From positions 1-61,199 of the forward strand of contig DATADW010000083.1 of assembly GCA_036258335.1 (NCBI GenBank): DNA of 61,199 nt. The letters are read 5' to 3'. The notes below the pieces were generated by a model. That model was not told the origin of the DNA. It was given only the letters and a program-made list of their open reading frames with translations, and did not search any database. Each line of letters opens with the position of its first letter. Position 1 is the first letter of the stretch. The translations under genes were made by a program, and so were the position numbers. This document shows, one piece after another, positions 1-61,199 of the stretch. This DNA is from Acidimicrobiia bacterium (lineage in GTDB: Bacteria; Actinomycetota; Acidimicrobiia; Spongiisociales; DATADW01).

Positions 1-182
1 CTGTAGGCGTTGATGGTCCAACGGAAGGGCATGCGGGACGAGGCGGGTACCTCGTTGATGATCCGCTTCGACTCCACCTCGAGGAACTCGAGGCCGCGGT
101 ACTCGCCTCGTCCGACAACGCGGTTGCTCTCGAAGAGCACCGGGTCGCTCTGCTGCAATTGCCTCCAGCGGAGGTCTCCCAT
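1..182 (-). CDS. radical SAM protein, Rv2578c-like family (5' end only, gene runs off the window)
   Basis: Not in the ORF track because it has no stop in the window. Reverse-strand ATG at 182-180 opens MGDLRWRQLQQSDPVLFESNRVVGRGEYRGLEFLEVESKRIINEVPASSRMPFRWTINAY. From memory this resembles the segment just upstream of the CxxxCxxC cluster in this family. Confidence 0.55.
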   Translation of the reverse strand, partial: MGDLRWRQLQQSDPVLFESNRVVGRGEYRGLEFLEVESKRIINEVPASSRMPFRWTINAY

Positions 183-257
183 AGGCGGATCGTAGCGAAC
201 ATGTGTTCGATTTGTGGACCGTGGGAGACTCCGGCCAGCCGACCCCGGAGGATCCTT

Positions 258-541
258 GTGTGGAGGACCGCGCTCACCATCTTCGGCGCCCTGTTCCTGG
301 CCGAGTTGGGCGACAAGACCCAGCTCGCAGTCATCGCCTTCTCCGCCGACAACAACCCGTGGGTGGTGTTCTTCTCGGCATCGGCGGCGCTGGTGGCGTC
401 AACCGCGCGGCGGCCCTGTTCGGACGGGCGCTGTTGCGCATCGTCCCCATCGAGTGGCTCCGCCTGGGTGCCGGCGTGCTGTTCCTGGTCGTCGGGGTGA
501 TCGTGCTGATCGACGCCGTCCCCGCGGTTGTCAGGAGGTGA
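258..541 (+). pseudogene. GDT1/TMEM165 (UPF0016) family cation transporter, apparent 1-nt frameshift
   Basis: The ELGDKTQ signature and first half (VWRTALTIFGALFLAELGDKTQLAVIAFSADNNPWVVFFSASAALVA) lie in the frame of ORF 159..500. The family-typical second half (AAALFGRALLRIVPIEWLRLGAGVLFLVVGVIVLIDAV) continues in the frame of ORF 203..541. The switch is near 395-405. GTG 258 was chosen as start. Confidence 0.5.
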
Positions 542-1073
542 GCAACCGTCCCACGGTCTCCAACTCGGGGAGCGGCACCCAGACCCGAGCCTGTTCGGCA
601 AGCACCGCCGCCCCTGGCAGTTCTTTGCCCGAAGGCAGCGATGACAGTGTGCCGAGGACCGCACTGGGGACGAGGTCGCTCGTCAGGACGCGGCTTGCCG
701 ATAGCGAGCGGACCAGCCCCAGGTACCAGTGGATCTCGGGGTCGGGCAGTTCCCTTGCGACCAGGTAGTAGTCGGGGAGCGTCCCGGAGGCGCTACCGAT
801 CGCCACCTCGAGATCGTTGTCCTCTCCGCGCAGCCGGCGCGCCCACTCCGCCACCACCGCTCCGATCGGATCCACATCCACCAGCGTGTAGACCGAGCCG
901 TGTCTCCTCGCTCTCGACCAAGTCTGGGTGATCACCGATGCTGCCTCGATCGGTCGCTCGGGGACCTCACCCACCGTCTCGATGGTGACATTGGCAGCCA
1001 TCTCGGCGGTAGCGGAGATCACCGCCGCCGCGTCCGATCCCACCACCGCTACCAGCGTCGTCATCGCCGCCAT
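531..1073 (-). CDS. hypothetical protein
   Basis: 180-aa ORF with ordinary, non-shadow composition, divergent from the UbiA gene. No family recognised. Confidence 0.5.
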   Translation of the reverse strand: MAAMTTLVAVVGSDAAAVISATAEMAANVTIETVGEVPERPIEAASVITQTWSRARRHGSVYTLVDVDPIGAVVAEWARRLRGEDNDLEVAIGSASGTLPDYYLVARELPDPEIHWYLGLVRSLSASRVLTSDLVPSAVLGTLSSLPSGKELPGAAVLAEQARVWVPLPELETVGRLLTS

Positions 1074-1118
1074 GTCGACCCCATCATTGCGTTGACCTAG
1101 TCATAGACTCGTCCCGAG

Positions 1119-2108
1119 ATGTCCACCCGCATGTGGCGCGAAGCGGTCGTAGGGATCCCGCGGGTCGACCACGCCGAGTGGGAGCGGCTCGACCCGGTGA
1201 GCCGCTGGCTCATCGCCAGCAGGGCGGCCGTGCTGGTCATGACGCTCATCTCGGCGGCCATCGCCGGGATACTGGCGTGGCAAGCAGACTTGTTCGACCC
1301 CTGGTCGTTTCTGCTGCTCACGATCGGGTTGTTGGCGGCGCACGCCGCCAACAACCTCCTGAACGACCTCACCGACCACTGGACCGGCACCGACCGCGAC
1401 AACTCGTTCCGCACCCAGTACGGCTCCCAACCCTTGGAGAGCGGGCTGATGACGGTGCGGCAGAGCATCGTCTACGCCTCATTGACCGGTCTGGTTGGGG
1501 TCGCCGTCGGGGTGTGGTTCATAGTGCTGCGCGGTCCGCTGGTCGCTCTGTTGCTCGGCCTCGGGGCTTTCTTCGTGGTCGCCTATACCTGGCCGCTGAA
1601 GCACATCGGGCTGGGCGAACCGGCGGTGCTCGTGGTGTGGGGCCCGCTTATGGTCGGCGGCGGGTACTACGTCATCACCGGGTTCTGGTCATGGGATGTC
1701 GTGCTCGCCTCGCTGCCTTATGCGCTCGGAGTGACCGCGGTCCTCTTCGGTAAGCACATCGACAAGATCCCCAACGATGAGGAGCGGGGGATCCACACCC
1801 TCCCCGTGATAATGGGAGAGACGGCGGCACGCTGGACGGTTCTGGCGATGATCGCCGCCCAATACGGGCTCGCCGTGTATCTGGTGGCGACCGGGTTTCT
1901 CCCCTGGCCGGTGCTCGCGGTGGTCGGGGCGGCCCCGTTGCTCCGATTTGTCTGGCCGGTCTTCACCAACCCAAAGCCGGAGGCGCCTCCTCCCGAATAC
2001 CCGAAGGGCGCCTGGCCCCTTTGGTATGTCAGCATCGCCTTCGTCCACAACCGTCGATTCGGAGTCCTCTACCTGCTCGGGCTGGTTGCCGGTGCCATCC
2101 TCTTCTGA
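1119..2108 (+). CDS. UbiA-family aromatic prenyltransferase (MenA-like)
   Basis: Polytopic membrane protein with the NNLLNDLTDHWTGTDRDN (NxxxDxxxD-type) motif and a second Asp-rich region (GKHIDKIPNDEE). Confidence 0.8.
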   Translation: MSTRMWREAVVGIPRVDHAEWERLDPVSRWLIASRAAVLVMTLISAAIAGILAWQADLFDPWSFLLLTIGLLAAHAANNLLNDLTDHWTGTDRDNSFRTQYGSQPLESGLMTVRQSIVYASLTGLVGVAVGVWFIVLRGPLVALLLGLGAFFVVAYTWPLKHIGLGEPAVLVVWGPLMVGGGYYVITGFWSWDVVLASLPYALGVTAVLFGKHIDKIPNDEERGIHTLPVIMGETAARWTVLAMIAAQYGLAVYLVATGFLPWPVLAVVGAAPLLRFVWPVFTNPKPEAPPPEYPKGAWPLWYVSIAFVHNRRFGVLYLLGLVAGAILF

Positions 2109-2121
2109 TCGCCATTCCTCC

Positions 2122-2523
2122 GTGGAGCGCCACATCGAAGATGCGATGGCGCGGGGCGAGTTCGATCGACTCCCGGGAATGGGGCTCCCCATCCCCGGCA
2201 TCGATGGTGACGACCAACCCGACTGGTGGGCGCGCAAGAAGATCGAGCGTGAGCGTGCTCTCCAAGCTGCCGTCGACGCGGCCTCCGCTGTGCAGCGCGC
2301 CATACCGGGCCTCTGGGCGCTCGCCGACCCTGTCGAGGTGAGCGACGAGGTAGGGCGTCTCAATCGATTGCTGGAACAAGCGTGCGGCGAGCTTCCCGAG
2401 GACCAGCGGCCCCAACTGCTCGACGTGGGTGAGGTCCTCGAAGATTGGCGGAGGATGCACCGGGTGCGCAGCGGTCTTGGCCCCTGGCGTGTCACCAGAC
2501 GTGGCTGGGCGCTGGGTCGTTAG
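2122..2523 (+). CDS. DUF1992 (DnaJ-C28-like) domain protein
   Basis: VERHIEDAMARGEFDRLPGMGLPIP matches the conserved N-terminus of this family. GTG 2122 or ATG 2146 is the start. The longer ORF-track N-terminus overlaps the UbiA gene. Confidence 0.7.
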   Translation: MERHIEDAMARGEFDRLPGMGLPIPGIDGDDQPDWWARKKIERERALQAAVDAASAVQRAIPGLWALADPVEVSDEVGRLNRLLEQACGELPEDQRPQLLDVGEVLEDWRRMHRVRSGLGPWRVTRRGWALGR

Positions 2524-2563
2524 GCCCATTCCGGCGGCGGCATCCAGCCGATACTGTGACCGC

Positions 2564-2863
2564 GTGCGTGATCGGGCCGATCGGGGAGCGGGTCTCCCCG
2601 AGTACGTGATCCTTGTCGTGGTGGTCGCCATCGCCGCGGTGTTCGCCGTCTCTCTGCTGGGCCAGTCCACACTTGGGCTTTTCGAGCGCGTAACGCCGGC
2701 GGTGAGCAACGAAGCCCCGCCACCCGGCGGTGGCGGGGGTACGGGCGGTGGCGGGGGTACGGGCGGTGGCGGGGGTACCGGCGGTGGCGGTCTTGACCCG
2801 GGCGAGCTCAACCCACCCACCACGGTTGTGTGCGACCCGATCGCCGAGCCCGACTGCCCTTAG
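2564..2863 (+). CDS. Flp/Fap-like type IVb pilin with Gly-rich repeat and Cys-bracketed C-terminal extension
   Basis: From GTG 2564 the product reads VRDRADRGAG/LPEYVILVVVVAIAAVFAVSLLGQSTLGLFERV. This shows the G-x4-EY processing-site pattern followed by a hydrophobic helix. It continues with (GGGGGT)x3 and CDPIAEPDC. Confidence 0.5.
   Translation: MRDRADRGAGLPEYVILVVVVAIAAVFAVSLLGQSTLGLFERVTPAVSNEAPPPGGGGGTGGGGGTGGGGGTGGGGLDPGELNPPTTVVCDPIAEPDCP
2726..2791 (+). repeat. 18-bp tandem repeat, 3.7 copies (ggcggtggcgggggtacg)
   Basis: Read directly: units at 2726-2743, 2744-2761 and 2762-2779 (last base c), then a partial unit at 2780-2791. In frame it encodes GGGGGT repeats in the Flp-like ORF. 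Confidence 0.9.
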
Positions 2864-2893
2864 GCACGTTACGCCGGTCGGCCGGCTGCCACC

Positions 2894-4699
2894 ATGGCGA
2901 CCTTGATCGATCATCTCTCCGACTCTCGACTGGCCGCGTTGGGTGCTAAGGCGATTCTCGCTGGGCTGGACCGGTACACGGACCGCTTCCGGATCATCAC
3001 GCGCCGGGCTCGTATCCGCTTTGACGAGCGCGACTGGGGTGGGATGCAGTCGGATGCTGCCGATCGGCTCGACCTATACGGTCGCGTGGTCTCGTCGGTT
3101 GTCGCCGATCTCCACCATCTTCTCACCGACCGTGTCGAGGATCGATCGCTGTGGGCGGCTATGAAGGCGGTCTACTCCGGGCTGATCGAGGGCCGCGACG
3201 ACTGGGACCAGGCGGAGACCTTCTTCAACTCCGCCACGCGCAAGATCTTCACCACGGTCGGCGTTGACCCTCGGATCGAGTTCGTCGACACCGACTTCGA
3301 CACACCGCCGACCCCACCGCGGCACCCGCTCCATTCAGCATTTGGGCGGAGGTCGTCGACCAGCGAGCTGATCGAGGAGGTCCTCGCATCGCAGCCACTT
3401 GGCCTCTCCGACCCGAGGACCGAGTCGCAGCGCGTCGCCCAGCGGATCGACGGTCACCTGCGCGACATTGGTGCCCTGCAGAGCGTGGAGCGGGCGGAGA
3501 TGATCGACGCCGTCTTCTACCGCGGCCAGAGCGCCCACCTCATAGGCCGGCTGTTCAGCGGCTCGCACCTGGTCCCAATCGTGTTGGTGGTGCTCCATCC
3601 TCCGGGCGGCCCCGTGGTCGATGCGGTGCTGCTCACCGAGAACCAGGTGAGCATCCTCTTCAGCTTCACCAGGGCCTACTTCCATGTTGACGTCGACCGC
3701 CCCCACGACCTCGTCGACTTCCTTCGCACCCTCATGCCGCGCAAGCGTCTCGCCGAGCTGTACACATCGCTCGGGTACCACAAGCACGGCAAGACCGTTC
3801 TCTACCGGGAGTTGATCCATCACCTCGCCAGGTCGGGGGAGTTGTTCGAGCGAGCGCGGGGTGCAGAGGGCCTTGTGATGACCGTGTTCACGATGCCGGG
3901 GTTCGACATCGTGTTCAAGGTGATCAACGACACGTTTCCCTCGCCAAAGACGACGACGCCTGACCAGGTCCGGGGCCGCTACCGGCTCGTATTCCGCCAC
4001 GACCGGGTCGGAAGATTGGTCGACGCCCAGGAGTTCGAACTGCTCGAGTTCGAACGGGATCGGTTCTCCTCCGAGCTTCTCGACAAACTCGAGGGCGATT
4101 GCACTTCGGCGGTGGCGGTCGAACCAAACCGCGTCGTGATACGTCACGCCTATGTGGAGCGGAGAGTCATCCCGCTCGATATCTATGTCCGCGAGGCCGA
4201 CCCGGCGGCGGCGACCGCGGCGATGCTCGACTACGGAACCTGTATCGAGGAGCTGGCCGCCGCTGGGATATTCCCGGGCGACCTGCTGCTCAAGAACTTC
4301 GGGGTGACCCGGCACGGACGGGTCGTCTTCTACGACTACGACGAGTTGACCCGTCTGGAGGACTGCCGTTTCAGGACATTGCCCGGGCCTCGCTCGCCGG
4401 AGGAGGAGATGTCCGCTGAACCGTGGTTTGCGGTTGGGCCCAACGACATCTTCCCCGAAGAGTTCCGGCGCTTCGTGGGGATCGATGGTGGCCCCCGCGC
4501 CGCATTCGAGGATGCCCACCACCGGCTCTTCGACCCCGCATGGTGGTGCTCGATGCAGGATCGCGTCCGCCGCGGCGAGTTGATCCCGGTGTTTCCATAC
4601 GAGTCCGCAGCCAGGTTGGAAAGAGGAGACGGCAGACGGCAGACGGCAGACGACAGCAGGAGGGTGGACAGCGGAGAGCCGTCAGATACCGGGCGCTGA
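2894..4699 (+). CDS. aceK: bifunctional isocitrate dehydrogenase kinase/phosphatase
   Basis: Collinear with E. coli AceK along its length. Examples: GLVMTVFTMPGFDIVFKVINDTFPSPK, HDRVGRLVDAQEF, FPGDLLLKNFGVTRHGRVVFYDYDE, AEPWFAVGPNDIFPEEFR. Confidence 0.9.
   Translation: MATLIDHLSDSRLAALGAKAILAGLDRYTDRFRIITRRARIRFDERDWGGMQSDAADRLDLYGRVVSSVVADLHHLLTDRVEDRSLWAAMKAVYSGLIEGRDDWDQAETFFNSATRKIFTTVGVDPRIEFVDTDFDTPPTPPRHPLHSAFGRRSSTSELIEEVLASQPLGLSDPRTESQRVAQRIDGHLRDIGALQSVERAEMIDAVFYRGQSAHLIGRLFSGSHLVPIVLVVLHPPGGPVVDAVLLTENQVSILFSFTRAYFHVDVDRPHDLVDFLRTLMPRKRLAELYTSLGYHKHGKTVLYRELIHHLARSGELFERARGAEGLVMTVFTMPGFDIVFKVINDTFPSPKTTTPDQVRGRYRLVFRHDRVGRLVDAQEFELLEFERDRFSSELLDKLEGDCTSAVAVEPNRVVIRHAYVERRVIPLDIYVREADPAAATAAMLDYGTCIEELAAAGIFPGDLLLKNFGVTRHGRVVFYDYDELTRLEDCRFRTLPGPRSPEEEMSAEPWFAVGPNDIFPEEFRRFVGIDGGPRAAFEDAHHRLFDPAWWCSMQDRVRRGELIPVFPYESAARLERGDGRRQTADDSRRVDSGEPSDTGR
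4628..4655 (+). repeat. heptamer tandem array (gacggca x3 plus gacgaca)
   Basis: Read directly. It lies inside the last 70 nt of aceK and encodes the RRQTADGRRQTADD-like tail. Confidence 0.85.
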
Positions 4700-4711
4700 G
4701 TCTCCCTCGGC

Positions 4712-5275
4712 CTACGTTTTCCGCGAGGCGCGCCTGCGGCGGAAAGCCGCGACGTTCTCACGGGTGCCACAGGTGACGGAGCAGTGGCGACGCGACCGGT
4801 TGCGCGAGGTGTCCACGTAAACATCGGCGCAGGTCTCGGATGAGCAGACCCCGAGCCGGTCGATCCCATAGTCGCAAACCACGGTGGCCAGACCCATCGC
4901 GGTGATCGCCCCGAGCCAGCGGCCGACCCCCCGCCGGGTCGACTCGAAATGGAAGTGGGGATCGACGCCGGTGTGAGCGCTCACCCGGGGCACCGCCCCG
5001 GATGCGCTCAGCTCTCGGTTCAGCTCGGCGACGGCAAGCTCGACATCATCGGTCTCGAATAGGCGGCGGATCCCGGCGCGGAGCCGCCGCACCGCGGTCA
5101 GGTCACGTTCGTTCAGATCGACCCAATCCTCCCGCCATTCTTTTGGAACCTCGCCGAGGAAAGACCGAAGTCCATCGAGATCGCCGAGCTGGTCCTCACC
5201 GGTGATGGGATCGAGCGTGTTCGCCAGCGCTACAGCCAACGCAACCGGCGAGTCGGTGTAATGCGAGAAATCCAT
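4712..5275 (-). CDS. CGNR zinc-finger (ABATE-domain) putative transcription regulator
   Basis: C-terminal CSSETCADVYVDTSRNRSRRHCSVTCGTRENVAAFRRR is the zf-CGNR signature. Confidence 0.85.
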   Translation of the reverse strand: MDFSHYTDSPVALAVALANTLDPITGEDQLGDLDGLRSFLGEVPKEWREDWVDLNERDLTAVRRLRAGIRRLFETDDVELAVAELNRELSASGAVPRVSAHTGVDPHFHFESTRRGVGRWLGAITAMGLATVVCDYGIDRLGVCSSETCADVYVDTSRNRSRRHCSVTCGTRENVAAFRRRRASRKT

Positions 5276-5330
5276 TTCGGACCTTACAGGTTCGTGCTAA
5301 AGTGTAATGAGCCTACAGCCGAATATCCAT

Positions 5331-5360
5331 TACGTCACCAATACGTCACCAATACGTCAC
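5331..5360 (+). promoter_or_regulatory. three direct TACGTCAC repeats at 11-bp phasing (candidate operator)
   Basis: TACGTCAC at 5331-5338, 5342-5349 and 5353-5360. They sit in a locally AT-richer divergent intergenic region next to the CGNR regulator start. Confidence 0.4.
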
Positions 5361-5393
5361 GAAGCCGTTCTATGGCGAGATAGGAGCAATCCC

Positions 5394-5537
5394 GTGTGGC
5401 ACGTCATGTCAGACCCCAAGTTCTATCAGCCCCACGCTGAGGATCTGCGGCGTGAGGCCGGCGAGGCCCGTTTGCGGCGAGCCCTGAAGAAGACGCTGCG
5501 GCGTTCTCGTGACGCCGCGTCTCGCCGCGAGGCCTGA
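5394..5537 (+). CDS. small basic hypothetical protein (47 aa)
   Basis: GTG 5394 lies 8 nt after a GGAG. The product VWHVMSDPKFYQPHAEDLRREAGEARLRRALKKTLRRSRDAASRREA is in the same frame as track ORF 5307..5537. No family recognised. Confidence 0.3.
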   Translation: MWHVMSDPKFYQPHAEDLRREAGEARLRRALKKTLRRSRDAASRREA

Positions 5538-5599
5538 CCGGCGCCGCCCCCGCCCGTAGCTGGCAGACTCGGGGCCCATCTGACCATGGGAGCCCGAGG

Positions 5600-8317
5600 T
5601 TGGCCGATTATCCGTCCGACTATGAGTTCGACATCGTGCTGCGGGACGGTGCGGTTGCACGCTTCCGCCCGCTCCGCCCAGAAGATGCTCCGCTGCTGCT
5701 GGCGCTTTTCGAGCACACCGGTGCTCAGTCGCGCTACTACCGATTCTTCCGCGCCAAGGACGAGTTGACCCCCGAGGAACTCGAGCACTTCACCACGGTC
5801 GACTACGTGGATCGGATGGCGTTCGGCGTCTTTGAAGACGGGGAGATGGTGGGGGTCGGGCGGTACGACCGGGCGGAAGATGAGCCGGCCGCTGAGGTCG
5901 CCTTCTTGGTGGCCGATGCACAGCAGGGCCGCGGCATAGGAACCGCCCTCCTTCAGATGCTGGGTAGCTACGGGCGGGCCCACGGGGTGTCCGAGTTCAA
6001 GGCATTCGTGCTCCCCGAGAACCTGCAGATGATGCGGGTGTTCCGCTCCTCGGGGTATGAGTTGAGCCGCACTCTGGAGGAGGGCGTCTACTCGTTGGAC
6101 TTCCCCACCGCGGTCTCGGTCGGGAGCCGGGCCGCCGAGGAGGAGAGGGAAAAGCGGGCGGTGGCTGCCTCGATCCTCCCCATCTTCTACCCGCGGTCTA
6201 TCGCCGTGGTCGGTGCCAGCCGTACCCCCGGCTCGATAGGAGCGCGCCTGTTCTCCAATCTGGTGGGCTCGGGGTTCACCGGGGCGGTATACCCGGTCAA
6301 CCCAAAGGCGGGGGTGGTCCACTCGGTTCGGGCCTACCCATCGATCCTCGATATCCCCGACCCGGTCGACCTCGCCTTCATCGTGGTGCCTGCCCACTTC
6401 GCCCTCGATGCGGTGAGGGAGTGCGCAGAGAAGCGCGTCAAGGGTTTGGTTGTCATCTCCGCCGGCTTCTCCGAGGTGCCCGGTGGGGAGGATCTCGAGC
6501 GCCAGATCCTCGAGGTCGCCCGCTCGGCGGGGATGCGGATGGTTGGCCCCAACTGCATGGGGGTGCTCAACACCGATCCGGCGGTGCAGATGAACGGGAC
6601 GTTCGCCCCGGTCTACCCGCCTAGGGGCAACGTAGCCATGTCGAGTCAGTCGGGGGCGCTCGGGATCGCCATCCTCGACTACGCCCGGCAGAACAACATC
6701 GGGATCTCGACCTTCATCTCGGTCGGCAACAAGGCCGACGTCTCGGGTAACGACTTGCTTCTGGCATGGGAGGAGGACCCGGCCACCGATGTGATCGTCC
6801 TCTATCTGGAGTCATTCGGGAACCCGCGCCGCTTCGCCCGTCTGGCTCGCCGCATCGCCCGCAAGAAGCCGATCGTGGCGGTCAAGGCGGGCCGGACCAG
6901 CGCAGGCACCCGGGCAGCATCGAGCCACACCGGCGCCCTCGCCAGCCTCGATGTCGCCGTCGAGGCGTTGTTCAACCAGGCCGGCGTGATCCGCACCACC
7001 ACACTCGAGGAGCTGTTCGGGGTGGCTTCGCTGCTGGCCAACCAGCCGGTGCCCAAAGGCAGGCGGGTCGGCGTCATTACCAACGCCGGCGGACCGGGAA
7101 TCCTCGCTGCCGATGCGCTCGAGTCCGAGGAGCTCGAGCTTCCCGAGCTGTCCGAGGGCTTGCGGGCAAAGCTGGCCGAGGCTCTGTCGGCGGAAGCCTC
7201 GACGCGCAACCCCATCGACCTCATCGCCTCCGCCGGCCCTGACCACTACCGGCACTGCATCGAGACGCTGATCGAGAGCGACGAGGTCGACGCCGTCATG
7301 GTGATCTACATACCGACCACGCCCGATGGTTTGCAGGGCGTGGCTGCTGCGGTGCGCGAGATGGCGACGGCGCACCACGGGGAGAAGACGTTCGTCACCG
7401 TGTTCATGGAAAGCGAACACTCTGCCGCGCTGTTCGAGGACGCCCGGGTCCCCACCTTCGTCTTCCCCGAGGCGGCAGCGATTGCACTGAGCCGTGCGGC
7501 CCGGTATGGAGAGTGGCTCACCCGGCCGGAGGGGACCATTCCCACGCTGGCGGGGCTCGATCCCGGCGCCGCCCGCCGCGTGGTGGCCGCGGCGGTGGGA
7601 CGGCTCGGAGACGAAGGTGGCTGGCTCGAGCCCGGCGAAGTCGACGAGGTACTCGCCGCGTTCGGTATCCGGCTCCCGGTCAGCCGGGTTGTGGTCACCG
7701 CTGACGAGGCCGCGGTGGCCGCCGTCGATATCGGCGGGAAGGTGGTGTTGAAGGTGATCGCCCCATCCGCCCTCCATAAGAGCGATGTGGGCGGTGTCCT
7801 TCTCGACGTCGAGGGGGAGGGAGCGGTTCGCGCCGGCTTCGATCATCTCATGAGTGTGGTGGGCGATCCGGAAGGAGTCCTCGTCCAGGAGATGGTCGCG
7901 GGCGGCCACGAGGTGCTGATCGGCGTGACCGAGGATCCTTCATTCGGACCGTTGCTCGTCTTCGGTCTGGGCGGGGTCTACGTCGAGTTGCTCAAGGATG
8001 TGGCGGTGCGGATCGCCCCGATCACCGACCGCGACGCCGCCGAGATGGTGGGGGAGATCAAAACGGCACGGTTGCTCCAAGGTCGGTATCGCAACTTCCC
8101 CCCCGGTGATCTCGACGCACTCCAAGAGGCTTTGCTTCGGGTGTCGGCGTTGGTGGAGGCGGTCCCCGAGCTGGTAGAGATGGACATGAACCCGGTCAAG
8201 GTGCTCCTGCCGGGTGAGGGGGTGCGGGTGGTAGACGCCAGGATCAAGGTCCGGCCGCTCAAACCGGGCTGGTCGCCGGAGCTACTCGACATCCCCGGTC
8301 TGGCCGGGCACCGCTAA
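5600..8317 (+). CDS. patA: protein lysine acetyltransferase, PatA-type (N-terminal GNAT fused to NDP-forming acyl-CoA synthetase-like and ATP-grasp domains)
   Basis: GNAT motif A (QQGRGIGTALL) is N-terminal. It is followed by a CoA-binding region (SIAVVGASRTPGSIG), succinyl-CoA-synthetase-like flavodoxin domains and a C-terminal ATP-grasp region. Confidence 0.8.
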   Translation: MADYPSDYEFDIVLRDGAVARFRPLRPEDAPLLLALFEHTGAQSRYYRFFRAKDELTPEELEHFTTVDYVDRMAFGVFEDGEMVGVGRYDRAEDEPAAEVAFLVADAQQGRGIGTALLQMLGSYGRAHGVSEFKAFVLPENLQMMRVFRSSGYELSRTLEEGVYSLDFPTAVSVGSRAAEEEREKRAVAASILPIFYPRSIAVVGASRTPGSIGARLFSNLVGSGFTGAVYPVNPKAGVVHSVRAYPSILDIPDPVDLAFIVVPAHFALDAVRECAEKRVKGLVVISAGFSEVPGGEDLERQILEVARSAGMRMVGPNCMGVLNTDPAVQMNGTFAPVYPPRGNVAMSSQSGALGIAILDYARQNNIGISTFISVGNKADVSGNDLLLAWEEDPATDVIVLYLESFGNPRRFARLARRIARKKPIVAVKAGRTSAGTRAASSHTGALASLDVAVEALFNQAGVIRTTTLEELFGVASLLANQPVPKGRRVGVITNAGGPGILAADALESEELELPELSEGLRAKLAEALSAEASTRNPIDLIASAGPDHYRHCIETLIESDEVDAVMVIYIPTTPDGLQGVAAAVREMATAHHGEKTFVTVFMESEHSAALFEDARVPTFVFPEAAAIALSRAARYGEWLTRPEGTIPTLAGLDPGAARRVVAAAVGRLGDEGGWLEPGEVDEVLAAFGIRLPVSRVVVTADEAAVAAVDIGGKVVLKVIAPSALHKSDVGGVLLDVEGEGAVRAGFDHLMSVVGDPEGVLVQEMVAGGHEVLIGVTEDPSFGPLLVFGLGGVYVELLKDVAVRIAPITDRDAAEMVGEIKTARLLQGRYRNFPPGDLDALQEALLRVSALVEAVPELVEMDMNPVKVLLPGEGVRVVDARIKVRPLKPGWSPELLDIPGLAGHR

Positions 8318-9477
8318 ATGGGTCTTTCCAGGTATGCGTTGCCCACCATTGAGTAGAACTGATGGAGGGTGCTCTCCCGATTGCTGAGCGGCCCGGGCAG
8401 GTAGGCGCCACCGCTCAGCCCCCGCTGCACACCCTCGCAGGCCGACCAGTCCTCGCGGTTGGTGACGTCCCAGAAGTCGACGGCATAAGAGGGGTCGAAC
8501 CCAGGACGCGATCGCGCCTCGGGCGGGAAGAGCCAGATGCACTCGACAGTGGTGCGATCGGCCGCGACCGGGGTCAGGCGGTGGGTCATCACATAGTCGG
8601 GGTGGGCCGAGATCAGCAGGTTGGGGAAGAGCCCCACATAGAGCACTTGACGGAGTTGTTGCCGATCGAGCCCGGGAAGCGGGACTCCGTGGGACTTTCC
8701 GTCGAACGACATCGTCTCGGCGTGATCGGCAAGCTCCATCGGTCCGCCGCACCACCGCCCGGTCGGGACCAGATCGACACCGCTGTCGGGCGGGGACACT
8801 TTGCACAGCGCCGGGTGGATCGAGGTGCAGTGGTAGCACTCGTGGTAGTTCTCGACGAGCAGTTTCCAGTTGGCTTGGACGACGTAATCGTGCCTGGCCG
8901 CCTCGATCAGCCGCCCCGGGTCGTACGGATCGAGCAGCTCATCCAGATTGCCGAGCCACGTCACCAGCCCTTCGGGGTCACCCGCAGTGTTGACGAAGAG
9001 CCAGCCGTGGCGTTCTTCCAGATGCACCGGGATCAGGGGGTATTCACCCGGATCGAAGCCGGACGTGCCGATGAAGGAAGGGGCGGAGCGAAGGGAGCCG
9101 TCGAGCCCGTACGTCCAGGAGTGGTAGGGGCATCGCAATTGGCGCAACGCAGCCGTTTCTCGGTCCGGGAGCAGCTCATGGCCGCGGTGCCTGCACGTGT
9201 TGTGGAACCCGCGCAACTCGCCGCCGGCATCACGGACCAGGAGCAGCCGGGCGCGACCGGCGCTCAGCGCCCTGGCCATCCCGGCCTCGACCAACCCATC
9301 GACCCTCCCCAGGCAAAGCCAGGAGCCGGTGAAGATGTGGTCGATCTCCCAGGTCAACAGATCGGGCGAAAGGTATGCCTCGGCGGGCAGCGTCCGGCTT
9401 CGGCCGAACGGCTCGAGCGCCCGGAGCACGGCACCACGGTCTATGGGCGCGGGACGAACCGGGGTCGCCGGGGTCAT
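8314..9477 (-). CDS. Rieske [2Fe-2S] non-haem-iron oxygenase, alpha-subunit type
   Basis: Rieske motif CRHRGHELL...CPYHSWTY and mononuclear-iron motif NYHECYHCTSIHP. The ATG at 9477 overlaps the ppdK stop (ATGA). Confidence 0.85.
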   Translation of the reverse strand: MTPATPVRPAPIDRGAVLRALEPFGRSRTLPAEAYLSPDLLTWEIDHIFTGSWLCLGRVDGLVEAGMARALSAGRARLLLVRDAGGELRGFHNTCRHRGHELLPDRETAALRQLRCPYHSWTYGLDGSLRSAPSFIGTSGFDPGEYPLIPVHLEERHGWLFVNTAGDPEGLVTWLGNLDELLDPYDPGRLIEAARHDYVVQANWKLLVENYHECYHCTSIHPALCKVSPPDSGVDLVPTGRWCGGPMELADHAETMSFDGKSHGVPLPGLDRQQLRQVLYVGLFPNLLISAHPDYVMTHRLTPVAADRTTVECIWLFPPEARSRPGFDPSYAVDFWDVTNREDWSACEGVQRGLSGGAYLPGPLSNRESTLHQFYSMVGNAYLERPI

Positions 9478-12110
9478 ACGGAGCCGGCCGAGTCCCCTCC
9501 GCCAAGGGCCGCCTGGGCCGCGGCCAGCCGGGCCACCGGGATGCGGGGCGGGCTGGCCGACACGTAGTCGAGCCCCATGCGGTGGCACAAGGCGATCGAG
9601 GCTGGATCCCCGCCGTGCTCGCCGCAGACCCCCACCTCGAGCGAAGGGTTGGCCTCTTTCCCGGCAGCGGTGCCCATCTCCACCAGCCGTCCTACACCAT
9701 GCTCGTCCATGGTCTGGAACGGGTTCGAGGGGTAGATCCCCTGCTCCAAGAAGAAGGGGAGAAAGGACCGGTCGGCGTCGTCGCGGCTCAACCCATATGT
9801 GGTCTGGGTGAGGTCGTTGGTGCCGAACGAGAAGAAGTCGGCAACGCCGGCGATCTCACCGGCCAGCAGAGCCGCCCGCGGCAGCTCGATCATCGTCCCG
9901 ACCGGCACCTCGACTGCCTCGTCCGGGAACACGTCGGCTATCTCGGCCTCAATGGTGCTGCGGACCCGTCGAAGCTCCTCGGCGGTGGATACCAGCGGCA
10001 CCATGATCTCGAGGTGGGGATCGCCCCCGGCCTGACGGCGCCGCTTCATCGCCTGGAGGGCGGCCTGCACCTGGATCCGGTAGAGCTCGGGGACGAGCAA
10101 CCCGAGGCGGACGCCCCGCAGCCCGAGCATCGGGTTTGTCTCCTCCCACTTGGCAACCGCCCGTTCCAACTCGGCAATCCTGTCGTCGGGCGCCTGACCC
10201 TTCTCGGCTCGCTGTCGCCGTTCCCTCTCCAACTCGAGCCGGGACGGGAGGAACTCGTGGAGTGGCGGATCGAGCAGCCGGATGATCACGGGCAGTCCGT
10301 CCATCGCTTCGAGCAGGCCCTCAAAGTCTTCGGTCTGCTGGGCGCGAAGCCGTTCCAGGGCGGGATCCCGAACCTCGGGATCCTCGTTGAGGATTATCTG
10401 TTGAACGATGGCCAGCCGCTCGCCCATGAACATGTGCTCGGTGCGAGCCAGACCGATCCCCTCGGCGCCGGCCTCACGGGCACGGGCGGCGTCCGAAGGC
10501 GTGTCGGCATTGGCCCGAACACCCAGTGTGCGGAACTCGTCCGCCCAGGTCAGCAGCATCTCCAGTTGAGGTGTTTCAGAGGCGGGTTCGAGCGGCACCT
10601 CACCGCCGAACACGTTGCCGCTGGTGCCGTCGATGGTGATTACTTGCCCCTCGTTGATCGTGACATCCCCGACGGTCAGCAAGCTTGACCCCTCGTCCAC
10701 GTTGAGAGCCGAGGCTCCGGTCACCGCCGGCTTCCCCATACCACGGGCCACCACGGCGGCGTGGCTGGTCTTGCCTCCCCGGCTGGTGAGGATTCCCTGT
10801 GCAGCCGCCATCCCGTGGATGTCGTCAGGAGTGGTCTCGTGCCTCACCAGCACCACCGCCACATCCTGGCCGGCGCGCTCCACCGCCCGGTCGGCATCGA
10901 AGACAGCCTCGCCCGAGGCAGCGCCGGGGGATGCCGCCACCCCGTGCGCCAAAGGCTCGATTCCGGCGTCCTCTGCGATGGTGGGTCGCTGCAACTGCTC
11001 CAACACAGCAGGGTCGACCCGCAGCACAGCCTGACGCCGATCGATGAGGCCCTCATTGGCCATGTCCACCGCCAAGCGCACAGCCGCCCTGGCCGTCCTT
11101 TTGCCCACCCGGGTCTGCAGGATCCAGAGCGTGCCGTTCTCTACGGTGAACTCGATATCGCACATGTCCCGGTAGTGGTTCTCCAGGGTGTGCATCACCC
11201 CGAGCAATTCGGCGTGGACGCCAGGACGCTTGTCCTCGAGGTCGGCAAGCGACAGGGTGTTTCGTGCCCCGGCCACGACGTCCTCGCCTTGGGCGTTGAC
11301 CAGGTAGTCGCCGTAGGGATTCGGCTCGCCGCTCGATGGATCGCGGGTGAAGCACACGCCGGTACCGGAGTCCTCGCCGAGGTCCCCGAAGACCATCGTC
11401 TGCACGTTGCACGCCGTACCCAGATCACCTGGGATGTCGTGGAGCCGCCGATAGTCCACTGCCCTCCGGTTGCCCCACGAGGAGAAGACCGCGTTGACCG
11501 CCGCCCGCAGTTGCTCCATCGGCTCGGTGGGGACGCTCTGCCCCGCTTCCTCGATGATGCTGCGGAAGCGCCCGGTTGCCGTTTCCAAATCGCCCGCCGT
11601 CAGCTCGGCGTCGGTTTCGACGCCTCGGGTCTGACGCAGCTCGGTGAGGACCTCTTCGAAACCCTCGCCGGGGACGTTGAGCACCACCTTGCCGAACATC
11701 TGGAGGAACCGGCGGTAGACGTCCCACGACACGCGCTCCCTCCCTGCCCACTCGGCGATCTCCTTCACCACGACGTCGTTGATCCCGAGATTGAGAATCG
11801 TGTCCATCATCCCCGGCATGGAGAATTTGGCGCCCGACCGGACAGACACCAGAAGTGGGGTCTTGCCGCCGCCGCCAAAGCTCCGGCCACAGCTCTCCTC
11901 GAGCCTGCCGATGGCGCCTGCGATCTCCTCCCAGAGCCCCTCGGGGCCCTCGCCATTCTCCATGAAGACCCGGCATGCTTCAGTGGTGATGGTGAATCCG
12001 GGGGGGACCCGCAACCCGAGGTTGGTCATCTCCCCCAAACCGGCGCCCTTGCCGCCAAGGAGGTCTTTCTGATCATTTGACCCCTCGGCGAAGTCGTACA
12101 CATAACGCAT
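9474..12110 (-). CDS. ppdK: pyruvate, phosphate dikinase
   Basis: Starts [28 protein letters not shown] (ATG 12110). Phospho-His loop [17 protein letters not shown] and a C-terminal PEP-utilising TIM barrel are present. The ORF-track N-terminal extension was rejected. Confidence 0.95.
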
Positions 12111-12224
12111 TGCGCTCTCCGGCCTTGGATGGTGGGACGGTACTCGCCGTCCCCTGGTGACATCGTCTCGCCATCCGGAAAGAGTCGCCGAGTTCTGGCC
12201 GTCGGCAGTGCCAGGATGTCGCCG

Positions 12225-13229
12225 ATGAGAGTGGCCGTGTTCAGCGCCAAGAGCTACGACATCGAATACCTCGGCGCCGCCGCCGCCGGGAGGCACGAGC
12301 TCGAGTTCCTCGAGCCCAGGCTGAGCGCGCAGACTGCCGGGCTGGCCTCGGGATTCCCCGCTGTGTCGTTGTTCGTCAACGACCAGGCCGATGCCGCCGC
12401 ACTCGAGCAGCTGGCCGCGGTCGGCGTCCGTCATCTTGCTTTACGGAGCGCCGGGTACAACCACGTCGACCTCGAGGCTGCAGAACGACTCGGGATCGGT
12501 GTGGCCCGTGTCCCCGCCTACTCGCCGCACGCCGTCGCCGAGCACACCGTGGCGCTCATGCTCGACCTCAATCGGCGGATCCACCGCGCCTACACCAGGG
12601 TGCGCGACCTCAACTTCTCGCTCGAAGGCTTGCTCGGTTTCGACCTCAACGGCAAGACCGTCGGCGTCGTGGGGACAGGCGCAATCGGCGCCGTCGTGGT
12701 CAGGATCCTCCGCGGGTTCGGATGCCGGATCCTCGCCCACGACGTTGTCGAGAACGAGCAGTGCATCGCTCTGGGCGCCCAATACGCCTCGCTCCAACGG
12801 CTGCTCACCGAATCGGACATCGTCACCTTGCACTGCCCGCTCACTCCCGACACCGAGCATCTCATCCGAGCGGAGACGCTGGCGATAGCGAAGCCGGGGA
12901 TGATGCTGATCAACACCAGCCGGGGTGGTTTGGTCGATACCGGGGCGGTGATCGAGGCGCTCATGGACGGGGTGATCGGCTATCTCGGGCTGGACGTTTA
13001 CGAGGAGGAGGCCGATCTCTTCTTCACGGACCTATCTGATCGGGTGGTCCGCGACGACGTCATCGTCCGGCTGCTCGCACTCCCAAATGTTCTGGTGACC
13101 GGCCACCAAGCCTTTTTCACCCGAGAAGCCCTCGAGAAGATCGCCGAGGTCACGGTGGCAAACCTGACCGCCTTCGAGGCAGGCCGGTCATCGGGCAACG
13201 AGGTGGGTTCGGAGCGGATCCGGGGCTAG
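12225..13229 (+). CDS. ldhA: D-lactate dehydrogenase / D-isomer 2-hydroxyacid dehydrogenase
   Basis: Starts [15 protein letters not shown] fold [16 protein letters not shown] and the catalytic region TGHQAFFT are present. Confidence 0.85.
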
Positions 13230-13241
13230 CCGCACCGGTAG

Positions 13242-13271
13242 CCTCCTGATTGACGAGCAGCGATCAGGAGG
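13242..13271 (+). promoter_or_regulatory. perfect 9-bp stem hairpin whose 3' arm contains the Shine-Dalgarno of the CBS gene
   Basis: cctcctgat (13242-13250) pairs with atcaggagg (13263-13271) around a 12-nt loop. ATG 13276 follows 4 nt later. The hairpin lies 12 nt after the ldhA stop. Confidence 0.45.
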
Positions 13272-13275
13272 ACCG

Positions 13276-13941
13276 ATGCGGGTCGGCGATGTGATGACCA
13301 CCAAGGTGCTGACTGTCACCGGCGGTGAGAGCCTCAAGGGAGCCGCCCGCATCATGGTCGAGGCGGGGGTCAGCGGGCTGCCGGTGCTGGATGATTCGGG
13401 TGCTTTGGTGGGGATCATCACCGAGGCCGATTTCGTCAGACGCCAGGCTCGGGAGGATCGGGGCCGCTTGCTAAACGTCGTCCTCCAGCGACATGACCCG
13501 GTGCCTGGGGCCACCACGGTGGGACAGGTGATGACCCCGTCGCCCATCGTCATTTACCCCGAGGCCACGGTGACCGAAGCAGCTCGGGTGATGCTCGCTC
13601 ACAAGGTGAAGCGCCTCCCCGTGGTGGACGACGTCGGCAAGCTCGTGGGGGTCGTAAGCAGGGCTGATCTGATGAGCGCCTTCACCATCGCCGACGATGA
13701 GTTGGCCGACACGGTGCGAAACGACGTCCTCAAGCGGGTCCTGCTACTCGACCCGGCTTCGCTCGATGTGGTGGTCGAGGACGGCGTCGCCTCGATCAGC
13801 GGCGAGGTGCCCCGCCGCAGCGATGCCCGCATCCTCGAGGAGCTGACCCGAAGGCTGGACGGAATCGTCCACGTCGAAACCGACCTGACCTGGGAGCTCG
13901 ACGACACCAGAACCGATCGGCCAGGACCGAACCTGCCTTGA
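13276..13941 (+). CDS. CBS-pair plus BON domain protein
   Basis: Two CBS modules (VMTTKVLTV...GLPVLD and VMTPSPIVI...RLPVVD) and a C-terminal BON-like segment (VASISGEVPRRSDARILEELTRRLDGIVHVE). Confidence 0.8.
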   Translation: MRVGDVMTTKVLTVTGGESLKGAARIMVEAGVSGLPVLDDSGALVGIITEADFVRRQAREDRGRLLNVVLQRHDPVPGATTVGQVMTPSPIVIYPEATVTEAARVMLAHKVKRLPVVDDVGKLVGVVSRADLMSAFTIADDELADTVRNDVLKRVLLLDPASLDVVVEDGVASISGEVPRRSDARILEELTRRLDGIVHVETDLTWELDDTRTDRPGPNLP

Positions 13942-13987
13942 GCCCGTCGGGCGGCGAATCCCTCGCACCCGATTACCCTGCCCGGCC

Positions 13988-14602
13988 ATGGCTCGACCGC
14001 GCGGCAGGGCACTCGAACAGCAGCGTGCGGCCAAGGAGGAGGCCCGAGAACAAACGCGCCGCCACACTTCGCGGCGCAACCTGTGGATCGGGATCGGCGT
14101 CGCCGTCGCTCTCATCGGCGGGCTGGTCGCCTTCGTCCTCACCCGCCGCGACCCCCTAGAGGGCGCCGACATAACGGCCTACCCGGATCTCGGCGTCGCG
14201 CATCTGGCTGCGGGAGACCCGGCTCCCGAGTACAACTCGAACCCACCCACCAGCGGGCCCCATGCCCTACAGCCGGCAGCCTGCGGCATCTACCGCGAGC
14301 CAGTCAGCGACACCCAGCAGGTCCACACGCTGGAGCATGGCGCCATCATCGTCCAGTACGACCCGACCCTCCCCGAGGAGGACGTAGTGCGGCTCGAGGA
14401 GTTGGCCCGATCCATCGGCGACCAGATCCTGGTGGCCCCTCGGTCGGGGATGCCGGCACCGGTGGCAGTCACCTCGTGGGCAACGGTCATGCTGCTCGAC
14501 GAGGTCGACGAGGACATCATCAACGCCTTCCACCTCCGTTACGAGGACCAGAGCCCCGAGCCACTCGCTGTCTGCCCGCTTCAGGTGGACGAGGCGGCTT
14601 GA
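13988..14602 (+). CDS. DUF3105 domain membrane-anchored protein
   Basis: N-terminal TM segment, then the PPTSGPH and HTLEHGAIIVQY motifs typical of DUF3105. Confidence 0.7.
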   Translation: MARPRGRALEQQRAAKEEAREQTRRHTSRRNLWIGIGVAVALIGGLVAFVLTRRDPLEGADITAYPDLGVAHLAAGDPAPEYNSNPPTSGPHALQPAACGIYREPVSDTQQVHTLEHGAIIVQYDPTLPEEDVVRLEELARSIGDQILVAPRSGMPAPVAVTSWATVMLLDEVDEDIINAFHLRYEDQSPEPLAVCPLQVDEAA

Positions 14603-15486
14603 TCGCCGAGGATCCGGGCCTACCGGCCACGACCACATGGCCGGGTTCGAAGCCAACGCTGCTGTTGACCCACGCCACGGGCTTCTGCAAGGAGGTCTGG
14701 CGGCCGGTGGTCGAGGAAGCGCGGCGAGCCGGCATCGACAACGAGATCGTCGCGCTCGACTTTGCCGGTCACGGCGCAACCCCGGTCAGGGTCGACCCGG
14801 GGGACTGGTCGGGGTTCACCACCGATGTCGCCCAGGTGGTCGATCGGCTCGGGTCGCCTGTTGTGGGTGTCGGGCACTCGATGGGCGCTACCGCCCTGAT
14901 CCTTGCCGAACTGGCCCGACCCGGAAGCTTCGCCGGGCTGATGCTCATCGAGCCCGTGGTCTTCCCCGATGGAGGACGAGACGAGCTGTTGGAGAGGCTG
15001 GAGCGAGCAACCCTTCGGCGCAAGGGCGAGTTCTCCGACCGAGCGGCGGCTTCGTCGAACTTCAGGGGCAAGCCGGCGTTCGCCGGGTGGCACCATGCAG
15101 CCCTTGAGGGGTATCTCGACGGCGGGCTCGTCACGGTTGATGGAGGCGTCGCCCTGTCCTGCCCGCCGCAGGTGGAAGCGAGGGTCTATCCGGGGGCAGC
15201 CCGTCACCGCGCCTGGTACCGGCTGCACGAGTTGAACCTGCCGGTCGTGGTGATGGCCAGCGGTGCCTCGGCCGAGTTCCCCCCTGGTTTCCTCGGGGAG
15301 ATCGTGCAACGGATCACCGGCGCCCGAGCGCTCGAGGTCCCGGGCACCAGCCATTTCCTCCCGATGGAGCGCCCGGACGCGGTCGCCGCCGAGATGGTGA
15401 CGCTGATCTCAGAAGATCAGACGAGCCGCGAGGTTGGCGTGGACAATCCGCTCTCGGTGGTCCGGCCGGCTGCTTATCCTGGATGA
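14599..15486 (+). CDS. alpha/beta hydrolase
   Basis: Nucleophile elbow GHSMGA and a C-terminal His (GTSHFLPMERP). TTG 14599 overlaps the upstream stop (TTGA). The 467-aa track ORF N-terminus is a shadow over the DUF3105 gene. Confidence 0.75.
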   Translation: MIAEDPGLPATTTWPGSKPTLLLTHATGFCKEVWRPVVEEARRAGIDNEIVALDFAGHGATPVRVDPGDWSGFTTDVAQVVDRLGSPVVGVGHSMGATALILAELARPGSFAGLMLIEPVVFPDGGRDELLERLERATLRRKGEFSDRAAASSNFRGKPAFAGWHHAALEGYLDGGLVTVDGGVALSCPPQVEARVYPGAARHRAWYRLHELNLPVVVMASGASAEFPPGFLGEIVQRITGARALEVPGTSHFLPMERPDAVAAEMVTLISEDQTSREVGVDNPLSVVRPAAYPG

Positions 15487-15555
15487 GGTCGTCGTCTCGG
15501 AGCATCGTGCTGGCTCATCGGTGAACCCCGGCCCGTCCACGAAGGAGGCTTCACC

Positions 15556-17046
15556 ATGCCCGGCATCCATTTCGACGATCTCACCTTCCGATATTCGTCC
15601 GCTGTCGATCTCTTTGACCACCTCACCGTGCATCTCGGTTCGGGGTGGACCGGTGTCGTGGGTGAGAACGGGACCGGCAAGAGCACGCTGCTCCGCCTCG
15701 CCGCCGCCGAGCTGAGACCGTCGTCTGGGACGGTGGTCATCGATCCACCGGGTGCCAGCCTCGTCTTGTGTCCGCAAACGGTCGATGACCTCACCCAGCA
15801 GGTGGAGGATTTCGCCGCCTCGTGGGATGGCGCCGACTCGGCTCTCCGCAGCCGGCTCGACCTCGACCCCGCCGACCTCGGGCGCTGGACGACGCTATCC
15901 CCCGGCGAACGAAAGAGGTGGCAGGTGGGCGCGGCCCTGATGGTCAGACCCGAGGTCCTGCTGGTCGACGAGCCGACCAACCACCTCGATGCCGAAACGC
16001 GGCGGGTGCTGGTCAGCGCCCTTGCCGGGTTTGTGGGGGCAGGGATGGTGGTGTCGCACGACCGCGCCCTGCTCGATAGGTTGTGCCGACGGATCCTCAG
16101 AGTCGCTATCGGCGATGTCCGACTGTGGAACGGTGACTACACGACGGCGAGCCGCGGTTGGGAGTCCGATGCGGCCGAGCAACGCACCGAGCTCGAAGCG
16201 CTTCGGACCCAGGAGCGGAGGATGGCACGCGAACTGGCCGACCGACGACGGGTGCTGGAGGAAAAGCAGGCGGTTCGCCGCCGGCAGATGCGCCAAGCCG
16301 CCGGTGACCATGATGTGACCTCGGCCGTGGCCACCTACCGCGCCGCCGCGGCCCAACGAGCGGCGTCCCGAGGGGCGAGCGTGCTGCGACGCAAACTGGA
16401 CAAGGCCGAGGACCGGCGGCGGTCGATCGCTCCTCCGTCGGAGCACGGGGGGCGGGTGTCCTTCGCATACCAGCCGCCTGCCCGGCGGCGTCTGCTCACG
16501 CATCAGGGCACGCTGCTCGCAGGGGACCAGGTCATAATCGAGGACGCTTCGGTGGTGGTCGAGCGCAACGACCGGATCCGGCTGTCGGGACGGAACGGCG
16601 CGGGGAAATCCACCCTGTTGCGAGCCCTTGTCGACGAGTCGGACCTGCCGCCGGCGCTGCTGCTCTTTCTCCCACAGGAGCTCGATGAATCCGGCCGGGC
16701 GCAAGCGCGGCGCGCCTTGCTGGGTTTGGAGCCGGGGGAGCGGGGCGAGGTGCTGGCGATCGTTGGGTCCTTAGGTACCGATCCGGAGCGGGTGCTGGCG
16801 ACCGAACTGCCGTCACCAGGAGAGGCGCGCAAGCTGTCGCTGGCGCTGGGACTGGCCCGCCAGGTCTGGTGCCTTGTCCTCGACGAGCCGACCAACCACC
16901 TCGACCTTCCTTCTGTGGAGAGGATGGAGGTGGCTCTGACCGGTTTTCCCGGTGCGGTTGTACTGGTTACCCACGATGACTGGCTTGCGGCAGCGGTGAC
17001 CAATAGCGAGTGGCACATCGACCGCGGCACTGTCACCGTCGTATGA
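15556..17046 (+). CDS. ABC-F family ATPase (two ABC domains, no TM domain)
   Basis: AAGGAGG lies upstream. Two Walker A motifs (GENGTGKST, GRNGAGKST), two signature/Walker B sets (LSPGERKRW...LLVDEPTNHLD and PSPGEARKL...LVLDEPTNHLD) and an Arg/Glu-rich interdomain linker. Confidence 0.85.
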   Translation: MPGIHFDDLTFRYSSAVDLFDHLTVHLGSGWTGVVGENGTGKSTLLRLAAAELRPSSGTVVIDPPGASLVLCPQTVDDLTQQVEDFAASWDGADSALRSRLDLDPADLGRWTTLSPGERKRWQVGAALMVRPEVLLVDEPTNHLDAETRRVLVSALAGFVGAGMVVSHDRALLDRLCRRILRVAIGDVRLWNGDYTTASRGWESDAAEQRTELEALRTQERRMARELADRRRVLEEKQAVRRRQMRQAAGDHDVTSAVATYRAAAAQRAASRGASVLRRKLDKAEDRRRSIAPPSEHGGRVSFAYQPPARRRLLTHQGTLLAGDQVIIEDASVVVERNDRIRLSGRNGAGKSTLLRALVDESDLPPALLLFLPQELDESGRAQARRALLGLEPGERGEVLAIVGSLGTDPERVLATELPSPGEARKLSLALGLARQVWCLVLDEPTNHLDLPSVERMEVALTGFPGAVVLVTHDDWLAAAVTNSEWHIDRGTVTVV

Positions 17047-17504
17047 GCATGTCACCGCCCATGCCAGCCGATAGTGAGGAAGGGGACCTTCGGGTGAGTC
17101 GAGAGATCATCATCCGTCGTCACGAGCTGGATGAGCGGTTTGACCCCTCAGGTGGTCCCGGTGGGCAGCACGCCAACCGATCGAACACCAGGGTGGAGCT
17201 GTCCTTCGACCTCGGTTCGAGCACCTCGCTCCCGCCCGAGGCCAAGCGACGGGCGTTGCGGCTGCTGGCGGATCGGTTCCCCGACGGTGTCGTGAGCATC
17301 ACCGCTGCCGACACCCGCTCCCAGTGGCGCAACCGGAGGATCGCACGAGCGCGGCTGGCAGACCTCCTCGCCGACGCCATCGCCGCCCCGCCGCCGCCCC
17401 GCCGCCCCACGCGGCCCACCGCCGCCTCCCGGCGGAGGAGGCTCGATGAGAAGCGGATGCGCGCCGAGGTGAAGCGGTTGCGGCGCCGTCCCGATGTCGA
17501 ATGA
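17043..17504 (+). CDS. arfB: alternative ribosome-rescue factor ArfB (peptidyl-tRNA hydrolase, GGQ)
   Basis: GPGGQHANRSNTRVEL plus a basic C-terminal tail (RRPTRPTAASRRRRLDEKRMRAEVKRLRRR), as in E. coli YaeJ. ATGA overlap with the ABC-F stop. Confidence 0.85.
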   Translation: MSMSPPMPADSEEGDLRVSREIIIRRHELDERFDPSGGPGGQHANRSNTRVELSFDLGSSTSLPPEAKRRALRLLADRFPDGVVSITAADTRSQWRNRRIARARLADLLADAIAAPPPPRRPTRPTAASRRRRLDEKRMRAEVKRLRRRPDVE

Positions 17505-19135
17505 CTCCCCAAGACGAGACCGTCGCCGCGGTGCCGCCACCCGAGCACTGGTGGCAGGGGGCGGTTGTCTACCAGATCTACGTCCGCAGCTTCGCCGACT
17601 CCGACGGCGACGGGATCGGCGACCTGGAAGGGATACGGTCGAGGCTCGATCATCTGACCGAGACGCTCGGGGTCGACGCCATATGGATCACCCCTTTCTT
17701 CCCCTCCCCAATGCGCGACTTCGGCTACGACGTTGCCGACTACTGCGATGTCGACCCGCTGTTTGGGGACCTGGCCCGTTTCGACTCACTTCTCTCCGAT
17801 TGTCACCAGCGCGGGCTCAGGGTGATGATCGACTGGGTACCCAACCACACATCGGACCTTCACCCCTGGTTTGTGGAGTCACGGTCCTCGCGGGATAACC
17901 CCAAGCGAGATTGGTACGTCTGGCGGGACCCCGCAGATGACGGTTCACCGCCCAACAACTGGCTCGCCATGTTCGGAGGCTCATCGTGGGAATGGGACGA
18001 GCGGACGCGGCAGTACTACCTGCACTCGTTTCTCCCCGAGCAGCCCGATCTCGACTGGCGCAACCCCGAGGTCGAGTCGGCCATGCTCGATAGCCTTCGC
18101 TTCTGGTTGGACCGGGGTGTCGATGGCGTGCGCATCGATGTGGCGCACTACCTGATGAAAGACCCGGGTCTGACCGACAATCCGCCTGCTGAGGGCCCGA
18201 CGGATTATCGGCCGCTGGGCGAGCCCGATAGCCAGATCCACATCAACGACAGGGGCCATCCTGACATCCACTCACTTTTCCGGCGGATCCGCGGTGTGCT
18301 CGATTCCTATCCCGATGACCGGTTCGCCATCGCCGAGATCCACGAGTCCGACTGGGAGACCTGGGCCTCGTACTACCAGCCGCCGTCGCTCGACAGCATC
18401 CACATGCCCTTCAACTTCTCGCTGCTCTACGCCCCCTGGGACGCCGAGGAGCTTCGGCAGAGCATCGAAGCCGCCGAGGCGGCGGTGCCCGAGGGCGCCT
18501 GGCCCAATCATGTGCTGGGGAACCACGACGAGGCCAGGGTTGCCTCCCGGTTCGGCGAGCGGCGTGCGGGTTTGGCCGCCATCCTGCTGCTCACCCTACG
18601 GGGCACGGTCACTATGTACTACGGCGACGAGATAGGAATGCCCGAGACCGCCATCCCCCCCGGTGAGATTCGCGATCCTCAGGGGATCAGGCTGGGAACC
18701 CCGACACGCGACGGTTGCCGCACCCCGATGCAATGGAGCGATCAACCGCACGCCGGGTTCTCCCCCCCGGAGGCGCCGGGGACATGGCTCCCGCTGTCGA
18801 CCGACTGGAAGCAGCGCAATGTGGACAGCCAGCTCGACGACCCGGGTTCGCTGCTCCAGCTCTACCACCGGCTGCTGGCTGCCCGCCGTTCCCCGTCGCT
18901 GCGCCGAGGTGCGTTCCGTTCGCTTCCCGCGCCACCGGGTTGCCTGGTCTATGAGAGGTCCGCTCCTGGGTCGGCTGCCGTGGTGGTAGCGCTCAACCTG
19001 GGTGGAGATGTGACCGCAATCGACTTGCCGGCAGGGACGGTGCTCGTCGCCACCGACCCGGGCGCCGAGGGAAAGCCTGTGAGCGGGCCAATCGAGCTGG
19101 CGGGGAACGAGGGGGTCGTCATAGAGCTCACGTGA
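17501..19135 (+). CDS. GH13 alpha-glucosidase / oligo-1,6-glucosidase-like
   Basis: WWQGAVVYQIYVRSFADSDGDGIGDL, VPNHTSDLHPWF and GVDGVRIDVAHY. ATGA overlap with the arfB stop. Confidence 0.85.
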   Translation: MTPQDETVAAVPPPEHWWQGAVVYQIYVRSFADSDGDGIGDLEGIRSRLDHLTETLGVDAIWITPFFPSPMRDFGYDVADYCDVDPLFGDLARFDSLLSDCHQRGLRVMIDWVPNHTSDLHPWFVESRSSRDNPKRDWYVWRDPADDGSPPNNWLAMFGGSSWEWDERTRQYYLHSFLPEQPDLDWRNPEVESAMLDSLRFWLDRGVDGVRIDVAHYLMKDPGLTDNPPAEGPTDYRPLGEPDSQIHINDRGHPDIHSLFRRIRGVLDSYPDDRFAIAEIHESDWETWASYYQPPSLDSIHMPFNFSLLYAPWDAEELRQSIEAAEAAVPEGAWPNHVLGNHDEARVASRFGERRAGLAAILLLTLRGTVTMYYGDEIGMPETAIPPGEIRDPQGIRLGTPTRDGCRTPMQWSDQPHAGFSPPEAPGTWLPLSTDWKQRNVDSQLDDPGSLLQLYHRLLAARRSPSLRRGAFRSLPAPPGCLVYERSAPGSAAVVVALNLGGDVTAIDLPAGTVLVATDPGAEGKPVSGPIELAGNEGVVIELT

Positions 19136-19200
19136 GAGGTCGCGGGAGAGCTGCTGCCTGCGGAGTGCGGTCAACCGGGGAGACGTGCCACGATGGGCGG

Positions 19201-20577
19201 ATGAAAGCGGGACCGCGAGTTGTGGTCGTGGCCAACCGATTGCCAGTGCGGCGTGAGGGCGACGGCTGGGAGGTCAGCCCGGGCGGGTTGGTGAGCGCGC
19301 TGACCCCGATACTCGAGAAGAGAGATGGGTCATGGGTCGGTTGGACCGGCATCCCGGACTTCTCGCACCCGCCGTTCACCCTCGAGGGCATCGAGCAGCG
19401 GCCGGTACAGCTCAGCGCCGCCGAGTTGGAGACCTTCTACCTGGGTTTCTGCAACGGCACCGTGTGGCCGCTCTACCACGATGCGCTGCGCACGCCCGAG
19501 TTCCACCGGCACTGGTGGCGACCGTACGTCGCCGCCAACCAGCGGTTCGCCGAAGAGGCAGCCGCTGCTACCCGCAGCGGCGACATCGCCTGGATCCAGG
19601 ACTACCAGCTGCAGCTTGTGCCAGCGATGTTGCGGCGCCTACGAGCCGACCTCTCGATCGGATTCTTCCTCCACATCCCCTTCCCTGCGGTCGAGTTGTT
19701 CGCTCGCCTCCCCTGGCGGACCCAGATGTTGGAGGGATTGCTCGGCGCCGACGTCATTGGTTTCCAGACCAGGCTCGCCGCGCAGAACTTCGCCCGCTCG
19801 GCGGTCCGTTTCACCAGCGCGACCGGCACGACGCGCCAGCTCGAGCACGAGGGCAGGACCATCCGAATCCAGGTCGCCCCCATCTCGATCGACACCGCTC
19901 GCTACCGAGCCGTGGCACAGTCGCCAGAGGTGGCCGATCTCACCCGCCGGCTGCGCTCTGATCTCGGGCCGGATCGGATCATCCTGCTTGGTGTCGACCG
20001 GCTCGACTACACCAAGGGCATCGATGTCCGGCTGCGTGCCTTCGAGACCCTGCTGACGACCAACCCCGAATTGGCTCGTCGCGCCGTGCTCGTACAGGTG
20101 GCGGTGCCCAGCCGCGAGGAGATCGAGGATTACGTCGATATGCGAAACCTGGTAGAGCAGCTCACCGGCCGGATAAACGGCGAATTCGGCGATTCGGAAT
20201 GGACGCCCGTGCTCTACCTCTACCGCAACCTGCCTCCCGAGGAGCTCATCGCCTACTACCGCGTGGCGGACGTCATGATCGTCACACCGCTGCGCGACGG
20301 GATGAACCTGGTGTGCAAGGAGTACGTGGCCAGCAGGGTCGATGGCGACGGCGTTCTCGTCCTGAGCGAGTTCGCCGGTGCCGCCCAGGAGCTGGGGGAC
20401 GCCATCATCGTCAACCCGCACGACCTCGACGGGACCGCCGCCGCATTGGAGCGAGCGATGACCCTCCCCCCGAAGGAGGCGCGCCGCCGCATGTCGCGGA
20501 TGAGAGCGGTGGTCGAGCGCCAAGACGTTTTCGGGTGGGCCGCCGGCTGTCTGGAGGAGCTCGGCATCGAGTCATGA
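19201..20577 (+). CDS. otsA: trehalose-6-phosphate synthase
   Basis: Starts MKAGPRVVVVANRLPV, followed by VSPGGLVSAL and the GT20 core. ATG 19201 chosen. Confidence 0.9.
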   Translation: MKAGPRVVVVANRLPVRREGDGWEVSPGGLVSALTPILEKRDGSWVGWTGIPDFSHPPFTLEGIEQRPVQLSAAELETFYLGFCNGTVWPLYHDALRTPEFHRHWWRPYVAANQRFAEEAAAATRSGDIAWIQDYQLQLVPAMLRRLRADLSIGFFLHIPFPAVELFARLPWRTQMLEGLLGADVIGFQTRLAAQNFARSAVRFTSATGTTRQLEHEGRTIRIQVAPISIDTARYRAVAQSPEVADLTRRLRSDLGPDRIILLGVDRLDYTKGIDVRLRAFETLLTTNPELARRAVLVQVAVPSREEIEDYVDMRNLVEQLTGRINGEFGDSEWTPVLYLYRNLPPEELIAYYRVADVMIVTPLRDGMNLVCKEYVASRVDGDGVLVLSEFAGAAQELGDAIIVNPHDLDGTAAALERAMTLPPKEARRRMSRMRAVVERQDVFGWAAGCLEELGIES

Positions 20578-21350
20578 CGACGGCTGTCGCTCCGAGCTTG
20601 GACAAGGCCTTGCGGCTGGCGGCAACGACCGGGCACCTTCTCGTGGCGAGCGACTTCGACGGGACGCTCGCCGAGATCGTGAGCCGCCCCGAGCTGGCGG
20701 TGGCTCATCCTGACGCCATCACCGCTCTGGCCGAGCTGGCCGCGTTGCGGGTCACCGACGCCGCGGTCATCTCGGGGCGATCTCGGTCCGACCTCGTCGG
20801 GTTGACCGGGAACCCCCCAGGTGTCGTGCTGGTGGGCGGCCATGGTTCCGAATGGGGTGCCGAGTGGGGAGGTGGGCTCGAGCTGACCGGCGAGCAGCGC
20901 ACCGCACTTGACGCCGCCGAGGCTCTGGTCGAGGAGGTAGCCGCTGGCCACCCAGGCTCGTTGGTCGAGCCGAAGCGGGCGGCTGTGGTGCTCCATACGA
21001 GGGGGATCGACGATCCAGCCGCTGCCGAGCGGGCAGCCTCGGCGGTGCGCGATGCAGCCGTCGACATTCCCGGTGTGGCGGTCCTCGATGGCAAGCGGGT
21101 CGTCGAGCTCACCGTGACGCCTGAAACCAAGGGGACGGCGCTGGCGGGCCTTCGACAGCGGATGGGGGCAACAGCCGTGGTGTTCATCGGGGACGACATG
21201 ACCGACGAGACCGCCTTCGAGGTGTTGGGTTCGACCGATATCGGCATCAGAGTGGGATCGGGTCGGACAGTCGCTCTCCACCGGGTAGGCACTGTGGAAG
21301 GCGTGGCGGGCCTATTGCAGCGTCTTCTCGAGCTGCGCCGCTCCCGATAG
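20574..21350 (+). CDS. otsB: trehalose-phosphate phosphatase (HAD)
   Basis: HAD motif I DFDGTLA, followed by ISGRS and GDDMTDE. ATGA overlap with the otsA stop. Confidence 0.85.
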   Translation: MTTAVAPSLDKALRLAATTGHLLVASDFDGTLAEIVSRPELAVAHPDAITALAELAALRVTDAAVISGRSRSDLVGLTGNPPGVVLVGGHGSEWGAEWGGGLELTGEQRTALDAAEALVEEVAAGHPGSLVEPKRAAVVLHTRGIDDPAAAERAASAVRDAAVDIPGVAVLDGKRVVELTVTPETKGTALAGLRQRMGATAVVFIGDDMTDETAFEVLGSTDIGIRVGSGRTVALHRVGTVEGVAGLLQRLLELRRSR

Positions 21351-21372
21351 GGTCTAACCGGTTGCGCTACTG

Positions 21373-24300
21373 CTAGATCGCACTCAGGACGGCCCGATCG
21401 CCCAGCGCCTCTCGCACCCCGGCTGCCGCAACCGGCACCAGATGTGAACGGTTGTTGAGCTCCCAGGCGAGCTCGCGCACCGCCTTCTCGATCATGGTGG
21501 CGTCGAGCAAGAGGATCAGGTCGTCGGTCTCGATGGGGAGCAACTGCCCGTCGCTCGCCTCGAGGTAGGTCCTGAGAAAGGCCGATGACACCCATGACCA
21601 CCAGGCTCGGGACCACGGCTCGTACTCGAAGACCGCTTCGGGGGCGATGGCGCCCCGCTCGACCTCGGCCAACAGCGTGGAGAGGGCGGCGTAGTGCAGC
21701 GACCGGAGCAGGTCGGCGATGTCACGGGCCGGTGACTCCTTCAGCCGGCGCTGGCTGAGCGGCTCGGATGTGTCGCCGGCGAAGTCAAACGGCATGAAGT
21801 CCCGACCTGTGGAGAGAATCTCGTCGAGCCGGTAGTCGCCGTGGCATCGGATCCGCATCCCGCCGACCCGCTCATCGTTCACCGATCGGGCGACGGTCAG
21901 GATCGCCTCCTCCCGCTCGCACAGCTCGGCTACAGCCGTGGCCACCGGTGGAGGGAGCTCCGGTGCCCGGCGCCGGGCCATCGCCAGGGTCTGCCGGATC
22001 GAGGCGCGGTAGCTCTGGGCGAGCGACCGTCGGTACAGCGAGGTGAGCGGCTCTGGCCGGAAGTCGGGATCCTCCAAATCGGATGCCAAGGCACGGTGCA
22101 GCTCGGCGGTGAGCCGGCCCAGCGCCTCGCCGACCTGGAGGTCGGTGTCGATGCGCTCCGCCAGCCAGGTAGGGGGGGCGGCGCTCATCAGATGCAGCGG
22201 GTGGCGCCGCACCGGAGGGCTGGTACGGAACTCGCGGGGAGCCGCGGCCAACTCGTCGTAGAACAGCCCGAGCGAGTCGGTGAGCAGCTCCCAGGCGGTT
22301 CCCTCGTGTGGGACGTACTCCTGGAGAAGAGCGACCGTGCTGGCCTCCTCAGGCCCGTCGCGATAGTCGAGGGCGCCGAGCACGGCCGGGAGAGCGTGGA
22401 AAGAGGTGCGCTCGGTGAGGAAGCGGCGCAGCTCCAAGTCGGGGTGGATCCCCGGCTCGGTTCGGCGGAACAGCTTGATCGCGATCCCCCCTCCAAAGAC
22501 GACGTTTGTGTGTCCCTCAGGGGAGTCGTGCATATAGACCTGCTCCTCCAACGCTGCGGAGATCCGGTCGGCGTCGATCCCTTCGCCCGGTGTCCCCGCC
22601 AGCGCCGCCGAGGCGCCGTGCCTTCTCCCGCCCTCTGCCATAAGGCGCAGCGTCCCAGCCCGGAGTTGGGGGTCCCACAACCCGTCGATGACCGTGGCCA
22701 TCCCGTCATCGAGCCTGAGATGGGCGATGGCGGGGCGGTCGGGCGGTGGGTTGGGCTCATCGGGTACCACGGCGAGCGGTATGACGTATTGCTCCGGCTC
22801 ACCTTCTGAGTAGTCCACCGCCAACGTTGCAAGCCACGAGTCCAGCCCGTCGACGCCCAGCGGGACCACCTCGGGGATCCGGGCGCCCACCGCACGCCGC
22901 AGCCGGCTGCGGAACCAGGCCCGATTCCGGGCGTAGCGGAGCAGCGCCAGAGGAAAGCCGGTCCGCTCCTCGAAGAGGACATCGAGCGGGCCGCGGATCG
23001 TCAACTCTGGGACGGCCTCGCCGGTGGCGGTGATCGGCTCAAAGCTAGGGACGAGTTCGAACCAGTAAAAAGAGTGGGGTCCCAAGGTGAGCACCCATGG
23101 CCCCTCGCCTATCCGGGGGAACTCGGTGCGCCCGAAGAGCTCGACTGGGACCGATCCGCCAAAGGCGGTGAGGTCGAGCTCGACGAACTGGCTGAACCGT
23201 GAGAGGTTGGCGACGACGACCACCGTCTCCTCGCCATGACGCCGGAGAAATGCGAGAACTCGCGGGTTCTCGGGATGGAGGAACTCGATGTCCCCCCGGC
23301 CGAAAACCTGGTGGCGCCGCCTCAGGGCGACAATGCGTCTGGTCCACCACAACAGCGAGCTTGGGTTGGATCGTTGGGCCTCGACGTTGACTGTCTCGTA
23401 GTGGTACTCAGGGTCGATGATCACCGGCATGTAGAGGCTCTGGGGATTCGCCACCGAGAAACCGGCGTTGCGATCGCTCGACCATTGCATCGGGGTCCTG
23501 ACCCCGTTGCGATCCCCCAAGTAGATGTTGTCGCCCATGCCTATCTCGTCGCCGTAGTAGAGGACCGGGGTACCAGGCAGTGACAAGAGGAGCGCGTTCA
23601 TCAACTCGATCCTGCGCCGGCTGTTGTCGAGCAAGGGAGCCAACCGGCGCCTGATGCCGAGGTTGAGGCGGGCTCTGCGGTCCCTGGCGTAGGTGCGGTA
23701 CATGAAGTCCCGCTCTTCCTCGGTGACCATCTCCAAGGTGAGCTCGTCGTGGTTGCGAAGGAAGATGGCCCATTGGCTGTTCTCCGGGATTGTCGGTGTC
23801 TGCTCCAGGATGTCCACGATGGGGAACCGGTTCTCCATCTGTATCGACATGAACAGGCGCGGCATCAGGGGGAAGTGGAACGCCATGTGGCACTCGTCCC
23901 CGTCGCCGAAATAGGCGGCGGCGTCCTCGGGCCACTGGTTGGCCTCGGCGAGGAGCATCCGCTCCTGGTACCGCTCCGAGAGGTGGCGGCGCAGGTCCTT
24001 CAGCTGCTGGTGGGTCTCCCGGAGGTTCTCGCATATGGTCCCTTCGCGTTCGTACAGGTAGGGGACGGCGTCGAGACGGAGCCCATCGACCCCCAGGTCG
24101 AGCCAGAAGTCGAGCACCGAGCGCAGCGCCTCTTCGACCTGTGGGTTGTCGTAGTTGAGGTCGGGCTGATGGCCAAAGAACCGGTGCCAGAAGTAGGCAC
24201 GGGCCACCGGGTCCCACGACCAGTTGGAGGTCTCGGTGTCCTGGAAGATGATCCGCGCTTGGCGGTACTTGTCGGGGCTGTCACTCCACACGTAGAAGTC

Positions 24301-24690
24301 ACGTTCGGTGGTTCCCGCGGGCGAACGCCGGGCGCGCTGAAACCAGGGGTGCTGGTCGGATGTGTGGTTGATGACCAACTCGGTGATCACCCGCAACCCC
24401 CGGCGATGAGCAGCCCCGAGGAACTCCTCGAAGTCGTCGATGGTGCCGTATGCGGGATGGACGCTGGTGTAGTCAGCGATGTCGTACCCGTCATCGCGCA
24501 ACGGCGACGGGTAGAAGGGCAGCAGCCATACGGCGGTGACCCCCAGATCCTGGAGATGGTCGAGCCGGCTCGTCAGCCCGCGGAAGTCCCCTATGCCGTC
24601 AGCGTTGGAATCCTGGAAGGCGCGGACGTGCACCTCGTAGATGACGGCGTCCTTGTACCAGAGGGGGTCCTGGGTCAGTAGCGATCTCAT
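21373..24690 (-). CDS. treS: trehalose synthase fused to maltokinase (TreS-Pep2)
   Basis: N-terminal GH13 TreS ([30 protein letters not shown]) followed by a roughly 450-aa kinase-like C-terminal half. Total 1105 aa. Confidence 0.9.
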
Positions 24691-25061
24691 CTCGGTGTGT
24701 TGTGGTCCTCGACCTCGTGGCCGGCGTCCCTCAACGCCGCCCTGGCCTCGGGGAGGCGCTCAGCAGATATCAGGATGAAGTCGGTCTCGTAGGTGGACAC
24801 GGCGAGCACGCTGATTCCGGAATCGGCCAGCGCGGCGAGCAGCGACGAGAGAATCCCCGTCTCGTCGTGCTCGGGCGCGCTTGCCAGTCTCATTGCGGCA
24901 ATACCGGTGCGCGCCTCCTGACCAGGTGGCACGTCCCGCTCGTCGCAGATGACAGATAGTTCGTCGGCGCTCCTGGTGATCGAGAAGAACGGGCTGGTCA
25001 AGGCCCACTGTGGCGGCGGCTGCCACGGGTCGAGCCGGCAGGCGGCCAGCCGGTAGTTCAT
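24687..25061 (-). CDS. ACT-domain small protein
   Basis: MNYRLAA...[19 protein letters not shown]...[32 protein letters not shown] matches the stand-alone ACT family pattern. Its stop overlaps the treS ATG (ATGA). Coordinates are taken from ORF-track frame arithmetic. Confidence 0.7.
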
Positions 25062-25114
25062 GAGGATGAGTCGCACGATGAGAAGTCTGCCAGGGCGGAG
25101 GCGGGTGCGGCGAC

Positions 25115-25549
25115 TCAGCTCCCGCCTTCGGGGAGCGGACCCTGTGAACGCATCACCGCATCGCTCAGGAAGGAGGGGACAGCCACCGGCTTGAACGTCG
25201 TGTGATCGACGATCACCTGGACCTGGACCGCCTCTGCCACGGTTCGGCCGCTCGCCTCCTCCCAAGTGCGCAACTCGAAGACGAGCGAGGTGTTCCCGAT
25301 CCGCTTCACCCGCGCCCCGGTGACCAGCACCTCTCCCAGCCGGCCGGACGACCGGAAGTCGATCTCGGTCCTGGCCAGCACCATGTCGTGGCCGCTGGCA
25401 TTCAGATCCGACCACGGCACCCCTATGGCGTCGAAGTAGTCGGTGACGGTGTCGTCGAAGTAGGTGGCGTACATCCCGTTGAAGACCACGCCCTGCGCGT
25501 CGGTATCGGAGAATCGCACCTTGCGTTCGTAGGTGACGGGCCACTCCAT
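25115..25549 (-). CDS. acyl-CoA thioesterase (4HBT/YbgC-like hotdog fold)
   Basis: VRFSDTDAQGVVFNGMYATYFD is the typical catalytic-Asp region. Length 144 aa. Confidence 0.8.
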   Translation of the reverse strand: MEWPVTYERKVRFSDTDAQGVVFNGMYATYFDDTVTDYFDAIGVPWSDLNASGHDMVLARTEIDFRSSGRLGEVLVTGARVKRIGNTSLVFELRTWEEASGRTVAEAVQVQVIVDHTTFKPVAVPSFLSDAVMRSQGPLPEGGS

Positions 25550-25571
25550 GGCGGGCGAGGCTAGGCCTACA

Positions 25572-25585
25572 GACGGCAGACGGTT
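25572..25585 (+). repeat. heptamer array (gacggca gacggtt)
   Basis: Read directly. cagacggcagacgg (25570-25583) is a perfect inverted copy of ccgtctgccgtctg at 26166-26179. Confidence 0.8.
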
Positions 25586-25601
25586 CTTACACCACCCCTA
25601 A

Positions 25602-25764
25602 GCTCGCTTCGCTCGGGATCGGCTCCCCCTCCCGGTGACGGAGGGGGTTGGGGGGAGGCTGATTGCCGCCGCTCGCCCCAGTCACCCGCTCCGCTCGCTC
25701 CGCTGGCGCTTCCCCCTCACCGGGGGAGGCACTGGTCACCCCCTCCGCAGCGGGTAGGGGGGCC
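25602..25764 (+). repeat. duplicated G-tract/C-tract hairpin module (REP-like element or structured RNA)
   Basis: The leader GCTCGCTYCGCTSGG occurs twice, each time followed by a C-tract/G-tract hairpin. CCCCCTCC (25625-32) pairs with GGAGGGGG (25640-47). gcttccccc (25708-16) pairs with gggggaggc (25722-30). ccccc (25739-43) pairs with ggggg (25757-61). Confidence 0.5.
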
Positions 25765-25871
25765 CCGGACTCCCAATCTTGCCCGACCCGCGGCTTTCGC
25801 ATCTCTGGGAGTGGTGCGGGCCGGGGGAGGGAATCGTTGCTCTGTACTCTCGCGGCGCCACAAGGAGGACA

Positions 25872-26156
25872 GTGCGGGAAACGACGAACGGCTTAGCTAG
25901 CCCGGTCGCCATCGTGCTCGGATTGGTGGCTCTAGCCCTTCATTTGGTGGTGGGGTACTTCGTGCTGGCGTCTGGACTGGTTGCGCCATTGTGGGCTGTG
26001 CTGATGCTCGTGTTGATCTGGGTGGTCGCCCTGATAGTCGGCTGGCGGATATGGCGAACCCATCCGGCCGTGGCGGTCGTGGTCCCGGTCGCCACCGCTC
26101 TGATCTGGCTAGCCGTCATCGCTGCCGGTGGTCGTTTCCTCGGTTGGACGGCCTGA
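25872..26156 (+). CDS. small membrane protein (94 aa, 3 predicted TM)
   Basis: AAGGAGG lies 3 nt before GTG 25872. The product VRETTNGLASPVAIVLGLVALALHLVVGYFVLASGLVAPLWAVLMLVLIWVVALIVGW continues hydrophobic. Same frame as track ORF 25779..26156. Confidence 0.55.
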   Translation: MRETTNGLASPVAIVLGLVALALHLVVGYFVLASGLVAPLWAVLMLVLIWVVALIVGWRIWRTHPAVAVVVPVATALIWLAVIAAGGRFLGWTA

Positions 26157-26161
26157 TCCCA

Positions 26162-26187
26162 CTCCCGTCTGCCGTCTGACGTCTCGG
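26162..26187 (-). repeat. heptamer array, inverted orientation (gtctgcc gtctgac gtctcgg)
   Basis: Read directly. It fills the 31-nt gap between two convergent stops. Confidence 0.8.
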
Positions 26188-27225
26188 CTAGCTGTCCCCG
26201 TCGGTGTCGCCGAACATCAGGGTGACCCCGAGCACTGAGACGACCTCGGTGGACAAGGTGCGGTGGAGCGCTCTAGCCGCCTCCTCCGCTGCTGCCAGGT
26301 CTGCGGGATCGGCCTTTTCGAGCGAGGCGGGCAGTGCCGCGAGCAGTTCGCTGAGGTCTGACATTCGGGTCAGGACTCGTTCGTCGGTCGCGGCGAAGCC
26401 TGCAGCCACCAAGGGGGAGAGCCCTCCTTTGCCACCGCCCTCGTAGACGGCGGCGACACCCTGGATGACCGCCTCCGCCTCGCGTGCTCCAATGCCGGCA
26501 GCGCCCTGGGCTTCCCCCGGGGCGGGAATGCCATCGTTGGTGCTCCCGGTGGCGATCCCGAGTCGTCGGTCGGCTACCTCCTGGACGGCGAAGATGAGGT
26601 CGTTGACCACGTCATCGAGCTCCTCCTGCGAGCGCTGCTCCGACTGGGTGTCATCGAGCGCGGCGAGCACCGTTGCCGCCGCCTCCTCCACCACCGTCGA
26701 TGCAGATGCAGCCATCTGGCATCGCCGCTCGGCTCTCCCGGACAGCGCCTCGGAGCCGGGACCGAACAGCAGCCACTCGATGGCGCGCAGCCCGCGCTGG
26801 TCGGCTCCGAGTTGCCTGATGGCCTCGACCGACACCGGGTCGGTCCCCGCCAGCAATGCCTCGACTCCTTCGATGTCCGGGGCAAAGGTGAAGCTCGCTT
26901 CTAGCCGCATCTCGTCGACTCGGGCGCTGTGGGCGGTGGTCCGAAGCCACGCCAGCCAGGCGGCCCCCCAAGCGGCCCTCGCCTCGGCAAGCGAATCCTG
27001 GGAAGGTTGCTGGCAGAGCATGTTGGTCGCTTCGACCAGGTCAGTGGCGCTATCGGCCAGCACGCCGTAGGCCGGGATGATCACCTCATCGTTGATCTGG
27101 TCGAGGGCCGTTCGTCGATCGGCTTCTCCTTCCACTGTTGTCGGTGGCGCGCTCGAGACGGATCCGCCCGAAGCACTACAAGCGGCGACGGTAAGCGCGA
27201 CGAGGATCACTGCCGGCCACCTCAC
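26188..27225 (-). CDS. imelysin-like lipoprotein (degenerate metal motif)
   Basis: Starts VRWPAVILVALTVAAC (lipobox). GLRAIEWLLFGP sits where imelysins carry GxHxxE. The GTG overlaps the upstream stop (GTGA at 27222-27225). Confidence 0.7.
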   Translation of the reverse strand: MRWPAVILVALTVAACSASGGSVSSAPPTTVEGEADRRTALDQINDEVIIPAYGVLADSATDLVEATNMLCQQPSQDSLAEARAAWGAAWLAWLRTTAHSARVDEMRLEASFTFAPDIEGVEALLAGTDPVSVEAIRQLGADQRGLRAIEWLLFGPGSEALSGRAERRCQMAASASTVVEEAAATVLAALDDTQSEQRSQEELDDVVNDLIFAVQEVADRRLGIATGSTNDGIPAPGEAQGAAGIGAREAEAVIQGVAAVYEGGGKGGLSPLVAAGFAATDERVLTRMSDLSELLAALPASLEKADPADLAAAEEAARALHRTLSTEVVSVLGVTLMFGDTDGDS

Positions 27226-28619
27226 AGCGACTCCAGGAACGCCAAGAGAGCAGCCCGCTGCTCGGCGGTGAGCGCTTCGAACCTGGAGCGGGTCCCCTCC
27301 GCCTCCCCCCCGTGCCAGAGGATCGCCTCCTCCAGGTCGTGTGCCCTCCCGTCGTGGAGAAACCGGGTGTGTCCCGATACCACATCTGTCAGGCCGATCC
27401 CCCAAAGCGGAGGGGTCCTCCATTCGGATCCGCTCGCCTCGAACTCGGGCCGGCCGTCTGCCAATCCCTCACCCATGTCGTGGAGAAGGAGGTCGGTGTA
27501 GGGATGAATCAGCTGCAATGCCAGGCCCGATATCTCGGACTCCCCAGTGCGGAGCGTGTCGCGATGGCAGGCGGTGCATCCAACGGTGGCAAAGAGGGTT
27601 TCTCCCTCTTGGGCCGCAGTGTCATCGATGTCGCGTCGCGCCGGCACCGCAAGGGTGGACGAGTAGAAGGTCACCCGTTCCAGCTTGTGGTCGTCGAGTT
27701 CGGGATCGCCGCCTGTCGGCGCCTCGACGCAGGCGCGCTGGGTGGGGGTGCACGGTTGTTCGGTGAACAGCGACGAGGTGATCCCGATGTCACCCTCGAA
27801 AGCGGCCGCCACCTGTTGCTCCAAGGTGGGGACGTTCGCCTTCCAGCCGAACCGGCCGATGACCGTGTCGCCGGTGGCGACCTCCCACACTCGGTTGGGG
27901 CGGCCCGAGACCCCGTCGCCGTCGGCGTCATCCGGGTCGGCAGCCGACAGGATCTCCGCATCGGGCACCGCCTCTAGCAAGCCGCCCCCATGTATCGGCG
28001 GTGCCACCCGCGCCGAGAACATCGATGCCGCCACCGGGCCATATGCGGGGTCGGCGATGATGTGGGTGGGGTCGGAGAGGGTGGCAGTGGCGCCATCCGG
28101 GTAGGTGTACGTGACTAGCTCCGCGAGGACTCTGATCATCCCCTCAGGAAGGACGCCGTTTATGGCGCGGTCCTGCAACTGGCCGCCATAGACCGGGTCG
28201 GGACGTGGCTCACCGTGCGGCCCAACCCCGGGCACCGAGAGCCTGACAAGCATTCCTCTCTCCGGGTCCTGGTCGTCCTCGGGGGGGCGGCCGCGCCCGT
28301 CCCGGAAGTGGCAAGACGAGCACGATTGGGCGTTGAACAGCGGACCGAGGCCGTCGCGTCCATCGGTCGAAGCTGGCGCCGTCACCCAGTTGTCGTTGAA
28401 GAAGTTGTTGCCCACCGCAAATGCCCGCCGCTCCAACGGTGACAGGGTGGGGAGGGCAAGTCCGAATGCACTCGATGAGGTGTCGAAGACCGTTGCATCT
28501 CCACCGGAGCGCGCCTCTACCGGGATGGTGGTTGTCGACGGCGGGCTCGTGTCCGCCGGTTGACCGGTGGTGCAAGCAGCCAGTAACGCCAACAGCCAGA
28601 GCTGCACCCGGCGCCGCAA
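27222..28619 (-). CDS. di-haem cytochrome c / DUF1111 (putative peroxidase, so-called thiol oxidoreductase)
   Basis: Two CxxCH motifs (CSSCHFRDGRG, GCTACHRD) and a lipoprotein-like start LRRRVQLWLLALLAAC at TTG 28619. Confidence 0.8.
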   Translation of the reverse strand: MRRRVQLWLLALLAACTTGQPADTSPPSTTTIPVEARSGGDATVFDTSSSAFGLALPTLSPLERRAFAVGNNFFNDNWVTAPASTDGRDGLGPLFNAQSCSSCHFRDGRGRPPEDDQDPERGMLVRLSVPGVGPHGEPRPDPVYGGQLQDRAINGVLPEGMIRVLAELVTYTYPDGATATLSDPTHIIADPAYGPVAASMFSARVAPPIHGGGLLEAVPDAEILSAADPDDADGDGVSGRPNRVWEVATGDTVIGRFGWKANVPTLEQQVAAAFEGDIGITSSLFTEQPCTPTQRACVEAPTGGDPELDDHKLERVTFYSSTLAVPARRDIDDTAAQEGETLFATVGCTACHRDTLRTGESEISGLALQLIHPYTDLLLHDMGEGLADGRPEFEASGSEWRTPPLWGIGLTDVVSGHTRFLHDGRAHDLEEAILWHGGEAEGTRSRFEALTAEQRAALLAFLESL

Positions 28620-28623
28620 CCGA

Positions 28624-29757
28624 TCAGATTTCCAGGTTGATGGTGACACCCAGCGCCTGGGCCGCCCGGGCGATGCTCTCACCCTGCGCCTCCATCGATT
28701 CGATCGCTTCGAGCAAAGCCTCCCTTGCCGGGTCGCCGTCCGGTGCCTGGATCATCTGATCAAAGGTCGTCGGAAAGCCCTCGGCCAGCGAGACACTGTT
28801 GTCGAGTTGCTCGCGGAGGGTGGTGTCGAGTTCGGGGTCGGACTGGGCAACCAGGTCCGATAGGGACGGCCCATCGACGCCCTCCATCTCGGCCAGGTAC
28901 ACCATTCTCACTCCGCGGGCGTTACCCAAGACGTCGGCGTTGGTGTTGTCGGAGAAGCAGGAATGCTCATCCTCTTGGTCCCTCGTCTCGTATGCGACCG
29001 CCATTCGCTCGCCGGCAAGCTCGCCGGCGGAGAGGGCGCCGATCCCGCGCAGCATCTTCTGCAACGCCGCTTGGGGATCAGCGAGGAACTCGGGCCGGTA
29101 GCCGTCAGTTGCCTCCGGGTCCCACGCATCGCGCACCGCGGTGAGGTCGGTGACCAGCTGCGCGGTGGCCAGCCGCAGGTACTCGGCGCGACGCTCGGAG
29201 TTGGCAGCATCGACATAGTCGGTGACCGGCCTTGCTCCTGGTCCGTCGGCGCTCAAGTCCTGGCCCCACAGGAGGAATTCGATGGCGTGCCAGCCGGTGG
29301 AGATGTTGGTCTCACCACCCTCCTCGTTAACAGACACAAGGACGTCGGGATCGATCTCGGGGAACTCGTCGACCATGTTGATGATCCCGGCATCGGGATC
29401 GCCGTCCACGTAGTCGACATACGCCTCGTCCATCGGCCATGCGTTGATTTGCCCCTCGGGGCCGTTCTCGGGGTTGTCGATCGGCCCGTCATAGAAGCGG
29501 AACGCCTCGGTGGGGCCGTAGTCGTCGCGGGCGTCCAGCCAAGCCTGTTGCGCCGCCGCCAGGTTGTCCTCGGTGGGGTCGGCCAGAAAGGCATCGATAG
29601 CCGACTTCATCTCGGTTGCCGACGCCACGGAAGCGTCGTAAGCGGTGTGCACGAGATCGGCGTACGTCTCGGCTACGGCTTCAGGGGTGGCCTCTTCCGA
29701 GCCGCCGCAAGCGACCAAGAGGGCCAACAGCACTGTCGCGGTGGTCCCTCTGCGCAT
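28624..29757 (-). CDS. imelysin / IrpA-like iron-regulated lipoprotein
   Basis: Starts MRRGTTATVLLALLVACGG (lipobox). Canonical GWHAIEFLLWGQD (HxxE) and FRFYDGPIDNPENGPEGQINAWP are present. Confidence 0.8.
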   Translation of the reverse strand: MRRGTTATVLLALLVACGGSEEATPEAVAETYADLVHTAYDASVASATEMKSAIDAFLADPTEDNLAAAQQAWLDARDDYGPTEAFRFYDGPIDNPENGPEGQINAWPMDEAYVDYVDGDPDAGIINMVDEFPEIDPDVLVSVNEEGGETNISTGWHAIEFLLWGQDLSADGPGARPVTDYVDAANSERRAEYLRLATAQLVTDLTAVRDAWDPEATDGYRPEFLADPQAALQKMLRGIGALSAGELAGERMAVAYETRDQEDEHSCFSDNTNADVLGNARGVRMVYLAEMEGVDGPSLSDLVAQSDPELDTTLREQLDNSVSLAEGFPTTFDQMIQAPDGDPAREALLEAIESMEAQGESIARAAQALGVTINLEI

Positions 29758-29788
29758 CCCATTCCCTCCAAGACCCGGTGGGGTTCAC

Positions 29789-29807
29789 TGCTGTTAGGCG
29801 AACCTAA
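29789..29807. promoter_or_regulatory. IdeR/DtxR-type iron box candidate
   Basis: TGCTGTTAGGCGAACCTAA matches the consensus TTAGGTTAGGCTAACCTAA at 15 of 19 positions. It contains the dyad TTAGG-N4-CCTAA and lies in the 67-bp divergent promoter between the IrpA-like gene and the HTTM gene. Confidence 0.6.
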
Positions 29808-29824
29808 TATCCACTATCACCATC

Positions 29825-31183
29825 GTGCAAAATCCCCCAAGCCGTGTCCTGGCCTGGCACCGCACCCTTGGGCGTCCGGTCGACGGAGCGTCGCTGGCGG
29901 TCTTTCGGATCGCTATCGGGTTCGTGGGGGCGGTATCGATCGGTCGTCTCTTCGCCAATGGATGGATCGAGGCGCTCTATGTGGCGCCGCAGCACCATTT
30001 GCGCTTTCCCGGCCTGGCGTGGGTCCCGGTGCCACCCGAGTGGGGAATCAGGGCGCTGGCCGTATTGGCCGGCTGTGCTGCGGTGGCCACAGCACTGGGT
30101 TGGCGTCACCGCACGGCTGCCGCTTTGTTCGCCATCGCTTTTACCTGGCTGGAGCTGGTAGAGGCGACCACATTTCTCAACCATTACTGGCTGCTCTCGC
30201 TGATGGCGGCGCTGTTGGCGGCGGTGCCTGCCAACCGCGCCTGGTCGCTCGACGCGAGGGCGGGGCGCGCAGGCGGCCCGGTACCCCTCGGCGCGGTGTG
30301 GGTCCTCCGGCTCCAACTGGCGGTGGTCTACTTTTTCGCCGGCGTGGCCAAGCTGCATCCAGACTGGCTCTTGGACGGTGCTCCTTTGCGGTTATGGCTC
30401 CCCGGGCGCGGGGATTTGCCGTTGATCGGCCCGCTGCTGGCCGCCCCTGGCGTAGCGCTGGCGCTGAGCTGGGCGGGTGCGCTGTTCGACCTGACCATCG
30501 TTGGCTTCCTCCTGGTGCGACGGACGCGCCTCTGGGCGTGGATCGCCGTGGTCGCCTTCCACGTGGCCACTTGGGCGCTGTTCCCCCGCCTTGGAGTGTT
30601 CCCCTGGGTGATGATCGCCCTCACCACGATCTTCTTCGCACCTGACTGGCCCCGACGGCTGGTGGCGCGTTCGGTATCGGAGCCGCCTCCGGCGGTGCGG
30701 GAGAGGGCTGGCTGGCCGGCTGTCGCCACTGCAGCGCTCGTGGTGTGGACAGCGGTGCAGTTGGCGCTCCCGATGCGTCATATCGCCTACCCAGGTGATG
30801 CCCGCTGGACAGGGGAGGGATTCCGTTTTGCCTGGAACGTCCTGGCGGTGGAGAAGGTCGGCTGGATCAGCTTCCGTGTCACCGACCCGGGAGGACGCAC
30901 CTGGGTGGATGATGGGTCCGGTCTCTACACCGAGTCGCAACGGAGGGTGGCGCCAGCGGAGCCGGACATGATCGCCCAGATGGCGCTGGCGCTGGCCGAG
31001 GCGGAGGGCCCGGGCACCGAGGTGCGGGTGGATGCGTTCGTGTCGGTCAATGGCCGCGAGGCGGAGAGGATCATCGACCCCGAGATCGACATGGCCTCAC
31101 TCCAACCGGGGACGAGGCCCATCGACTTCATCCTGGCGCCGCAGGGCGGCACGACGACGGCCGCGGAAGGGAGTGAACGATGA
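29825..31183 (+). CDS. HTTM-domain (vitamin-K-carboxylase-like) integral membrane protein
   Basis: VDGASLAVFRIAIGFVGAVSIGR and FLNHYWLLSLMAALLA are typical of the HTTM N-terminal region. 452 aa, GTG start. Confidence 0.8.
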   Translation: MQNPPSRVLAWHRTLGRPVDGASLAVFRIAIGFVGAVSIGRLFANGWIEALYVAPQHHLRFPGLAWVPVPPEWGIRALAVLAGCAAVATALGWRHRTAAALFAIAFTWLELVEATTFLNHYWLLSLMAALLAAVPANRAWSLDARAGRAGGPVPLGAVWVLRLQLAVVYFFAGVAKLHPDWLLDGAPLRLWLPGRGDLPLIGPLLAAPGVALALSWAGALFDLTIVGFLLVRRTRLWAWIAVVAFHVATWALFPRLGVFPWVMIALTTIFFAPDWPRRLVARSVSEPPPAVRERAGWPAVATAALVVWTAVQLALPMRHIAYPGDARWTGEGFRFAWNVLAVEKVGWISFRVTDPGGRTWVDDGSGLYTESQRRVAPAEPDMIAQMALALAEAEGPGTEVRVDAFVSVNGREAERIIDPEIDMASLQPGTRPIDFILAPQGGTTTAAEGSER

Positions 31184-31524
31184 GCGTGGTGCGGATCAAC
31201 GTGATCGAGGTGCCCGAGGGAAGGGCCGAAGAGTTGGAGAGGCGTTTCGCCAACCGGGCCGGAGCGGTGGACCAAGCTCCCGGATTCCTCGGCTTCGAGC
31301 TCCTCCGGCCCACCGGCGGAGGGACCAGCTATTTCGTCTACACGCGATGGGAATCCGAGAAGGCCTTCGAGACCTGGCGCTCCAGTGCTGCCTTCGGGAC
31401 CGGGCACGCCCAGCACACGGCAGAGGGACCGGTCGGGACCGGATCCGACCTGCTCAGCTTCGACGTGGTGATCGAGTCGAGGGGCGCTCAGCCGGACAGG
31501 GCCGGGATCACCGACTCGCCGTAG
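31180..31524 (+). CDS. mhuD: IsdG-family haem-degrading monooxygenase, MhuD-like
   Basis: MSVVRINVIEVPEGRAEELERRFANRAGAVDQAPGFLGFELLRP...YFVYTRWESEKAFETW aligns with M. tuberculosis MhuD. Asn7, Trp66 and a His at 75/76 are retained. ATGA overlap with the HTTM stop. Confidence 0.85.
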   Translation: MSVVRINVIEVPEGRAEELERRFANRAGAVDQAPGFLGFELLRPTGGGTSYFVYTRWESEKAFETWRSSAAFGTGHAQHTAEGPVGTGSDLLSFDVVIESRGAQPDRAGITDSP

Positions 31525-32495
31525 GCCTCGAGGGTGGCGTCGGCATCGTCGTGCATCAAGTAGAGGGCGAATTGGTCCACCCCGAGACCGCGTAGTTCCT
31601 CGAGCCTCTCGAGGTGTCGGTTCGCCGGGCCGAGGATGCAGAACCGGTCGACGATGTCGTCGGGGACGAAGTCCGTACTCGGGTTGCCCGCTCGGCCGTG
31701 GTGGGTGTAGTCGTACTCCTGGCGTCCCTTGATGTACGAGGAGAGGGCGCTCGGGACCTTGCTCTCGTCGCTTCCGTATCTGTTGACCAGGTCCACGACA
31801 TGGTTGCCGACCATCCCGCCAAACCAGCGGAGTTGCTCGCGCTGGTGTGCGACGTCATCCCCGATGTACGCCGGCGCAGCCACACAGATTGTGACCTCCG
31901 ACGGGTCTCGTCCGGCTGCGGCCGCCGCCTGGCGGACCGACCCCGCCGTCCACTGCAACAGTTGTGGGTCGGCAAGCTGGAGGATGAACCCGTCAGCCTC
32001 GCCCCCGGCCAGCTCCAGCGCCTTGGGGCCGTAGCCTGCCACCCAAACCGGAAGGTCCCACCCGCCGTCGGGCACCCACGGGATGCGTAGCTCCTTGCCC
32101 CGCACCCTGACGCTTTCCCCGGCAACAAGCCCCTTGATCACTCGCATCGACTCCGACATGGTGGCAAGGGTGGTGGGGGGGCGGCCGATGAAGCGCAGCG
32201 CCGAGTCCCCTCGCCCCATCCCGCAGATGGTCCTCGGCCCGTACATCTCGTCGAGCGTGGCAAACAGCGACGCCAGCACCGTCCAATCGCGGGTTCCGGG
32301 GTTGGTCACCATTGGCCCGATCACCATCCGATCGGTAGCGGCCAGCATCGCCGAGTAGATGACGAAGGGCTCCTCCCACAGGATGTGCGAGTCAAAGGTC
32401 CACCCGTGGGTGAAGCCGAGCGACTCGGCCCTGGCGGCCAGTTCGATCACCCGACTGGAGGGTGGGTTGGTCTGAAGGACAACCCCGAAATCCAC
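31488..32495 (-). CDS. LLM-class (luciferase-like) F420-dependent oxidoreductase
   Basis: 335 aa with a TIM-barrel LLM pattern (GFTHGWTFDSH, VAGYGPKALELAGGEADGFIL). The 3' end overlaps mhuD by 37 nt in convergent orientation. Confidence 0.75.
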   Translation of the reverse strand: MDFGVVLQTNPPSSRVIELAARAESLGFTHGWTFDSHILWEEPFVIYSAMLAATDRMVIGPMVTNPGTRDWTVLASLFATLDEMYGPRTICGMGRGDSALRFIGRPPTTLATMSESMRVIKGLVAGESVRVRGKELRIPWVPDGGWDLPVWVAGYGPKALELAGGEADGFILQLADPQLLQWTAGSVRQAAAAAGRDPSEVTICVAAPAYIGDDVAHQREQLRWFGGMVGNHVVDLVNRYGSDESKVPSALSSYIKGRQEYDYTHHGRAGNPSTDFVPDDIVDRFCILGPANRHLERLEELRGLGVDQFALYLMHDDADATLEAYGESVIPALSG

Positions 32496-32677
32496 GACCC
32501 CAACCCTATGCCGGCGCGCACCGAGCCAGGCGGATATCGGAACTCGACCGGACGCCGTTCAGGCTCTTCCTCCGAGAGGGCTGCTGCTATTCAACCCGGC
32601 CACCGGTTTGCCTCCCGGTCACCGTGATCCCATCCGGTGCGAGCCGACGAGATCGACTCCGGTCTGCGAGGCGTTCG

Positions 32678-32863
32678 CTATGCCACCTGGCCAGCTACCA
32701 ATCCGGCGCCGACCTCCTCCAGCGGCATGAAGAACCAATGGCCCGCCTCGCAGTCGACGGTCCCATGGACAACGGGTCCATGCGTTGATGGAAGCGGCCT
32801 CATCTCGCCCAGCGAGGCCGAAGCGCCACAGCCCGGTTCGGGGCATTCGACTCTCTTGCTCAT
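32678..32863 (-). CDS. small Cys/His-rich (zinc-ribbon-like) protein, 61 aa
   Basis: ATG 32863 is preceded by GAGAGGG at 6 nt. The product is MSKRVECPEPGCGASASLGEMRPLPSTHGPVVHGTVDCEAGHWFFMPLEEV. It is the inner part of track ORF 32678..33034. Confidence 0.45.
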   Translation of the reverse strand: MSKRVECPEPGCGASASLGEMRPLPSTHGPVVHGTVDCEAGHWFFMPLEEVGAGLVAGQVA

Positions 32864-33167
32864 TCTCGACCCTCTCGAAACGCCGTTTCCCGCTCCACCT
32901 TGGCGGGCTTCCACACCGCCCGGGTGCAGGCTGCTGCGGCCCGGATCAATCTCCGTCACGGGGATTTCGAGGGCGCATGGGCAACCATCGTGGACGCCGA
33001 GGCGGCGCTCGGGTGGGTCTCGACCGGGACACAAACGGAGAGCAGCGGATCTGTTGGCTGCGATGGGCGTGGTGTTATCCGAGGGGGATGCTCCTGCTGA
33101 CAGCGAGCGAACGGCGGGAGCACGGTGAGGCGATCCTCACTGATGACGTTCGACGGCCGTCTGTGCT

Positions 33168-34661
33168 TCAACGGTGTTGCGGGAAACCGAGATCGACCCC
33201 GCGGTGGATGGGGTCGGGCCAGCGCCCGATCACAACCTTGGGTCTGGTGTAGAAGCGGACGCCGTCGGGTCCGTATATGGCGTGATCGCCAAAGATCGAG
33301 CTCTTCCAACCGCCGAACGAGTAGAAGCTCAACGGGACGGGGATGGGGACGTTGATCCCCACCATGCCCACCTGTATCTCGTTCTGGAATTTCCTCGCCG
33401 CCCCGCCGTCGTTGGTGAACACCGCGGTCCCATTGCCATAGGGGTTGCGGTTGACCAGGTCGATTGCCTCCTCGTAGTGGTCCACACGCACCACGCTCAA
33501 CACGGGGCCGAAGATCTCGTCCTGGTAGATCGACATCTCAGGGGTGACCTGGTCGAAGAGACACGGGCCGAGGAAGAAGCCATCCTCGTGCCCGCTGACG
33601 GTGAGGTCCCTGCCGTCCTCGACCAATTGGGCGCCTTCGTTGATCCCCTTGTCGACGTACGCGGCAACCTTGTCACGGTGCTCGGCGGTGATCAGCGGGC
33701 CCATCTCGGCGTCTGGGTCGAGCCCGTTGCCCACGGTGAGCCCGCCGATCCGCTCCCGCATGGCGCTGAGCAGTGAGTCGGCGGCGTCGCCGACCGTGAC
33801 GACCACGGAGATCGCCATGCACCGCTCACCGGCCGACCCGTAACCGGCGGAGACGGCGGCGTCGGCGGCCAGTTCCATGTCGGCGTCGGGCAGTACCACC
33901 ATGTGGTTCTTGGCACCGCCCAGTGCCTGCACACGCTTGCCGTGGGACGTCCCCGTCTCGTAGATGTACCGGGCAATCGGTGTGGAGCCGACGAAGCTGA
34001 CCGCGGCGATGTCGGGGTGCTCGAGGATGCGGTCCACCGCCACCTTGTCACCGTGGACCACGTTGAAGACCCCGTCGGGCAACCCGGCCTCGGCGAGTAG
34101 TTCGGCACATAAGACGGACGCCGACGGATCCTTCTCCGAGGGCTTGAGGACGAAGGTGTTGCCGCAGGCGATGGCGATCGGGTACATCCACATGGGGACC
34201 ATGGCCGGGAAGTTGAATGGGGTGATCCCGGCGACAACGCCGAGCGGCTGGCGGATCATGTAGGTGTCGACACCCCGAGACACGTTCTCGGAGTAGTCCC
34301 CCTTGAGCAGGTGGGGAATACCGCAGGCGAACTCGATGACCTCCAGTCCCCGCTGCACCTCGCCGAGGGCATCGGCGAGAGTCTTGCCGTGCTCGCGGGT
34401 GAGGATCCGCCCGATGTCTTCCTTGTGCTCGACTGCGAGCCGGCGGAACTCGAACATGACGTTGGCCCGCGTGGTAAGGGCGCTGTCCTTCCAGATTTCG
34501 AATGCGGACTTGGCCGCGGCGACGGCTTCGTCAACCACATCGGCTGAGGCGAAGGCGACTTCCGCTTGAGGCTGTCCGGAGGCCGGGTCGAACACGGTCC
34601 CCGTCCGTTCCGGCGTTCCGTCCCAGGGTTTGCCGTTGATCCAGTGCTTGATGAGATTCAC
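33168..34661 (-). CDS. mmsA: CoA-acylating methylmalonate/malonate-semialdehyde dehydrogenase
   Basis: FNFPAMVPMWMYPIAIACGNTFVLKPSEKDP, catalytic Cys in GERCMA, and the C-terminal PIPVPLSFYSFGGWKSS typical of MmsA. Confidence 0.9.
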   Translation of the reverse strand: MNLIKHWINGKPWDGTPERTGTVFDPASGQPQAEVAFASADVVDEAVAAAKSAFEIWKDSALTTRANVMFEFRRLAVEHKEDIGRILTREHGKTLADALGEVQRGLEVIEFACGIPHLLKGDYSENVSRGVDTYMIRQPLGVVAGITPFNFPAMVPMWMYPIAIACGNTFVLKPSEKDPSASVLCAELLAEAGLPDGVFNVVHGDKVAVDRILEHPDIAAVSFVGSTPIARYIYETGTSHGKRVQALGGAKNHMVVLPDADMELAADAAVSAGYGSAGERCMAISVVVTVGDAADSLLSAMRERIGGLTVGNGLDPDAEMGPLITAEHRDKVAAYVDKGINEGAQLVEDGRDLTVSGHEDGFFLGPCLFDQVTPEMSIYQDEIFGPVLSVVRVDHYEEAIDLVNRNPYGNGTAVFTNDGGAARKFQNEIQVGMVGINVPIPVPLSFYSFGGWKSSIFGDHAIYGPDGVRFYTRPKVVIGRWPDPIHRGVDLGFPQHR

Positions 34662-34718
34662 GAATGTCCTCCGGCTCCCTCCGAGCCTAGGACGGCGGAC
34701 ACGGGTGGGGAACCGCCT

Positions 34719-36131
34719 TCAGATCAGGTACTGGTTGGTCTCCCGGGGCAGGTAGCGCCCGTCGCCAGGCGACCCGTGGTACTCGCCGTCGGCGATGACC
34801 ACCTTTCCTCTGGAGAGAACGGTTTCGATCGACCCGGCGACCTCCATGCCCTCGTAGCAGGAGTAGTCGGTCCGCATATGGTGGGTGTCGGCGGAGATGA
34901 CCATCGGACGATATGGGTCGAACACCACGATGTCGGCATCAGATCCCACCGCGATGGTGCCCTTGCGCGGGTAGAGCCCGAACATCCTCGCCGGGGTGGA
35001 GGCGCACACTTCGACCCAGCGGTTGATCGACAGACGCTCCTCGGCGACGGCACCGTGGTAGATGAGTTGCATGCGGTGCTCCACCCCGGGCAACCCGTTT
35101 GGAATCTTGGAGAAGTCGCCCTCCCCAAGCCGTTTCTGTCTGCCCAATTCGGGATGGTCCTCGAAGTTGAAGGGGCAGTGGTCGGTCGACACCACTTGCA
35201 AATCGTTGGTGGCCAGTCCGGCCCACAACGCTTCATGGTGGCCCTCGGCTCGGTCACGGAGCGGTGGGGAGCACACGTACTTGGCGCCCTCGAAGCCGTC
35301 GCCCAGGTCGTCCAAATCGAGGAAGAGGTACTGCGGGCAGGTCTCGGCGAACACATTGTTCGCCATGTCGCGGGCGATGGCGACCTCTTCGAGCGCTTCC
35401 TGCGCCGAGAGGTGGACTATGTAGAGGGGGCAACCGGCCACCTCGGCCAGCTTGATGGCGCGGTGGGTCGCCTCGCCCTCTAGGACCGACCGACGGACCA
35501 TCCCATGATGGATGGGATCCGTCTCGCCTGTGGCCAGCGCCTGCTCGATGAGCACGTCGATGGCGATGCCGTTTTCGGCGTGCATCATGATGGTCGACCC
35601 GTTCTCGGCCGCCTTCTGCATCGCCCGGAGGATTTCGCCGTCGGTCGAGTAGAAGACGCCGGGATATGCCATGAACATCTTGAACGAAGTGACCCCTTCG
35701 TCCATGGCCAGGTCCATCTCCTTGAGCGCCTGCTCGGTGACGTCGCCGACGATGAGATGGAACCCGTAGTCGATGGCGCAGTCACCTTCGGCTTTCGCCA
35801 TCCAGGCCTCGAAGCCCTCCATCAGCGACTGACCCTTTGTCTGCACGGCGAAATCGACGATCGTCGTCGTCCCGCCCCACGCCGCCGCTCGCGTGCCGGT
35901 CTCGAAGCTGTCCGAGGCAGCCGTGCCGCCGAAGGGGAGCTCCATGTGGGTGTGGACGTCGATCCCGCCGGGGACGACGAACTTGCCGGTGGCGTCGATG
36001 GTTTGGTCGGCCGTTCCTTCGAATGTCCCCGGTGTGAGCAGCGCAGCAATCCGCTCGTCCTCGATCAGTACATCGGCGGCCGTGCTGTCGGTGGCGGTGA
36101 CGACTGTCCCGTTGGCGATGAGCGTCCGCAT
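34719..36131 (-). CDS. dihydropyrimidinase / D-hydantoinase
   Basis: Starts MRTLIANG after AGGGAGG. Contains GGIDVHTHMELPF, SFKMFMAY (carboxylated Lys), HAENG and VSTDHCPF. Confidence 0.9.
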   Translation of the reverse strand: MRTLIANGTVVTATDSTAADVLIEDERIAALLTPGTFEGTADQTIDATGKFVVPGGIDVHTHMELPFGGTAASDSFETGTRAAAWGGTTTIVDFAVQTKGQSLMEGFEAWMAKAEGDCAIDYGFHLIVGDVTEQALKEMDLAMDEGVTSFKMFMAYPGVFYSTDGEILRAMQKAAENGSTIMMHAENGIAIDVLIEQALATGETDPIHHGMVRRSVLEGEATHRAIKLAEVAGCPLYIVHLSAQEALEEVAIARDMANNVFAETCPQYLFLDLDDLGDGFEGAKYVCSPPLRDRAEGHHEALWAGLATNDLQVVSTDHCPFNFEDHPELGRQKRLGEGDFSKIPNGLPGVEHRMQLIYHGAVAEERLSINRWVEVCASTPARMFGLYPRKGTIAVGSDADIVVFDPYRPMVISADTHHMRTDYSCYEGMEVAGSIETVLSRGKVVIADGEYHGSPGDGRYLPRETNQYLI

Positions 36132-36264
36132 CGCGCCTCCCTGTGTCGCTGCGCCCACGCTAATCGGGTGCCTGTCCACGTAGGCCGGGCGGAGGCGGGA
36201 GGTCCCCGTGAGGAGAGGTGCTACGACGCGGCGCCCGCCGGCCCTTCGGCTTTCAGGGGAAATG

Positions 36265-37377
36265 TCACGAAGGAGCGGCCGAGCCACTCACTTCCTGGGT
36301 TCTTCCCGCCCGATTCGCAACGATGTGGTCGACGATGTGCTCGGCGTCGCGCCCCACTCCTCCCACAAGCGCCGAACTCAGCGAGTAGAGGAAGAGAAGC
36401 CCCATGAAGTAGAGCCCGGGGTAGGACTCCACGATGCCCCGAGCGTTGACGGGGACGCCGTTATGAGTGGGCAGAGGAAAATCGATCCAGTCGTAATCGG
36501 GGGTGAATCCGGTGCACCAGATGATGTTGGACACGTCCAAGACACGTCCGTCTTCGAGCATCGGATAGCCGTCCTTCACACCGGTCGTTCTCCCCACCCG
36601 TTCGATACCGGCAGCGGCGATGTCCTTGCGTCGCACCCTGCCCAGGGGAATGCCACGGGGCGGGTCGAGGAAGTGGTCGCGCATCTTCCTCCCGGGTGGT
36701 GTATTCACCGTGAACCGCGTCGCCATGAGCCAGAGCACGGGTGTGAGAAGTAGATCCAAACGGCTACCGGCACGGGTGGGCTCCTGACCCGTGTCCCGGC
36801 CCGACAACCACGTTTGGTGGTTCGCAGCGATTTCGATGGCGATCTCCGCGCCCGAGTTGCCCGCTCCCACTACGAGCACCCCCCCTTCACGGAGTTGGGA
36901 TGGGTTGCGGTAGTCCTTGGAGTGAAGCTGGACGATGCTCTCATCGAGTTCGGGGGCGAACGGCGGGATCCTGGGGTTGTTGTATGCGCCCGTAGCAACG
37001 ATCACGTTGTCGGCGAGCAGCGTGCCACTGTCACAGACCACCTCGAATCGATCGCCTGCCCGCGACAGTCGCTCGACTTTGACTCCGGTGCGGACGGGGA
37101 GGTCGAACTGGCGGGCATATGCCTCCAGGTAGTCGGCCGTCTCATCCTTTGTCGGGTAGCAGGAGGGCGATCCCGGGAACGGCAGTCCCGGAAGTCCGTC
37201 GTAGCGGCCCGGCGTGAACAGACTCAGGGAGTCCCACCTCTTCCGCCAGGCATCTCCGATCCTGTCGTTTTCGTCCAGGATCACAAAAGGCAGACCCCAT
37301 TGAGCGAGGTGATACCCAGCGGCCAGACCCGACTGGCTTCCACCGATGACCACGGTTCCGACTTCGTGATTGCTCAC
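36265..37377 (-). CDS. FAD/NAD(P)-binding flavoprotein monooxygenase-like oxidoreductase (CzcO/FMO type)
   Basis: Two dinucleotide folds (VVIGGSQSGLAAG and VVGAGNSGAEIA). GTG start after AGGAGAGG. Confidence 0.75.
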   Translation of the reverse strand: MSNHEVGTVVIGGSQSGLAAGYHLAQWGLPFVILDENDRIGDAWRKRWDSLSLFTPGRYDGLPGLPFPGSPSCYPTKDETADYLEAYARQFDLPVRTGVKVERLSRAGDRFEVVCDSGTLLADNVIVATGAYNNPRIPPFAPELDESIVQLHSKDYRNPSQLREGGVLVVGAGNSGAEIAIEIAANHQTWLSGRDTGQEPTRAGSRLDLLLTPVLWLMATRFTVNTPPGRKMRDHFLDPPRGIPLGRVRRKDIAAAGIERVGRTTGVKDGYPMLEDGRVLDVSNIIWCTGFTPDYDWIDFPLPTHNGVPVNARGIVESYPGLYFMGLLFLYSLSSALVGGVGRDAEHIVDHIVANRAGRTQEVSGSAAPS

Positions 37378-37407
37378 TTTGCCTCTCCTGCTGCGGGCGT
37401 ACCGCCG

Positions 37408-37452
37408 AAACTAAGAAGATTCCTGGTTACTGGATATCGGGAATTCTCCTCA
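37408..37452 (-). promoter_or_regulatory. promoter-operator block, copy 1 (proximal to the flavoprotein gene)
   Basis: The minus strand reads TGAGGAGAATTCCC GATATCCA N17 TAGTTT. The -10-like hexamer ends 30 nt before GTG 37377. Confidence 0.5.
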
Positions 37453-37547
37453 CATGATCGGAACGGCCCGTACCTTCCCCCACAGATTGTCAGGGGGCTC
37501 CCACTGTCCGCCGCACGCCACCCGTCTCCTCTTCTTCCCTGAAGGGA

Positions 37548-37592
37548 ACGGTATGGGTCGACGTCTTGCCCGGCTATCGGGAGTTCTCCCCA
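37548..37592 (-). promoter_or_regulatory. promoter-operator block, copy 2
   Basis: The minus strand reads TGGGGAGAACTCCC GATAGCCG N17 TACCGT. Copies 2 and 3 share TATGGGTCG, an 11-nt spacer, then GGCTATYGGGAGTTCTCCCCA, read on the plus strand. Confidence 0.5.
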
Positions 37593-37599
37593 ACCCGAC

Positions 37600-39231
37600 A
37601 TGGCTCTACGCGTATCTTCCGGCCTTCTGAGCACTCCGCAGAGGAGCGACCGATCGGCGGTGGAAATGCCTGGTGAACCCGACGATTCCGTTGAGCGTGT
37701 TCGGTCCGCTGAGGTAATAGCGGCGACATGCCTGGCAACCGACCTGGGAATGGGGTTCCCCTTCGAGCATGGCCTCCACACCACCTTGATGGCGATGCGT
37801 CTCGCCGACCTCCTCTCCGTCTCGCCCGAGACGGCTTCGCAGACCTACTACGCGTCGCTGCTCACATATTCGGGATGCACCACCGACGCCGATCTGGCCA
37901 CAGAAGTCTTCGGGGGGAGCGCTCTCGACAACTTGACTCCCCGTCAGTTCGGGTCGGGGGCCGACCACTTCATCGGAGCTGTGAGATCAATGCCCCCTCC
38001 GAATACTTCGGCGTTGCGCCGGCCCTACGAGGTGGCGAGGCGGCTTTCGGTGGGATACCGATTCAGAGAACCCCATTTTGAGGCGATGTGCGAGGTGGCG
38101 GGAATGCTGGCGGAGCGGCTCGGTGTGCCGTCGTCGGTCCATCGGATGTTTTTCAAGCTCACCGAGCGTTGGGACGGCAAGAGCGTGCTACGCCGGGCAA
38201 AAGGAGACGAGGTCCCTCTGCCCATACGTATCACCCACGTCGCCGAGGACGCCGCCTTCCAACGGGTGATCGGAGGCGAGGAGCACGCCGTCGAGACCAT
38301 CCGCAGCCGGGCGGGCCACGCCTTCGATCCGGCCGTTGCCGAGGCTTTCACGCGGCATGCCGATGAGGTCTTCTCGGCGACCGAAGGGGAGTCGGCTTGG
38401 GAGGCGACGCTTCGAGCCGAGCCCAGGCCCCACCTTCATCTCGAGGGTGAGGCGATCGACCGCGCCATCGCTGCCATGGGCGACTTTGCCGACATGGTCT
38501 CGCCGACTTTCACCGGCCACTCGAGAGGTGTTGCCGACCTGGCCGCGGCGGCCGCCTTTGTCAGCGGTTTCGATGGCGATGGCATCACCGGGGTACGGCG
38601 GGCTGCGCTGGTCCACGACTTGGGCCGGGTCGCGGTCCATCCGCGGGTGTGGCTGAAGACGGGCCCGCTAACCGCAGACGACTGGGAGCAGGTCAGGCTG
38701 CATCCCTACCACACCGAGCGGGTGCTCTCCCGCTCCTCTTTCCTAACCCCCATGTCGGGGTCGGCCCGGGCCCATCACGAGCGGCTCGACGGCACCGGGT
38801 ACCACCGAGGGGTATCCGCACCTTCGTTGAGTGCGTCTGATCGGCTCATCGCAGCCGCCGACTCGTTCCGGGCGATGACCGAGTCGAGGCCGCATCGTGG
38901 AGGGGTTGCCCCCGAGGAGGCGGCTCGTCGTCTCGTCGAGGATGCACGGGCCGGCCGGCTCGACGCCGACATGGTGTCGGCGGTGTGCCAAGTAGCCGGG
39001 GAACCGGGACCTCGACCGCTGCGGCCCGCAGGGTTGACGGAGCGAGAGGGTGAGGTGATCGGACTGCTGGGGCGGGGTTTGCAGACCAAGCAGGTAGCTC
39101 GCCGACTCGACATCTCCGTCAAGACCGCCGACCGTCACATTCAGAACGCCTATCGGAAAATGGGGGTGTCGAGTCGGGCTGGTGCGACCCTCTTCGCCGT
39201 GGAGCACGGGCTGATCCCGCCCTCAAGCTGA
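37600..39231 (+). CDS. tandem HD-GYP-type domains (first degenerate) fused to a LuxR-type HTH regulator
   Basis: The second domain has ALVHDLGR and HHERLDGTGYHRG. The first has the same fold signature without HD (CLATDLGMG, KLTERWDGKS). The C-terminal LTEREGEVIGLLGRGLQTKQVARRLDISVKTADRHIQNAYRKMGV is a LuxR HTH. The start may instead be ATG 37666. Confidence 0.8.
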   Translation: MALRVSSGLLSTPQRSDRSAVEMPGEPDDSVERVRSAEVIAATCLATDLGMGFPFEHGLHTTLMAMRLADLLSVSPETASQTYYASLLTYSGCTTDADLATEVFGGSALDNLTPRQFGSGADHFIGAVRSMPPPNTSALRRPYEVARRLSVGYRFREPHFEAMCEVAGMLAERLGVPSSVHRMFFKLTERWDGKSVLRRAKGDEVPLPIRITHVAEDAAFQRVIGGEEHAVETIRSRAGHAFDPAVAEAFTRHADEVFSATEGESAWEATLRAEPRPHLHLEGEAIDRAIAAMGDFADMVSPTFTGHSRGVADLAAAAAFVSGFDGDGITGVRRAALVHDLGRVAVHPRVWLKTGPLTADDWEQVRLHPYHTERVLSRSSFLTPMSGSARAHHERLDGTGYHRGVSAPSLSASDRLIAAADSFRAMTESRPHRGGVAPEEAARRLVEDARAGRLDADMVSAVCQVAGEPGPRPLRPAGLTEREGEVIGLLGRGLQTKQVARRLDISVKTADRHIQNAYRKMGVSSRAGATLFAVEHGLIPPSS

Positions 39232-39352
39232 GGCTGGAACGCCGGGTGGGGAGCCCTACTGGGCGAACCGAAGTCAATAGCCGACGAGGATGGCGCCTCG
39301 CACCACTGCCGGAATCAGCCCATCAACGGTAGGAAAGCCGGGGACATCTGCT

Positions 39353-40240
39353 TCACCCCGCGAGGATCGTGTTCAGCGCCTCGCCGAAGGCTGCGGGCTG
39401 CTCTGCGATGGGGAGGTGGCCGGCGTCATCAATAGGAAACAGCGGCCAGCCGAATTTCCGACTCGCCCTCTCAGCGATCCCGAACTTCATCACTCGGTCA
39501 TGGCGGCCCCAGACCAGCGATACCGGCACCGCAATACGCCGCAGCTCGTCGTCGTGGATTCGCTTCGTTCCCAGCGTGCGCAGGAGGGTTCGGTTGGCGG
39601 CGCGCACCGTCGGCTGCTTGGCCCGTTCCATTTGATAGTCGAGTAATGCTGTCATCCGCTCACCCATCTGGGCCCGAACCCGCTGTGCGTCGTAAAAGAT
39701 CACCTCCTGCATCTTCTGCGCAGTGGTGAGGTTCGGGGCTCTCGAGAATCGGATGAGAGCAAGCAGCACCGAGGGCGCAGGCCGGAACGCGCCCAGTGAA
39801 CCGGAGTCCATCAGGATGAGCTTGACGAGCCCGTCTGGCTGGTGGATGGCAAAACGCGCCGCGATGCTCCCGCCGAGCGATGCGCCAAACAGGATCGGCG
39901 GTTGGTCGCAGGTATCGGCGACGAGCTCGCGCAGCCAATCGATGACTCGGCTTGGGTCAAGCGGGCCGTTACTGATCTCGGAGCGTCCCAGCCCGGGCAG
40001 GTCGGGTACTACAACCCGGTAGCGGTCGACGAGCTGCGCGGCCATTCCACCCATGAACGCTCCGAAGCCGCCCTGACCGTGGAGCAGGACCATCGGCGGG
40101 CCTTCACCGCCCTCCAATACAACCGTCGAAACCTTCGCGAGAGCAAGTCTCCTCTCGACCAATGGAAGGCCATCCATCGCCCGCGCTGCAAGCCGGTCCG
40201 CGTCCATGGCGTCCCTAGTGCTTGATGTGACCTGATCCAT
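39353..40240 (-). CDS. alpha/beta hydrolase
   Basis: HGQGG oxyanion region, nucleophile elbow GASLGG and a C-terminal His (DAGHLPIAEQP). Confidence 0.75.
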   Translation of the reverse strand: MDQVTSSTRDAMDADRLAARAMDGLPLVERRLALAKVSTVVLEGGEGPPMVLLHGQGGFGAFMGGMAAQLVDRYRVVVPDLPGLGRSEISNGPLDPSRVIDWLRELVADTCDQPPILFGASLGGSIAARFAIHQPDGLVKLILMDSGSLGAFRPAPSVLLALIRFSRAPNLTTAQKMQEVIFYDAQRVRAQMGERMTALLDYQMERAKQPTVRAANRTLLRTLGTKRIHDDELRRIAVPVSLVWGRHDRVMKFGIAERASRKFGWPLFPIDDAGHLPIAEQPAAFGEALNTILAG

Positions 40241-40264
40241 CTCGCTCTCCTCTCTCCGAGGAGG

Positions 40265-40309
40265 ACGCTATGGGTCGTAGCGCCTTTTGGCTATTGGGAG
40301 TTCTCCCCA
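40265..40309 (-). promoter_or_regulatory. promoter-operator block, copy 3 (alpha/beta hydrolase promoter)
   Basis: The minus strand reads TGGGGAGAACTCCC AATAGCCA N17 TAGCGT. The -10-like hexamer ends 24 nt before ATG 40240. Confidence 0.5.
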
Positions 40310-40384
40310 GGGCCCGCGCGTCCGGTGGCGAATTGGGTGACTCCCGCACCGGGCGACACCGCGGAAAACCTCGAGCCCGGAGCA

Positions 40385-41695
40385 TCAAGTCTCCGAGGTT
40401 GCCGCCTCCTCAAGCGCCTCGCGCAGTAGCTCGAAACCCTCGTCGGCTTCCGACTCGGTGAGAGACAGAGGCGGGGCGATACGGAGGACGTTGCCGTGGA
40501 GGCCACCCTTCCCAATCAACAGACCGCGTTGTTTGGTTCCCTCCATCACCGCCGCCGCCGCTTCCGCGTTGGGCTCGCGACTACCAGGACGAACGAGCTC
40601 GACGCCGATCATGAGGCCTTTGCCCCGCACCTCGCCCACGATGGGGATCTCCTCTACTAATGGGTCGATCCGGGCGCGTAGGTGGTTCCCCACCTTGTGG
40701 GCGTTGGTCTGCAGGTCGTGCTCCAGCATGTAATCGAGGTTTGCCAGCGCCCCCGCCATGACCAGCGGGTTGCCCCCGAATGTCGAGATTGAATTTGCCC
40801 CGATCGAGTCCATCACCTCGGCTCGGGCGATGACTCCTCCGATCGCCAGGCCATTTCCGGCACCCTTGGCAAACGTCAAGATGTCGGGAACGACGCCGTG
40901 AGCCTCGATACCCCAGAAGTTCTCCCCGGTTCGACCCCAGCCGGTCTGCACCTCGTCTGCGACAAGGAGGATCCCGCTCTCGTCGAGCACCTCCTTCATT
41001 GCCCCGAGGAGCCCGTCCGGTGGGGTGGCGAATCCACCAACTCCCTGGATGGGTTCGGCGATGAGACAGGCGACATCGCCGCTGGTGGCGACATCGAGCA
41101 TGTCGCGAAGGTCGGCGACACACGCCGCGACGTACTCGGCATCCGGAAGATGACCAAAAGGAGAGCGGTACCGGTAGCCACCGTGGACATACGTGACCTG
41201 GAGCGGGGAGAAGCTCGAAGCTGACCAGGAACGGTTCCCGGTGATCGCCATCGAGGAGTACGACCTCCCGTGGTAGCTGTTTCGCAGCGCCAGCACCTGG
41301 TTGGACCGCCGGTAGGTGGTGGCGAGCAGCAGGGCGGTGTCGTTGGCTTCGGTCCCCGAGTTGGTGAAGAACACCTTGGCATCGGGGATGGGGGAGAGGG
41401 CGGCGATCCGCTCCGCCAGCTCGACCTGCTGCTCGATCAGGTAGAGAGTCGAGGTGTGGAGCATCCGCCCGGCCTGCTCCCGTATCGCTTCGACAACCCC
41501 GGGCACCTTGTATCCCGAGATGGTGGTGAGGATCCCGCCGAAGAAGTCGAGGTACTCCCGCCCCTCGGCGTCGCGCACCCGACGCCCGTCACCATCGACC
41601 AGCGCGATCGGCTGTTGGTAATAGAGCGCCAGCCACGACGGGAGCACGCGGCGGTGACGCTGCAACAGACTCACGTGGATACCTGGCTCGGTCAT
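40385..41695 (-). CDS. class-III PLP aminotransferase (beta-alanine/omega-amino acid:pyruvate type)
   Basis: FTNSGTEAND, ADEVQTGWGRTG and TFAKGAGNG (PLP Lys). 436 aa. Confidence 0.85.
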   Translation of the reverse strand: MTEPGIHVSLLQRHRRVLPSWLALYYQQPIALVDGDGRRVRDAEGREYLDFFGGILTTISGYKVPGVVEAIREQAGRMLHTSTLYLIEQQVELAERIAALSPIPDAKVFFTNSGTEANDTALLLATTYRRSNQVLALRNSYHGRSYSSMAITGNRSWSASSFSPLQVTYVHGGYRYRSPFGHLPDAEYVAACVADLRDMLDVATSGDVACLIAEPIQGVGGFATPPDGLLGAMKEVLDESGILLVADEVQTGWGRTGENFWGIEAHGVVPDILTFAKGAGNGLAIGGVIARAEVMDSIGANSISTFGGNPLVMAGALANLDYMLEHDLQTNAHKVGNHLRARIDPLVEEIPIVGEVRGKGLMIGVELVRPGSREPNAEAAAAVMEGTKQRGLLIGKGGLHGNVLRIAPPLSLTESEADEGFELLREALEEAATSET

Positions 41696-41774
41696 GGCTT
41701 TGGCCTCCTCCCCTCGAAGCTAGTTCCGGTGCGCCCGGAGCCGCCAGCCACGACTACGGTGGCGAACAGAACCA

Positions 41775-41936
41775 ATGGGCTGGCTGATCCTCCTCGTAGC
41801 AATAGCGCTGGTCGTGTTCGGAGTGGGGTTCTTCTTCACCGCTCTCCGATGGTTGTTGATTGTCGGGGCCGTGCTGCTGGTGATTGGACTCGTCACCGGG
41901 TGGCTGCGCCGCAGTAACGAACCGCCGACTTCCTGA
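41775..41936 (+). CDS. possible small two-TM membrane protein (53 aa)
   Basis: Below the ORF-track size cutoff. The open frame atg...tga encodes MGWLILLVAIALVVFGVGFFFTALRWLLIVGAVLLVIGLVTGWLRRSNEPPTS. No clear SD. It lies between two minus-strand genes. Confidence 0.3.
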   Translation: MGWLILLVAIALVVFGVGFFFTALRWLLIVGAVLLVIGLVTGWLRRSNEPPTS

Positions 41937-41958
41937 TTCCGGCTGCCCCCTAGGCCTC

Positions 41959-42885
41959 TCAGCCCCCGGCCTCGACCAGGATGCCGCCCGAACCGGTGTC
42001 GATGGTGATGGTGCGCTCCGCCGACGGGTCGTTTACCACTCCCTCGAGGGTCTCGGACCCGGATGAGCTGTCCATGGCTATGGCGTAGGTGCCCTCGGGC
42101 ACCGTGATCTCGACGCTCCCCGACCCGGTGGACACCTCGACCATATCCGGCGCCGAGGCGAACTCGAGGTCGACTCCGCCCGATCCGGTGTCGGCAGTGA
42201 TCGAGGTGACGACCAGGGCGGATCCGTCGACGCTCCCCGAGCCGGTGTCGGCCGAGACCTCGCCGCCCACACCCTCGAGGTCGACACCACCGGAGCCGGT
42301 GTCGAACCTTCCCCCTGCGGTCATGCCGTTGATGTCGATGCCCCCCGACCCGGTGTCGACCTCCAGGGCGACGTCGGCAGGGGCGGTGATCACGTAGTCG
42401 GCCCCGCAGCCACCGATGAGAAACCCGCCGCCCTCGCACCGCACCGACAGGGTGAGCACCCCGTCCTCGACCTGCTCTATGACTTCGGGGCGCTCGTCGC
42501 CGTAGCTCAAGGTTCGCTCCACGTGGACTATCTCCCCACCCGCGTTCACCTCGACCTCGCCCGACGGCGTGTCCACCATGATCCGGCTGATCGGCTCGGC
42601 GAAGTCGGCCTGCTCGGTAACCTTGGTAGCCGGTCCAAACCCTGCCCCACCGGTGAAGGCGAGCACGGCGGTGATGACCGCGCCGGCGATGATCAGCGGG
42701 GTAGTCCCACCCTCGGAACGGGCCAGTGCCAGAAGGGCAATGCCGACACCGATGAGGGCTACGGCGAGGACCATCTCCCATTGGATGTCGACGCCCACTG
42801 CCGACAGGAGCCAGACGACCCCGGCGAGCAAAACCAACCCGCCGGCGACGAGGGTGCCCTGCCCCAACCCGGGCCGATCGGTCAT
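41959..42885 (-). CDS. DUF4097-type beta-strand repeat protein with N-terminal TM segments
   Basis: Repeated DTGSGG(I/V)D motifs (6 copies) follow two or three TM helices. ATG 42885 lies 2 nt after the upstream stop. Confidence 0.75.
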   Translation of the reverse strand: MTDRPGLGQGTLVAGGLVLLAGVVWLLSAVGVDIQWEMVLAVALIGVGIALLALARSEGGTTPLIIAGAVITAVLAFTGGAGFGPATKVTEQADFAEPISRIMVDTPSGEVEVNAGGEIVHVERTLSYGDERPEVIEQVEDGVLTLSVRCEGGGFLIGGCGADYVITAPADVALEVDTGSGGIDINGMTAGGRFDTGSGGVDLEGVGGEVSADTGSGSVDGSALVVTSITADTGSGGVDLEFASAPDMVEVSTGSGSVEITVPEGTYAIAMDSSSGSETLEGVVNDPSAERTITIDTGSGGILVEAGG

Positions 42886-42887
42886 GG

Positions 42888-43730
42888 CTACGGAGCCACC
42901 AGGTCGCCGTAGGCGTCCGGGCGGCGGTCTCGGTAGAAGGCCCACGTCGTGCGGACCTGATCGACCATGTCCAGGTCGAGGTCGCGTACCACCAGCTCCT
43001 CGTCGGCGTCCGAGGCGGCATCACCGACCAGCTGGCCCCTCGGGTCGCAGAAGTACGACGATCCGTAGAAGTCGTTGTCGCCGAACGGCTCGGTCCCCAC
43101 CCGGTTGATGGCGGCGACAAAGTACTCGTTGGCGACGGCGGCGGCGGGCTGCTCCAGGTTCCATAGGTACATGGAAAGCCCACGGCTCGTGGCCGAGGGG
43201 TTGAACACGATCTTGGCGCCCTTGAGCCCCAGGGCGCGCCAGCCCTCGGGGAAGTGGCGGTCGTAGCAGACATAAACCCCGATCCGGCCTACCGCCGTGT
43301 CGAAGATGGGATAACCGAGGTTGCCCGGCCGGAAGTAGTACTTCTCGAAAAACCCTTTGACGTGCGGGATGTGCGTCTTGCGGTACTTGCCGAGGTAGCT
43401 GCCGTCGGCGTCGATCACCGCCGCGGTGTTGTAGAAGAACCCGGCGTCCTCCTCCTCGAAAATCGGAAGGACAAGCACCATCCCGGTCTCTTTGGCCAGG
43501 TCCTGCATCAGCTTGGTCGTGGGGCCGTCGGGTATGGGCTCGGCGTACCCGAAGTGCTCGTCGTCCTGCACCTGGCAGAAGTAGGGACTGGAGAACAGCT
43601 CTTGGAAGCACATCACCCGGGCACCTTGCGCTGCGGCGTCGCGGGCATACTTGACCGACTTCTCGATCATCGATTCCTTGTCGCCGGTCCATTCGGTCTG
43701 CACCACGGCAGCGCGCACGACATTCGCCAT
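42888..43730 (-). CDS. beta-ureidopropionase / N-carbamoyl-amino-acid amidohydrolase (nitrilase superfamily)
   Basis: Glu-Lys-Cys triad context: CFQELF, YRKTHIP, VYVCYDRHFPE. Confidence 0.85.
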   Translation of the reverse strand: MANVVRAAVVQTEWTGDKESMIEKSVKYARDAAAQGARVMCFQELFSSPYFCQVQDDEHFGYAEPIPDGPTTKLMQDLAKETGMVLVLPIFEEEDAGFFYNTAAVIDADGSYLGKYRKTHIPHVKGFFEKYYFRPGNLGYPIFDTAVGRIGVYVCYDRHFPEGWRALGLKGAKIVFNPSATSRGLSMYLWNLEQPAAAVANEYFVAAINRVGTEPFGDNDFYGSSYFCDPRGQLVGDAASDADEELVVRDLDLDMVDQVRTTWAFYRDRRPDAYGDLVAP

Positions 43731-43789
43731 GATCGGTCTCCTCGGGCTACTCGCCGACCCTACTCAACTGGAAGGAGGGGATAGTCGGC

Positions 43790-44371
43790 TCACTCCGATG
43801 GGGCTTGGGTCGACCCCCCGAAAAGCCGGCGGAAGAACCGGCCGATCGAGGCGAAGAGCGAGGCGAAGAAGAGTGATATCCCCTTTACCTCGGGGGCGCT
43901 GACTTCGGCGGCGGCGGCTGCCGACGGGGCTGCCAGCTTGCCCTCCAAGCAGTTGACGAAGTCACCGATGAGGCGCTGTGACATCTCGTTTATCAGCCCG
44001 GTGCGGCCGAACTGCGCTGCTGCACCCGAGAGGAGCACATCGGCGTCGATCGCTACCGCGGTCCCGCCATCCGTCTCAGCCAGTCGGTAGTCGACCGTTA
44101 CCTGTCCCCGGCTCCCGCCACGACGATCGACGCCCTTCCCCTTGATGGAGGCCGTGCGGTTCGCCTCATCCGGGGTGACGGTGGCCTCGCCTTCGAAGGT
44201 GGCGGTCAGGGGGCCCAGCTTGACCCCCAGCTTGCCTGCATAGACGCCATCGCCCTTGTCATCGGTGATTTCGGCACCCGGCAGACACTGTGCGACCGAG
44301 GGGACGTCCTGGAAGAAGTCCCACACCTGCTCGATGGGTCGTTGCACCTCGAACTCGTGAGTGATCTTCAC
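43790..44371 (-). CDS. CoxG-like SRPBCC protein
   Basis: MKITHEFEVQRPIEQVWDFFQDVPSVAQCLPGAE is the typical CoxG N-terminus. Confidence 0.75.
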   Translation of the reverse strand: MKITHEFEVQRPIEQVWDFFQDVPSVAQCLPGAEITDDKGDGVYAGKLGVKLGPLTATFEGEATVTPDEANRTASIKGKGVDRRGGSRGQVTVDYRLAETDGGTAVAIDADVLLSGAAAQFGRTGLINEMSQRLIGDFVNCLEGKLAAPSAAAAAEVSAPEVKGISLFFASLFASIGRFFRRLFGGSTQAPSE

Positions 44372-44442
44372 TCGATGCTCCTGGCGGAAGGGCGCACCCT
44401 ACCGACTGGGAGCATGTCCCGCCCTGGCAGAGCGTTGTCCCG

Positions 44443-44733
44443 TCAGGTCGAGGCGTATCCTTGGATCCTGGAGCGGTTGCCCCATGCGCCCCCCGCCCAG
44501 CTGGCGATATCGGCGGCGATTGCCAGACCCAGCCAGATCCAATCGAACCCGCTTATGCCCAGCGGGAACACAGAGACGTACATGAGAGTGGTCCAAGGCG
44601 CGAATACGAAACCGATGAGCGGCCAGATGAACGTGTCGAAGGTGAGCGACCAGCGTGCCGGGTCGATCAGACCCCAAATGAGGATGCCGGCACGCGGTCC
44701 GAGGAACAGCAGGACTGTGAAGATGCAACACAT
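44443..44733 (-). CDS. small membrane protein
   Basis: From ATG 44733 the product reads MCCIFTVLLFLGPRAGILIWGLIDPARW, with 3 hydrophobic segments. No family recognised. Confidence 0.5.
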   Translation of the reverse strand: MCCIFTVLLFLGPRAGILIWGLIDPARWSLTFDTFIWPLIGFVFAPWTTLMYVSVFPLGISGFDWIWLGLAIAADIASWAGGAWGNRSRIQGYAST

Positions 44734-44801
44734 GTCGCCGATGTCTAGTCGGTGCCGGTGGATCGATGTCGGCAATACGGGGTGAGAAGAATGAAGGCAC
44801 G

Positions 44802-45749
44802 ATGACGGCTACCAACGATCGGGGCGTTACTCCCAAGGGCGAACTGGTGTGGATCGCCGGCGGGGAGTTCACCATGGGGTCCGACCGGCACTATCCGGAG
44901 GAGCGGCCGGCGCGCCGCGTATTGGTCGACGGGTTCTGGATCGACCGCTACCAGGTGACGAACGATGACTTCGCCGACTTCGTCGCCGACACCGGTCATG
45001 TCACCGTCGCCGAGCGCCCCCCCGATGCCGCTGATTACCCGGGCGCCATCCCCGAGCTACTCGTGGCCGCTTCGATGGTCTTCGTCAATCCCGCGCGCAA
45101 GGTGGACCTGCGCAACCACTACAACTGGTGGGCATGGGTTCCCGGCGCCGATTGGCGTCATCCCCAGGGAGCGGACAGCGCTATCGAGGACAAGGGCGAC
45201 CACCCAGTGGTCCATGTCGCCTGGGACGACGTCGTCGCCTACGCCGCCTGGGCCGACAAGGAGCTTCCAACCGAGGCAGAGTGGGAGTTCGCCAGCCGGG
45301 GCGGGCTCGATGGCGCCGAGTACGCCTGGGGTGATGAGCTCAATCCGGACGATCGATGGATGGCCAACACATGGCAAGGTGATTTTCCGGTGGTCAACGA
45401 GGGACTCGACGGTTTCGAGGGGACCGCCCCGGTGGGATCGTTTCCTGCAAACGGATATGGGTTGTTCGACATGACCGGAAACGTCTGGGAGTGGACCGCA
45501 GACTGGTATCAGGTGATGCGGGAACCGAAGGCAAGCTGTTGCGTGCCCCGCAATCCTCGAGGCGGGGAAGTGGCGCAGAGCCACGACCCGGACATGGCCG
45601 ACATCCCGATCCCGCGCAAGGTGATCAAGGGAGGTTCCCACCTCTGTGCCCCCAACTACTGCCGGAGATACCGGCCGGCGGCGCGCATGGCACAGGCGGT
45701 CGACACCTCGACCAGTCACCTCGGCTTCCGCCTGATCTCGCGCGCCTGA
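44802..45749 (+). CDS. formylglycine-generating enzyme (SUMF1/FGE-sulfatase domain)
   Basis: WIDRYQVTNDDF, GNVWEWTADWY and KGGSHLCAPNYCRRYRPAAR. Confidence 0.85.
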   Translation: MTATNDRGVTPKGELVWIAGGEFTMGSDRHYPEERPARRVLVDGFWIDRYQVTNDDFADFVADTGHVTVAERPPDAADYPGAIPELLVAASMVFVNPARKVDLRNHYNWWAWVPGADWRHPQGADSAIEDKGDHPVVHVAWDDVVAYAAWADKELPTEAEWEFASRGGLDGAEYAWGDELNPDDRWMANTWQGDFPVVNEGLDGFEGTAPVGSFPANGYGLFDMTGNVWEWTADWYQVMREPKASCCVPRNPRGGEVAQSHDPDMADIPIPRKVIKGGSHLCAPNYCRRYRPAARMAQAVDTSTSHLGFRLISRA

Positions 45750-45750
45750 G

Positions 45751-45778
45751 ACCGGAAGGCGGAAGGCGAAAGACGGAA
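45751..45778 (+). repeat. heptamer array, forward (accggaa ggcggaa ggcgaaa gacggaa)
   Basis: Read directly. It starts 2 nt after the FGE stop. Confidence 0.8.
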
Positions 45779-45845
45779 GTCAACCCGTTGGGTCACCGAC
45801 GGTTCAGAGCCCCCCAGCGCAATCTGGACGAGTCCCCCCGTCATG

Positions 45846-45887
45846 GTCTGCCGTCTGCCGTCTCCCGTCTGCCGTCTCCCGTCTGCA
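45846..45887 (-). repeat. heptamer array, inverted, 6 units (gtctgcc/gtctccc)
   Basis: Read directly. It is separated from the forward array by a 67-bp spacer. Confidence 0.85.
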
Positions 45888-45990
45888 GGATTATGGTTTC
45901 GTCAGTGCGCTTCGGCTTGAATGAGCGTGAGCGACCCGCCAAAGGGACCGTGTCGACGCGGAGTCGCTGTCACCAGCGACGGGAGGACCC

Positions 45991-46410
45991 ATGACCGAAG
46001 ACCAGTACGTAACCGAGTACCGAGAGCCCAGCCCCGGCGCTGCGGGCCTGATCATCTTTGCCGGAACCCTCATGATCATGATCGGGATCTTCCACGCGAT
46101 CTCGGGGTTCGTGGCTCTCATCCAGAGCGACTTCTACGTGGTGGCTCCGAACCACATCTTCGAGTTCGACGCGACGAGTTGGGGATGGATCCACCTGATC
46201 GCCGGCATTGTCGTGCTGCTCGCCGGGTTCGGGGTGCTCGCCGGGCAGACATGGGCGCGCGTGGTGGGGATCATTGTCGCGACGGTCAGCGCCATCGCCA
46301 ACTTCATGTTCATCCCCTATTACCCCATCTGGTCCATACTGATAATCGCCCTGGACGTGTTCGTCATCTGGGCCTTGGCGGTGCACGGCCGGGAGTTCGC
46401 CTCGGCTTGA
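45991..46410 (+). CDS. conserved actinobacterial 4-TM membrane protein
   Basis: GGGAGG lies before the ATG. AGLIIFAGTLMIMIGIFHAISGFVALIQSDFYVV...WGWIHLIAGIVVLLAGFGVL matches a recurrent actinobacterial family. I recall the name as DUF7144 but am unsure. Confidence 0.65.
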   Translation: MTEDQYVTEYREPSPGAAGLIIFAGTLMIMIGIFHAISGFVALIQSDFYVVAPNHIFEFDATSWGWIHLIAGIVVLLAGFGVLAGQTWARVVGIIVATVSAIANFMFIPYYPIWSILIIALDVFVIWALAVHGREFASA

Positions 46411-46563
46411 ACCCGAGTTTGTGACGGAGGGCCGGGGCGGCACCGGCCCTCCGCATTAGCATCTCGCTCCGGACTCCACTGGAGGCGCCCGCTGAACGAC
46501 CCCGACGGGCCAGGCATCCAACGCGCCGAGCGCCACTCCACCAGGCTTCTCATCATCGTCGGG

Positions 46564-47730
46564 TTGGTGCTGGTCGGGATCCTCAGTCTGATCCTGGCGA
46601 GCAGCATCCTGGTGACGGTGATAGTCGCAGCGCTCATCGCCTTCCTGCTCGCACCGATGGTCAAGTGGCTGGAGCGCCACATGCCGCGCTGGCTGGCGAT
46701 CCTCATCGCCTACCTGGTGTTCATCGTCGGGGTCATCTTCCTGTTCTTCGTGGTTCCGGTCCTCTTCGTCAGGTCGATCGACGAGATCGACATCACCGCC
46801 ATCTCGGACTCGATCGACGATTGGGCCATAGCCATCCTGAACGATCTCAGCAGCATCACCATTCTCGGCTTCACCGTCGACCTCACATCGATCACCCAGC
46901 CGATAATCGATGCCATCCAAGTCACATCTCCGCCCTCCCTGGCGTTGACCGCCGACCAGGTGAGCGCCCTTCTGTTCGGTGCGCTGGAAGCGACCGCCGG
47001 CCTGTTCGGAGTCGTCGTGTCGATCTTGAGCTTCGTGATCTTCACTCTTCTGATCGCCCTCTATATCAGCGGGAGCGGTGCCAGATTCGCCCACAGCACG
47101 CTCGGGCTCTTCCCGGCCAAGCACCACGTTGAGGTGGCCGCACTGGGAAGCAGGTTCTCCGGGGTCTGGAACGACTACATCAGGGGAGAGCTCACGCTCA
47201 TGGTGATCATGGGCGTGACCACCGGGATAGCTGTGTGGCTCATCGGCGTACCCGGAGCGTTCGTGCTCGGTCTCATCGCCGGGCTGCTCGAGGTGATCCC
47301 TACGTTCGGGCCAATCATCGCCACCATCCCCGCTGTGCTGGTGGCGCTGGTACAGGGGTCGGTCCGGTTTCCCGAGATGAACAACGTTCTCTTCGGAGTG
47401 CTGGTCATCGTCGTGTACGTGCTCCTGCAGCAACTGGAGAGCCAGCTCGTCTCGCCGAGGGTCTTGGGGGGGTCGGTCCAGGTCCCGGCGCTCGTCGTGC
47501 TGCTGGCGATTACCGTCGGGTTTGCCGTGGCCGGCGTTCTTGGTGCCATCCTCGCCGTACCTACGGTGGCTTCGGCTCGGGTGTTGTTCCGGTACGCATG
47601 GACCAAGGCCACAGGTGTCAACGTGTCGGCGGCTCAGGCCCAGCGGGCACCGCCGGACCGAGACGACGCGGAAGTAGCCATGAGCAGCACGGTTTCCCGC
47701 GCTGACGATTGGCCGCCCCCTCCGCCGTGA
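46564..47730 (+). CDS. AI-2E family (PerM/UPF0118) transporter
   Basis: Multi-TM protein with the family-typical GLIAGLLEVIPTFGPIIATIPAVLVAL. The true start may lie upstream of TTG 46564. Confidence 0.8.
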   Translation: MVLVGILSLILASSILVTVIVAALIAFLLAPMVKWLERHMPRWLAILIAYLVFIVGVIFLFFVVPVLFVRSIDEIDITAISDSIDDWAIAILNDLSSITILGFTVDLTSITQPIIDAIQVTSPPSLALTADQVSALLFGALEATAGLFGVVVSILSFVIFTLLIALYISGSGARFAHSTLGLFPAKHHVEVAALGSRFSGVWNDYIRGELTLMVIMGVTTGIAVWLIGVPGAFVLGLIAGLLEVIPTFGPIIATIPAVLVALVQGSVRFPEMNNVLFGVLVIVVYVLLQQLESQLVSPRVLGGSVQVPALVVLLAITVGFAVAGVLGAILAVPTVASARVLFRYAWTKATGVNVSAAQAQRAPPDRDDAEVAMSSTVSRADDWPPPPP

Positions 47731-48686
47731 GCGAGCCGGAGACCCGAGAACCGTCCACCGACGGCGACGGCCTGATCTCTCGGGTGAAGACATCGACCGG
47801 GCTGGCGCGTCAGCGGGCACTCGAGACGCTGGAGCGGGAGCGGATACGCAACCCGCTGGTGAGAATCGCCTACCAGTCCTACGAGCGCGACCGGAGATTC
47901 GCCGGAGGAGTACTCGCTGGAGGACTTTCCTACCGTCTCTTCCTGTTCCTGCTCCCCTTCTCCCTCTTCATCGTGACTGCCATCGGCGCGGTCGCCGATG
48001 GGGTGAACAGAGAGCTCTCCGATCTGGCTCAGCACGCCGGGCTGGGTGCTTCCCTGGCGGCAAGTGTCGGGGCGTCGGTGGACACATCCAACCGTGGCAT
48101 CTTCCTCATTGCCGGCTCGGCCGCCGTGCTGACGCTGGCCGCCGGGGTGGGGGTGATAAAGACGATGCGTTTGATAAGCGCCATCGCCTGGCAGGTTGAT
48201 CCGGGACGCATGACCCGGCGGATCTTCGCCTCCGCAATCCTCGCCGTGGGGTGCATGGCACTCATGGGTTTCCGCGCCTTGCTGCTCGAGGTGTCTGCCG
48301 GTCCGCTGGCCGAAGCGATCATCATCATCGCCGAGATGCTGATGATCGCCGCCGCCGTCCTTGCTGCGTATTGGGTTCTCCCCCGAGCAAAAGGGACCCA
48401 TTGGACCGATCTGATTCCCGGCGCGGTGTTGGTGACCGTTGGTTTTGCCGCCCTGCGGATCGTCACCATTGTGTGGTTCGCCAACCGGCTAGATCGGGTG
48501 GACGACCTCTACGGGGCTCTGGGTGTGGCCACCGTGTTTCTCGCTTGGCTGTTCATCGTCGCCCGGCTGCTGGTAGCCGGAGCCGCGCTAAACGCCACCC
48601 TATGGCTCGGCCGCATGGAAGATGACGCACCAGCTGAAACGTCCGAAGGCGAAGTCTCCAACGGGACTGCGCATGTGGGGGACTAG
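47727..48686 (+). CDS. YihY/BrkB family membrane protein
   Basis: RFAGGVLAGGLSYRLFLFLLPFSLFIV. GTG 47727 overlaps the upstream stop (GTGA). TTG 47709 is an alternative start. Confidence 0.75.
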   Translation: MSEPETREPSTDGDGLISRVKTSTGLARQRALETLERERIRNPLVRIAYQSYERDRRFAGGVLAGGLSYRLFLFLLPFSLFIVTAIGAVADGVNRELSDLAQHAGLGASLAASVGASVDTSNRGIFLIAGSAAVLTLAAGVGVIKTMRLISAIAWQVDPGRMTRRIFASAILAVGCMALMGFRALLLEVSAGPLAEAIIIIAEMLMIAAAVLAAYWVLPRAKGTHWTDLIPGAVLVTVGFAALRIVTIVWFANRLDRVDDLYGALGVATVFLAWLFIVARLLVAGAALNATLWLGRMEDDAPAETSEGEVSNGTAHVGD

Positions 48687-48743
48687 CGGTGTCCCGGTCC
48701 ATGGGCCGACGGAGATACCGCCCGACCGCGCCAGAGTTGCCGT

Positions 48744-49478
48744 TTGGTAGAGGCCTTCCTCGTCGGGGCGCTAGCCGCAGCCACACTGGTTGTGGGTGGG
48801 CTCATCGTGTTCATCCGCAAGCCGGCCGAACGCACCTTGGGGCTGGTGATGGCCTTCGGGGCCGGAGTGCTGGTGAGCGCGGTCGCCTTCGAGTTGGTCG
48901 AGGAGGCAACTGAGACCCCGGGGAGCGCAGGCGCCGCCTTCGTCGGTCTGTTCGCGGGGGCGATCACCTTCACCCTCGGCGACGCCGCGCTCGCCCGATA
49001 CGGAGTCCGTCATCGCAAGGACATCGGCGGCGCCCCGCTGGAAGCATCCGGGCTGGCGATCGTCCTCGGTGCGGTGCTCGACGGTGTTCCGGAATCTGCG
49101 GTGCTCGGGCTCACCCTCCTCCAAACGGGAAACGTTTCACTGTCGATGTTCGTGGCGGTCCTCGTCTCGAATCTCCCAGAGGCGATAGCCGCCTCCAGCA
49201 GCCTCGAGTCCTCCGGCTGGAGCAGGCGCGGTATCACCGTCCTTTGGACAGCCGTTGCCGTGGTGGCGGGACTGTCCTCAGCCGCCGGCTTCGTCCTGCT
49301 CGACGGTGCGACTCCTCAGACACTTTCTTTCGTCCTCACGTTCGCCGGCGGGGCGATCCTCACCATGCTGGCGACGACGATGATGCCGGAAGCTTTCGAC
49401 CATGTCGGGAGACCTGCCGGCTTGGCGACGGTGCTCGGCTTCGCCGTCGCATATGGCATCGACTTGATCGGTCGATGA
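48744..49478 (+). CDS. ZIP-family divalent metal transporter
   Basis: 8-TM pattern with AVLDGVPESAVLG and SNLPEAIAAS. TTG start. Confidence 0.75.
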   Translation: MVEAFLVGALAAATLVVGGLIVFIRKPAERTLGLVMAFGAGVLVSAVAFELVEEATETPGSAGAAFVGLFAGAITFTLGDAALARYGVRHRKDIGGAPLEASGLAIVLGAVLDGVPESAVLGLTLLQTGNVSLSMFVAVLVSNLPEAIAASSSLESSGWSRRGITVLWTAVAVVAGLSSAAGFVLLDGATPQTLSFVLTFAGGAILTMLATTMMPEAFDHVGRPAGLATVLGFAVAYGIDLIGR

Positions 49479-49487
49479 CCGTCGCCG

Positions 49488-50360
49488 ATGGCTGGATTCG
49501 GGCAAGCCGGTAGGGTCGGCAACGTGCGTTCCGTGGAGGTGACACAGCCCATCGACCAACTCGAAGCCGCGCTGGCCGGCACCCAGATCACCGGGTGGGA
49601 CGTTGTCTGGGCGGTCGTGGCGGTCATCGTGGCAGTGATCCTGTCGAGGCTGGCCCGCGGGGTGATGTGGCGGCTGCTGCGCAACGTCGACGGACTCTCA
49701 TTGGACGCAAAGCAACTGATCTGTCGCGTCACCGCCTGGGTCGTGATCCTGCTCGGGATCGCCGTAGCCATCAGCCTGATAGGCGGGAACTCTGCGCCGA
49801 TCGTCATCATCCTCATCATCGGGGCGGTGATCCTGGCGTTGGCGCTGCGGGGGACCGCCGAGAACTTCGCCGCTGGGATCGTGCTCCAGACCCGCGGTTC
49901 GATCAAGGTCGGAGACGAGATCGCTGCTTTGGGCTTCACCGGTATCGTCGAAGAGCTCAACGGGCGGAGCGTCGTCGTTCGCACCATCGACGGGAGGATC
50001 CTCCACCTGCCGAATGCCAAGGTGATCGAAGAGCCCTTGGCCAATCACTCGACGCTGGGCGCACGGCGCTCGGAGTTGTCGATCGAGTGCACCAATTCGG
50101 CGGACATCGAGACCGCCATCGAGGCGATCACCCGCGCCGCCACCCAAGCCGAAGGTGTGCTTGCCGACCCGGCGCCGTGGGTCGTGGTGACCTCGATGGG
50201 CGGCGAGGGCACGAGCCTCGTGCTCCGCTTCTGGCATGCGCCATCAGAAGGCCCGGTGGTGACCGCCCGGGTCGTGGCTGCGGTTGCCCGGTCGATCGAC
50301 GACACCGGCGTCATCTCGGTTGGACCCGTCGCCCCTGTGTTTCCCGGGCCGCCCAGGTGA
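49488..50360 (+). CDS. MscS-family mechanosensitive channel
   Basis: AENFAAGIVLQTRGSIKVGDEI...GIVEELNGRSVVVRTIDGRILHLPNAKV. Confidence 0.8.
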   Translation: MAGFGQAGRVGNVRSVEVTQPIDQLEAALAGTQITGWDVVWAVVAVIVAVILSRLARGVMWRLLRNVDGLSLDAKQLICRVTAWVVILLGIAVAISLIGGNSAPIVIILIIGAVILALALRGTAENFAAGIVLQTRGSIKVGDEIAALGFTGIVEELNGRSVVVRTIDGRILHLPNAKVIEEPLANHSTLGARRSELSIECTNSADIETAIEAITRAATQAEGVLADPAPWVVVTSMGGEGTSLVLRFWHAPSEGPVVTARVVAAVARSIDDTGVISVGPVAPVFPGPPR

Positions 50361-50367
50361 TCCGAGC

Positions 50368-50841
50368 TCAGTGCGCCGTGTCCCCGGCCAGCAACTGAAG
50401 CGCATGCGGTAGGACGGGGAGGATCGCTTCGAGGTTCTCCACCGCTCCCTTAGGGCTTCCCGGGAGATTGATGACCAGCGATCGACCCACCGACCCGGCT
50501 GCAGGGCGGGACAGAGCTGCCATCGGCGTTGCCGCCAGCCCGGCGGTCATCATCAGGTGGACCAACCCGGGAGCCTCGCGCTCCAACACGGCCCGGGTCG
50601 CCTCGGGGGTGACGTCGCGGGGCCCGAAGCCAGTGCCACCGGTGGTCACGACCAAGGCCGCCACCGAGGCCAGTTCTCTTATCGCCAGCTCGATCAACGG
50701 GCGTTCATCGGGAACCGTGCGGCGTGCTATCTCGGTGTATCCGGCCGCTCCGAGAATCTCCTCGAGCGCATCGCCCGACCGATCCTCACGGGTTCCGACG
50801 CTGACACCGTCCGAGACGGTGAGCACGGCTGCTCCCGTCAC
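50368..50841 (-). CDS. mogA: molybdenum cofactor biosynthesis protein MogA/MoaB type
   Basis: AAVLTVSDG and [22 protein letters not shown] 50841 overlaps the upstream stop. Confidence 0.8.
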
Positions 50842-51026
50842 GGTCGCTCTCCATTGGTGGAGTTGCTCGGCTCTTCCTGCTCCTGTTCTCGTCGTGCAGC
50901 ATCGGCCCGCGCTCGGCGCTCGGCGCGGCGCAAAAGCCAAATGATCGCCAGCGCCGGCAGGGCGAACATGAGGATCTCGTCCCAGCCACCCTGATGGAGC
51001 AGGACCACCGGCAATCGGGAGATCAC
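50838..51026 (-). CDS. small membrane protein (62 aa)
   Basis: GTG 51026 overlaps the upstream stop and the stop overlaps the mogA start. The product is [52 protein letters not shown]. Confidence 0.4.
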
Positions 51027-52366
51027 GCGAGAGCGGTGACGGTCATGACGGCGAGGGTGAGCGTCACTATGAGGAGAAGCATCCCATACTCTCGCCGTAC
51101 CGTGTTGCCCTGGGGATCCAGCAACGCCATCCGCTGGTGCACCACCGCGAGCGACGCGATGCCGCCGCCGACGAAGCCCGCCGCCTGGAACCACCACAGG
51201 GTGGCAGGGGTGGCGAAGAAGGCGATCTTGTGATCGGCCGTGCCGAACAGGTCCCAGCCCATGCCAAGCGGGTCGCTGATCGTCGACAGGAGAAGCTGCC
51301 CCTCGAAGAGGAGGACGGGGAGGTGGTGGCCGAGCGTCGCCGCCAGGGCCAAAGGCGCCAGCGCCGGGGCAAAGACCCTAGTCATCGTCGAGGCTGGGAA
51401 CTCTCTGCGGGCGGCAGAGCGGGATGCGAGATATAGCGCCACCGACACGAGAGCCGACATGGTCAACAACCCCAGCGTCCCAAGTGCGACTGAGCCTGCG
51501 GCGTTGCCCATCATCCCCAACCACCACGGGGTGAAGGAGAACCCATCCCACAACACCGCTCCGATCATCACCGCGACGAATCCGCCAAGACCCGGTGGCG
51601 ATGCCATGCGTGTCAGCGGGTCGAGCCACCCCCTCTTTCGCCCGCCGCTCTCGTCCTTGCCGAGCGGTGAGATGCCCCCGGCCATCGCGTTGTAGGTGGT
51701 AAAGGGGTCGGCGATCCGAAGGGCTCTCTCTCGGCCGGCGACCGCAGCCAACCCGAGCAGCCCAACGGTGAGTCCTACGGCCCCCCACCCAAGGGCCGCC
51801 GCCATGCCCCTGAGCGGAGACACCACCTGTAACCACACAAAGACCAGGTACCCGATGGCAGCCGGCCAAACGCCGAGACGCTCCATTTTGGGCCGGGTCG
51901 CCGCCTCGCCGAGACCGGTCCATTGGGCAAGCGCACGCCACGGGTTGAGCGACGCGTAGAGGTCACCGAACACGATCTCCGCCAGCGGCAGGCCGAGCCA
52001 GAAGAGCACATTGACCAGCACCGGGGCAAGGTTGCGCGACGGGTTGTCGACACCGGCGATCCCGGCGACGACGACCAGAACCAGCCCGCCAACCCCGATG
52101 ATTTCAGCCGCCCGGGACGGCCGCTCCATCGGCCGCTCGAGGCTCTCGGCGGTGACCTCCTCCGGGCGGTCTTGTGGTTGTCGGGTAGCCACCACGGCGA
52201 AAGCGACCACCAGGATCAGTCCTCCCGCGAATAGAAAGACCTCCAGCGGCAGAGGCAGATCGCCCTGCGGCCCCATCCCGTGCGCCGCGGTCGCTGCCGG
52301 GACGAGGAGCAACGCGAGCAACAGCCCACCGGAGGTCCACCACCGGCGGATCGATCCCCCGGTCAC
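51023..52366 (-). CDS. polytopic membrane protein, function unknown
   Basis: About 10 hydrophobic segments. The track ORF N-terminus (to 52492) merely translates the heptamer array, so GTG 52366 ([30 protein letters not shown]) was chosen. The start is uncertain. Confidence 0.6.
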
Positions 52367-52403
52367 GGGGAGGGAGGGTACTGCCGCCTGCGTTGCAGGC
52401 GGA

Positions 52404-52487
52404 GGCGGAAGACGGAAGGCGGAAGACGGAAGACCGAAGACGGAAGACGGAAGCAAGGGGACGGCGGACGGCAGACGGCCGACGGCA
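52404..52487 (+). repeat. heptamer tandem array, 12 units
   Basis: ggcggaa gacggaa ggcggaa gacggaa gaccgaa gacggaa gacggaa gcaaggg gacggcg gacggca gacggcc gacggca. It is preceded by a perfect hairpin ccgcctgc-gtt-gcaggcgg at 52385-52403. Confidence 0.9.
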
Positions 52488-52562
52488 GCCAAACCAACTC
52501 CGCTTACTCGGAGGGGAAGGGCTCACCGACGCTGGGCGTGTCACGGCGCGACAATTGAGACG

Positions 52563-53000
52563 ATGGATGTTTTCTTCGAGGCGGCGTTGGACGAAGCGCG
52601 GGTGGGGGCCGGTGAGGGCGGGATCCCGATCGGCTCGGTGCTGGTGATCGATGGCGAGGTCGTCGGACGGGGCCACAACCGCCGTGTCCAAAAGGGGAGC
52701 GTCGTCCTCCATGCCGAGATGGATGCGCTCGAGGACGCAGGGCGTCTATCAGCCGACGATTACCGCAGGTCGACGCTCTACTCGACGCTTTCACCGTGCG
52801 ACATGTGCTCGGGCGCCGTGCTCCTATACGGCATCCCCCGGGTTGTGGTGGGGGAGCACAGGACCTTCAGTGGCCCCGAGGCCTACCTGCGGTCTCGCCA
52901 GGTCGAGGTGGTGGTGCTGGACGACCCCGATTGCCTGCGGCTGATGACGCGATTCATCGCCGAGAACCCCGATCTCTGGAACGAGGACATCGGCGAGTGA
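52563..53000 (+). CDS. cytosine deaminase, FCY1 (CMP/dCMP-deaminase fold) type
   Basis: HAEMDAL and PCDMCSGA zinc motifs. The C-terminal FIAENPDLWNEDIGE resembles the yeast Fcy1 tail. Confidence 0.75.
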   Translation: MDVFFEAALDEARVGAGEGGIPIGSVLVIDGEVVGRGHNRRVQKGSVVLHAEMDALEDAGRLSADDYRRSTLYSTLSPCDMCSGAVLLYGIPRVVVGEHRTFSGPEAYLRSRQVEVVVLDDPDCLRLMTRFIAENPDLWNEDIGE

Positions 53001-53018
53001 GACCGCCGATCTGGCCGG

Positions 53019-54458
53019 GTGGCGCAGCCCGCTGCGGCGGGTAGCCTCGCCACCGTCATGACCCACACCTCCGACGACCTGGTTGACGTCCACCCCAGGA
53101 GACAGATACTCGCCCTCGTCCTGGCGGTGACCGCCACCGTCCCAGGAATGATCATTCGATTCACCGAGCCGGAGCTGTCGGCCCCCATCCAGGCGATCAC
53201 GTTCGGCTTGGCCATCGTCGGCGCCGCCTTCGTCCTCGCCTGGGCCGCCGAGGTGGCGCAACTAGACATATCAGCCGGGCTCGCCATAGCCCTGCTCGCC
53301 CTGATCGCCGTGCTCCCCGAGTACGCCGTTGACCTGGTGTTTGCCTGGAGGGGTGGTGAGGCGTACGAGACGTACGGCGCCGCCTGCGGCCCGGCCGGGG
53401 TCGATTACAACGACACGCCGTGCTCGTTTGCCCTGGCCAACATGACCGGGGCCAACCGGCTGCTCATCGGGGTGGGGTGGTCGATGGTGGTGCTGCTCGC
53501 CTGGTGGCGTTACCGGACGTTGTCGCGACGCAGGGCCAAATCGCCCGAGCGGGTCACCCCCGCCCAGCTACATGAGATGGAGGGTCAGACCGGTTCCGGG
53601 ATCACCCTCGACCGGGGGCACACCGTCGAGGTGGCATTCCTCGCAGCAGCCACCATCTACTCGCTGACATTGCCGCTGAAGACGAGCATCACGCTGATCG
53701 ACGCCGCGGTGCTCGTCGGGATCTTCGTGCTGTACACGATCCGCATCTCGAGAGCGCCCGCCGAGGAGCCGCATCTCGTCGGGCCCGCCCGCTACGTGGG
53801 CACCTTCTCCGACGCCCCCCGAAGGGTGGCTGTGGTGGCGATGTTCGCCTTCGCCGCCACGGTCATCCTGCTCTGCGCCGAGCACTTCGCCGACGCCTTG
53901 GTGGAGTCCGGCGAGGCGGTGGGGGTCCCGGCCTTCTTCCTGGTGCAGTGGCTGGCGCCTCTTGCCTCCGAAGCTCCCGAGTTGTTGGTGGCTGCGCTTT
54001 ACGCCTGGAGGCTCAACACGAGCAGCGCCCTGGGAACTCTGGTCTCGTCGAAGGTCAACCAATGGACGCTGCTGGTGGGAACTCTCCCCATCGTCTTCGC
54101 CATCTCTGCGGGGGAACTGGTCGGGCTGCCACTCGACTCGCTCCAGCGCGAGGAATTGTTCCTCACCGCGGCCCAGTCGCTGTTCGCTGTGGCGCTGCTC
54201 AGCAACCTCTCGCTCGGGGTGCGCGAGGCGCTGGCACTAGCCGGGCTCTTCTTCGCACAGTTCGTGCTCGGCGCGGTCGTCCCCGAGCAGTTCATCGCAG
54301 CAGAGCGCATCGGGCTCGGCATCCTCTATCTCGTGCTCGGCACGGTGATCTTCCTACGCGATCGCAAGAGGCTGCCCCACTTGCTGCACGACGGGTTCCG
54401 CGCTCCCTATGCCGAGTTGTTGGCCGAGACCAAAGGGCCTTCTCAGCCCGCCGGATAG
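53019..54458 (+). CDS. CaCA-superfamily-like cation antiporter
   Basis: Polytopic protein with two alpha-repeat-like motifs (LIAVLPEYAVD and LASEAPELLVA). The start may be ATG 53058. Confidence 0.6.
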   Translation: MAQPAAAGSLATVMTHTSDDLVDVHPRRQILALVLAVTATVPGMIIRFTEPELSAPIQAITFGLAIVGAAFVLAWAAEVAQLDISAGLAIALLALIAVLPEYAVDLVFAWRGGEAYETYGAACGPAGVDYNDTPCSFALANMTGANRLLIGVGWSMVVLLAWWRYRTLSRRRAKSPERVTPAQLHEMEGQTGSGITLDRGHTVEVAFLAAATIYSLTLPLKTSITLIDAAVLVGIFVLYTIRISRAPAEEPHLVGPARYVGTFSDAPRRVAVVAMFAFAATVILLCAEHFADALVESGEAVGVPAFFLVQWLAPLASEAPELLVAALYAWRLNTSSALGTLVSSKVNQWTLLVGTLPIVFAISAGELVGLPLDSLQREELFLTAAQSLFAVALLSNLSLGVREALALAGLFFAQFVLGAVVPEQFIAAERIGLGILYLVLGTVIFLRDRKRLPHLLHDGFRAPYAELLAETKGPSQPAG

Positions 54459-55294
54459 CCGCCCACGAACTCGTCGACCACTCCACCCGAGCTGACCTGC
54501 GCCGTCCCCTTTTTCCCAGCGACCTCATGGACGAAGACGTCCTGACCGAAGTTGCGGGTGTTGAGCCGGCAGGTTGTGTTGTCGGTCCCACGTGCCCAGA
54601 TGCTGACCGTATGGTTCCCGGCGCCAACATCACGGAACATCCCGGTGATGCCTATCGGCGAGTTGGCCGCAAACAACACGGCACTCGATCCCGTCTCCAG
54701 GTTGAAGTTGGTGGAGGTCTGGTTCTGGTCGTTCCTGTTGTCGATGCGAAGCTGGAATTCGCAGAAGCGATTGTCGACGTCACCGCTTGCGCCGCCGTGA
54801 CCGTTCCACATCAGCAGCAAGTCGGAGCCGCTGGTGTCCTTGTTGAAGCTCCCGACCGTTCGGATCTTCTGGTACTGAGCAGTCACCGACTTCGTGTCCT
54901 GACCGGTGTAATGGAGTCTTGTGAGTGTCGGCGCCCCGGCGTAAGCGGAAGCCGGCTTCCCAGCCAGTCGGGCAGCGTTCACTGATGGGGCGGTCAACGG
55001 ATCGTTCCCCGACAGCCGGTACAAGAACGATGCCATCTGCTCGCGGGAGACCTTCTCCTTCGGGCAATACTGGGTCGCGGTGCAGCCTTGGGTGACACCA
55101 TTGTTGCGTACCCACTCGATGCCGTCGATGTGGACATTGTTATCGTCGACGTCGGCGAAGATGCTGCCAGCGAATGCCGCCGCGGGCACCAAGAGCGCAA
55201 CCAAGACGAGCAGAATGATGGCGAGTCGCTTCGAGATCGTGACTTGAACCACCAGGGCCTCCCTTTGGACGGACACGCCGGAGGGAAACCGCAC
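54443..55294 (-). CDS. secreted protein with one SLH-like module and a C-terminal beta-rich domain
   Basis: Signal peptide KRLAIILLVLVALLVPAAAFAG. FADVDDNNVHIDGIEWVRNNGVTQG...VSREQMASFLYRL fits the SLH pattern. Visibly less GC-rich than its neighbours. Confidence 0.5.
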   Translation of the reverse strand: MRFPSGVSVQREALVVQVTISKRLAIILLVLVALLVPAAAFAGSIFADVDDNNVHIDGIEWVRNNGVTQGCTATQYCPKEKVSREQMASFLYRLSGNDPLTAPSVNAARLAGKPASAYAGAPTLTRLHYTGQDTKSVTAQYQKIRTVGSFNKDTSGSDLLLMWNGHGGASGDVDNRFCEFQLRIDNRNDQNQTSTNFNLETGSSAVLFAANSPIGITGMFRDVGAGNHTVSIWARGTDNTTCRLNTRNFGQDVFVHEVAGKKGTAQVSSGGVVDEFVGGYPAG

Positions 55295-55393
55295 GCCCCC
55301 GACGGTCCGCGGAAGCTAGCGCAGAACGGGGCCAGGGTCCAGCATTGTCAGAACGTCCGCTCGACGCTGGCGTTTTGACCCGTCCGCCGGCTG

Positions 55394-56656
55394 TCAGCCC
55401 GTCGCCAACGAGGCCAATTGGCGGTGAAGCTGCCGCTCCTGGGCGAACAAGTCACTAACCGACCGGCCCCGGGCGGCGTGAGGGCTCTTGAAGAAGAACC
55501 CGAGCCAGTCCTGGACGCCGGTTCCGCCACGACGAGCGGCCAGGTCGAGCAGAAGCGCCAGATCCAGCACTATCGGAGCCGCCAGGATCGAGTCCTTGCA
55601 CAGAAAGTCGATCTTGATCTGCATCGGGTACCCCATCCAACCGAATAGGTCGATGCTGTCCCATCCCTCTTTGTCGTCGCCACGAGGTGGGTAGTAGTTG
55701 ATTCTCACCTGATGGTGGATGTCGCCATAGAGTTCGGGGTGTCGCTCGGGGAGGAGGATGTCCTCCAGAACGCCCAGCTTCGACACCTCCTTTGTGCGGA
55801 AGTTGGCCGGATCGTCCAGCACTTCGCCGTCGCGATTCCCCAGGATGTTGGTGCTATACCACCCACTGAGCCCGAGAACCCGGGCGCGCAGCGCGGGGGC
55901 GATGGCGGTCTTGATCATCGTCTGGCCCGTTTTGAAGTCCTTGCCGGCAATAGGCACCCCGTTTCGCTCCGCCAACCGGCGTAGCGCCGGGATCTCGGCG
56001 GTGAGGTTTGGTGCTCCATTGGCAAATGGAACACCGGTGCGGAGGGCGGCATAGGCGTAGATCTGGCTGGGAGCGATGCTTGGATCGCTCTCCTTGAGCC
56101 CGCGTTCGAAGGCGTCCAACGATTGGTGGACGGGACCGGGCTCGGAGAAGGCCTCTGTGCTGGCGCACCAAACCATGACCAGTCGGCTGCACGAGTTGAT
56201 GGCGGAGAACCGCTCGATGTCTTCCATCACCTGCTCAGCAAGGTCCATCAGGTTGGCCCCGGTCTTGACGTTGTCGGTCCTCTCGAGCCGGCTTACCCAA
56301 GCAGGGTCGAAGACGGCCGGCATCGGCTCTATTGCCTCGAGCGTTGGTCTGGCTGCGTCGAGGTCCTCCGAGCCGAGGACTCCGGCGCGCCGCGCCGCCT
56401 GATAGCCGTTGTCGCTGTACGGATCCCAGACGCCGAAGACGAGGTCGGGGAGGCTGGCGAGATCGAGCGCATCGGCGATCCGGCCAAGATCCTCACCGTT
56501 CTCGGATTGCAGGTGCCCGAGCTGGGTGAGCGACCCGACCGGCACCCTCCGTCGACGACTGACCGCGTCCACACCGGCGATGAACGTGGTGGTGACAGCG
56601 CCCAACCCCGGGGTGAGGACGCCGAGCGGACCCCGCAGAGATGTCGAGTCGGTCAC
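55394..56656 (-). CDS. ino1: inositol-3-phosphate synthase
   Basis: AGGAGG-cacc-GTG at 56656. Contains KTGQTMIKT, NILGNRDG and SIDLFGWMGYPMQIKIDFLCKDSILAAP. Confidence 0.9.
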   Translation of the reverse strand: MTDSTSLRGPLGVLTPGLGAVTTTFIAGVDAVSRRRRVPVGSLTQLGHLQSENGEDLGRIADALDLASLPDLVFGVWDPYSDNGYQAARRAGVLGSEDLDAARPTLEAIEPMPAVFDPAWVSRLERTDNVKTGANLMDLAEQVMEDIERFSAINSCSRLVMVWCASTEAFSEPGPVHQSLDAFERGLKESDPSIAPSQIYAYAALRTGVPFANGAPNLTAEIPALRRLAERNGVPIAGKDFKTGQTMIKTAIAPALRARVLGLSGWYSTNILGNRDGEVLDDPANFRTKEVSKLGVLEDILLPERHPELYGDIHHQVRINYYPPRGDDKEGWDSIDLFGWMGYPMQIKIDFLCKDSILAAPIVLDLALLLDLAARRGGTGVQDWLGFFFKSPHAARGRSVSDLFAQERQLHRQLASLATG

Positions 56657-56707
56657 GGTGCCTCCTGGAACGACGGGTGGGATGCGGGGCAAGGTAAGTG
56701 GACGCCA

Positions 56708-56736
56708 GTGATTATGCAAACTGATTAAAGTGATTC
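56708..56736. promoter_or_regulatory. AT-rich operator-like segment with TGATT repeats and a TTA-N11-TAA dyad
   Basis: GTGATTA at 56708, CTGATTA at 56721 and GTGATTC at 56730. TTA-N11-TAA spans 56712-56728. It lies between the divergent ino1 and LysR starts. Confidence 0.35.
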
Positions 56737-56754
56737 TTAGAAGAAGTATTACTT

Positions 56755-57624
56755 ATGAATTCCGACCATCCCAAATCGCTGTCCTCGGTGCGGATCCACC
56801 ACCTTGCCTACCTGAAGGCGGCGGTTGAGGCACCGAATTGGACGGCAGCGGCGGATCTGCTGAACGTCACCCAGTCGGCCATCTCCCAAGGCATAGCCCA
56901 GTTGGAAAGGACCATTGGGGTCCCCCTGTTCATCCGCTCCGGCCGGCGCCGGGTGCTCACCGACGACGGCGCCGAGGTGCTGCGATTCGCCGCCACCGTC
57001 CTCGCCGAGGCTGAGCGTTTGGAGCGCCGCCTCGACCAGCGCCGCCACGGCTTGGCCGGGACACTGCGGGTGGGGATGATCGACGCCGCCGGCCTCTATC
57101 TGTTCCCCACGGCGGTGAGCGAGTTCCGCGATCAGCAGCCACAGACCGAGCTCCGATTGGTGATCGACAACAGCGAGGTCCTGCTCGACATGATGCGACG
57201 TGGGTCGCTCGACCTGGCTGTGGTTGTCGCCCCGGCTGACGGCGTCGATTCCGAGGAGATTCTCGCCGAGCCTTTGTTCGTCTACGCCGGGCGGGGCATC
57301 AGGGGCGGCCCCGGGCCAGGCGCCCAGTGGGCTCTCTACCCGGAGGGCTCGCACACCAGGGCGGCGATCGACGACGGGTTCGCTCGGCTGGGGTTACGGC
57401 CGGTGGTTGTGGCGGAGAGCCCCAACCCATCGGTGCTTCGGCAGATGGCTGACCTCGGACTCGGGTGGACGGTGCTCCCTCCGGCTGTCGCTGAACAAGG
57501 CCCCAAGCCACTCCGCCGTTGGGGTGACGCCATCGCGGCGCGCAAGCTGCTCGCCGTCCACCACCCCGGCGGCCCCGATGCCCGCAGCGCTCGTCTCCTC
57601 GCGATGATTCGTAAAGTCGACTAG
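56755..57624 (+). CDS. LysR-family transcriptional regulator
   Basis: HTH LNVTQSAISQGIAQLERTIGVPLF plus a periplasmic-binding-protein-like effector domain. Confidence 0.85.
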   Translation: MNSDHPKSLSSVRIHHLAYLKAAVEAPNWTAAADLLNVTQSAISQGIAQLERTIGVPLFIRSGRRRVLTDDGAEVLRFAATVLAEAERLERRLDQRRHGLAGTLRVGMIDAAGLYLFPTAVSEFRDQQPQTELRLVIDNSEVLLDMMRRGSLDLAVVVAPADGVDSEEILAEPLFVYAGRGIRGGPGPGAQWALYPEGSHTRAAIDDGFARLGLRPVVVAESPNPSVLRQMADLGLGWTVLPPAVAEQGPKPLRRWGDAIAARKLLAVHHPGGPDARSARLLAMIRKVD

Positions 57625-58067
57625 TGGAAGCGATGGGTCCGCTCGAGCCGGCAATAGAAGTGGCGATCCTCGCCGACGCTGTCCAGGCCGCAGCCGGAAA
57701 GCTCTACGTGCTTGGCGGCGGTTGGGACACCCTGCTCGTGCCGCGGTTCCCGGCGCGGCACAGCATCGGGATCGGAGTCAAGGTCCGTGTGCCATGGACG
57801 CTCACCGGTGAGGACTTCACCCTCGCTGTCGAGCTCCAGGACGAGGACGGACGACCTGTGCCCAATGCAGCCAGGCTCCGCCATGCCTTTCGTGCCGGGC
57901 GACCCAACCATCACCCCGAGGGGATCGACGTGAGCGTGGTGCGGGCCCTCACCTTCGCCAACGTGCCCCTCCCCGCTCCAGGGGGATATGCCTTCTCGGT
58001 CCTCCTCGGCGACATCGAGCGGGCACGGCTCAGTTTCCGGGTGATCGCCAGGCCGAAGAGAAGCTGA
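57624..58067 (+). CDS. hypothetical protein
   Basis: AILADAVQAAAGKLYVLGGGWDTLLVPRFPARHSIGIGVKVRVPW...PAPGGYAFSVLLGD. I recall the family name as DUF6941 but am unsure. The start may be ATG 57633. Confidence 0.55.
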   Translation: MEAMGPLEPAIEVAILADAVQAAAGKLYVLGGGWDTLLVPRFPARHSIGIGVKVRVPWTLTGEDFTLAVELQDEDGRPVPNAARLRHAFRAGRPNHHPEGIDVSVVRALTFANVPLPAPGGYAFSVLLGDIERARLSFRVIARPKRS

Positions 58068-58068
58068 G

Positions 58069-58089
58069 GACGGAAGGCCGAAGACGAAA
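58069..58089 (+). repeat. heptamer array (gacggaa ggccgaa gacgaaa)
   Basis: Read directly. It runs into the AGGAGGG Shine-Dalgarno of the ABC ATPase gene. Confidence 0.75.
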
Positions 58090-58097
58090 GGAGGGCC

Positions 58098-59018
58098 GTG
58101 GCTGTCGTCGAGGTTCGGGGGCTGAAGAAGTCCTATGGCGACGTGGTTGCCCTGGGTGGCATCAACCTCGAGGTTGCGCCGGGTGAGGTGGTGGCCATGC
58201 TGGGCCCCAATGGCGCCGGGAAGACCACGACGATCGAGATCCTCGAGGGCTTTCGCACCCCAGACGCCGGGGCGGTCACGGTGCTCGGGTCGGAGCCTGT
58301 TGCCGGTGGGCGGTCGTTCCGCGACAGGATCGGGATCGTCCTCCAGTCGAGCGGGATCGAAGGCGCGCTGACCGTCGAGGAATCGCTCACCATGTACTCG
58401 CGCTACTACAGCGCGCCCCGCCCGCCCGACGAGGTGATTGAGCTCGTCGGGCTCGGCGAGAAGCGGGGTGGTCGCGTCGCCACGCTCTCGGGGGGCCAGC
58501 GCCGCCGACTCGATCTTGCCCTCGGAATCCTGGGAGCACCCGAGCTGCTGTTCCTCGACGAGCCCACCACCGGGTTCGATCCCGTTGCCCGTCGCCATGC
58601 CTGGGAGCTGATCGATCAGCTCAGCAAAACCGGGACCACGATCTTGCTCACCACCCACTACCTGGAGGAGGCACAGCGACTCGCCGACCGGGTGGTCGTG
58701 ATCGATCGGGGCGTGATCGTGGCCCAGGGAGACCCGGCGACCCTGGGCGGACGGGACACGGCTCGCGCAGTCATCGTCTTCCGGCTGCCCGAGGGGGTCT
58801 CGGTTGATGGCATTCCCAACGCAGGGTCGATCGAGGTCTCCGATCGCACGGTGACGCTCACCACCGACCAACCGACCGCCGCTCTGCACGAGCTGACCCG
58901 GTGGGCGCTCGAGAGAGGAAGGGAGCTCGAGGGTCTCGAGGTGAAGCGGCCGACGCTCGAGGACGTCTACCTGCGTCTGGTGGACCGTCAACCGGACGGC
59001 GAATCGGTGGAGACATGA
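58098..59018 (+). CDS. ABC transporter ATP-binding protein (ABC-2/DrrA type)
   Basis: GPNGAGKTT, LSGGQRRR and LLFLDEPTTGFD. Confidence 0.9.
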   Translation: MAVVEVRGLKKSYGDVVALGGINLEVAPGEVVAMLGPNGAGKTTTIEILEGFRTPDAGAVTVLGSEPVAGGRSFRDRIGIVLQSSGIEGALTVEESLTMYSRYYSAPRPPDEVIELVGLGEKRGGRVATLSGGQRRRLDLALGILGAPELLFLDEPTTGFDPVARRHAWELIDQLSKTGTTILLTTHYLEEAQRLADRVVVIDRGVIVAQGDPATLGGRDTARAVIVFRLPEGVSVDGIPNAGSIEVSDRTVTLTTDQPTAALHELTRWALERGRELEGLEVKRPTLEDVYLRLVDRQPDGESVET

Positions 59019-59824
59019 GACCGGGGTGGAGGCTGCTCGTAGGTCAGATTGGTTGGGAGTGGCGCATCTTCTGGCGCATCCCCATATCCGCCTTCTTCAC
59101 TTTCGTCTTTCCATTGATGCTTCTTGTTCTCCTCAATCTGCTCTTCTCCGGCTCCACCTTCGGCGAGGGGACAGGGGTTGCCTTCGCTCAGGGATTCACC
59201 CCGGCGATCGCGGTGTTCGCCCTGGTCACGTCGTGTTACACCAGCCTGGCGATCGGGACCGCCATTTCGCGGGACGAGGGGGTTCTCAAGCGGGCATGGG
59301 GCACGCCGCTGCCGAGGTGGGCCTATCTAGGGGGGCGGATCGGGGCCACGGTGGTGATTGGGCTGTTCTCGGTGGCGGTGATGTTCGTGGTCGGCGTCGT
59401 GTTCTACGACGTAGTCATCCCGTGGGGTCGCGTTCCGGTAATCGTCTTGTTGCTCGTGGTGGGAGCAGCCTGTTTCTCAGCGCTCGGGGTGGCTGTGGCA
59501 GGTTTGACGCCGAATGGTCAGGCAGCGCCTGCGATTGCCAACGCCACGTTGCTTCCGCTTGCCTTCATCTCCGGGGTGTTCTTCCCATTGAGCTTTGCTC
59601 CCGCCTGGCTGAGCACCATTGCGAGCATCTTCCCCTTGCGACCCATGGTCGAGTCAGTCAGCGAGCAATTCAACCCGGCGGCGACTCCGGTCTTTCCCTG
59701 GCCCGAGATCGGCGTGATGGTGGCGTGGGGTGTGCTCGGCGTGCTGCTAGCGGCGCGCTTCTTCACCTGGGAGCCAAGGGCAGGTGGGGCCCGGCGCCGG
59801 CGGGGCGCTCCCGAAGCCGCGTGA
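59015..59824 (+). CDS. ABC-2 type transporter permease
   Basis: 6-TM protein. ATGA overlap with the ATPase stop. Confidence 0.8.
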   Translation: MRPGWRLLVGQIGWEWRIFWRIPISAFFTFVFPLMLLVLLNLLFSGSTFGEGTGVAFAQGFTPAIAVFALVTSCYTSLAIGTAISRDEGVLKRAWGTPLPRWAYLGGRIGATVVIGLFSVAVMFVVGVVFYDVVIPWGRVPVIVLLLVVGAACFSALGVAVAGLTPNGQAAPAIANATLLPLAFISGVFFPLSFAPAWLSTIASIFPLRPMVESVSEQFNPAATPVFPWPEIGVMVAWGVLGVLLAARFFTWEPRAGGARRRRGAPEAA

Positions 59825-59826
59825 GA

Positions 59827-60312
59827 TCACAGGTACACGCCGGGATAGGACCTCTGCTCTTCCTCGGTGTCCGCCGGCCCCTGCAGCGCCCTCTGCTGAT
59901 GTAGTTGCTGGAGTTGCGCCTGTGCCGCCGCCTGTTGGCTCCACAGACTCGCCTGGATCCCGTGGAAGACACCCTCCAACCAACCGACCAACTGGGCCTG
60001 GGCCACCCGCAGTTCCGACTCGCTCGGCACCTCGTTACGAATCGGGATGAACATCTCGTCGAATTCGTCGAGCAGCTCCGGAGAGAGGATCTCTCTCAGC
60101 TCCGTCAGCGTCCGCTCGTGTATCTCGAGGAGCCGGCGGCGCCCGGCGTCGTCGAGCGGTGCCTGACGGACCTCGTCGAGCATCGCCCGTGTCATCGAGG
60201 CGATCCGGATCAGCTTGGTCGGCTGGCTTACCGGAGGGGCGGAGCCGCGCTGGGCAGGAGCCGGCACCTCCACCGCGTCTGGCGTTTCGGCGTTCTGAGC
60301 GTCGTCGGGCAT
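59827..60312 (-). CDS. bpa: bacterial proteasome activator Bpa/PafE
   Basis: KLIRIASMTRAMLDEVRQAPLD and RVAQAQLVGWLEGVFHGIQ match the family. The C-terminal GVYL sits in place of the mycobacterial GQYL 20S-docking motif. Confidence 0.85.
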   Translation of the reverse strand: MPDDAQNAETPDAVEVPAPAQRGSAPPVSQPTKLIRIASMTRAMLDEVRQAPLDDAGRRRLLEIHERTLTELREILSPELLDEFDEMFIPIRNEVPSESELRVAQAQLVGWLEGVFHGIQASLWSQQAAAQAQLQQLHQQRALQGPADTEEEQRSYPGVYL

Positions 60313-60608
60313 GCTCCTCCTCGTCCCGGATGAGGGTAGGTGCTGCGCCCTCACTGGAGCGCCAACGGTGCGGCTGTGCACGCCGACTCATTGGAAAGTG
60401 TTGCGCTATGATGTAGACTATCGCCGAGTACCTCCGGAGGATTGGTCCCATCGGGTTCCACCTCCTCCGGGGCACCGTGAACCGGACGGTGGATGGCCGC
60501 TCATAGCGGTGGAAGATGCGATGTGGCCGGGGGATGGGGGGTCCGCATTGCTGGGCCGTCCGCGGCGTGCATGGCACGCGGGGACTGGAGGAAGGACGCA
60601 GAATCGAG

Positions 60609-60848
60609 ATGGATGCCAACGATTACCCGCCGATCCTCGACGCAGCCCACGTCTCAGAGCTGCTCGGGATGAACGTGCAGATGGTCCGCAAGTACGCCCG
60701 CGAGGGCAGGATCCCGGCATACCGTCTCCCTGGAGGTCGGACGTTCCGCTTCTTCCGTGACGAGATCTTCGGGTTCCTCCGCGAGCACCCGGTCGTCGAA
60801 AGCGTGGACGGCACGGCCAAGCTTCAAACCGCCTCCGAAACCGGCTGA
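60609..60848 (+). CDS. excisionase/MerR-like HTH DNA-binding protein
   Basis: ILDAAHVSELLGMNVQMVRKYAREGRIPAYRLPGGRTFRFFRDEI fits the HTH_17 pattern. Confidence 0.7.
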   Translation: MDANDYPPILDAAHVSELLGMNVQMVRKYAREGRIPAYRLPGGRTFRFFRDEIFGFLREHPVVESVDGTAKLQTASETG

Positions 60849-60859
60849 CCCGGGAACGC

Positions 60860-61199
60860 ATGCCGCCCGGGAGCTGGGAGACCCACCCCGATCTGCGGAA
60901 GCTCCGACGTGAGACCGATCGGGAGTTCCGTGAGGAGGCAGCTGCCGAGGAGGCGGATGCCGCCCAACTCCTGCTGCGCAACCGCACGCTGGCCGACGCC
61001 GCCTTCGAATCCATGGTGCGCGGCGACGAGGTCACCCTGGCCGCCGGTGGGCGTGAGTGGGGCGGTCGGCTAGTCGAGGCCGCGGGTGATCTGACCGTGG
61101 TCGACACGGGCTCCCAACACGTATCCATCAGTTTGTCGGCGCTGCGCTGGTTGCGTATCGATGCAAGGGGACGGGGAGACGGCCACCGCAGCGGCGGGT
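60860..61199 (+). CDS. hypothetical protein (5' part, runs off the window)
   Basis: Not in the track because it has no stop. ATG 60860 opens MPPGSWETHPDLRKLRRETDREFREEAAAEEADAAQLLLRNRTLADAAFESMVRGDEVTLAAGG. The opposing 236-aa ORF is an Arg/Ser/Pro-rich shadow. Confidence 0.45.
   Translation, partial: MPPGSWETHPDLRKLRRETDREFREEAAAEEADAAQLLLRNRTLADAAFESMVRGDEVTLAAGGREWGGRLVEAAGDLTVVDTGSQHVSISLSALRWLRIDARGRGDGHRSGG
61163..61184 (+). repeat. heptamer array (gcaaggg gacgggg a gacggcc)
   Basis: Read directly. It resembles the gcaaggg gacggcg gacggca gacggcc segment at 52453-52480. Confidence 0.7.

Follow-up and report, generated by a model that had tools for sequence, protein, structure and literature searches.

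The window, that is, the whole 61,199-nt stretch of Acidimicrobiia DNA analysed here, carries seven loci at which a G-rich unit of 7 bp, AGACGGN, is repeated in tandem next to the end or the beginning of a gene. Array 1 (4625-4655, plus strand) has four units, GGA(GACGGCA)x3 GACGACA. It begins at the end of conserved AceK (...ARL), its translation being a non-conserved tail of 25 residues, and the aceK ORF stops past the array, at 4697-4699, where it converges with a CGNR/ABATE gene (4712-5275, minus strand). The two units of array 2 (AGACGGC AGACGGT, about 25571-25585, plus strand) lie 23 nt ahead of the ATG at 25549 that starts a minus-strand thioesterase gene, on the non-coding strand of that gene. 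Array 3 (26163-26183, G-rich strand minus) comprises three units, GACGTCA GACGGCA GACGGGA, and begins 4 nt past the TAG (26190-26188) of an imelysin gene, within a convergent gap of 31 nt; a lone inverted unit, GGCCGTCC, is found ~15 nt downstream.

Arrays 4 and 5 form an inverted pair whose arms are 67 nt apart. The left arm (45751-45779, plus strand), with four degenerate units conforming to GRCSGRA (GACCGGA AGGCGGA AGGCGAA AGACGGA AG), begins 1 nt past the TGA of an FGE-sulfatase gene (44766-45749), and the right arm (45846-45887, G-rich strand minus), with six AGACGGG/AGACGGC units, lies ~100 nt upstream of a DUF7144 gene (45991). Array 6, on the plus strand, consists of two blocks separated by a 6-nt break and differing in unit variant: 6a (52397-52453; ~8 GGCGGAA/GACGGAA/GACCGAA units) and 6b (52460-52487; GACGGCG GACGGCA GACGGCC GACGGCA). 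Block 6a starts ~31 nt from the GTG (52366, assigned by alignment with relative L205) of a minus-strand gene and ends ~110 nt upstream of the ATG (52563) of a tadA-like gene. Lastly, the three degenerate units of array 7 (GGACGGA AGGCCGA AGACGAA AGG, 58068-58092, plus strand) constitute the spacer between the TGA of a DUF6941 gene (58065-58067) and the SD and GTG (58098) of an ABC-transporter ATPase gene.

To measure how far this departs from chance, a two-unit pattern allowing at most one mismatch was searched in the window and in 100 dinucleotide shuffles of it. Results showed 19 matches against 0.79 ± 0.88 expected, a number that none of the shuffles reached and that is far beyond chance. 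The single heptamer occurred at chance level (58 against 54.9 ± 7.5) and, since it is not enriched, the signal resides in the tandem arrangement. A scan of periods 4 to 12, scored with our own X-drop procedure rather than with TRF, found arrays of at least three units at period 7 only; TRF lists, in addition, repeats of 18 bp and 11 bp with more than 3 copies in the window. Per 100 kb, the window and its close relatives contain 8-10 arrays, and 878 kb of sequence from distant Actinomycetota relatives contain 1.0, which is about the chance level. Seven of the nine items listed in the original prediction hold as tandem 7-bp arrays, and its estimate of about 37 units was roughly right, our accepted count being ~34. 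Two items were removed from the family: the supposed three-unit array inside a coding sequence at 61163-61184 contains at most two imperfect units and is missed by the one-mismatch search, and the palindrome GACGGCCGTC, located at 33152-33161 and not at 33146-33155, is expected 0.38 times and appears at least once in 33 of the 100 shuffles.

The arrays are real and, as originally proposed, constitute one dispersed family at gene boundaries. None of the seven accepted loci falls in conserved coding sequence; array 1 is within the aceK ORF but past the conserved C-terminus. In the window, the G-rich strand has an ORF adjoining its 5′ side. Four arrays begin 0-4 nt past a stop codon or, for aceK, at the natural end of the gene, and another two are located 23-38 nt ahead of a start codon that belongs to the opposite strand. 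The same orientation was found among 137 arrays from many phyla when the stops of ORFs of at least 100 codons were considered, the G-rich strand starting between -5 and +10 nt of a stop in 35 cases and the C-rich strand in 6. We ruled out that this bias is a by-product of the TAG contained in N = T units. A control heptamer, GGCAGNA, was likewise biased towards stops (28 versus 1).

We then compared these junctions with those of syntenic relatives that share 79-97% nucleotide identity with the window and come from independent assemblies. Arrays were kept at the same junctions while copy number and unit variant shifted and whole arrays were gained or lost. The aceK site carries an array in three of four genomes, with N = C or A (4 x GACGGCA in L121, 5 x GRCGGAA in L122); the fourth, L123, has none, and there the aceK stop comes directly after ARL. 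Past the FGE-sulfatase stop, 1-4 units are present in four of four genomes (1-3 in L204, L205 and L207), and the inverted partner is present in three of four, with 6-7 uniform TGCCGTC units in L204, ~6 in L205 and none in L207. The array upstream of tadA, with 12 units in the window, has none in L204, a strain 97% identical, is also missing from L206 and L207, and is degenerate in L205. In the DUF6941/ABC spacer, all five genomes have an array, of 3-5 units. Within an array the units are homogenised, and orthologous arrays differ in theirs, as in GACGGCA (window and L121) versus GRCGGAA (L122), or in the alternating GGG/GGC units of array 5 versus the uniform ones of L204. An AGACGGA-type unit is kept at the same junction across genomes only ~80% identical. 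Copy number differed at every orthologous site, in agreement with the suggestion that the arrays are prone to slippage. Assembly artefacts are ruled out by the orthologous arrays present in four other samples that were assembled independently.

The unit itself is nothing special. (GACGGNA)3 turns up across many phyla as well as in phage contigs, and in viral contigs, the collection in which the control heptamers were scanned, it accounted for 53 stretches, compared with at least 120, 60, 33 and 29 for control heptamers of the same composition. Loci with AGACGGN arrays also hold ~100 arrays of ~80 other heptamers. In other phyla, N = G, giving the canonical form GGG-N4-GGG, was found in 43 arrays, and arrays with N = C were no rarer than the rest. 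Searching a library of papers for the unit as a string of letters turned up nothing relevant.

At the RNA level, direct arrays fold no better than shuffled sequences (z = -0.4, and +0.84 for array 6a) and are predicted to yield unstructured purine-rich RNA. The inverted pair at 45751-45887 can form a long hairpin: it folds into one long stem of -65.2 kcal/mol (z = -1.9), a value only marginally better than that of shuffles, with a 67-nt interior and without a clear U-tract.

The arrays are neither CRISPR nor REP elements, as had been stated. REP units are imperfect palindromes of 20-40 nt spread by a dedicated transposase. Enterobacterial REP/BIME share with the arrays a dispersed extragenic location, at 3′ ends and in intercistronic spacers, and the formation of a hairpin (here through the inverted pair), whereas the unit in the window is a non-palindromic tandem 7-mer without an associated transposase. 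The broader statement that no known element accounts for the arrays is not supported, as they fit the heptanucleotide long simple-sequence repeats (LSSRs) of prokaryotes, including the positional rule (PMC4679880, as far as summarised there; PMC4692102). According to that summary, LSSRs, with units of 5-11 nt, most commonly heptamers, are like the window arrays sporadic, lineage-specific and mostly intergenic, and polymerase slippage was proposed as their origin (Mrazek, Guo and Shah 2007, via PMC4679880); neither the AGACGGN unit nor this host lineage is known to be described among them. The closest case is that of the GGGNATC repeats of Xanthomonas and Nostoc (GGGAATC and GGGGA(C/T)T), which obey the same positional rule (Rehm 2015, PMC4692102). 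Both families consist of G-rich 7-nt units arranged head-to-tail in 2 to >20 copies, genome-dispersed and over-represented in non-coding DNA. In both, the nearest ORF is 5′ of the G-rich strand: arrays on the coding strand follow the stop within 0-50 bp, and those on the non-coding strand precede a start. Both occupy the same intergenic sites in related genomes with highly variable length and sequence, include inverted pairs, show no tie to mobile elements or gene classes, and have no known function (PMC4692102). Here, unlike there, the unit is AGACGGN, mostly with a GG tract, and the host belongs to an uncultured Acidimicrobiia lineage. TAACTGA repeats of marine Beggiatoaceae, cyanobacteria and Bacteroidetes and cyanobacterial STRR heptamers are also dispersed intergenic arrays, of 2-6 (up to 43) copies; for TAACTGA, as here, one unit recurs in unrelated phyla, with a total heptamer count uncorrelated with the array count, but those arrays are AT-rich, contain built-in stops and sit just upstream of start codons, whereas the GC-rich window arrays are mostly post-stop (PMC4679880). 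Geobacter metallireducens also has GC-rich heptamer arrays (GGGACCG x4, 49 copies), scattered over many sites of its genome and annotated only as putative regulatory elements; unlike the window arrays, they have a fixed four-unit form and include intragenic copies (PMC2700814).

On this basis we consider it probable that the arrays are lineage-specific heptanucleotide microsatellites (LSSRs) of unit AGACGGN, driven by slippage and tolerated in untranslated spacers. We infer that they would be born, lengthened, shortened and homogenised by slipped-strand mispairing during replication, and would survive only where length shifts of 7 nt are harmless, namely in untranslated spacers and in a dispensable 3′ tail of a coding sequence. 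The purine- and G-rich strand, adjoining the 5′ side of the ORF, would mostly supply the first untranslated bases of the mRNA past the stop codon. A direct array read in sense would be tolerated or mildly useful because it provides a stop-free, structure-free and C-poor RNA spacer; in the DUF6941-ABC operon it would make up the entire intercistronic spacer up to the SD. The inverted arrays may pair into a hairpin between two genes that could end or protect the upstream transcript. A sequence-specific trans-factor would be unnecessary. Slippage alone leaves the orientation bias and the closeness to the stop codon unexplained; some selection or strand-asymmetric process must act.

In a rival reading, proposed before for GGGNATC repeats, the arrays would be G-quadruplex or R-loop elements. 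The G-rich RNA or non-template DNA that arises as polymerases leave the ORF would fold into G4 or hybrid structures, which would make transcription pause or terminate, or would hinder 3′ exonucleases. The G-rich strand is the sense strand after stops, N = G arrays elsewhere have the canonical form, and the positional rule is that of the heptamer repeats from Xanthomonas and Nostoc that form G4 (PMC4692102). However, most units in the window (GACGGCA, GACGGAA, GGCGGAA) contain GG and not GGG, so that the argument made for those repeats from GGG tracts and a four-unit preference is not transferable, and quadruplex formation is weak for most units, which score ~0.4-0.6 per base in our own G4Hunter-style arithmetic against a usual cut-off of ~1.2. 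Four units are not preferred (arrays have 2, 3, 3, 4, 4, 6 and 8+4), orthologues swap N among C, A and G while retaining the array, and N = C arrays, as frequent as the rest, are the poorest G4 formers; we regard this reading as unlikely. Somewhat less probable, and entirely inferential, is a role as directional Rho insulators. Rut sites are C-rich, G-poor and unstructured; a C-poor, G-rich sense tract would bar Rho loading past the stop, and the antisense (NCCGUCU)n, being rut-like, would stop antisense or read-in transcripts. The bias relative to the upstream stop, shared by another purine-rich heptamer, the occupation of the first untranslated bases, the presence at convergent junctions (aceK/CGNR, imelysin) and the lack of structure in direct arrays, like that of rut sites, agree with this idea, and a widely conserved factor such as Rho could account for one rule across many phyla. 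Against it, near-identical strains do without the arrays, N = C units add C in the sense direction, and the period of 7 is left unexplained.

Protein binding or gene switching appear less plausible still. Ribbon-helix-helix proteins bind contiguous heptads, and contiguous 7-bp units, direct and inverted, with an AGACGG core kept at orthologous junctions of ~80% identical genomes, might be operator- or centromere-like sites for a sequence-specific DNA- or RNA-binding protein, either of that kind or an S1/Csp-type RNA binder; RNA-binding proteins were proposed for the TAACTGA family (MacGregor 2015, PMC4679880). We consider this improbable: none of the arrays has a candidate gene associated with it, the genes beside them have unrelated functions (aceK, imelysin, FGE-sulfatase, tadA-like, ABC transporter), strains have or lack arrays without compensating changes, and unit variants are degenerate at several positions. 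Moreover, dozens of other heptamers behave alike in the same kinds of genome and would therefore need dozens of cognate proteins. As for contingency loci, in which changes in copy number would switch genes by frameshift or promoter spacing, copy number is indeed hypervariable, and one array lies in the aceK frame and another in a divergent promoter region. Yet array 1 is past the conserved C-terminus, so frameshifts would alter only a junk tail, stop codons precede most arrays, the neighbours are housekeeping or metabolic and not surface or restriction genes, and the promoter-region array is missing or degenerate in relatives. This proposal, also made originally, fits ill because arrays trail the stops of housekeeping genes and the 12-unit array is absent from a 97% identical strain; position largely refutes it, it appears very improbable to us, and Rehm 2015 likewise rejected phase variation for GGGNATC (PMC4692102). 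Nothing supports either phase variation or a dedicated binding protein.

Within the microsatellite interpretation, the persistence of AGACGGA-type units at ~80% identity and the occurrence of the core in several phyla could reflect a sequence-specific constraint rather than neutral persistence. The arrays of this lineage add a new case to the heptanucleotide simple-sequence repeats of bacteria, a class that is known but functionally unexplained, and are not a new kind of element.

TRF and a pattern search located seven arrays of AGACGGN/GACGGNA heptamers, with N a variable base, in the window (66% GC). Their G-rich strand is the plus strand in array 1 (4625-4655), array 2 (25572-25585), array 4 (45751-45779), array 6 (52397-52453 plus 52460-52487) and array 7 (58068-58092), and the minus strand in array 3 (26163-26183) and array 5 (45846-45887). 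All of them are made of uninterrupted head-to-tail units of period 7, with 2-8 copies, 85-95% matches and no indels; arrays 1 to 7 contain 4, 2, 3, 4, 6, 8+4 and 3 units, respectively. When one mismatch was permitted, the two-unit pattern matched 19 times in the window versus 0.79 expected from dinucleotide shuffles, in agreement with the original prediction of an excess over a shuffled control. The lone heptamer was not enriched (58 occurrences versus 54.9 expected), indicating that the signal lies in the tandem arrangement. In our own scan of periods 4 to 12 across the window, period 7 was the sole one giving arrays of at least three units, and TRF also returned 18-bp and 11-bp repeats beside the period-7 arrays. 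Array density per 100 kb was 8.2 in the window and 9.8 in close relatives, compared with 1.0, approximately the chance level, in an array-unbiased control of 878 kb, made up of contigs of more distant relatives (65% GC) and obtained in a metagenome-contig scan with an Ino1 query. Matches in that scan reached only ∼60% identity, and no orthologous spacers were found among them. The arrays are real and well beyond chance. Two predicted elements had to be corrected: the array placed at 61163-61184 amounts to at most two imperfect units within a CDS, and the palindrome GACGGCCGTC, assigned to 33146-33155, is at 33152-33161 and occurs at chance level.

Exact-sequence look-ups of two proteins of the window gave no match. 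The lineage was recognised from AceK and inositol-phosphate synthase homologues, which come from records that name Acidimicrobiia, and Pfam matches such as zf-CGNR/ABATE and DUF7144 fit an actinobacterial origin. None of the seven accepted loci falls within conserved coding sequence. Our own binomial estimate for the non-coding placement of six of the seven, which counts the aceK array as coding and uses an under-called gene map with 19% non-coding sequence, gave P ∼ 3e-4. Read on the G-rich strand, the arrays adjoin the ORF located 5′ of them. Array 1 begins precisely at the end of conserved AceK (...ARL), its translation yielding a junk tail, array 3 begins 4 nt past the imelysin TAG, array 4 begins 1 nt past the FGE-sulfatase TGA, and array 7 begins 1 nt past the DUF6941 TGA and reaches into the ABC-ATPase gene's SD. 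Array 2 is 23 nt, and array 6 about 31-38 nt, upstream of the start codon of an opposite-strand gene; array 5 forms an inverted pair with array 4. For four arrays the distance is thus 0-4 nt past a stop or the end of a CDS, and for two it is 23-38 nt upstream of an opposite-strand start. Because the arrays are free of stop codons, they distort gene calls. The AceK call (2894-4699) runs through array 1 with 25 extra non-conserved residues, as also happens in L121 and L122, two relatives' loci syntenic with the aceK end. Similarly, the longest-ORF start of the ORF at 51023-52492, a TTG at 52492, spans the entire 12-unit array, and alignment with relatives places the start at GTG 52366. Such arrays are therefore a source of gene-call errors, in the form of spurious C-terminal extensions and over-extended starts.

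Seven syntenic loci were recovered, from four or more other samples. Nucleotide identity to the window was 82-84% for the three loci covering the aceK end (L121-L123), and 97% (L204), 84% (L205) and 79-80% (L206 and L207) for those covering the 45-61 kb part. The presence of orthologous arrays in loci of other samples means that they are not assembly artefacts, a possibility that the original prediction had left to be checked. At orthologous junctions the array was mostly retained, yet its copy number or variant was different every time. The 3′ end of aceK carries 4 units with N = C in the window and in L121, 5 units with N = A in L122, and none in L123, where the aceK stop directly follows ARL. 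Between the DUF6941 stop and the ABC start, 3 degenerate units in the window correspond to an array of 3-5 units in 5 out of 5 genomes. An array follows the FGE-sulfatase stop in 4 out of 4 genomes, with 4 units in the window and 1-3 in relatives; its inverted partner, found in 3 of the 4, consists of 6 units alternating GGG and GGC in the window and of uniform units in L204. The 67-nt spacer of this inverted pair is conserved solely in the 97% identical strain. Upstream of tadA, the 12 units of the window have no counterpart in L204, L206 or L207 and are degenerate in L205, so that the anticipated copy-number variation between related strains reaches 12 units versus 0 at 97% nucleotide identity. 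This is microsatellite behaviour: the place is inherited, length and unit change much faster than the flanks, and units are homogenised within each array. For metagenomic work, the arrays provide hypervariable strain-typing markers.

Searching one genome per species for (GACGGNA)3 returned at least 120 loci. Among the matches listed, about a third belonged to Gemmatimonadota, the others coming from Chloroflexota, Acidobacteriota, Planctomycetota, Bacteroidota, Actinomycetota and other phyla, and more than one locus was found in several MAGs. In the arrays of other phyla N took all four values, single arrays being mostly homogeneous. A distribution over so many phyla might suggest that AGACGGN is a universal motif. 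We rejected this idea, because control heptamers were equally common or commoner in viral contigs and ∼80 other heptamers occur in the same loci. Specifically, viral contigs gave 53 stretches with (GACGGNA)3 compared with at least 120, 60, 33 and 29 for four control heptamers of the same composition, and the loci with AGACGGN arrays also hold ∼100 period-7 arrays of those ∼80 units, other periods being rare. These counts indicate a heptamer-generic phenomenon in which the favoured unit differs by lineage. Arrays of at least 3 units of GGCAGNA outnumber the target unit in viral contigs (at least 120 stretches, L261-L380). In six loci (L021, L090, L101, L107, L048 and L093) arrays of different heptamers abut, for example GGTAGAG/GGTAGAT beside AGACGGC or GGGGAAC beside AGACGGG, as though a unit had mutated and then expanded within one tract; L090 also has many runs of an 8-nt period unit, GGTGAATC. 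Five or more distinct (GACGGNA) arrays, each with at least 3 units, can occur on a single phage contig, as seen for L211, L228, L230, L236 and L258 (IMGVR_UViG_3300025888_000275, 59.9 kb) and for L218, L240 and L252, and inverted (GACGGNA) pairs 60-135 nt apart were seen in the viral loci L215, L221, L231 and L249. Phages thus also have the habit of carrying heptamer arrays, presumably the one of their hosts.

The position of the arrays relative to genes was also shared. Among 137 arrays of other phyla, the G-rich strand began between -5 and +10 nt from a same-strand stop in 35 cases and the C-rich strand in 6, a stop being counted only for ORFs of at least 100 codons. The bias persisted with stop-free units (N = A, 13/27; N = G, 9/45), and the control GGCAGNA gave 28 versus 1 in favour of the G-rich strand in viral contigs. 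Starts of downstream genes within 20 nt were somewhat more frequent on the C-rich strand (15 versus 8). Many arrays elsewhere directly adjoin their own reverse complement, resulting in perfect hairpins. Both the stop-adjacency and the orientation bias are real, and slippage alone does not account for the bias. It could arise from mutation that is strand-asymmetric in transcribed DNA, or because C-rich untranslated RNA is selected against, for instance as a Rho-loading site; the latter possibility leads to the rival view of the arrays as directional insulators.

As RNA, direct arrays folded no better than shuffles (z = -0.4 at the aceK site and +0.84 at the tadA-upstream site) and lack a hairpin. 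The 26163 site forms a short hairpin with a single downstream inverted unit (z = -2.1), and the inverted pair, analysed over 45740-45900, forms one long stem (-65.2 kcal/mol, z = -1.9) with a 67-nt interior, after which only AGGAUUAUGGUUUC is found where the U-tract of an intrinsic terminator is expected. A consensus promoter/terminator scan, uninformative overall, flagged zero terminators at the arrays, and an Rfam scan of the whole window at gathering thresholds gave no matches. Folding was done with ViennaRNA, as used here with G-quadruplexes outside the model. Formation of G-quadruplexes, the idea that motivated Rehm et al. (PMC4692102), would suit the N = G arrays of other phyla but fits the window poorly, since most of its units have GG tracts. 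GGG is limited there to every second unit of 45846-45887 and occurs once at 26163, and the units GACGGCA, GACGGAA, GGCGGAA and GACCGAA fall short of a run of at least three Gs per unit. Unlike the G-quadruplex repeats of that study, which have such runs and a preference for four units, the seven loci of the window, a small sample, showed no such preference. Phase variation, put forward in the original prediction as slippage-prone contingency tracts, is contradicted by position: repeats of that kind sit in the 5′ part of the CDS or in the promoter of a switchable gene (surface or restriction-modification), whereas the arrays follow stops or a conserved C-terminus and their neighbours are metabolic or housekeeping genes. 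A dedicated binding protein for AGACGGN arrays is unsupported, and such an explanation would call for a separate protein in each of dozens of heptamer families.

That the arrays are neither CRISPR nor known REP types, as originally stated, was upheld: the units are 7 nt long, contiguous and devoid of spacers, in contrast to CRISPR repeats of 23-50 nt with unique spacers of similar length, and the sites share only the 7-mer, with unrelated flanks, while REP, BIME and MITE elements are units of 20-300 nt with inverted repeats copied whole and the window has a single inverted pair. Long simple-sequence repeats (LSSR) of 5-11 nt units, described by Mrazek and colleagues in 2007 as cited in PMC4679880, occur in scattered prokaryotic lineages with heptamers as the commonest, and polymerase slippage was put forward as their origin. 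The window arrays share the tandem units, the excess over composition, the mainly non-coding location and the copy-number polymorphism between close relatives. The GGGAATC/GGGGAYT arrays of Xanthomonas and Nostoc (Rehm et al., PMC4692102) are dispersed and non-coding, include inverted pairs, lie between the same gene pairs in relatives with variable length and sequence, and are unlinked to mobile elements or gene classes, no function having been identified. Their anatomy is the same as in the window, with the G-rich strand either 0-50 bp past a coding-strand stop or, on the non-coding strand, upstream of a start. In addition, TAACTGA arrays are common to unrelated phyla (MacGregor, PMC4679880), and GGGACCG x4 is present at 49 sites according to the Geobacter metallireducens genome paper. 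A search for papers with AGACGGN repeat strings found none, the literal string matching unrelated primers only. The element is of a known, still unexplained kind, new by its unit and host and not as a category.

Several other candidates were considered. The DNA uptake sequence of Neisseria, GCCGTCTGAA, is an exact 10-12-mer occurring singly or as inverted pairs in Neisseriaceae. The C-rich strand of the N = C arrays contains GCCGTCTG (8/10 positions), the full motif is absent and the host belongs to Acidimicrobiia, so we regard the likeness as a coincidence. Arrays of SD-like sites were discarded because GGAG/GGA is found only in units with N = G or A, and Bacteroidota also have arrays. CsrA A(N)GGA sites would fit only N = A units and, to our knowledge, CsrA is absent from Actinobacteria. 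Footprints of transposon target-site duplication were dismissed because no element lies nearby. Complementarity of GACGGG to the CCCGUC of the 16S decoding site is a speculative role for the arrays, and rare-codon AGA-CGG read-through traps were another idea considered.

Other repeats were noticed along the way. An 18-bp tandem repeat, GGCGGTGGCGGGGGTACG x3.6 with 97% matches (2726-2790), is located shortly upstream of aceK; it has a length divisible by 3 and is part of the ORF 2429-2863 (+), whose product would contain a Gly-rich repeat. At this position, L121 and L122 also have a small gene. Three direct 11-bp repeats, CCAATACGTCA (5327-5360), at intervals of one helical turn in the divergent region that separates a CGNR/ABATE regulator (4712-5275, -) from an acetyltransferase/acyl-CoA synthetase (5600-8317, +), look like a putative operator for the adjacent regulator. 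C5/G5 hairpins, e.g. CCCCCTCC-N7-GGAGGGGG (25625-25647), together with CTCCGCTCGCTCCGCT motifs, occupy 25600-25720 and 52340-52400 and may be a second, REP-like repeat family of the lineage. In L204, a ∼250-nt insert rich in C5/G5-hairpin/CTCCGCTCGCTCCGCT motifs (13761-14070) fills the tadA-upstream spacer in place of the 12-unit array of the window. The inositol-3-phosphate synthase of the same locus (10001-10930) was called at 309 aa versus about 420-440 elsewhere, which could reflect a frameshift, a pseudogene or an assembly error. Finally, a C-rich low-complexity tract of CGC / CCGCCGCC / CGCCCCCCGC (17369-17431; TRF periods 3, 8 and 10) is found near the boundary of the ORFs 17010-17504 and 17501-19135.

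The best-supported interpretation is that the arrays constitute a lineage-specific heptanucleotide microsatellite family. Slippage would generate and remodel them, and they would be tolerated solely in untranslated spacers and dispensable CDS tails, with the purine-rich strand as the sense strand directly past the stop. There, a direct array would provide a stop-free, unstructured and C-poor spacer, and an inverted pair may form a hairpin between genes. A bolder proposal, which we consider improbable, is that purine-rich heptamer arrays, AGACGGN being one ‘dialect’, form an orientation-specific signal that is shared across phyla and placed where untranslated sequence begins past the stop, acting via a widely conserved machine and kept in bacteria and phages by selection instead of neutral slippage. 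If so, the arrays might, for example, block Rho loading in sense and supply a rut site in antisense, or mark RNA 3′ ends or ribosome release.

For more than 15 years, families of heptanucleotide repeats have been known from cyanobacteria, Xanthomonas, Burkholderia, Geobacter and Beggiatoaceae, with no function agreed upon, and the window extends this list by a lineage of Acidimicrobiia with a new unit. What it chiefly contributes is further cross-phylum evidence for the stop-adjacent, G-rich-sense rule of heptamer repeats. The most useful outcome is the generality of this rule: for unrelated units, in many phyla as well as in phage contigs, the G-rich strand starts no more than a few bases from the stop. 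Such generality suggests one shared cause, which would be either strand-asymmetric mutation or selection acting on the untranslated RNA just past the stop.

What the first reader, a model, noticed from the sequence alone, without database searches (positions are those of the whole stretch)
26188..31524. Lipoprotein imelysin / di-haem / imelysin operon divergent from a coupled HTTM-MhuD pair: candidate haem/iron acquisition system
On the minus strand an IrpA-like imelysin with canonical GWHAIEF is followed 5 nt later by a DUF1111 di-haem protein. A second imelysin with a degenerate motif (GLRAIEW) follows by GTGA overlap. All three have lipobox or signal-like N-termini. Divergently, an HTTM polytopic membrane protein is ATGA-coupled (31180-31183) to an MhuD-like haem-degrading enzyme that retains Asn7, Trp66 and His. 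Imelysin plus DUF1111 clusters are linked to iron uptake in Gram-negative bacteria. Here the pieces are monoderm lipoproteins tied to a membrane HTTM protein of unknown function and a cytoplasmic haem oxygenase. No classical ABC or MFS importer is visible. HTTM may therefore be the membrane component of an undescribed uptake or redox route.
Basis: partly seen in the sequence, partly recalled or inferred. Interest (0 to 1): 0.65.

Follow-up and report, generated by a model that had tools for sequence, protein, structure and literature searches.

The report
Iron-uptake lipoproteins paired with carboxylase-like enzyme
A known type of bacterial iron-acquisition gene cluster (two imelysin lipoproteins plus a two-haem protein) is here, and in at least six phyla, tied to a membrane enzyme related to the human vitamin K-dependent carboxylase; this gives both poorly understood systems a testable partner, whereas the neighbouring haem-degrading gene is a local add-on.

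Summary
They are an IcmP-type imelysin (GWHAIEF), a two-haem DHOR/DUF1111 protein, a His-less IPPA-type imelysin (GLRAIEW), an HTTM protein with the lumenal domain of vitamin K carboxylase, and a close MhuD homologue. Both overlaps (GTGA, ATGA) and all three lipoboxes are present.

The conserved link is HTTM with imelysin, not HTTM with MhuD. In 80 genomes from six or more phyla, 73 have an imelysin gene within 300 nt of HTTM, in four different gene orders. MhuD is adjacent in only 3, the window's closest relatives.

Triads found through the two-haem gene carry either HTTM (9) or DUF1513 (22) as a fourth gene, never both. So this is a variant of the Fur-regulated PA4370-4373 type of system.

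The HTTM keeps the catalytic Lys218, His160 and Asn159 equivalents in 82 of 82 sequences. Its model matches only human GGCX and no transporter. A palindrome, TTAGG-N4-CCTAA, marks the promoter here and in relatives. The Riemerella counterpart is induced by low iron.

I read HTTM as a quinol-dependent enzyme partner of the imelysin. Its chemistry is inferred. I found no paper describing the link.

The parts
28624..29757 (-). Imelysin-1: IcmP/PA4370-type imelysin lipoprotein with GWHAIEF. First gene of the minus-strand operon.
   Evidence: PF09375 at 261 bits. PDB 7xrx (IcmP) at E 6e-71. Lipobox LLVAC.
27222..28619 (-). Two-haem c-type protein of the DHOR/DUF1111 family; predicted lipoprotein. 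TTG start 4 nt after the imelysin-1 stop.
   Evidence: PF06537 at 311 bits. Both CxxCH motifs are invariant in alignment A2 (C100/C103/H104 and C348/C351/H352). Junction read. No homologue of solved structure found by sequence.
26188..27225 (-). Imelysin-2: His-less IPPA/PA4372-type imelysin-like lipoprotein (GLRAIEW) with a C-terminal DTDGD tail. Its GTG start overlaps the DHOR stop (GTGA).
   Evidence: PF09375 at 91.6 bits. Full-length match to PDB 3pf0 (IPPA), E 8e-5. Junction read. In 79 His-less homologues the lipobox Cys is kept in 76 and the DxDGD tail in 78.
29794..29807 (.). Operator-like palindrome TTAGGCGAACCTAA in the 67-nt divergent intergenic region. It lies 17 nt upstream of the HTTM start codon.
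   Evidence: Only match with 1 mismatch or fewer in 61 kb; 0.16 expected. The same motif sits at the operon promoter in 9 related Acidimicrobiia loci and upstream of Fe3+ ABC transporter genes in L050. The surrounding 19-mer matches the IdeR/DtxR consensus (written from memory) at 15 of 19 positions, but falls outside 3 mismatches of the degenerate form.
29825..31183 (+). [quoted passage not shown]
   Evidence: PF05090 and PF22777. Matches human GGCX residues 54-489 at E 1e-39, with K218->K176, H160->H120 and N159->N119. These are invariant in 82/82 sequences. AF2 pLDDT 81.9; Foldseek matches only GGCX, TM 0.76-0.82.
31180..31524 (+). MhuD-like ABM-fold protein, ATGA-coupled to HTTM. A lineage-specific addition.
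   Evidence: PF03992. PDB 3hx9 (MhuD) at E 1e-30, with N7, W66 and H76 (= MhuD H75). Adjacent to HTTM in only 3 of 80 loci.

Best explanation
This is a metal-regulated (probably iron-regulated) iron-acquisition module that works outside the cytoplasmic membrane. It is a variant of the four-gene PA4370-4373 type of system.

Three lipoproteins sit on the outer face of the membrane of a single-membrane Acidimicrobiia bacterium: an IcmP-type imelysin, a two-haem DHOR protein, and a His-less IPPA-type imelysin. By analogy with EfeO and EfeB, they bind iron and process it by redox chemistry.

The fourth component is DUF1513 in Proteobacteria. Here it is an HTTM enzyme related to vitamin K carboxylase, whose catalytic cavity and lumenal domain face the same outer compartment.

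I propose that HTTM uses menaquinol and O2 as GGCX does: the catalytic Lys deprotonates the quinol, and oxygenation creates a strong base. I propose that it acts on its conserved neighbour, the IPPA-type imelysin, most likely by carboxylating acidic residues to build or strengthen a metal-binding site.

The MhuD homologue is a cytoplasmic haem-degrading enzyme. This lineage recruited it into the same regulated transcription unit, probably as a remnant of an adjoining haem/siderophore ABC importer operon.

Shown: gene identities, the conserved linkage, retention of catalytic residues, the GGCX fold, and the promoter palindrome. Inferred: iron as the substrate in this organism, the orientation of the active site (taken from GGCX topology), use of menaquinol, and the imelysin as substrate. 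The confidence of 0.55 is for the system-level reading (an iron module with HTTM as the dedicated enzyme partner of the imelysin). I give carboxylation itself only about 0.25-0.3.
For: Gene identities.

Linkage: an imelysin gene lies within 300 nt of HTTM in 73 of 80 genome loci and within 6 kb in 77 of 80. The other 3 are HTTM genes at contig edges. The loci span Actinomycetota, Chloroflexota, Myxococcota, Bacteroidota, Gemmatimonadota and Balneolota, in four different gene orders.

The imelysin directly beside HTTM is normally the His-less type.

The reverse scan, centred on DHOR, found 34 triads with readable sequence after the IPPA-type gene. The fourth gene was DUF1513 in 22 and HTTM in 9, and the two never occur together.

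Annotated confirmation: the Chondrinema litorale plasmid carries imelysin / di-heme / imelysin / HTTM / TonB-dependent receptor, all on one strand.

Enzyme features: the equivalents of N159, H160, K218 and W399 are invariant in 82/82 sequences. K218 is the catalytic base of GGCX. The model matches only GGCX; no other structure matches better than E 0.4 or TM 0.2.

Iron context: in double-membrane bacteria a TonB-dependent receptor is part of the cluster (30 loci). FecCD, Peripla_BP_2 and Fe3+-type binding-protein genes adjoin the cluster in Dehalococcoidia and Acidimicrobiia. In Riemerella, the TonB receptor, 'vitamin K-dependent gamma-carboxylase', imelysin and hypothetical genes RAYM_09779-09794 are all induced by iron restriction and listed as Fur-regulated (PMC5609570). 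PA4370-73 and VC1264-66 are Fur-regulated (PMC3143127).

The palindrome is unique in the window and recurs at the orthologous promoters.

Precedent: the bacterial HTTM enzyme MloH is a true vitamin K-dependent carboxylase.
Against: No experiment was done on this clade, and no +44 Da modification of any imelysin has been reported.

The protein lacks the C-terminal part of GGCX (residues after about 489) that binds the propeptide, so substrate recognition must differ.

Proteobacterial IPPA-type proteins work with DUF1513, a soluble protein that cannot carry out quinone-dependent carboxylation. If the two fourth components are functionally equivalent, a shared redox role is more natural than a protein modification.

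The invariant C-terminal DxDGD tail is also present in IPPA from Psychrobacter, so it is not an HTTM-specific target.

From memory (not checked here), the Leptospira carboxylase orthologue showed epoxidase activity but no carboxylase activity.

The palindrome is not a canonical IdeR box, so the regulating metal is not proven.

More distant HTTM proteins (Paracoccus albus beside DUF393, Bernardetia, Persicobacter JZB09) have no imelysin neighbour.
Confidence: 0.55

Rival explanations
1. HTTM is a non-carboxylating redox partner linked to the quinone pool. It oxidises menaquinol with O2 (epoxidase- or oxidase-like). In doing so it supplies oxidant such as peroxide, or reducing equivalents, to the two-haem/imelysin proteins that convert Fe2+ and Fe3+. 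This would be the role DUF1513 plays in Proteobacteria.
For: HTTM and DUF1513 are mutually exclusive in the same gene slot, which suggests analogous roles. The quinol-activating residues are invariant. DHOR is a putative peroxidase. EfeB-type systems need an oxidant. The Leptospira triad is induced by H2O2. By taxonomy and my own knowledge, carriers of the HTTM type belong to phyla that use menaquinone, whereas DUF1513 carriers on plasmids are all Proteobacteria.
Against: In 25 Bacteroidota loci HTTM is paired with the His-less imelysin alone, and DHOR lies within 6 kb in only 3. No redox cofactor other than the quinone is known in this fold. The linker that lines the Glu-binding site in GGCX is also conserved (W337 in 82/82, G332 in 81/82), which suggests a bound substrate side chain.
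Confidence: 0.25
2. One reading: HTTM is the membrane importer for haem or iron, and the coupled MhuD degrades the imported haem. HTTM-MhuD would be the core of a new uptake route.
For: The ATGA coupling is conserved in the window and in the three closest relatives found in the genome scan (L005, L006, L009; L001 is the same contig as L005). MhuD residues are kept. No ABC or MFS importer was seen among the window ORFs scanned. In L047 and L044 an ABM gene lies beside the cluster.
Against: ABM is adjacent to HTTM in only 3 of 80 loci and within 6 kb in 6 of 80. Where ABM is nearby in other lineages it sits inside a Peripla_BP_2/FecCD/ATPase operon, a classical importer. The HTTM model resembles no transporter and keeps enzyme catalytic residues. 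Imelysins PIBO and IPPA did not bind haem in thermofluor assays (PMC3143127).
Confidence: 0.07
3. The module is mainly a defence against peroxide or oxidative stress on the cell surface (a two-haem peroxidase with accessory proteins), not an iron-uptake system.
For: DHOR is annotated as a putative peroxidase. Leptospira LIMLP_14170-14180 (LruB, a thiol oxidoreductase/DHOR-like protein, and an imelysin) are induced by H2O2.
Against: The same Leptospira genes also respond to iron limitation. The systems are Fur- or iron-regulated in Pseudomonas, Vibrio and Riemerella. They are linked to TonB-dependent receptors and iron ABC importers. The palindrome is shared with Fe3+ ABC transporter genes.
Confidence: 0.1
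4. HTTM lies next to the imelysin genes by inheritance or chance, with no functional link.
For: Only gene neighbourhood was examined. No fusion between HTTM and imelysin was found in the ten long homologues checked.
Against: Adjacency holds in 73 of 80 loci across six or more phyla and is kept through four different gene orders. The genes are co-induced in Riemerella. HTTM is complementary to DUF1513.
Confidence: 0.02

Closest known systems
P. aeruginosa PA4370-PA4373 (IcmP operon) and V. cholerae VC1264-VC1266: Fur-regulated imelysin / DUF1111 / IPPA-type imelysin clusters (Xu et al. 2011, PMC3143127)
   Same: The same three proteins are present outside the cytoplasmic membrane, in the same order. 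Imelysin-1 matches IcmP (7xrx) at E 6e-71. A DHOR gene is present. Imelysin-2 matches IPPA (3pf0) over its full length and has GxxxxE without His.
   Different: The fourth gene is a membrane HTTM/carboxylase-like enzyme instead of the soluble DUF1513. The host has a single membrane and the proteins carry lipoboxes. The predicted regulation is by a TTAGG-N4-CCTAA palindrome, not a Fur box. That PA4373 itself is DUF1513 is from memory; a P. aeruginosa plasmid copy shows cytochrome c / imelysin / DUF1513.
EfeUOB (Ftr1-type permease, EfeO with an M75 imelysin domain, DyP peroxidase EfeB)
   Same: The logic is the same: a membrane protein, an M75/imelysin metal-binding protein, and a haem peroxidase-like protein, all under iron control.
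   Different: There is no Ftr1/EfeU permease, no cupredoxin domain and no DyP. The EfeO model scores 19 bits against a cut-off of 270. The membrane protein is an enzyme fold, not a permease.
[quoted passage not shown]
   Same: The HTTM and lumenal domains align at E 1e-39. The equivalents of K218, H160, N159 and W399 are kept. The predicted fold has TM 0.8 to GGCX. MloH shows that bacterial HTTM enzymes can carboxylate.
   Different: The protein is 452 aa and ends near GGCX residue 489, so the propeptide-binding C-terminal region is absent. Cys99 of the disulfide is not kept. The genomic partner is an iron-uptake lipoprotein, not a Gla-domain protein or a polyketide pathway. Activity is untested.
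Riemerella anatipestifer RAYM_09779-09794 (TonB receptor / 'vitamin K-dependent gamma-carboxylase' / imelysin lipoprotein / hypothetical)
   Same: It has the same HTTM-imelysin pairing, and the same order as the Bacteroidota clusters found here (DUF4856, imelysin, HTTM, TonB receptor). It is induced under iron restriction and listed as Fur-regulated.
   Different: It is the double-membrane version, with an outer-membrane receptor and DUF4856, and no adjacent DHOR or MhuD. The paper lists the genes in a table without treating them as a system.
MhuD (Rv3592) of M. tuberculosis, an IsdG-family haem-degrading enzyme
   Same: E 1e-30 over the full length. Asn7, Trp66 and His75 (His76 here) are kept.
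   Different: It falls below the NCBIfam equivalog cut-offs for HmuQ and IsdG (42.8 against 130 bits). It is translationally coupled to an HTTM gene, an arrangement found only in this narrow lineage.

Membership tests
Imelysin (Peptidase_M75), IcmP/IrpA-type | Pfam PF09375 above the gathering score | tested here: met
   261 bits against a cut-off of 23.5.
Imelysin (Peptidase_M75), IcmP/IrpA-type | GxHxxE motif | tested here: met
   GWHAIEF. The first imelysin of the triad carries GWHAIEF or GYHAIEF in nearly all loci.
Imelysin (Peptidase_M75), IcmP/IrpA-type | Regulation by iron | tested here: inconclusive
   A conserved promoter palindrome is shared with Fe3+ ABC transporter genes. No expression data exist for this organism.
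IPPA-type imelysin-like family (PA4372/VC1266) | Imelysin fold with GxxxxE lacking the His, encoded after the DUF1111 gene | tested here: met
   PF09375 at 91.6 bits. GLRAIEW. Full-length match to 3pf0 at E 8e-5, sharing the C-terminal TDGD.
DHOR / DUF1111 two-haem oxidoreductase | PF06537 above the gathering score and two CxxCH haem-binding motifs | tested here: met
   311 bits against a cut-off of 22. CSSCH and CTACH, invariant in A2. Haem binding and activity cannot be tested here.
Vitamin K-dependent carboxylase (GGCX) family | HTTM membrane domain plus VKGC lumenal domain | tested here: met
   PF05090 at 241.7 bits and PF22777 at 98.3 bits. Foldseek TM 0.76-0.82 to GGCX only.
Vitamin K-dependent carboxylase (GGCX) family | Catalytic base Lys218, with the neighbouring His160 and Asn159 | tested here: met
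   K176, H120 and N119, invariant in 82/82 clade members.
Vitamin K-dependent carboxylase (GGCX) family | C-terminal lumenal region that binds the propeptide (residues about 495-513 and beyond) | tested here: not met
   The alignment stops at GGCX residue 489, and the protein ends 28 residues later.
Vitamin K-dependent carboxylase (GGCX) family | Quinol epoxidation coupled to CO2 addition on Glu or Asp | not testable with these tools
   Needs biochemistry.
IsdG/MhuD haem-degrading enzymes | ABM fold with the Asn7 / Trp66 / His75 catalytic set | tested here: met
   PF03992. Alignment to 3hx9.
IsdG/MhuD haem-degrading enzymes | Score above the NCBIfam equivalog cut-offs (HmuQ, IsdG, IsdI) | tested here: not met
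   Best score 42.8 bits against a cut-off of 130. The library gave no MhuD-specific match.
EfeUOB | Ftr1/EfeU permease, cupredoxin-M75 EfeO and DyP EfeB | tested here: not met
   EfeO model scores 19 bits against 270. No such families were found among the window ORFs scanned between 15.5 and 47.7 kb.
PA4370-4373-type four-gene system | DUF1513 as the fourth gene after the IPPA-type imelysin | tested here: not met
   HTTM takes that role. DUF1513 and HTTM never co-occur (29 and 11 loci).

The most novel reading that the evidence does not exclude
The imelysin-linked HTTM clade is a true menaquinol-dependent protein carboxylase. Its substrate would be an iron-uptake lipoprotein. That would make this the first bacterial Gla (or carboxy-Asp) protein system. 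It would also be a plausible ancestral job for the animal vitamin K carboxylase: building a metal-chelating site outside the cell.
Probability: 0.2. Interest if true: 0.9.

Novelty: new variant of a known kind. Interest (0 to 1): 0.68.

Why it matters
Two long-standing puzzles meet here.

First, imelysin/DUF1111 clusters are widespread and iron-regulated, but they have no known membrane component and no known mechanism.

Second, bacteria encode thousands of homologues of vitamin K carboxylase: 1428 representative clusters at E 1e-30 or better. Apart from MloH, their roles are unknown.

A conserved, clade-specific pairing of the two gives each a concrete partner. It suggests clear experiments: mass spectrometry of the imelysin with and without HTTM, detection of menaquinone epoxide, and low-iron phenotypes. 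Tractable hosts exist, including Riemerella, Flavobacterium psychrophilum and Nannocystis.

The alternation between HTTM and DUF1513 also gives DUF1513 a functional context.

Tried and rejected
**Canonical IdeR box.** The degenerate consensus with up to 3 mismatches gave no hit. I therefore describe only a 14-bp palindrome with IdeR-like half sites.

**Promoter and terminator scans.** The sigma-70 and intrinsic-terminator scans of 25.5-32.6 kb found nothing.

**Gene fusions as evidence of physical coupling.** Ten long HTTM homologues carried no imelysin domain; one carried TPR repeats.

**HTTM-specific target in the His-less imelysin.** The invariant C-terminal DxDGD is also present in IPPA (3pf0), so it is a family trait.

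**Leptospira.** The LruB operon is TonB receptor / LruB / DHOR-like / imelysin. I could not show that the Leptospira carboxylase orthologue lies next to it.

**Solved structures.** Sequence searches found none for DHOR or DUF4856.

**Complex prediction.** Co-folding HTTM with the imelysin was not attempted. The tool folds one chain and accepts only window or database sequences, so a paired alignment could not be submitted.

**Lipobox count.** My crude count across homologues under-detects; it missed the window's own imelysin-2. I did not use it. The conserved Cys column (76 of 79) is the better measure.

**Last literature search.** It was poorly specified and returned nothing about HTTM.

Full report
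**1. Observation.** The five ORFs exist at the stated coordinates, and Pfam assigns all of them well above threshold.
- 28624-29757(-): imelysin, PF09375, E 2e-77.
- 27222-28619(-): two-haem DHOR/DUF1111, PF06537, E 1e-92.
- 26188-27225(-): second imelysin, PF09375, E 9e-26.
- 29825-31183(+): HTTM, PF05090, E 1e-71, plus the lumenal domain of vitamin K-dependent carboxylase, PF22777, E 5e-28.
- 31180-31524(+): ABM, PF03992, E 7.5e-22.

The motifs GWHAIEF and GLRAIEW, the two CxxCH motifs, and the three N-termini ending in a lipobox Cys (LLVAC, LLAAC, TVAAC) can be read directly. DHOR most likely starts at a TTG 4 nt after the imelysin-1 stop. The DHOR/imelysin-2 junction is a GTGA overlap and the HTTM/ABM junction an ATGA overlap.

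The flanking genes are unrelated: amylase-family and GT20 genes, an ACT-domain protein, a luciferase-like monooxygenase, an aldehyde dehydrogenase and an amidohydrolase. No iron-related gene lies further downstream.

**2. Identities.**
- Imelysin-1 is an orthologue-grade match to P. aeruginosa IcmP (7xrx, E 6e-71). It is much closer to IcmP than to IrpA.
- Imelysin-2 aligns end to end with IPPA (3pf0), the His-less family that includes PA4372 and VC1266.
- The three minus-strand genes are therefore the known Fur-regulated triad of imelysin, DUF1111 and IPPA-type imelysin described by Xu et al. 2011 (PMC3143127).
- The ABM protein is a close MhuD homologue (3hx9, E 1e-30) that keeps Asn7, Trp66 and the His. 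It falls below the NCBIfam cut-offs for HmuQ and IsdG.
- The HTTM protein aligns with human GGCX residues 54-489 (E 1e-39).

**3. What is conserved around HTTM.** The closest relative (81% identity, L001) has the identical layout, including ABM. A 49%-identical Acidimicrobiales genome has the divergent triad but no ABM. A Myxococcales genome has imelysin, DHOR, imelysin and HTTM on one strand with overlaps.

I then scanned one genome per species for HTTM relatives and searched the 80 loci with my own profiles built from six-frame ORFs.
- An imelysin gene lies within 300 nt of HTTM in 73 of 80 loci and within 6 kb in 77 of 80. The three exceptions are HTTM genes at contig ends.
- DHOR lies within 6 kb in 49 of 80.
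- ABM is adjacent in 3 of 80 (L005, L006, L009, all 80-86% identical to the window) and within 6 kb in 6 of 80.

The loci come from Actinomycetota, Chloroflexota, Myxococcota, Bacteroidota, Gemmatimonadota and Balneolota. Linkage survives four gene orders:
- imelysin>HTTM>, 25 loci;
- imelysin>DHOR>imelysin>HTTM>, 20 loci;
- HTTM> followed by the triad on the other strand, 14 loci;
- the window's divergent form, 8 loci.

**4. Which imelysin, and what else.** Typing the motif shows that the imelysin beside HTTM is almost always the His-less type: GFGAIEY in Chloroflexota, GMPALEY in Myxococcota, GFPALDY in Bacteroidota. The window lineage has simply inverted HTTM, so that it faces imelysin-1.

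In double-membrane bacteria a TonB-dependent receptor belongs to the cluster (30 loci). Bacteroidota add DUF4856, giving DUF4856 / imelysin / HTTM / receptor.

Dehalococcoidia and some Acidimicrobiia carry FecCD, Peripla_BP_2, ABC ATPase and Fe3+-type binding-protein genes alongside. In L047 and L044 the ABM gene sits inside such an ABC importer operon next to HTTM. The window's HTTM-ABM coupling therefore looks like a local rearrangement of an iron-acquisition island, not a core feature.

**5. Reverse test.** I scanned metagenome contigs with a DHOR alignment and analysed the loci the same way. Thirty-four triads had readable sequence after the IPPA-type gene. They break down as follows:

| What follows the IPPA-type gene | Triads |
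|---|---|
| DUF1513 (PF07433, E 8e-114) | 22 |
| HTTM | 9 |
| Contig ends (L085, probably the window-type layout) | 1 |
| Too little sequence after the gene (L123) | 1 |
| Neither (L131) | 1 |

DUF1513 (29 loci) and HTTM (11 loci) never co-occur.

On plasmids, DUF1513 copies are all proteobacterial (33 records). One is a P. aeruginosa plasmid with cytochrome c / imelysin / DUF1513.

RefSeq annotation of a Chondrinema litorale plasmid independently shows imelysin / di-heme oxidoreductase / imelysin / HTTM / TonB-dependent receptor.

Three more distant HTTM proteins have no imelysin neighbour: Paracoccus albus (beside DUF393), Bernardetia and Persicobacter JZB09. The link is therefore specific to one HTTM clade.

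**6. HTTM as an enzyme.** The equivalents of GGCX Asn159, His160, Lys218 and Trp399 are invariant in 82 of 82 clade members. The linker that lines the Glu-binding site in GGCX is also well conserved. Lys218 is the catalytic base of GGCX.

An AlphaFold model (pLDDT 81.9, pTM 0.82) matches only GGCX structures (E 1e-21 to 1e-12, TM 0.76-0.82). All other hits, including transporters, have E above 0.4 and TM of 0.2 or less.

The protein stops near GGCX residue 489, so it lacks the propeptide-binding region.

The family is large: 4022 representative clusters at E 1e-3 or better and 1428 at E 1e-30 or better.

**7. Regulation.** The 67-nt divergent intergenic region holds the palindrome TTAGGCGAACCTAA (29794-29807). 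It is the only match in the window allowing one mismatch, where 0.16 are expected.

The same motif, with 2 mismatches or fewer, lies at the corresponding promoter in L001, L006, L002, L007, L010, L016, L050, L043 and L044. It is nearly the only hit in each 21-kb locus. In L050 it also sits directly upstream of an Fe3+-type binding-protein gene and its permease gene.

The surrounding 19-mer matches the IdeR/DtxR consensus (as I recall it) at 15 of 19 positions, but falls outside 3 mismatches of the degenerate consensus. I call it operator-like and probably iron-responsive.

Published data agree. Riemerella RAYM_09779-09794 (receptor, 'vitamin K-dependent gamma-carboxylase', imelysin lipoprotein, hypothetical) are all raised by iron restriction and listed as Fur-regulated (PMC5609570). 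The Leptospira LruB/DHOR-like/imelysin operon responds to iron limitation and to H2O2 (PMC7567364).

**8. Mechanism.** Shown: a conserved module of IcmP-type imelysin, DHOR and IPPA-type imelysin, with a fourth component that is either DUF1513 or a carboxylase-like HTTM enzyme with an intact catalytic core.

Inferred: the HTTM active site faces the compartment that holds the lipoproteins (from GGCX topology). It uses menaquinol and O2. It acts on or with the IPPA-type imelysin.

My preferred chemistry is carboxylation of acidic residues on the imelysin, at roughly 0.25-0.3. The main rival is a non-carboxylating quinol-linked redox or oxidant-supplying role, at roughly 0.25. The alternation with DUF1513 favours that rival.

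**9. Novelty.** No paper in the searchable library contains both 'imelysin' and 'HTTM', and none contains 'DUF4856'. Searches for HTTM and for the carboxylase together with TonB returned only the Riemerella table and unrelated work.

The triad is known. The HTTM fourth component, its clade-specific conservation and its exclusivity with DUF1513 appear undescribed. I class this as a new variant of a known kind.

**10. Limits.**
- All functional statements rest on homology, gene neighbourhood and two published transcriptomes from other phyla.
- The loci kept by each scan are the best 80 of about 600 candidates, not an unbiased census.
- Taxon labels come from record titles.
- The link between HTTM-type clusters and menaquinone-using phyla is my own knowledge, not a test.

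Noticed in passing
L085-L164 (e.g. L141:12349-13458) and L167: In triads found through DHOR, the gene after the IPPA-type imelysin is DUF1513 in 22 cases and HTTM in 9. The two are never found together. DUF1513 copies on plasmids are all proteobacterial. This gives DUF1513 a functional context.
   Followed up: partly
L055, L058, L062, L063, L070, L072, L075 and others, about 7600-13800: Bacteroidota share a four-gene cluster: DUF4856 / His-less imelysin / HTTM / TonB-dependent receptor. DUF4856 has no solved structure by sequence search and no paper in the library.
   Followed up: partly
window 27222-26188; 79 homologues; PDB 3pf0: IPPA-type imelysins end in an almost invariant DxDGD tail (window: ...FGDTDGDS). 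The lipobox Cys is conserved in 76 of 79. The tail is also present in IPPA, so it is a family trait of unknown role.
   Followed up: partly
window HTTM residues 331-341 (about 30815-30847): The only internal low-confidence stretch of the AlphaFold model is the equivalent of the GGCX linker T391-H404, which lines the Glu-binding site. This may mean it needs a partner or substrate to become ordered.
   Followed up: no
window 31488-32495 (-): A luciferase-like monooxygenase gene converges on the ABM gene and overlaps its 3' end by 37 nt. The same neighbour recurs in L001, L006, L009, L036 and L049.
   Followed up: no
window 25779-26156 (+): A 125-aa ORF with three or four hydrophobic helices and no Pfam match converges on imelysin-2. 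L001 has a 93-aa gene called in the same gap, but on the other strand.
   Followed up: no
L009 7400-11400: HTTM, DHOR and imelysin-1 are each split into several ORFs in this 80%-identical relative. These are either frameshift errors of a long-read assembly or gene decay.
   Followed up: no
L002/L003 3249-5376; L085 3730-5852; 14 metagenome loci: A response regulator and histidine kinase pair often lies next to the triad. It could be a second layer of regulation.
   Followed up: no
window 17501-24690: A run of amylase-family and GT20 (trehalose-type) genes, including a 1105-aa amylase-family protein. It is syntenic in L001 and unrelated to the finding.
   Followed up: no
L165 6494-8362 (Paracoccus albus plasmid): A more distant HTTM protein lies divergent from a DUF393 (DCC-family) gene and has no imelysin neighbour. 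This shows a different partner for another HTTM clade.
   Followed up: no
L011, L015, L019, L020, L022, L030, L034, L039: Dehalococcoidia loci carry conserved ORFs with no Pfam match (about 251, 137 and 210 aa) directly beside the cluster. They may be extra components.
   Followed up: no

Follow-up and report, generated by a model that had tools for sequence, protein, structure and literature searches.

GerE-family dimers such as NarL/NarP, with their 7-2-7 sites, and LuxR/TraR, with lux-type boxes, bind 16-20-bp inverted repeats centered at about -42 to -45 and function as class-II-type activators. In Mycobacterium tuberculosis, the DosR box is centered at about -43.5, the -35 beside it is suboptimal while the -10 is good, and DosR contacts region 4 of sigma-A and the alpha C-terminal domain of RNA polymerase (PMC13486717). 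The Dev box of this regulator (DevR) is a 20-bp palindrome with GGGACT half-sites (G4G5G6A7C8T9), of which the proximal one lies 33-34 nt from the transcription start, and DevR promoters always contain at least two tandem boxes (PMC3177182). PdeL (YahA) from E. coli, a trigger phosphodiesterase and transcription factor, recognizes an imperfect palindrome, and its activation of transcription depends on c-di-GMP (PMC5052742). SLUN_31535 from Streptomyces lunaelactis has been mentioned in passing as an HD-GYP-LuxR protein of 'unique domain structure' without the GYP residues (PMC6205966).

The locus compared here with these systems resides in the window, i.e., the whole 61,199-nt stretch of Acidimicrobiia DNA that was analyzed, and its features are summarized in Table 1. 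The regulator encoded there begins with a degenerate HD-GYP-like domain, continues with a C-terminal HD-GYP domain (HD, HHERLDGTGYH) and ends in a GerE/LuxR helix-turn-helix, and hence carries a phosphodiesterase-type domain and a DNA-binding domain in one polypeptide. Its Pfam matches were HD_5 (4.5e-29) and GerE (1.3e-13; 50.7 bits against a cut-off of 23.5), and its GerE domain matched the DNA-binding domains of LiaR, VraR, DosR, GerE and NarL in the PDB with E-values of 5e-9 to 3e-7. The sequence of V-cGAP3, the 3'3'-cGAMP phosphodiesterase of Vibrio cholerae (5z7c), was matched over both HD-GYP domains (residues 16-439, E=7.4e-42), and the same structure was the top match in Foldseek (E=4.5e-13, 447 aligned columns, target-normalized TM 0.71). 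The two proteins share the tandem of a degenerate N-terminal and a C-terminal HD-GYP domain; in the N-terminal domain of the regulator, TD replaces HD and TERWDGKG replaces HHE..DG.GYP. All of the HD-GYP metal-ligand positions (H307, H339, D340, H368, H392, H393, E394 and D421) were invariant in 25 homologues. In contrast to V-cGAP3, which has no DNA-binding domain, the regulator has GYH for GYP: the intact GYP of the HHExxDGxGYP signature was absent throughout the family, in which histidine replaces the proline, and its catalytic activity and ligand are thus uncertain; substrate specificity is unreadable from sequence. The regulator resembles PdeL in joining a LuxR-type helix-turn-helix to a cyclic-di-GMP phosphodiesterase-type domain, whereas PdeL employs an EAL domain with the helix-turn-helix at the N terminus, the reverse order, and its sole known target is its own promoter, with a site far upstream. 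With SLUN_31535 it shares the same domain combination, a likeness of architecture alone. The regulator family probably senses a cyclic-dinucleotide signal.

Table 1. Positions of the predicted regulatory elements and genes at the regulator locus (window coordinates)
Feature	Position	Strand	Score or remark
Copy 1, predicted promoter-operator of the FMO-like flavoprotein gene	37408..37452	-	37.1 bits
Copy 1 putative operator palindrome TGAGGAGAATTCCCGA	37452-37437	-	
Copy 1 predicted -10, TAGTTT	37413-37408	-	
Copy 2, predicted block with perfect consensus operator	block 37548..37592; operator 37592-37577	-	42.1 bits
Copy 2 predicted -10, TACCGT	37553-37548	-	predicted transcription start ~37540
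Copy 3, predicted promoter-operator of the alpha/beta-hydrolase gene	40265..40309	-	38.9 bits
Copy 3 putative operator and predicted -10, TAGCGT	operator 40309-40294; -10 40270-40265	-	
Putative target gene 1, FMO-like flavoprotein, Pyr_redox_3 type, 370 aa	36265..37377	-	
Putative target gene 2, alpha/beta-fold hydrolase, 295 aa	39353..40240	-	Abhydrolase_6 6.8e-23
Regulator gene	37666..39231 (longest ORF from 37600)	+	HD_5, GerE, 5z7c matches
Apparent remnant of a deleted small membrane-protein gene	37453..37547, between copies 2 and 1	-	
Candidate -10, TATCTT, of the regulator's own promoter	37613..37618	+	conserved GCGTATCTT

The first-pass annotation had described three copies of a 45-bp block on the minus strand around this gene, and all three were found in the sequence where it had placed them. 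The pattern TGRGGAGAAYTCCCRATAKCC-N18-TANNNT occurs exactly three times in the 61 kb, the 21-nt core was observed three times when up to 3 mismatches were allowed, whereas 100 dinucleotide shuffles led to an expectation of 0.02, and a repeat search returned the same copies as its top direct-repeat family. With a weight matrix of 47 columns trained on 74 sites at other loci, the window being left out, the copies gave the scores listed in Table 1, and nothing above 8 bits was detected in the rest of the window or in 20 shuffles. The TANNNT hexamers that had been described follow the core after exactly 18 nt in each copy, and the extended identity of copies 2 and 3 (CGACCCATA) was likewise verified. 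The dyad GGGAG-NN-CTCCC ascribed to all three is perfect in copies 2 and 3 only, as copy 1 has AGGAG-AA-TTCCC with 3/5 pairs. The T10 variant present in copy 1 was also seen at other loci. Taken together, the three blocks are non-random promoters with a probable binding site of the neighboring HD-GYP/LuxR regulator, as read from their sequences.

The general layout of the block is a 16-bp imperfect 7-2-7 palindrome (TGGGGAG-AA-CTCCCGA) followed directly by a weak -35-like hexamer (T17-C22; T(T/A)(G/C)CC), a near-invariant C two bases ahead of the -10, and the -10 hexamer TA(G/C)(C/G)GT itself. The spacing to TANNNT is exactly 18 nt for 84 of 87 sites. The -35-like element noted in the first-pass annotation, GATAGCC, is a poor -35, and a generic sigma-70 consensus scan of 37000-40600 found no promoter. 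At 28 of 180 unique sites, an ATG or GTG opening an ORF of 100-370 codons lies exactly 7 nt past the hexamer, while neighboring offsets (0-19) mostly had 0-3; this peak is the geometry of leaderless mRNAs, and the remaining sites have GGAGG-type ribosome-binding sites. Because the start codons peak at this offset, +1 would fall about 7 nt past the hexamer, at motif position 53, and the palindrome would be centered at about -44.5. The suboptimal -35, the fixed 18-nt distance and this center, which depends on the predicted start, support the class-II-like geometry that had been proposed, for which an activator site centered between about -41.5 and -44.5 is expected. The arrangement is similar to that of Dev boxes in having a palindromic operator with GGGA-containing half-sites near -44 next to a weak -35, and DosR, which also has a NarL/LuxR-type helix-turn-helix, was among the best solved-structure matches of the regulator's DNA-binding domain. 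It differs in the GGGAG half-site, in the 6 rather than 8 nt from GGG to CCC, and in having one box per promoter; moreover, the input of the regulator is a fused HD-GYP module, as opposed to the phosphorylated receiver domain of DosR. As for NarL/NarP and LuxR/TraR, their half-sites differ in sequence and orientation, and they respond to phosphorylation or to acyl-homoserine lactone.

Since a 3-kb stretch contains three similar copies, each with a short inverted repeat, the block might also be a structured RNA or a dispersed REP/MITE-like repeat unrelated to promoters, which we consider the remotest of all readings. No Rfam match to the block was obtained at E<=1, the folding z-scores of the copies were only -0.2 to -1.0 with three different folds, and the dyad cannot form a hairpin because of its 2-nt center. 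Furthermore, the motif lies upstream of the transcript in the leaderless cases. The first-pass annotation had itself named a genome-wide repeat as the finding that would overturn it; this is contradicted by the presence of only three copies in 61 kb and by the tie of the copies elsewhere to one gene family.

This tie was assessed at 74 homologue loci retrieved by protein similarity, independently of the block. The block was present somewhere in 70 of the 74 loci, and 65 of the 74 distinct regulator 3' ends carried it, against a shuffled background of one site in 1.3 Mb; these numbers support the claim of a promoter-operator that the flavoprotein and hydrolase genes share and that links both to the LuxR-type regulator. 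A scan of species-representative genomes for an exact 17-mer, in which the regulator was sought in the same 8-kb chunk, yielded 123 sites, 105 of them with TANNNT at +18, and 86 of these 105 shared the chunk with a regulator homologue. Another 15 sites, mostly in other phyla, had neither TANNNT nor a regulator. The genes predicted as targets encode oxidoreductases, hydrolases, methyltransferases and membrane proteins. A literature search returned no description of the motif, and for the family, which comprises more than 6,000 sequence clusters, it returned one line on the domain architecture. As judged from these sequences, a very large, unstudied family of actinobacterial regulators has this block as its signature promoter.

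In the usual layout, the operator and -10 are located in frame within the last codons of the regulator gene, and the TAG of the -10 serves as its stop codon: 143 of 179 sites were on the regulator's own 3' end, 128 of them in frame. The overlap encodes WGELPI, and many annotated homologues end in ...WGELPI.... The motif could accordingly be conserved as coding sequence for this tail, with the window copies as relics, yet such a reading is very improbable. The codons over the motif are GGA in 35/36, GAA in 36/36 and ATT in 26/36 cases, against gene-body usages of 14%, 18% and 8%, respectively, and since synonymous positions are fixed on rare codons where the block overlaps the 3' end, the constraint acts on DNA. 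In addition, 57 sites off the regulator ORF, the window copies included, show the identical consensus and spacing, and the conservation extends to the -10 hexamer and C38.

The same linkage admits the explanation that another factor, either an alternative sigma or an unlinked transcription factor, reads the motif, and that the HD-GYP/LuxR gene is a conserved neighbor or a member of the regulon. Given the predominance of 3'-end sites, the linkage could in part stem from the inheritance of one gene-plus-promoter unit, and for 19 genomic sites with TANNNT the fetched chunk contained no regulator. For about 10% of TANNNT-positive sites no regulator was found within the fetched DNA, and therefore some trans regulation, or possibly another factor, is to be expected. 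Nevertheless, we regard this explanation as quite improbable overall, as the 7-2-7 palindrome suits a dimeric NarL/LuxR-type helix-turn-helix and not a sigma -35, an ECF-type -10 was not found at appropriate spacing, and the motif also occurs in divergent or distant positions within regulator loci, including all three window copies. The operator variant also follows the helix variant of the regulator. Across regulators with an overall identity of about 60%, the recognition helix KTADRHIQNAYRK hardly varies; an Acidimicrobiia subfamily has the helix ISPKT(V/A)DRHIQNSYRK instead and, on the same scaffold, an operator whose right half is changed to TTCCGTAT. This covariation is a clade-level pattern and does not represent independent events.

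In the window, copy 1 ends 30 nt before the flavoprotein start codon (GTG 37377) and copy 3 ends 24 nt before that of the hydrolase (ATG 40240), as the first-pass annotation had stated. The predicted transcription start of copy 1 at ~37400 would give a 23-nt leader with the ribosome-binding site GGAGAGG, and that of copy 3 at ~40257 a 17-nt leader. Equivalents of copy 1 precede FMO orthologues in loci L001, L114 and L192, and those of copy 3 are present in L001, L172 and L182. Matches of the flavoprotein to the ArsO and MSMEG_0569 families were partial and stayed under the cut-off of each family, and an FMO-like gene adjoining the regulator was seen again in L001-L005 and L206-L211. Alpha/beta hydrolases are a recurrent target class, with 28 unique sites.

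As for copy 2, its equivalents in the closest relatives, L114 and L192, drive a PQ-loop/MtN3-like gene of ~110-127 aa that is missing from the window, and the equivalent in L001 is decayed. The segment between copies 2 and 1 contains a 23-codon ORF, whose stop is the TGA opening copy 1, and its 3' part GGCCGTTCCGATCATGTGAGGAG is still alignable to the end of the 127-aa gene of L114 (GGCCGTCTGATCATCTGGGGAA). Although the 127-aa protein itself had no match in Pfam, the representative of a similar target in L135 matched MtN3_slv. Copy 2 thus appears to be the orphaned promoter of a deleted membrane-protein gene, now placed in tandem upstream of copy 1. Its earlier description as abutting the regulator gene, which had led to the proposal of autoregulation, applies only to the longest ORF (ATG 37600). 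This start is probably wrong, and the real one is probably ATG 37666, 74 nt away from copy 2: the homologue P0002 begins at M23, an in-frame TAG precedes the same codon in L114, and residues 1-28 of the structure model had pLDDT below 50. The window, L114, L192 and L001 all retain GCGTATCTT, although the intergenic sequence on either side of it has diverged. We infer that TATCTT could be the -10 of the regulator's own divergent promoter, which would place the copy-2 palindrome center (37584.5) at about -41.5. Copy 2 may hence double as the operator of this promoter, and autoregulation through it is possible, but secondary.

On these grounds, we propose, with a probability of roughly two in three, that the block is a sigma-A-type promoter with, in its upstream half, the operator of the adjacent one-component regulator, which would act as an activator with a cyclic-dinucleotide input. 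A dimer of the C-terminal LuxR/NarL-type helix-turn-helix would bind the palindrome at about -44.5 beside the -35 region and most likely recruit RNA polymerase by contacting region 4 of sigma and the C-terminal domain of alpha, in the way of DosR and LuxR-type activators. A cyclic dinucleotide such as c-di-GMP or 3'3'-cGAMP is the probable ligand, and a possible substrate, of the V-cGAP3-like tandem HD-GYP module, whereby the signal would be coupled to DNA binding in an HD-GYP counterpart of the EAL-LuxR protein PdeL. The predicted regulon in the window would comprise the FMO-like flavoprotein via copy 1 and the alpha/beta hydrolase via copy 3, and transcription from copy 2 would now run through copy 1 to the FMO gene. 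What the sequences show directly is the motif with its fixed geometry, the linkage to the regulator family, selection at the DNA level and the domain homologies; that the regulator binds the block and activates instead of repressing, which ligand it has and where exactly transcription starts are all inferred from them.

With the same operator and regulator, the protein might instead be a repressor that blocks RNA polymerase at the -35 and is released by its ligand. Many one-component regulators beside oxidoreductase, hydrolase or methyltransferase genes are repressors, and the putative targets resemble an inducible detoxification or modification set. Moreover, the palindrome stops one base before the -35-like hexamer, where a bound protein could equally occlude the polymerase. 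Repression is nonetheless unlikely in our view. The -35 is weak, with no self-sufficient sigma-70 promoter in the generic scan, and the operator is situated upstream of the -35, neither between the -35 and -10 nor over the start site. The base-pair-fixed distance from operator to -10 is expected if the protein has to contact RNA polymerase, whereas simple occlusion would not require it, and DosR-activated promoters have this same geometry (PMC13486717; PMC3177182). The activator reading can be extended, tentatively and at odds below even, to the whole phylum, where HD-GYP trigger-phosphodiesterase transcription factors would bind and hydrolyze a cyclic dinucleotide (c-di-GMP, 3'3'-cGAMP or a related nucleotide) and thereby directly activate a small regulon of oxidoreductase, hydrolase, methyltransferase and membrane-protein genes, typically from a promoter in their own 3' coding end.

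To our knowledge, the cyclic-dinucleotide effectors of Actinobacteria are few, namely BldD, RsiG and some mycobacterial regulators, and an HD-GYP-fused transcription factor, if true, would be a new output type for these signals. The present analysis provides a testable operator, TGGGGAG-AA-CTCCCGA at about -44.5, together with a first target list for the family, and the cultured carriers Kribbella steppae VKM Ac-2572 and K. sancticallisti JCM 14969 make experiments feasible. The placement of operator and -10 inside the last codons of the regulator represents a compact dual coding, and because the block is in frame there, gene ends have been called wrongly in thousands of annotations, with artifactual 'WGELPI...' tails at the C terminus. 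If true, the proposed mechanism would answer the question whether HD-GYP proteins can be trigger enzymes and would provide the HD-GYP counterpart of PdeL, which has been proposed earlier and of which our literature search found no demonstration. Thermoleophilia, Acidimicrobiia and Actinomycetes would then have a major output pathway for cyclic dinucleotides that has escaped notice.

As summarized in the table below, a sequence read-out confirmed the three minus-strand 45-bp blocks of the window, each consisting of a palindromic operator core and a TANNNT -10 hexamer. The reannotation likewise bore out the flavoprotein, HD-GYP/LuxR regulator and hydrolase genes proposed in the first-pass annotation, together with the distances of 30 and 24 nt from the ends of copies 1 and 3 to the respective start codons, while the dyad ascribed to every copy proved imperfect in copy 1 (AGGAG-AA-TTCCC). 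The blocks constituted the top direct-repeat family of the region, and their 21-nt core, at most 3 mismatches being allowed, occurred three times in the whole 61,199-base window (G+C 66%) versus 0.02 expected. A weight matrix of 47 columns, trained on 74 sites of other loci with the window left out, scored copies 2, 3 and 1 at 42.1, 38.9 and 37.1 bits, respectively; no further window position exceeded 8 bits, and none did so in 20 shuffles either.

Features of the window and of homologous loci (window coordinates unless a locus is named)
Feature	Position	Strand	Sequence or remark
Copy 1	37452-37408	minus	TGAGGAGAATTCCCGATATCC-N18-TAGTTT
Copy 2	37592-37548	minus	TGGGGAGAACTCCCGATAGCC-N18-TACCGT
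Copy 3	40309-40265	minus	TGGGGAGAACTCCCAATAGCC-N18-TAGCGT
C38, all three copies	37415, 37555, 40272	minus	
C46, copies 1 and 3 only	37407, 40264	minus	T in copy 2
Predicted transcription starts	near 37400, 37540, 40257		
Pyr_redox_3/FMO-like flavoprotein gene	36265-37377	minus	
HD_5 + GerE regulator, longest ORF	37600-39231	plus	
Codons probably in excess in public gene call P0001	37600-37665	plus	22 codons; call of 543 aa
Alpha/beta hydrolase gene	39353-40240	minus	
Segment kept upstream of regulator	37610-37618	plus	GCGTATCTT
Candidate -10 of divergent regulator promoter	37613-37618	plus	TATCTT
Remnant of PQ-loop/MtN3-like gene	37547-37453	minus	95 nt
Catabolism-like neighbours	33168-36287, 40385-43730	minus	
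517-aa ORF, probably not the real gene	41720-43273	minus	
CN_hydrolase ORF	42888-43730		overlaps 517-aa ORF
Other-frame ORF	41959-42945		DUF4097 'toastrack' match
Terminator-like hairpin in copy 3	40266-40282	plus	CGCTATGGGTCGTAGCG + T-rich run
Canonical 3'-end layout, locus L014	7537-7581		
Canonical 3'-end layout, locus L036	7528-7572		
Canonical 3'-end layout, locus L132	6904-6948		
17-mer past paralogue stop, locus L090	2948		
17-mer past paralogue stop, locus L180	7449		

The regulator family was found to be very large, with at least 6,409 matches at E<=1e-5 among 8,000 candidates scored, its members being ~500-550 aa long and mostly derived from Actinomycetota metagenome-assembled genomes. 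Homologue loci were picked via protein identity or similarity and not via the motif, L001-L005 coming from exact protein look-ups and L006-L085 from scanning metagenomes with GFPFEHGL and RPAGLTERE as seed peptides. The DNA available downstream was long enough for 74 distinct regulator 3' ends; the motif was present at the 3' end itself in 65 of them and anywhere in the locus in 70, with a background of 1 motif site per 1.3 Mb of shuffled loci. In the converse test, one genome per GTDB species was scanned for exact TGGGGAGAACTCCCGAT and 8-kb chunks around the matches were inspected, which yielded at least 123 sites; among the matches listed, 86 had both TANNNT at +18 and a regulator homologue within the chunk, 19 had the hexamer without a regulator, 3 had a regulator without the hexamer, and 15 had neither. 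These 15, mainly from other phyla (Spirochaetia, Omnitrophota, cyanobacteria and others) among the matches listed, look like chance matches. The carriers among the matches listed belonged to Thermoleophilia, Acidimicrobiia and Actinomycetes, two of them being cultured species, Kribbella sancticallisti (JCM 14969, locus L124) and K. steppae (VKM Ac-2572, locus L132). Five contigs whose taxonomic label is Acidobacteriota, Candidatus Binatia or Dongiaceae (L094, L102, L153, L158 and L133) also bore the motif with TANNNT, the regulator being missing only from L133 (Dongiaceae), and these labels may reflect mis-binning or horizontal gene transfer. Besides, two loci encoding distant paralogues (L090 and L180; 40-55% identity, helix IAPKTVDRHLQNSYAK) carried the exact canonical 17-mer just past the paralogue stop codon, with GCATCG and GCAACG, respectively, at +18 in place of TANNNT; in L090, two paralogues lay within one 8-kb chunk.

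The geometry of the block was quite uniform, TANNNT standing exactly 18 nt past the 21-mer at 84 of the 87 sites in the protein-seeded loci and the window. The logo displayed near-invariant positions 1-17, the hexamer TA(G/C)(C/G)GT, C38 two nt upstream of the hexamer (93-99%) and C46 directly after it (82-92%), the two cytosines being kept alike at coding-overlap and non-coding sites. Both lie outside the standard -10 and extended -10 descriptions. A hexamer spacing of 17 nt was seen in locus L089. Among 180 unique sites, a start codon was located 7 nt past the hexamer as ATG in 22 cases and GTG in 6, and at 6 nt in nine further ones, the remaining offsets from 0 to 19 nt mostly having 0-3 each; the ORFs thus opened typically comprised 100-370 codons. 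Such a peak is leaderless-mRNA geometry, leaderless mRNAs being common in Actinobacteria, and it places +1 at motif position 53, from which the palindrome would be centred at -44.5 (-43.5 under the usual -12/-7 hexamer numbering) and the transcription starts of the window were predicted. At most sites lacking this geometry, GGAGG-type ribosome-binding sites preceded the first long ORF.

The -35-like element claimed earlier is present as T(T/A)(G/C)CCC beginning directly past the palindrome but is weak, and a generic sigma-70 promoter scan of the region around the copies returned 0 matches. A consensus -35 is absent from actinobacterial promoters and from those that depend on an activator, so this null result was not counted against a promoter. 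An ECF-sigma reading, taking GGAGAAC as a GGAAC-type -35 with CGTC or GTT 16-19 nt downstream, was rejected, the logo having no conserved base there. A terminator scan gave 3 hits versus 1.8 expected, one of which was the copy-3 hairpin; the plus strand has no gene ending at this point, and copies 1 and 2 do not share the inverted repeat, so that the hit is probably due to chance.

In the cryo-EM activation complex of DosR from M. tuberculosis, the DosR box is 'centered around -43.5' near 'a suboptimal -35 element' and a consensus -10, and the protein touches sigma-A region 4 and the alpha subunit (PMC13486717); in mapped DevR promoters, the proximal box lies 33-34 nt from the transcription start (PMC3177182). 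The base-pair-exact spacing of the block argues for a protein that must contact RNA polymerase and hence favours activation over repression. We put the probability that the regulator acts as an activator at about 0.65-0.7, and its action as a repressor, against which this spacing weighs, appears unlikely.

At 143 of 179 unique sites (~80%), the block overlapped the 3' end of the regulator gene itself, in the same orientation. The overlap was in frame at 128 of these 143, TGG GGA GAA CTC CCG ATT being read as WGELPI, and the TAG of the TAGCGT hexamer was often the regulator's stop codon; with the operator and -10 thus placed inside the last codons, gene callers give variable 'WGELPI...' tails. 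The window's own regulator (end 39231) is without this layout, the canonical 3'-end promoter having been lost in its clade, whose regulators end in ...EHGLIPPSS. In the motif, the codons GGA, GAA and ATT were used in 35/36, 36/36 and 26/36 cases, their shares in gene bodies being 14%, 18% and 8%, respectively. Furthermore, the consensus including C38 and C46 also held at 57 sites outside the regulator 3' end, among them the three copies of the window, two of which are intergenic and one of which (copy 1) follows a gene remnant. Since the synonymous positions were fixed instead of drifting, and since non-coding sites shared the consensus, protein-level conservation of the WGELPI tail was rejected. 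An RNA element was discarded as well: an Rfam search at E<=1 over 36000-42000 gave no match, and the predicted folds of the three blocks differed from one another and were no more stable than those of shuffles. These sequence patterns indicated that the constraint acts on DNA, not on protein or RNA.

At the core of the block, an imperfect palindrome of 16 bp in 7-2-7 arrangement is conserved, TGGGGAG-AA-CTCCCGA, which would suit a dimeric NarL/LuxR-type helix-turn-helix, and the solved DNA-binding domains nearest to that of the regulator were those of LiaR, VraR, DosR, GerE and NarL. Across regulators that are overall only ~60% identical, the recognition helix KTADRHIQNAYRK hardly varies, which matches the near-invariant operator. 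Within Acidimicrobiia, a subfamily with the helix ISPKT(V/A)DRHIQNSYRK (L040, L069, L075, L077, L081 and L206-L210) possesses a variant operator, TGGGGAGTATTCCGTA, with the right half TTCCGTAT (whole, TGGGGAG-TA-TTCCGTATTCAC), an intermediate form being found in L207 (TGGGGAGAACTCCGTATT); the place after the regulator, 18-19-nt spacing, C38, a TACGTT hexamer and the FMO-like target are all kept. Helices with KTV accompanied the variant operator in 6 cases and the canonical one in 1, those with KTA in 4 and 139. A single-residue recognition code was rejected, because this correlation is not clean and all variants come from one subfamily. The covariation of helix and operator is a clade-level pattern and not a set of independent events, yet such covariation is what transcription factor-operator co-evolution would predict.

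Copies 1 and 3 are predicted to drive the FMO-like gene and the alpha/beta hydrolase gene, respectively, the latter representing a recurrent target class. Family-wide, the most frequent partner was an FMO-like gene adjoining the regulator: FMO plus small membrane proteins accounted for 49 unique sites, UbiE-type methyltransferases for 37, alpha/beta hydrolases for 28, DUF998 for 13, a protein of unknown function of ~90 aa for 11, and MtN3/PQ-loop-like, SCO4226-like and other proteins for fewer.

In the closest relatives, L114 (92%) and L192 (~90%), the copy-2 site is the predicted promoter of a gene for a PQ-loop/MtN3-like membrane protein of 110-127 aa located between the regulator and FMO genes, which in L114 is leaderless, with GTG 7 nt past TACCGT. 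This gene is deleted in the window and L001, and the 3' end of the remnant still aligns with the gene's end. The copy-2 equivalent of L001 has decayed (GAAGGAG..., with GACATC where the -10 should be), and that of the window is perfect, though orphaned; it may thus still fire, and may serve as a tandem upstream promoter of the FMO gene.

Copy 2 had also been described as abutting the regulator gene, which was not borne out, since the start is almost certainly ATG 37666 and not 37600, leaving 74 nt between them. The first residue of the 89% identical homologue P0002 corresponds to M23, the alignments of most homologues start only at ~M23, and in L114 the corresponding codon is preceded by an in-frame TAG; moreover, residues 1-28 of the structure model had pLDDT <50, and no ribosome-binding site was found upstream of 37600. 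The segment containing the candidate -10 TATCTT is kept in the window, L114, L192 and L001 within differing intergenic DNA, and this hexamer lies 20 nt from the copy-2 edge. Copy 2 may therefore also serve a divergent regulator promoter, with its palindrome at ~-41.5; this placement, together with 12/179 sites divergent from a regulator start, makes autoregulation via copy 2 plausible but unproven.

The locus is surrounded by genes for a dihydropyrimidinase (TIGR02033, 570 bits versus a cut-off of 393), aldehyde dehydrogenase, class-III aminotransferase and CN_hydrolase, which look like a reductive pyrimidine/beta-alanine catabolism cluster. L001 has the same neighbours, and none of these genes carries its own motif copy. 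The 517-aa ORF in this region had no Pfam or NCBIfam match, and the DUF4097 match in another frame recurs in L001.

With regard to a possible ligand, the input module was homologous to V-cGAP3, a Vibrio cholerae tandem HD-GYP phosphodiesterase acting on 3'3'-cGAMP, over both domains (PDB 5z7c, E=7.4e-42, residues 16-439); 5z7c was also the top Foldseek match of the AlphaFold model (E=4.5e-13), followed by c-di-GMP-bound HD-GYP domains. Every metal-ligand residue is invariant in the C-terminal HD-GYP domain, GYP is replaced by GYH, and the N-terminal domain is degenerate, with TD in place of HD and TERWDGKG in place of HHE..DG.GYP. In E. coli PdeL, an EAL domain is joined to a LuxR helix-turn-helix (PMC5052742), and by analogy promoter activation is probably coupled to a cyclic dinucleotide being bound or turned over. 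Beyond the sequence statistics, we infer the mechanism, ligand and catalysis included.

In kind, the element is familiar, namely a LuxR/NarL-family operator in class-II position, but it differs from the Dev box in half-site and spacing and is a single box. The HD-GYP-LuxR architecture has been noted in Streptomyces lunaelactis as a 'unique domain structure' (PMC6205966), the only mention in the searched literature, and a search for the motif string returned unrelated primers or sequences only. Whether HD-GYP proteins can be trigger enzymes is explicitly left open in Hengge's review (PMC5052742). A huge uncharacterised family gains a well-defined operator and regulon with an unusual promoter-in-coding-sequence layout, and its link to cyclic-dinucleotide signalling, so far inferred by analogy, would be directly testable.
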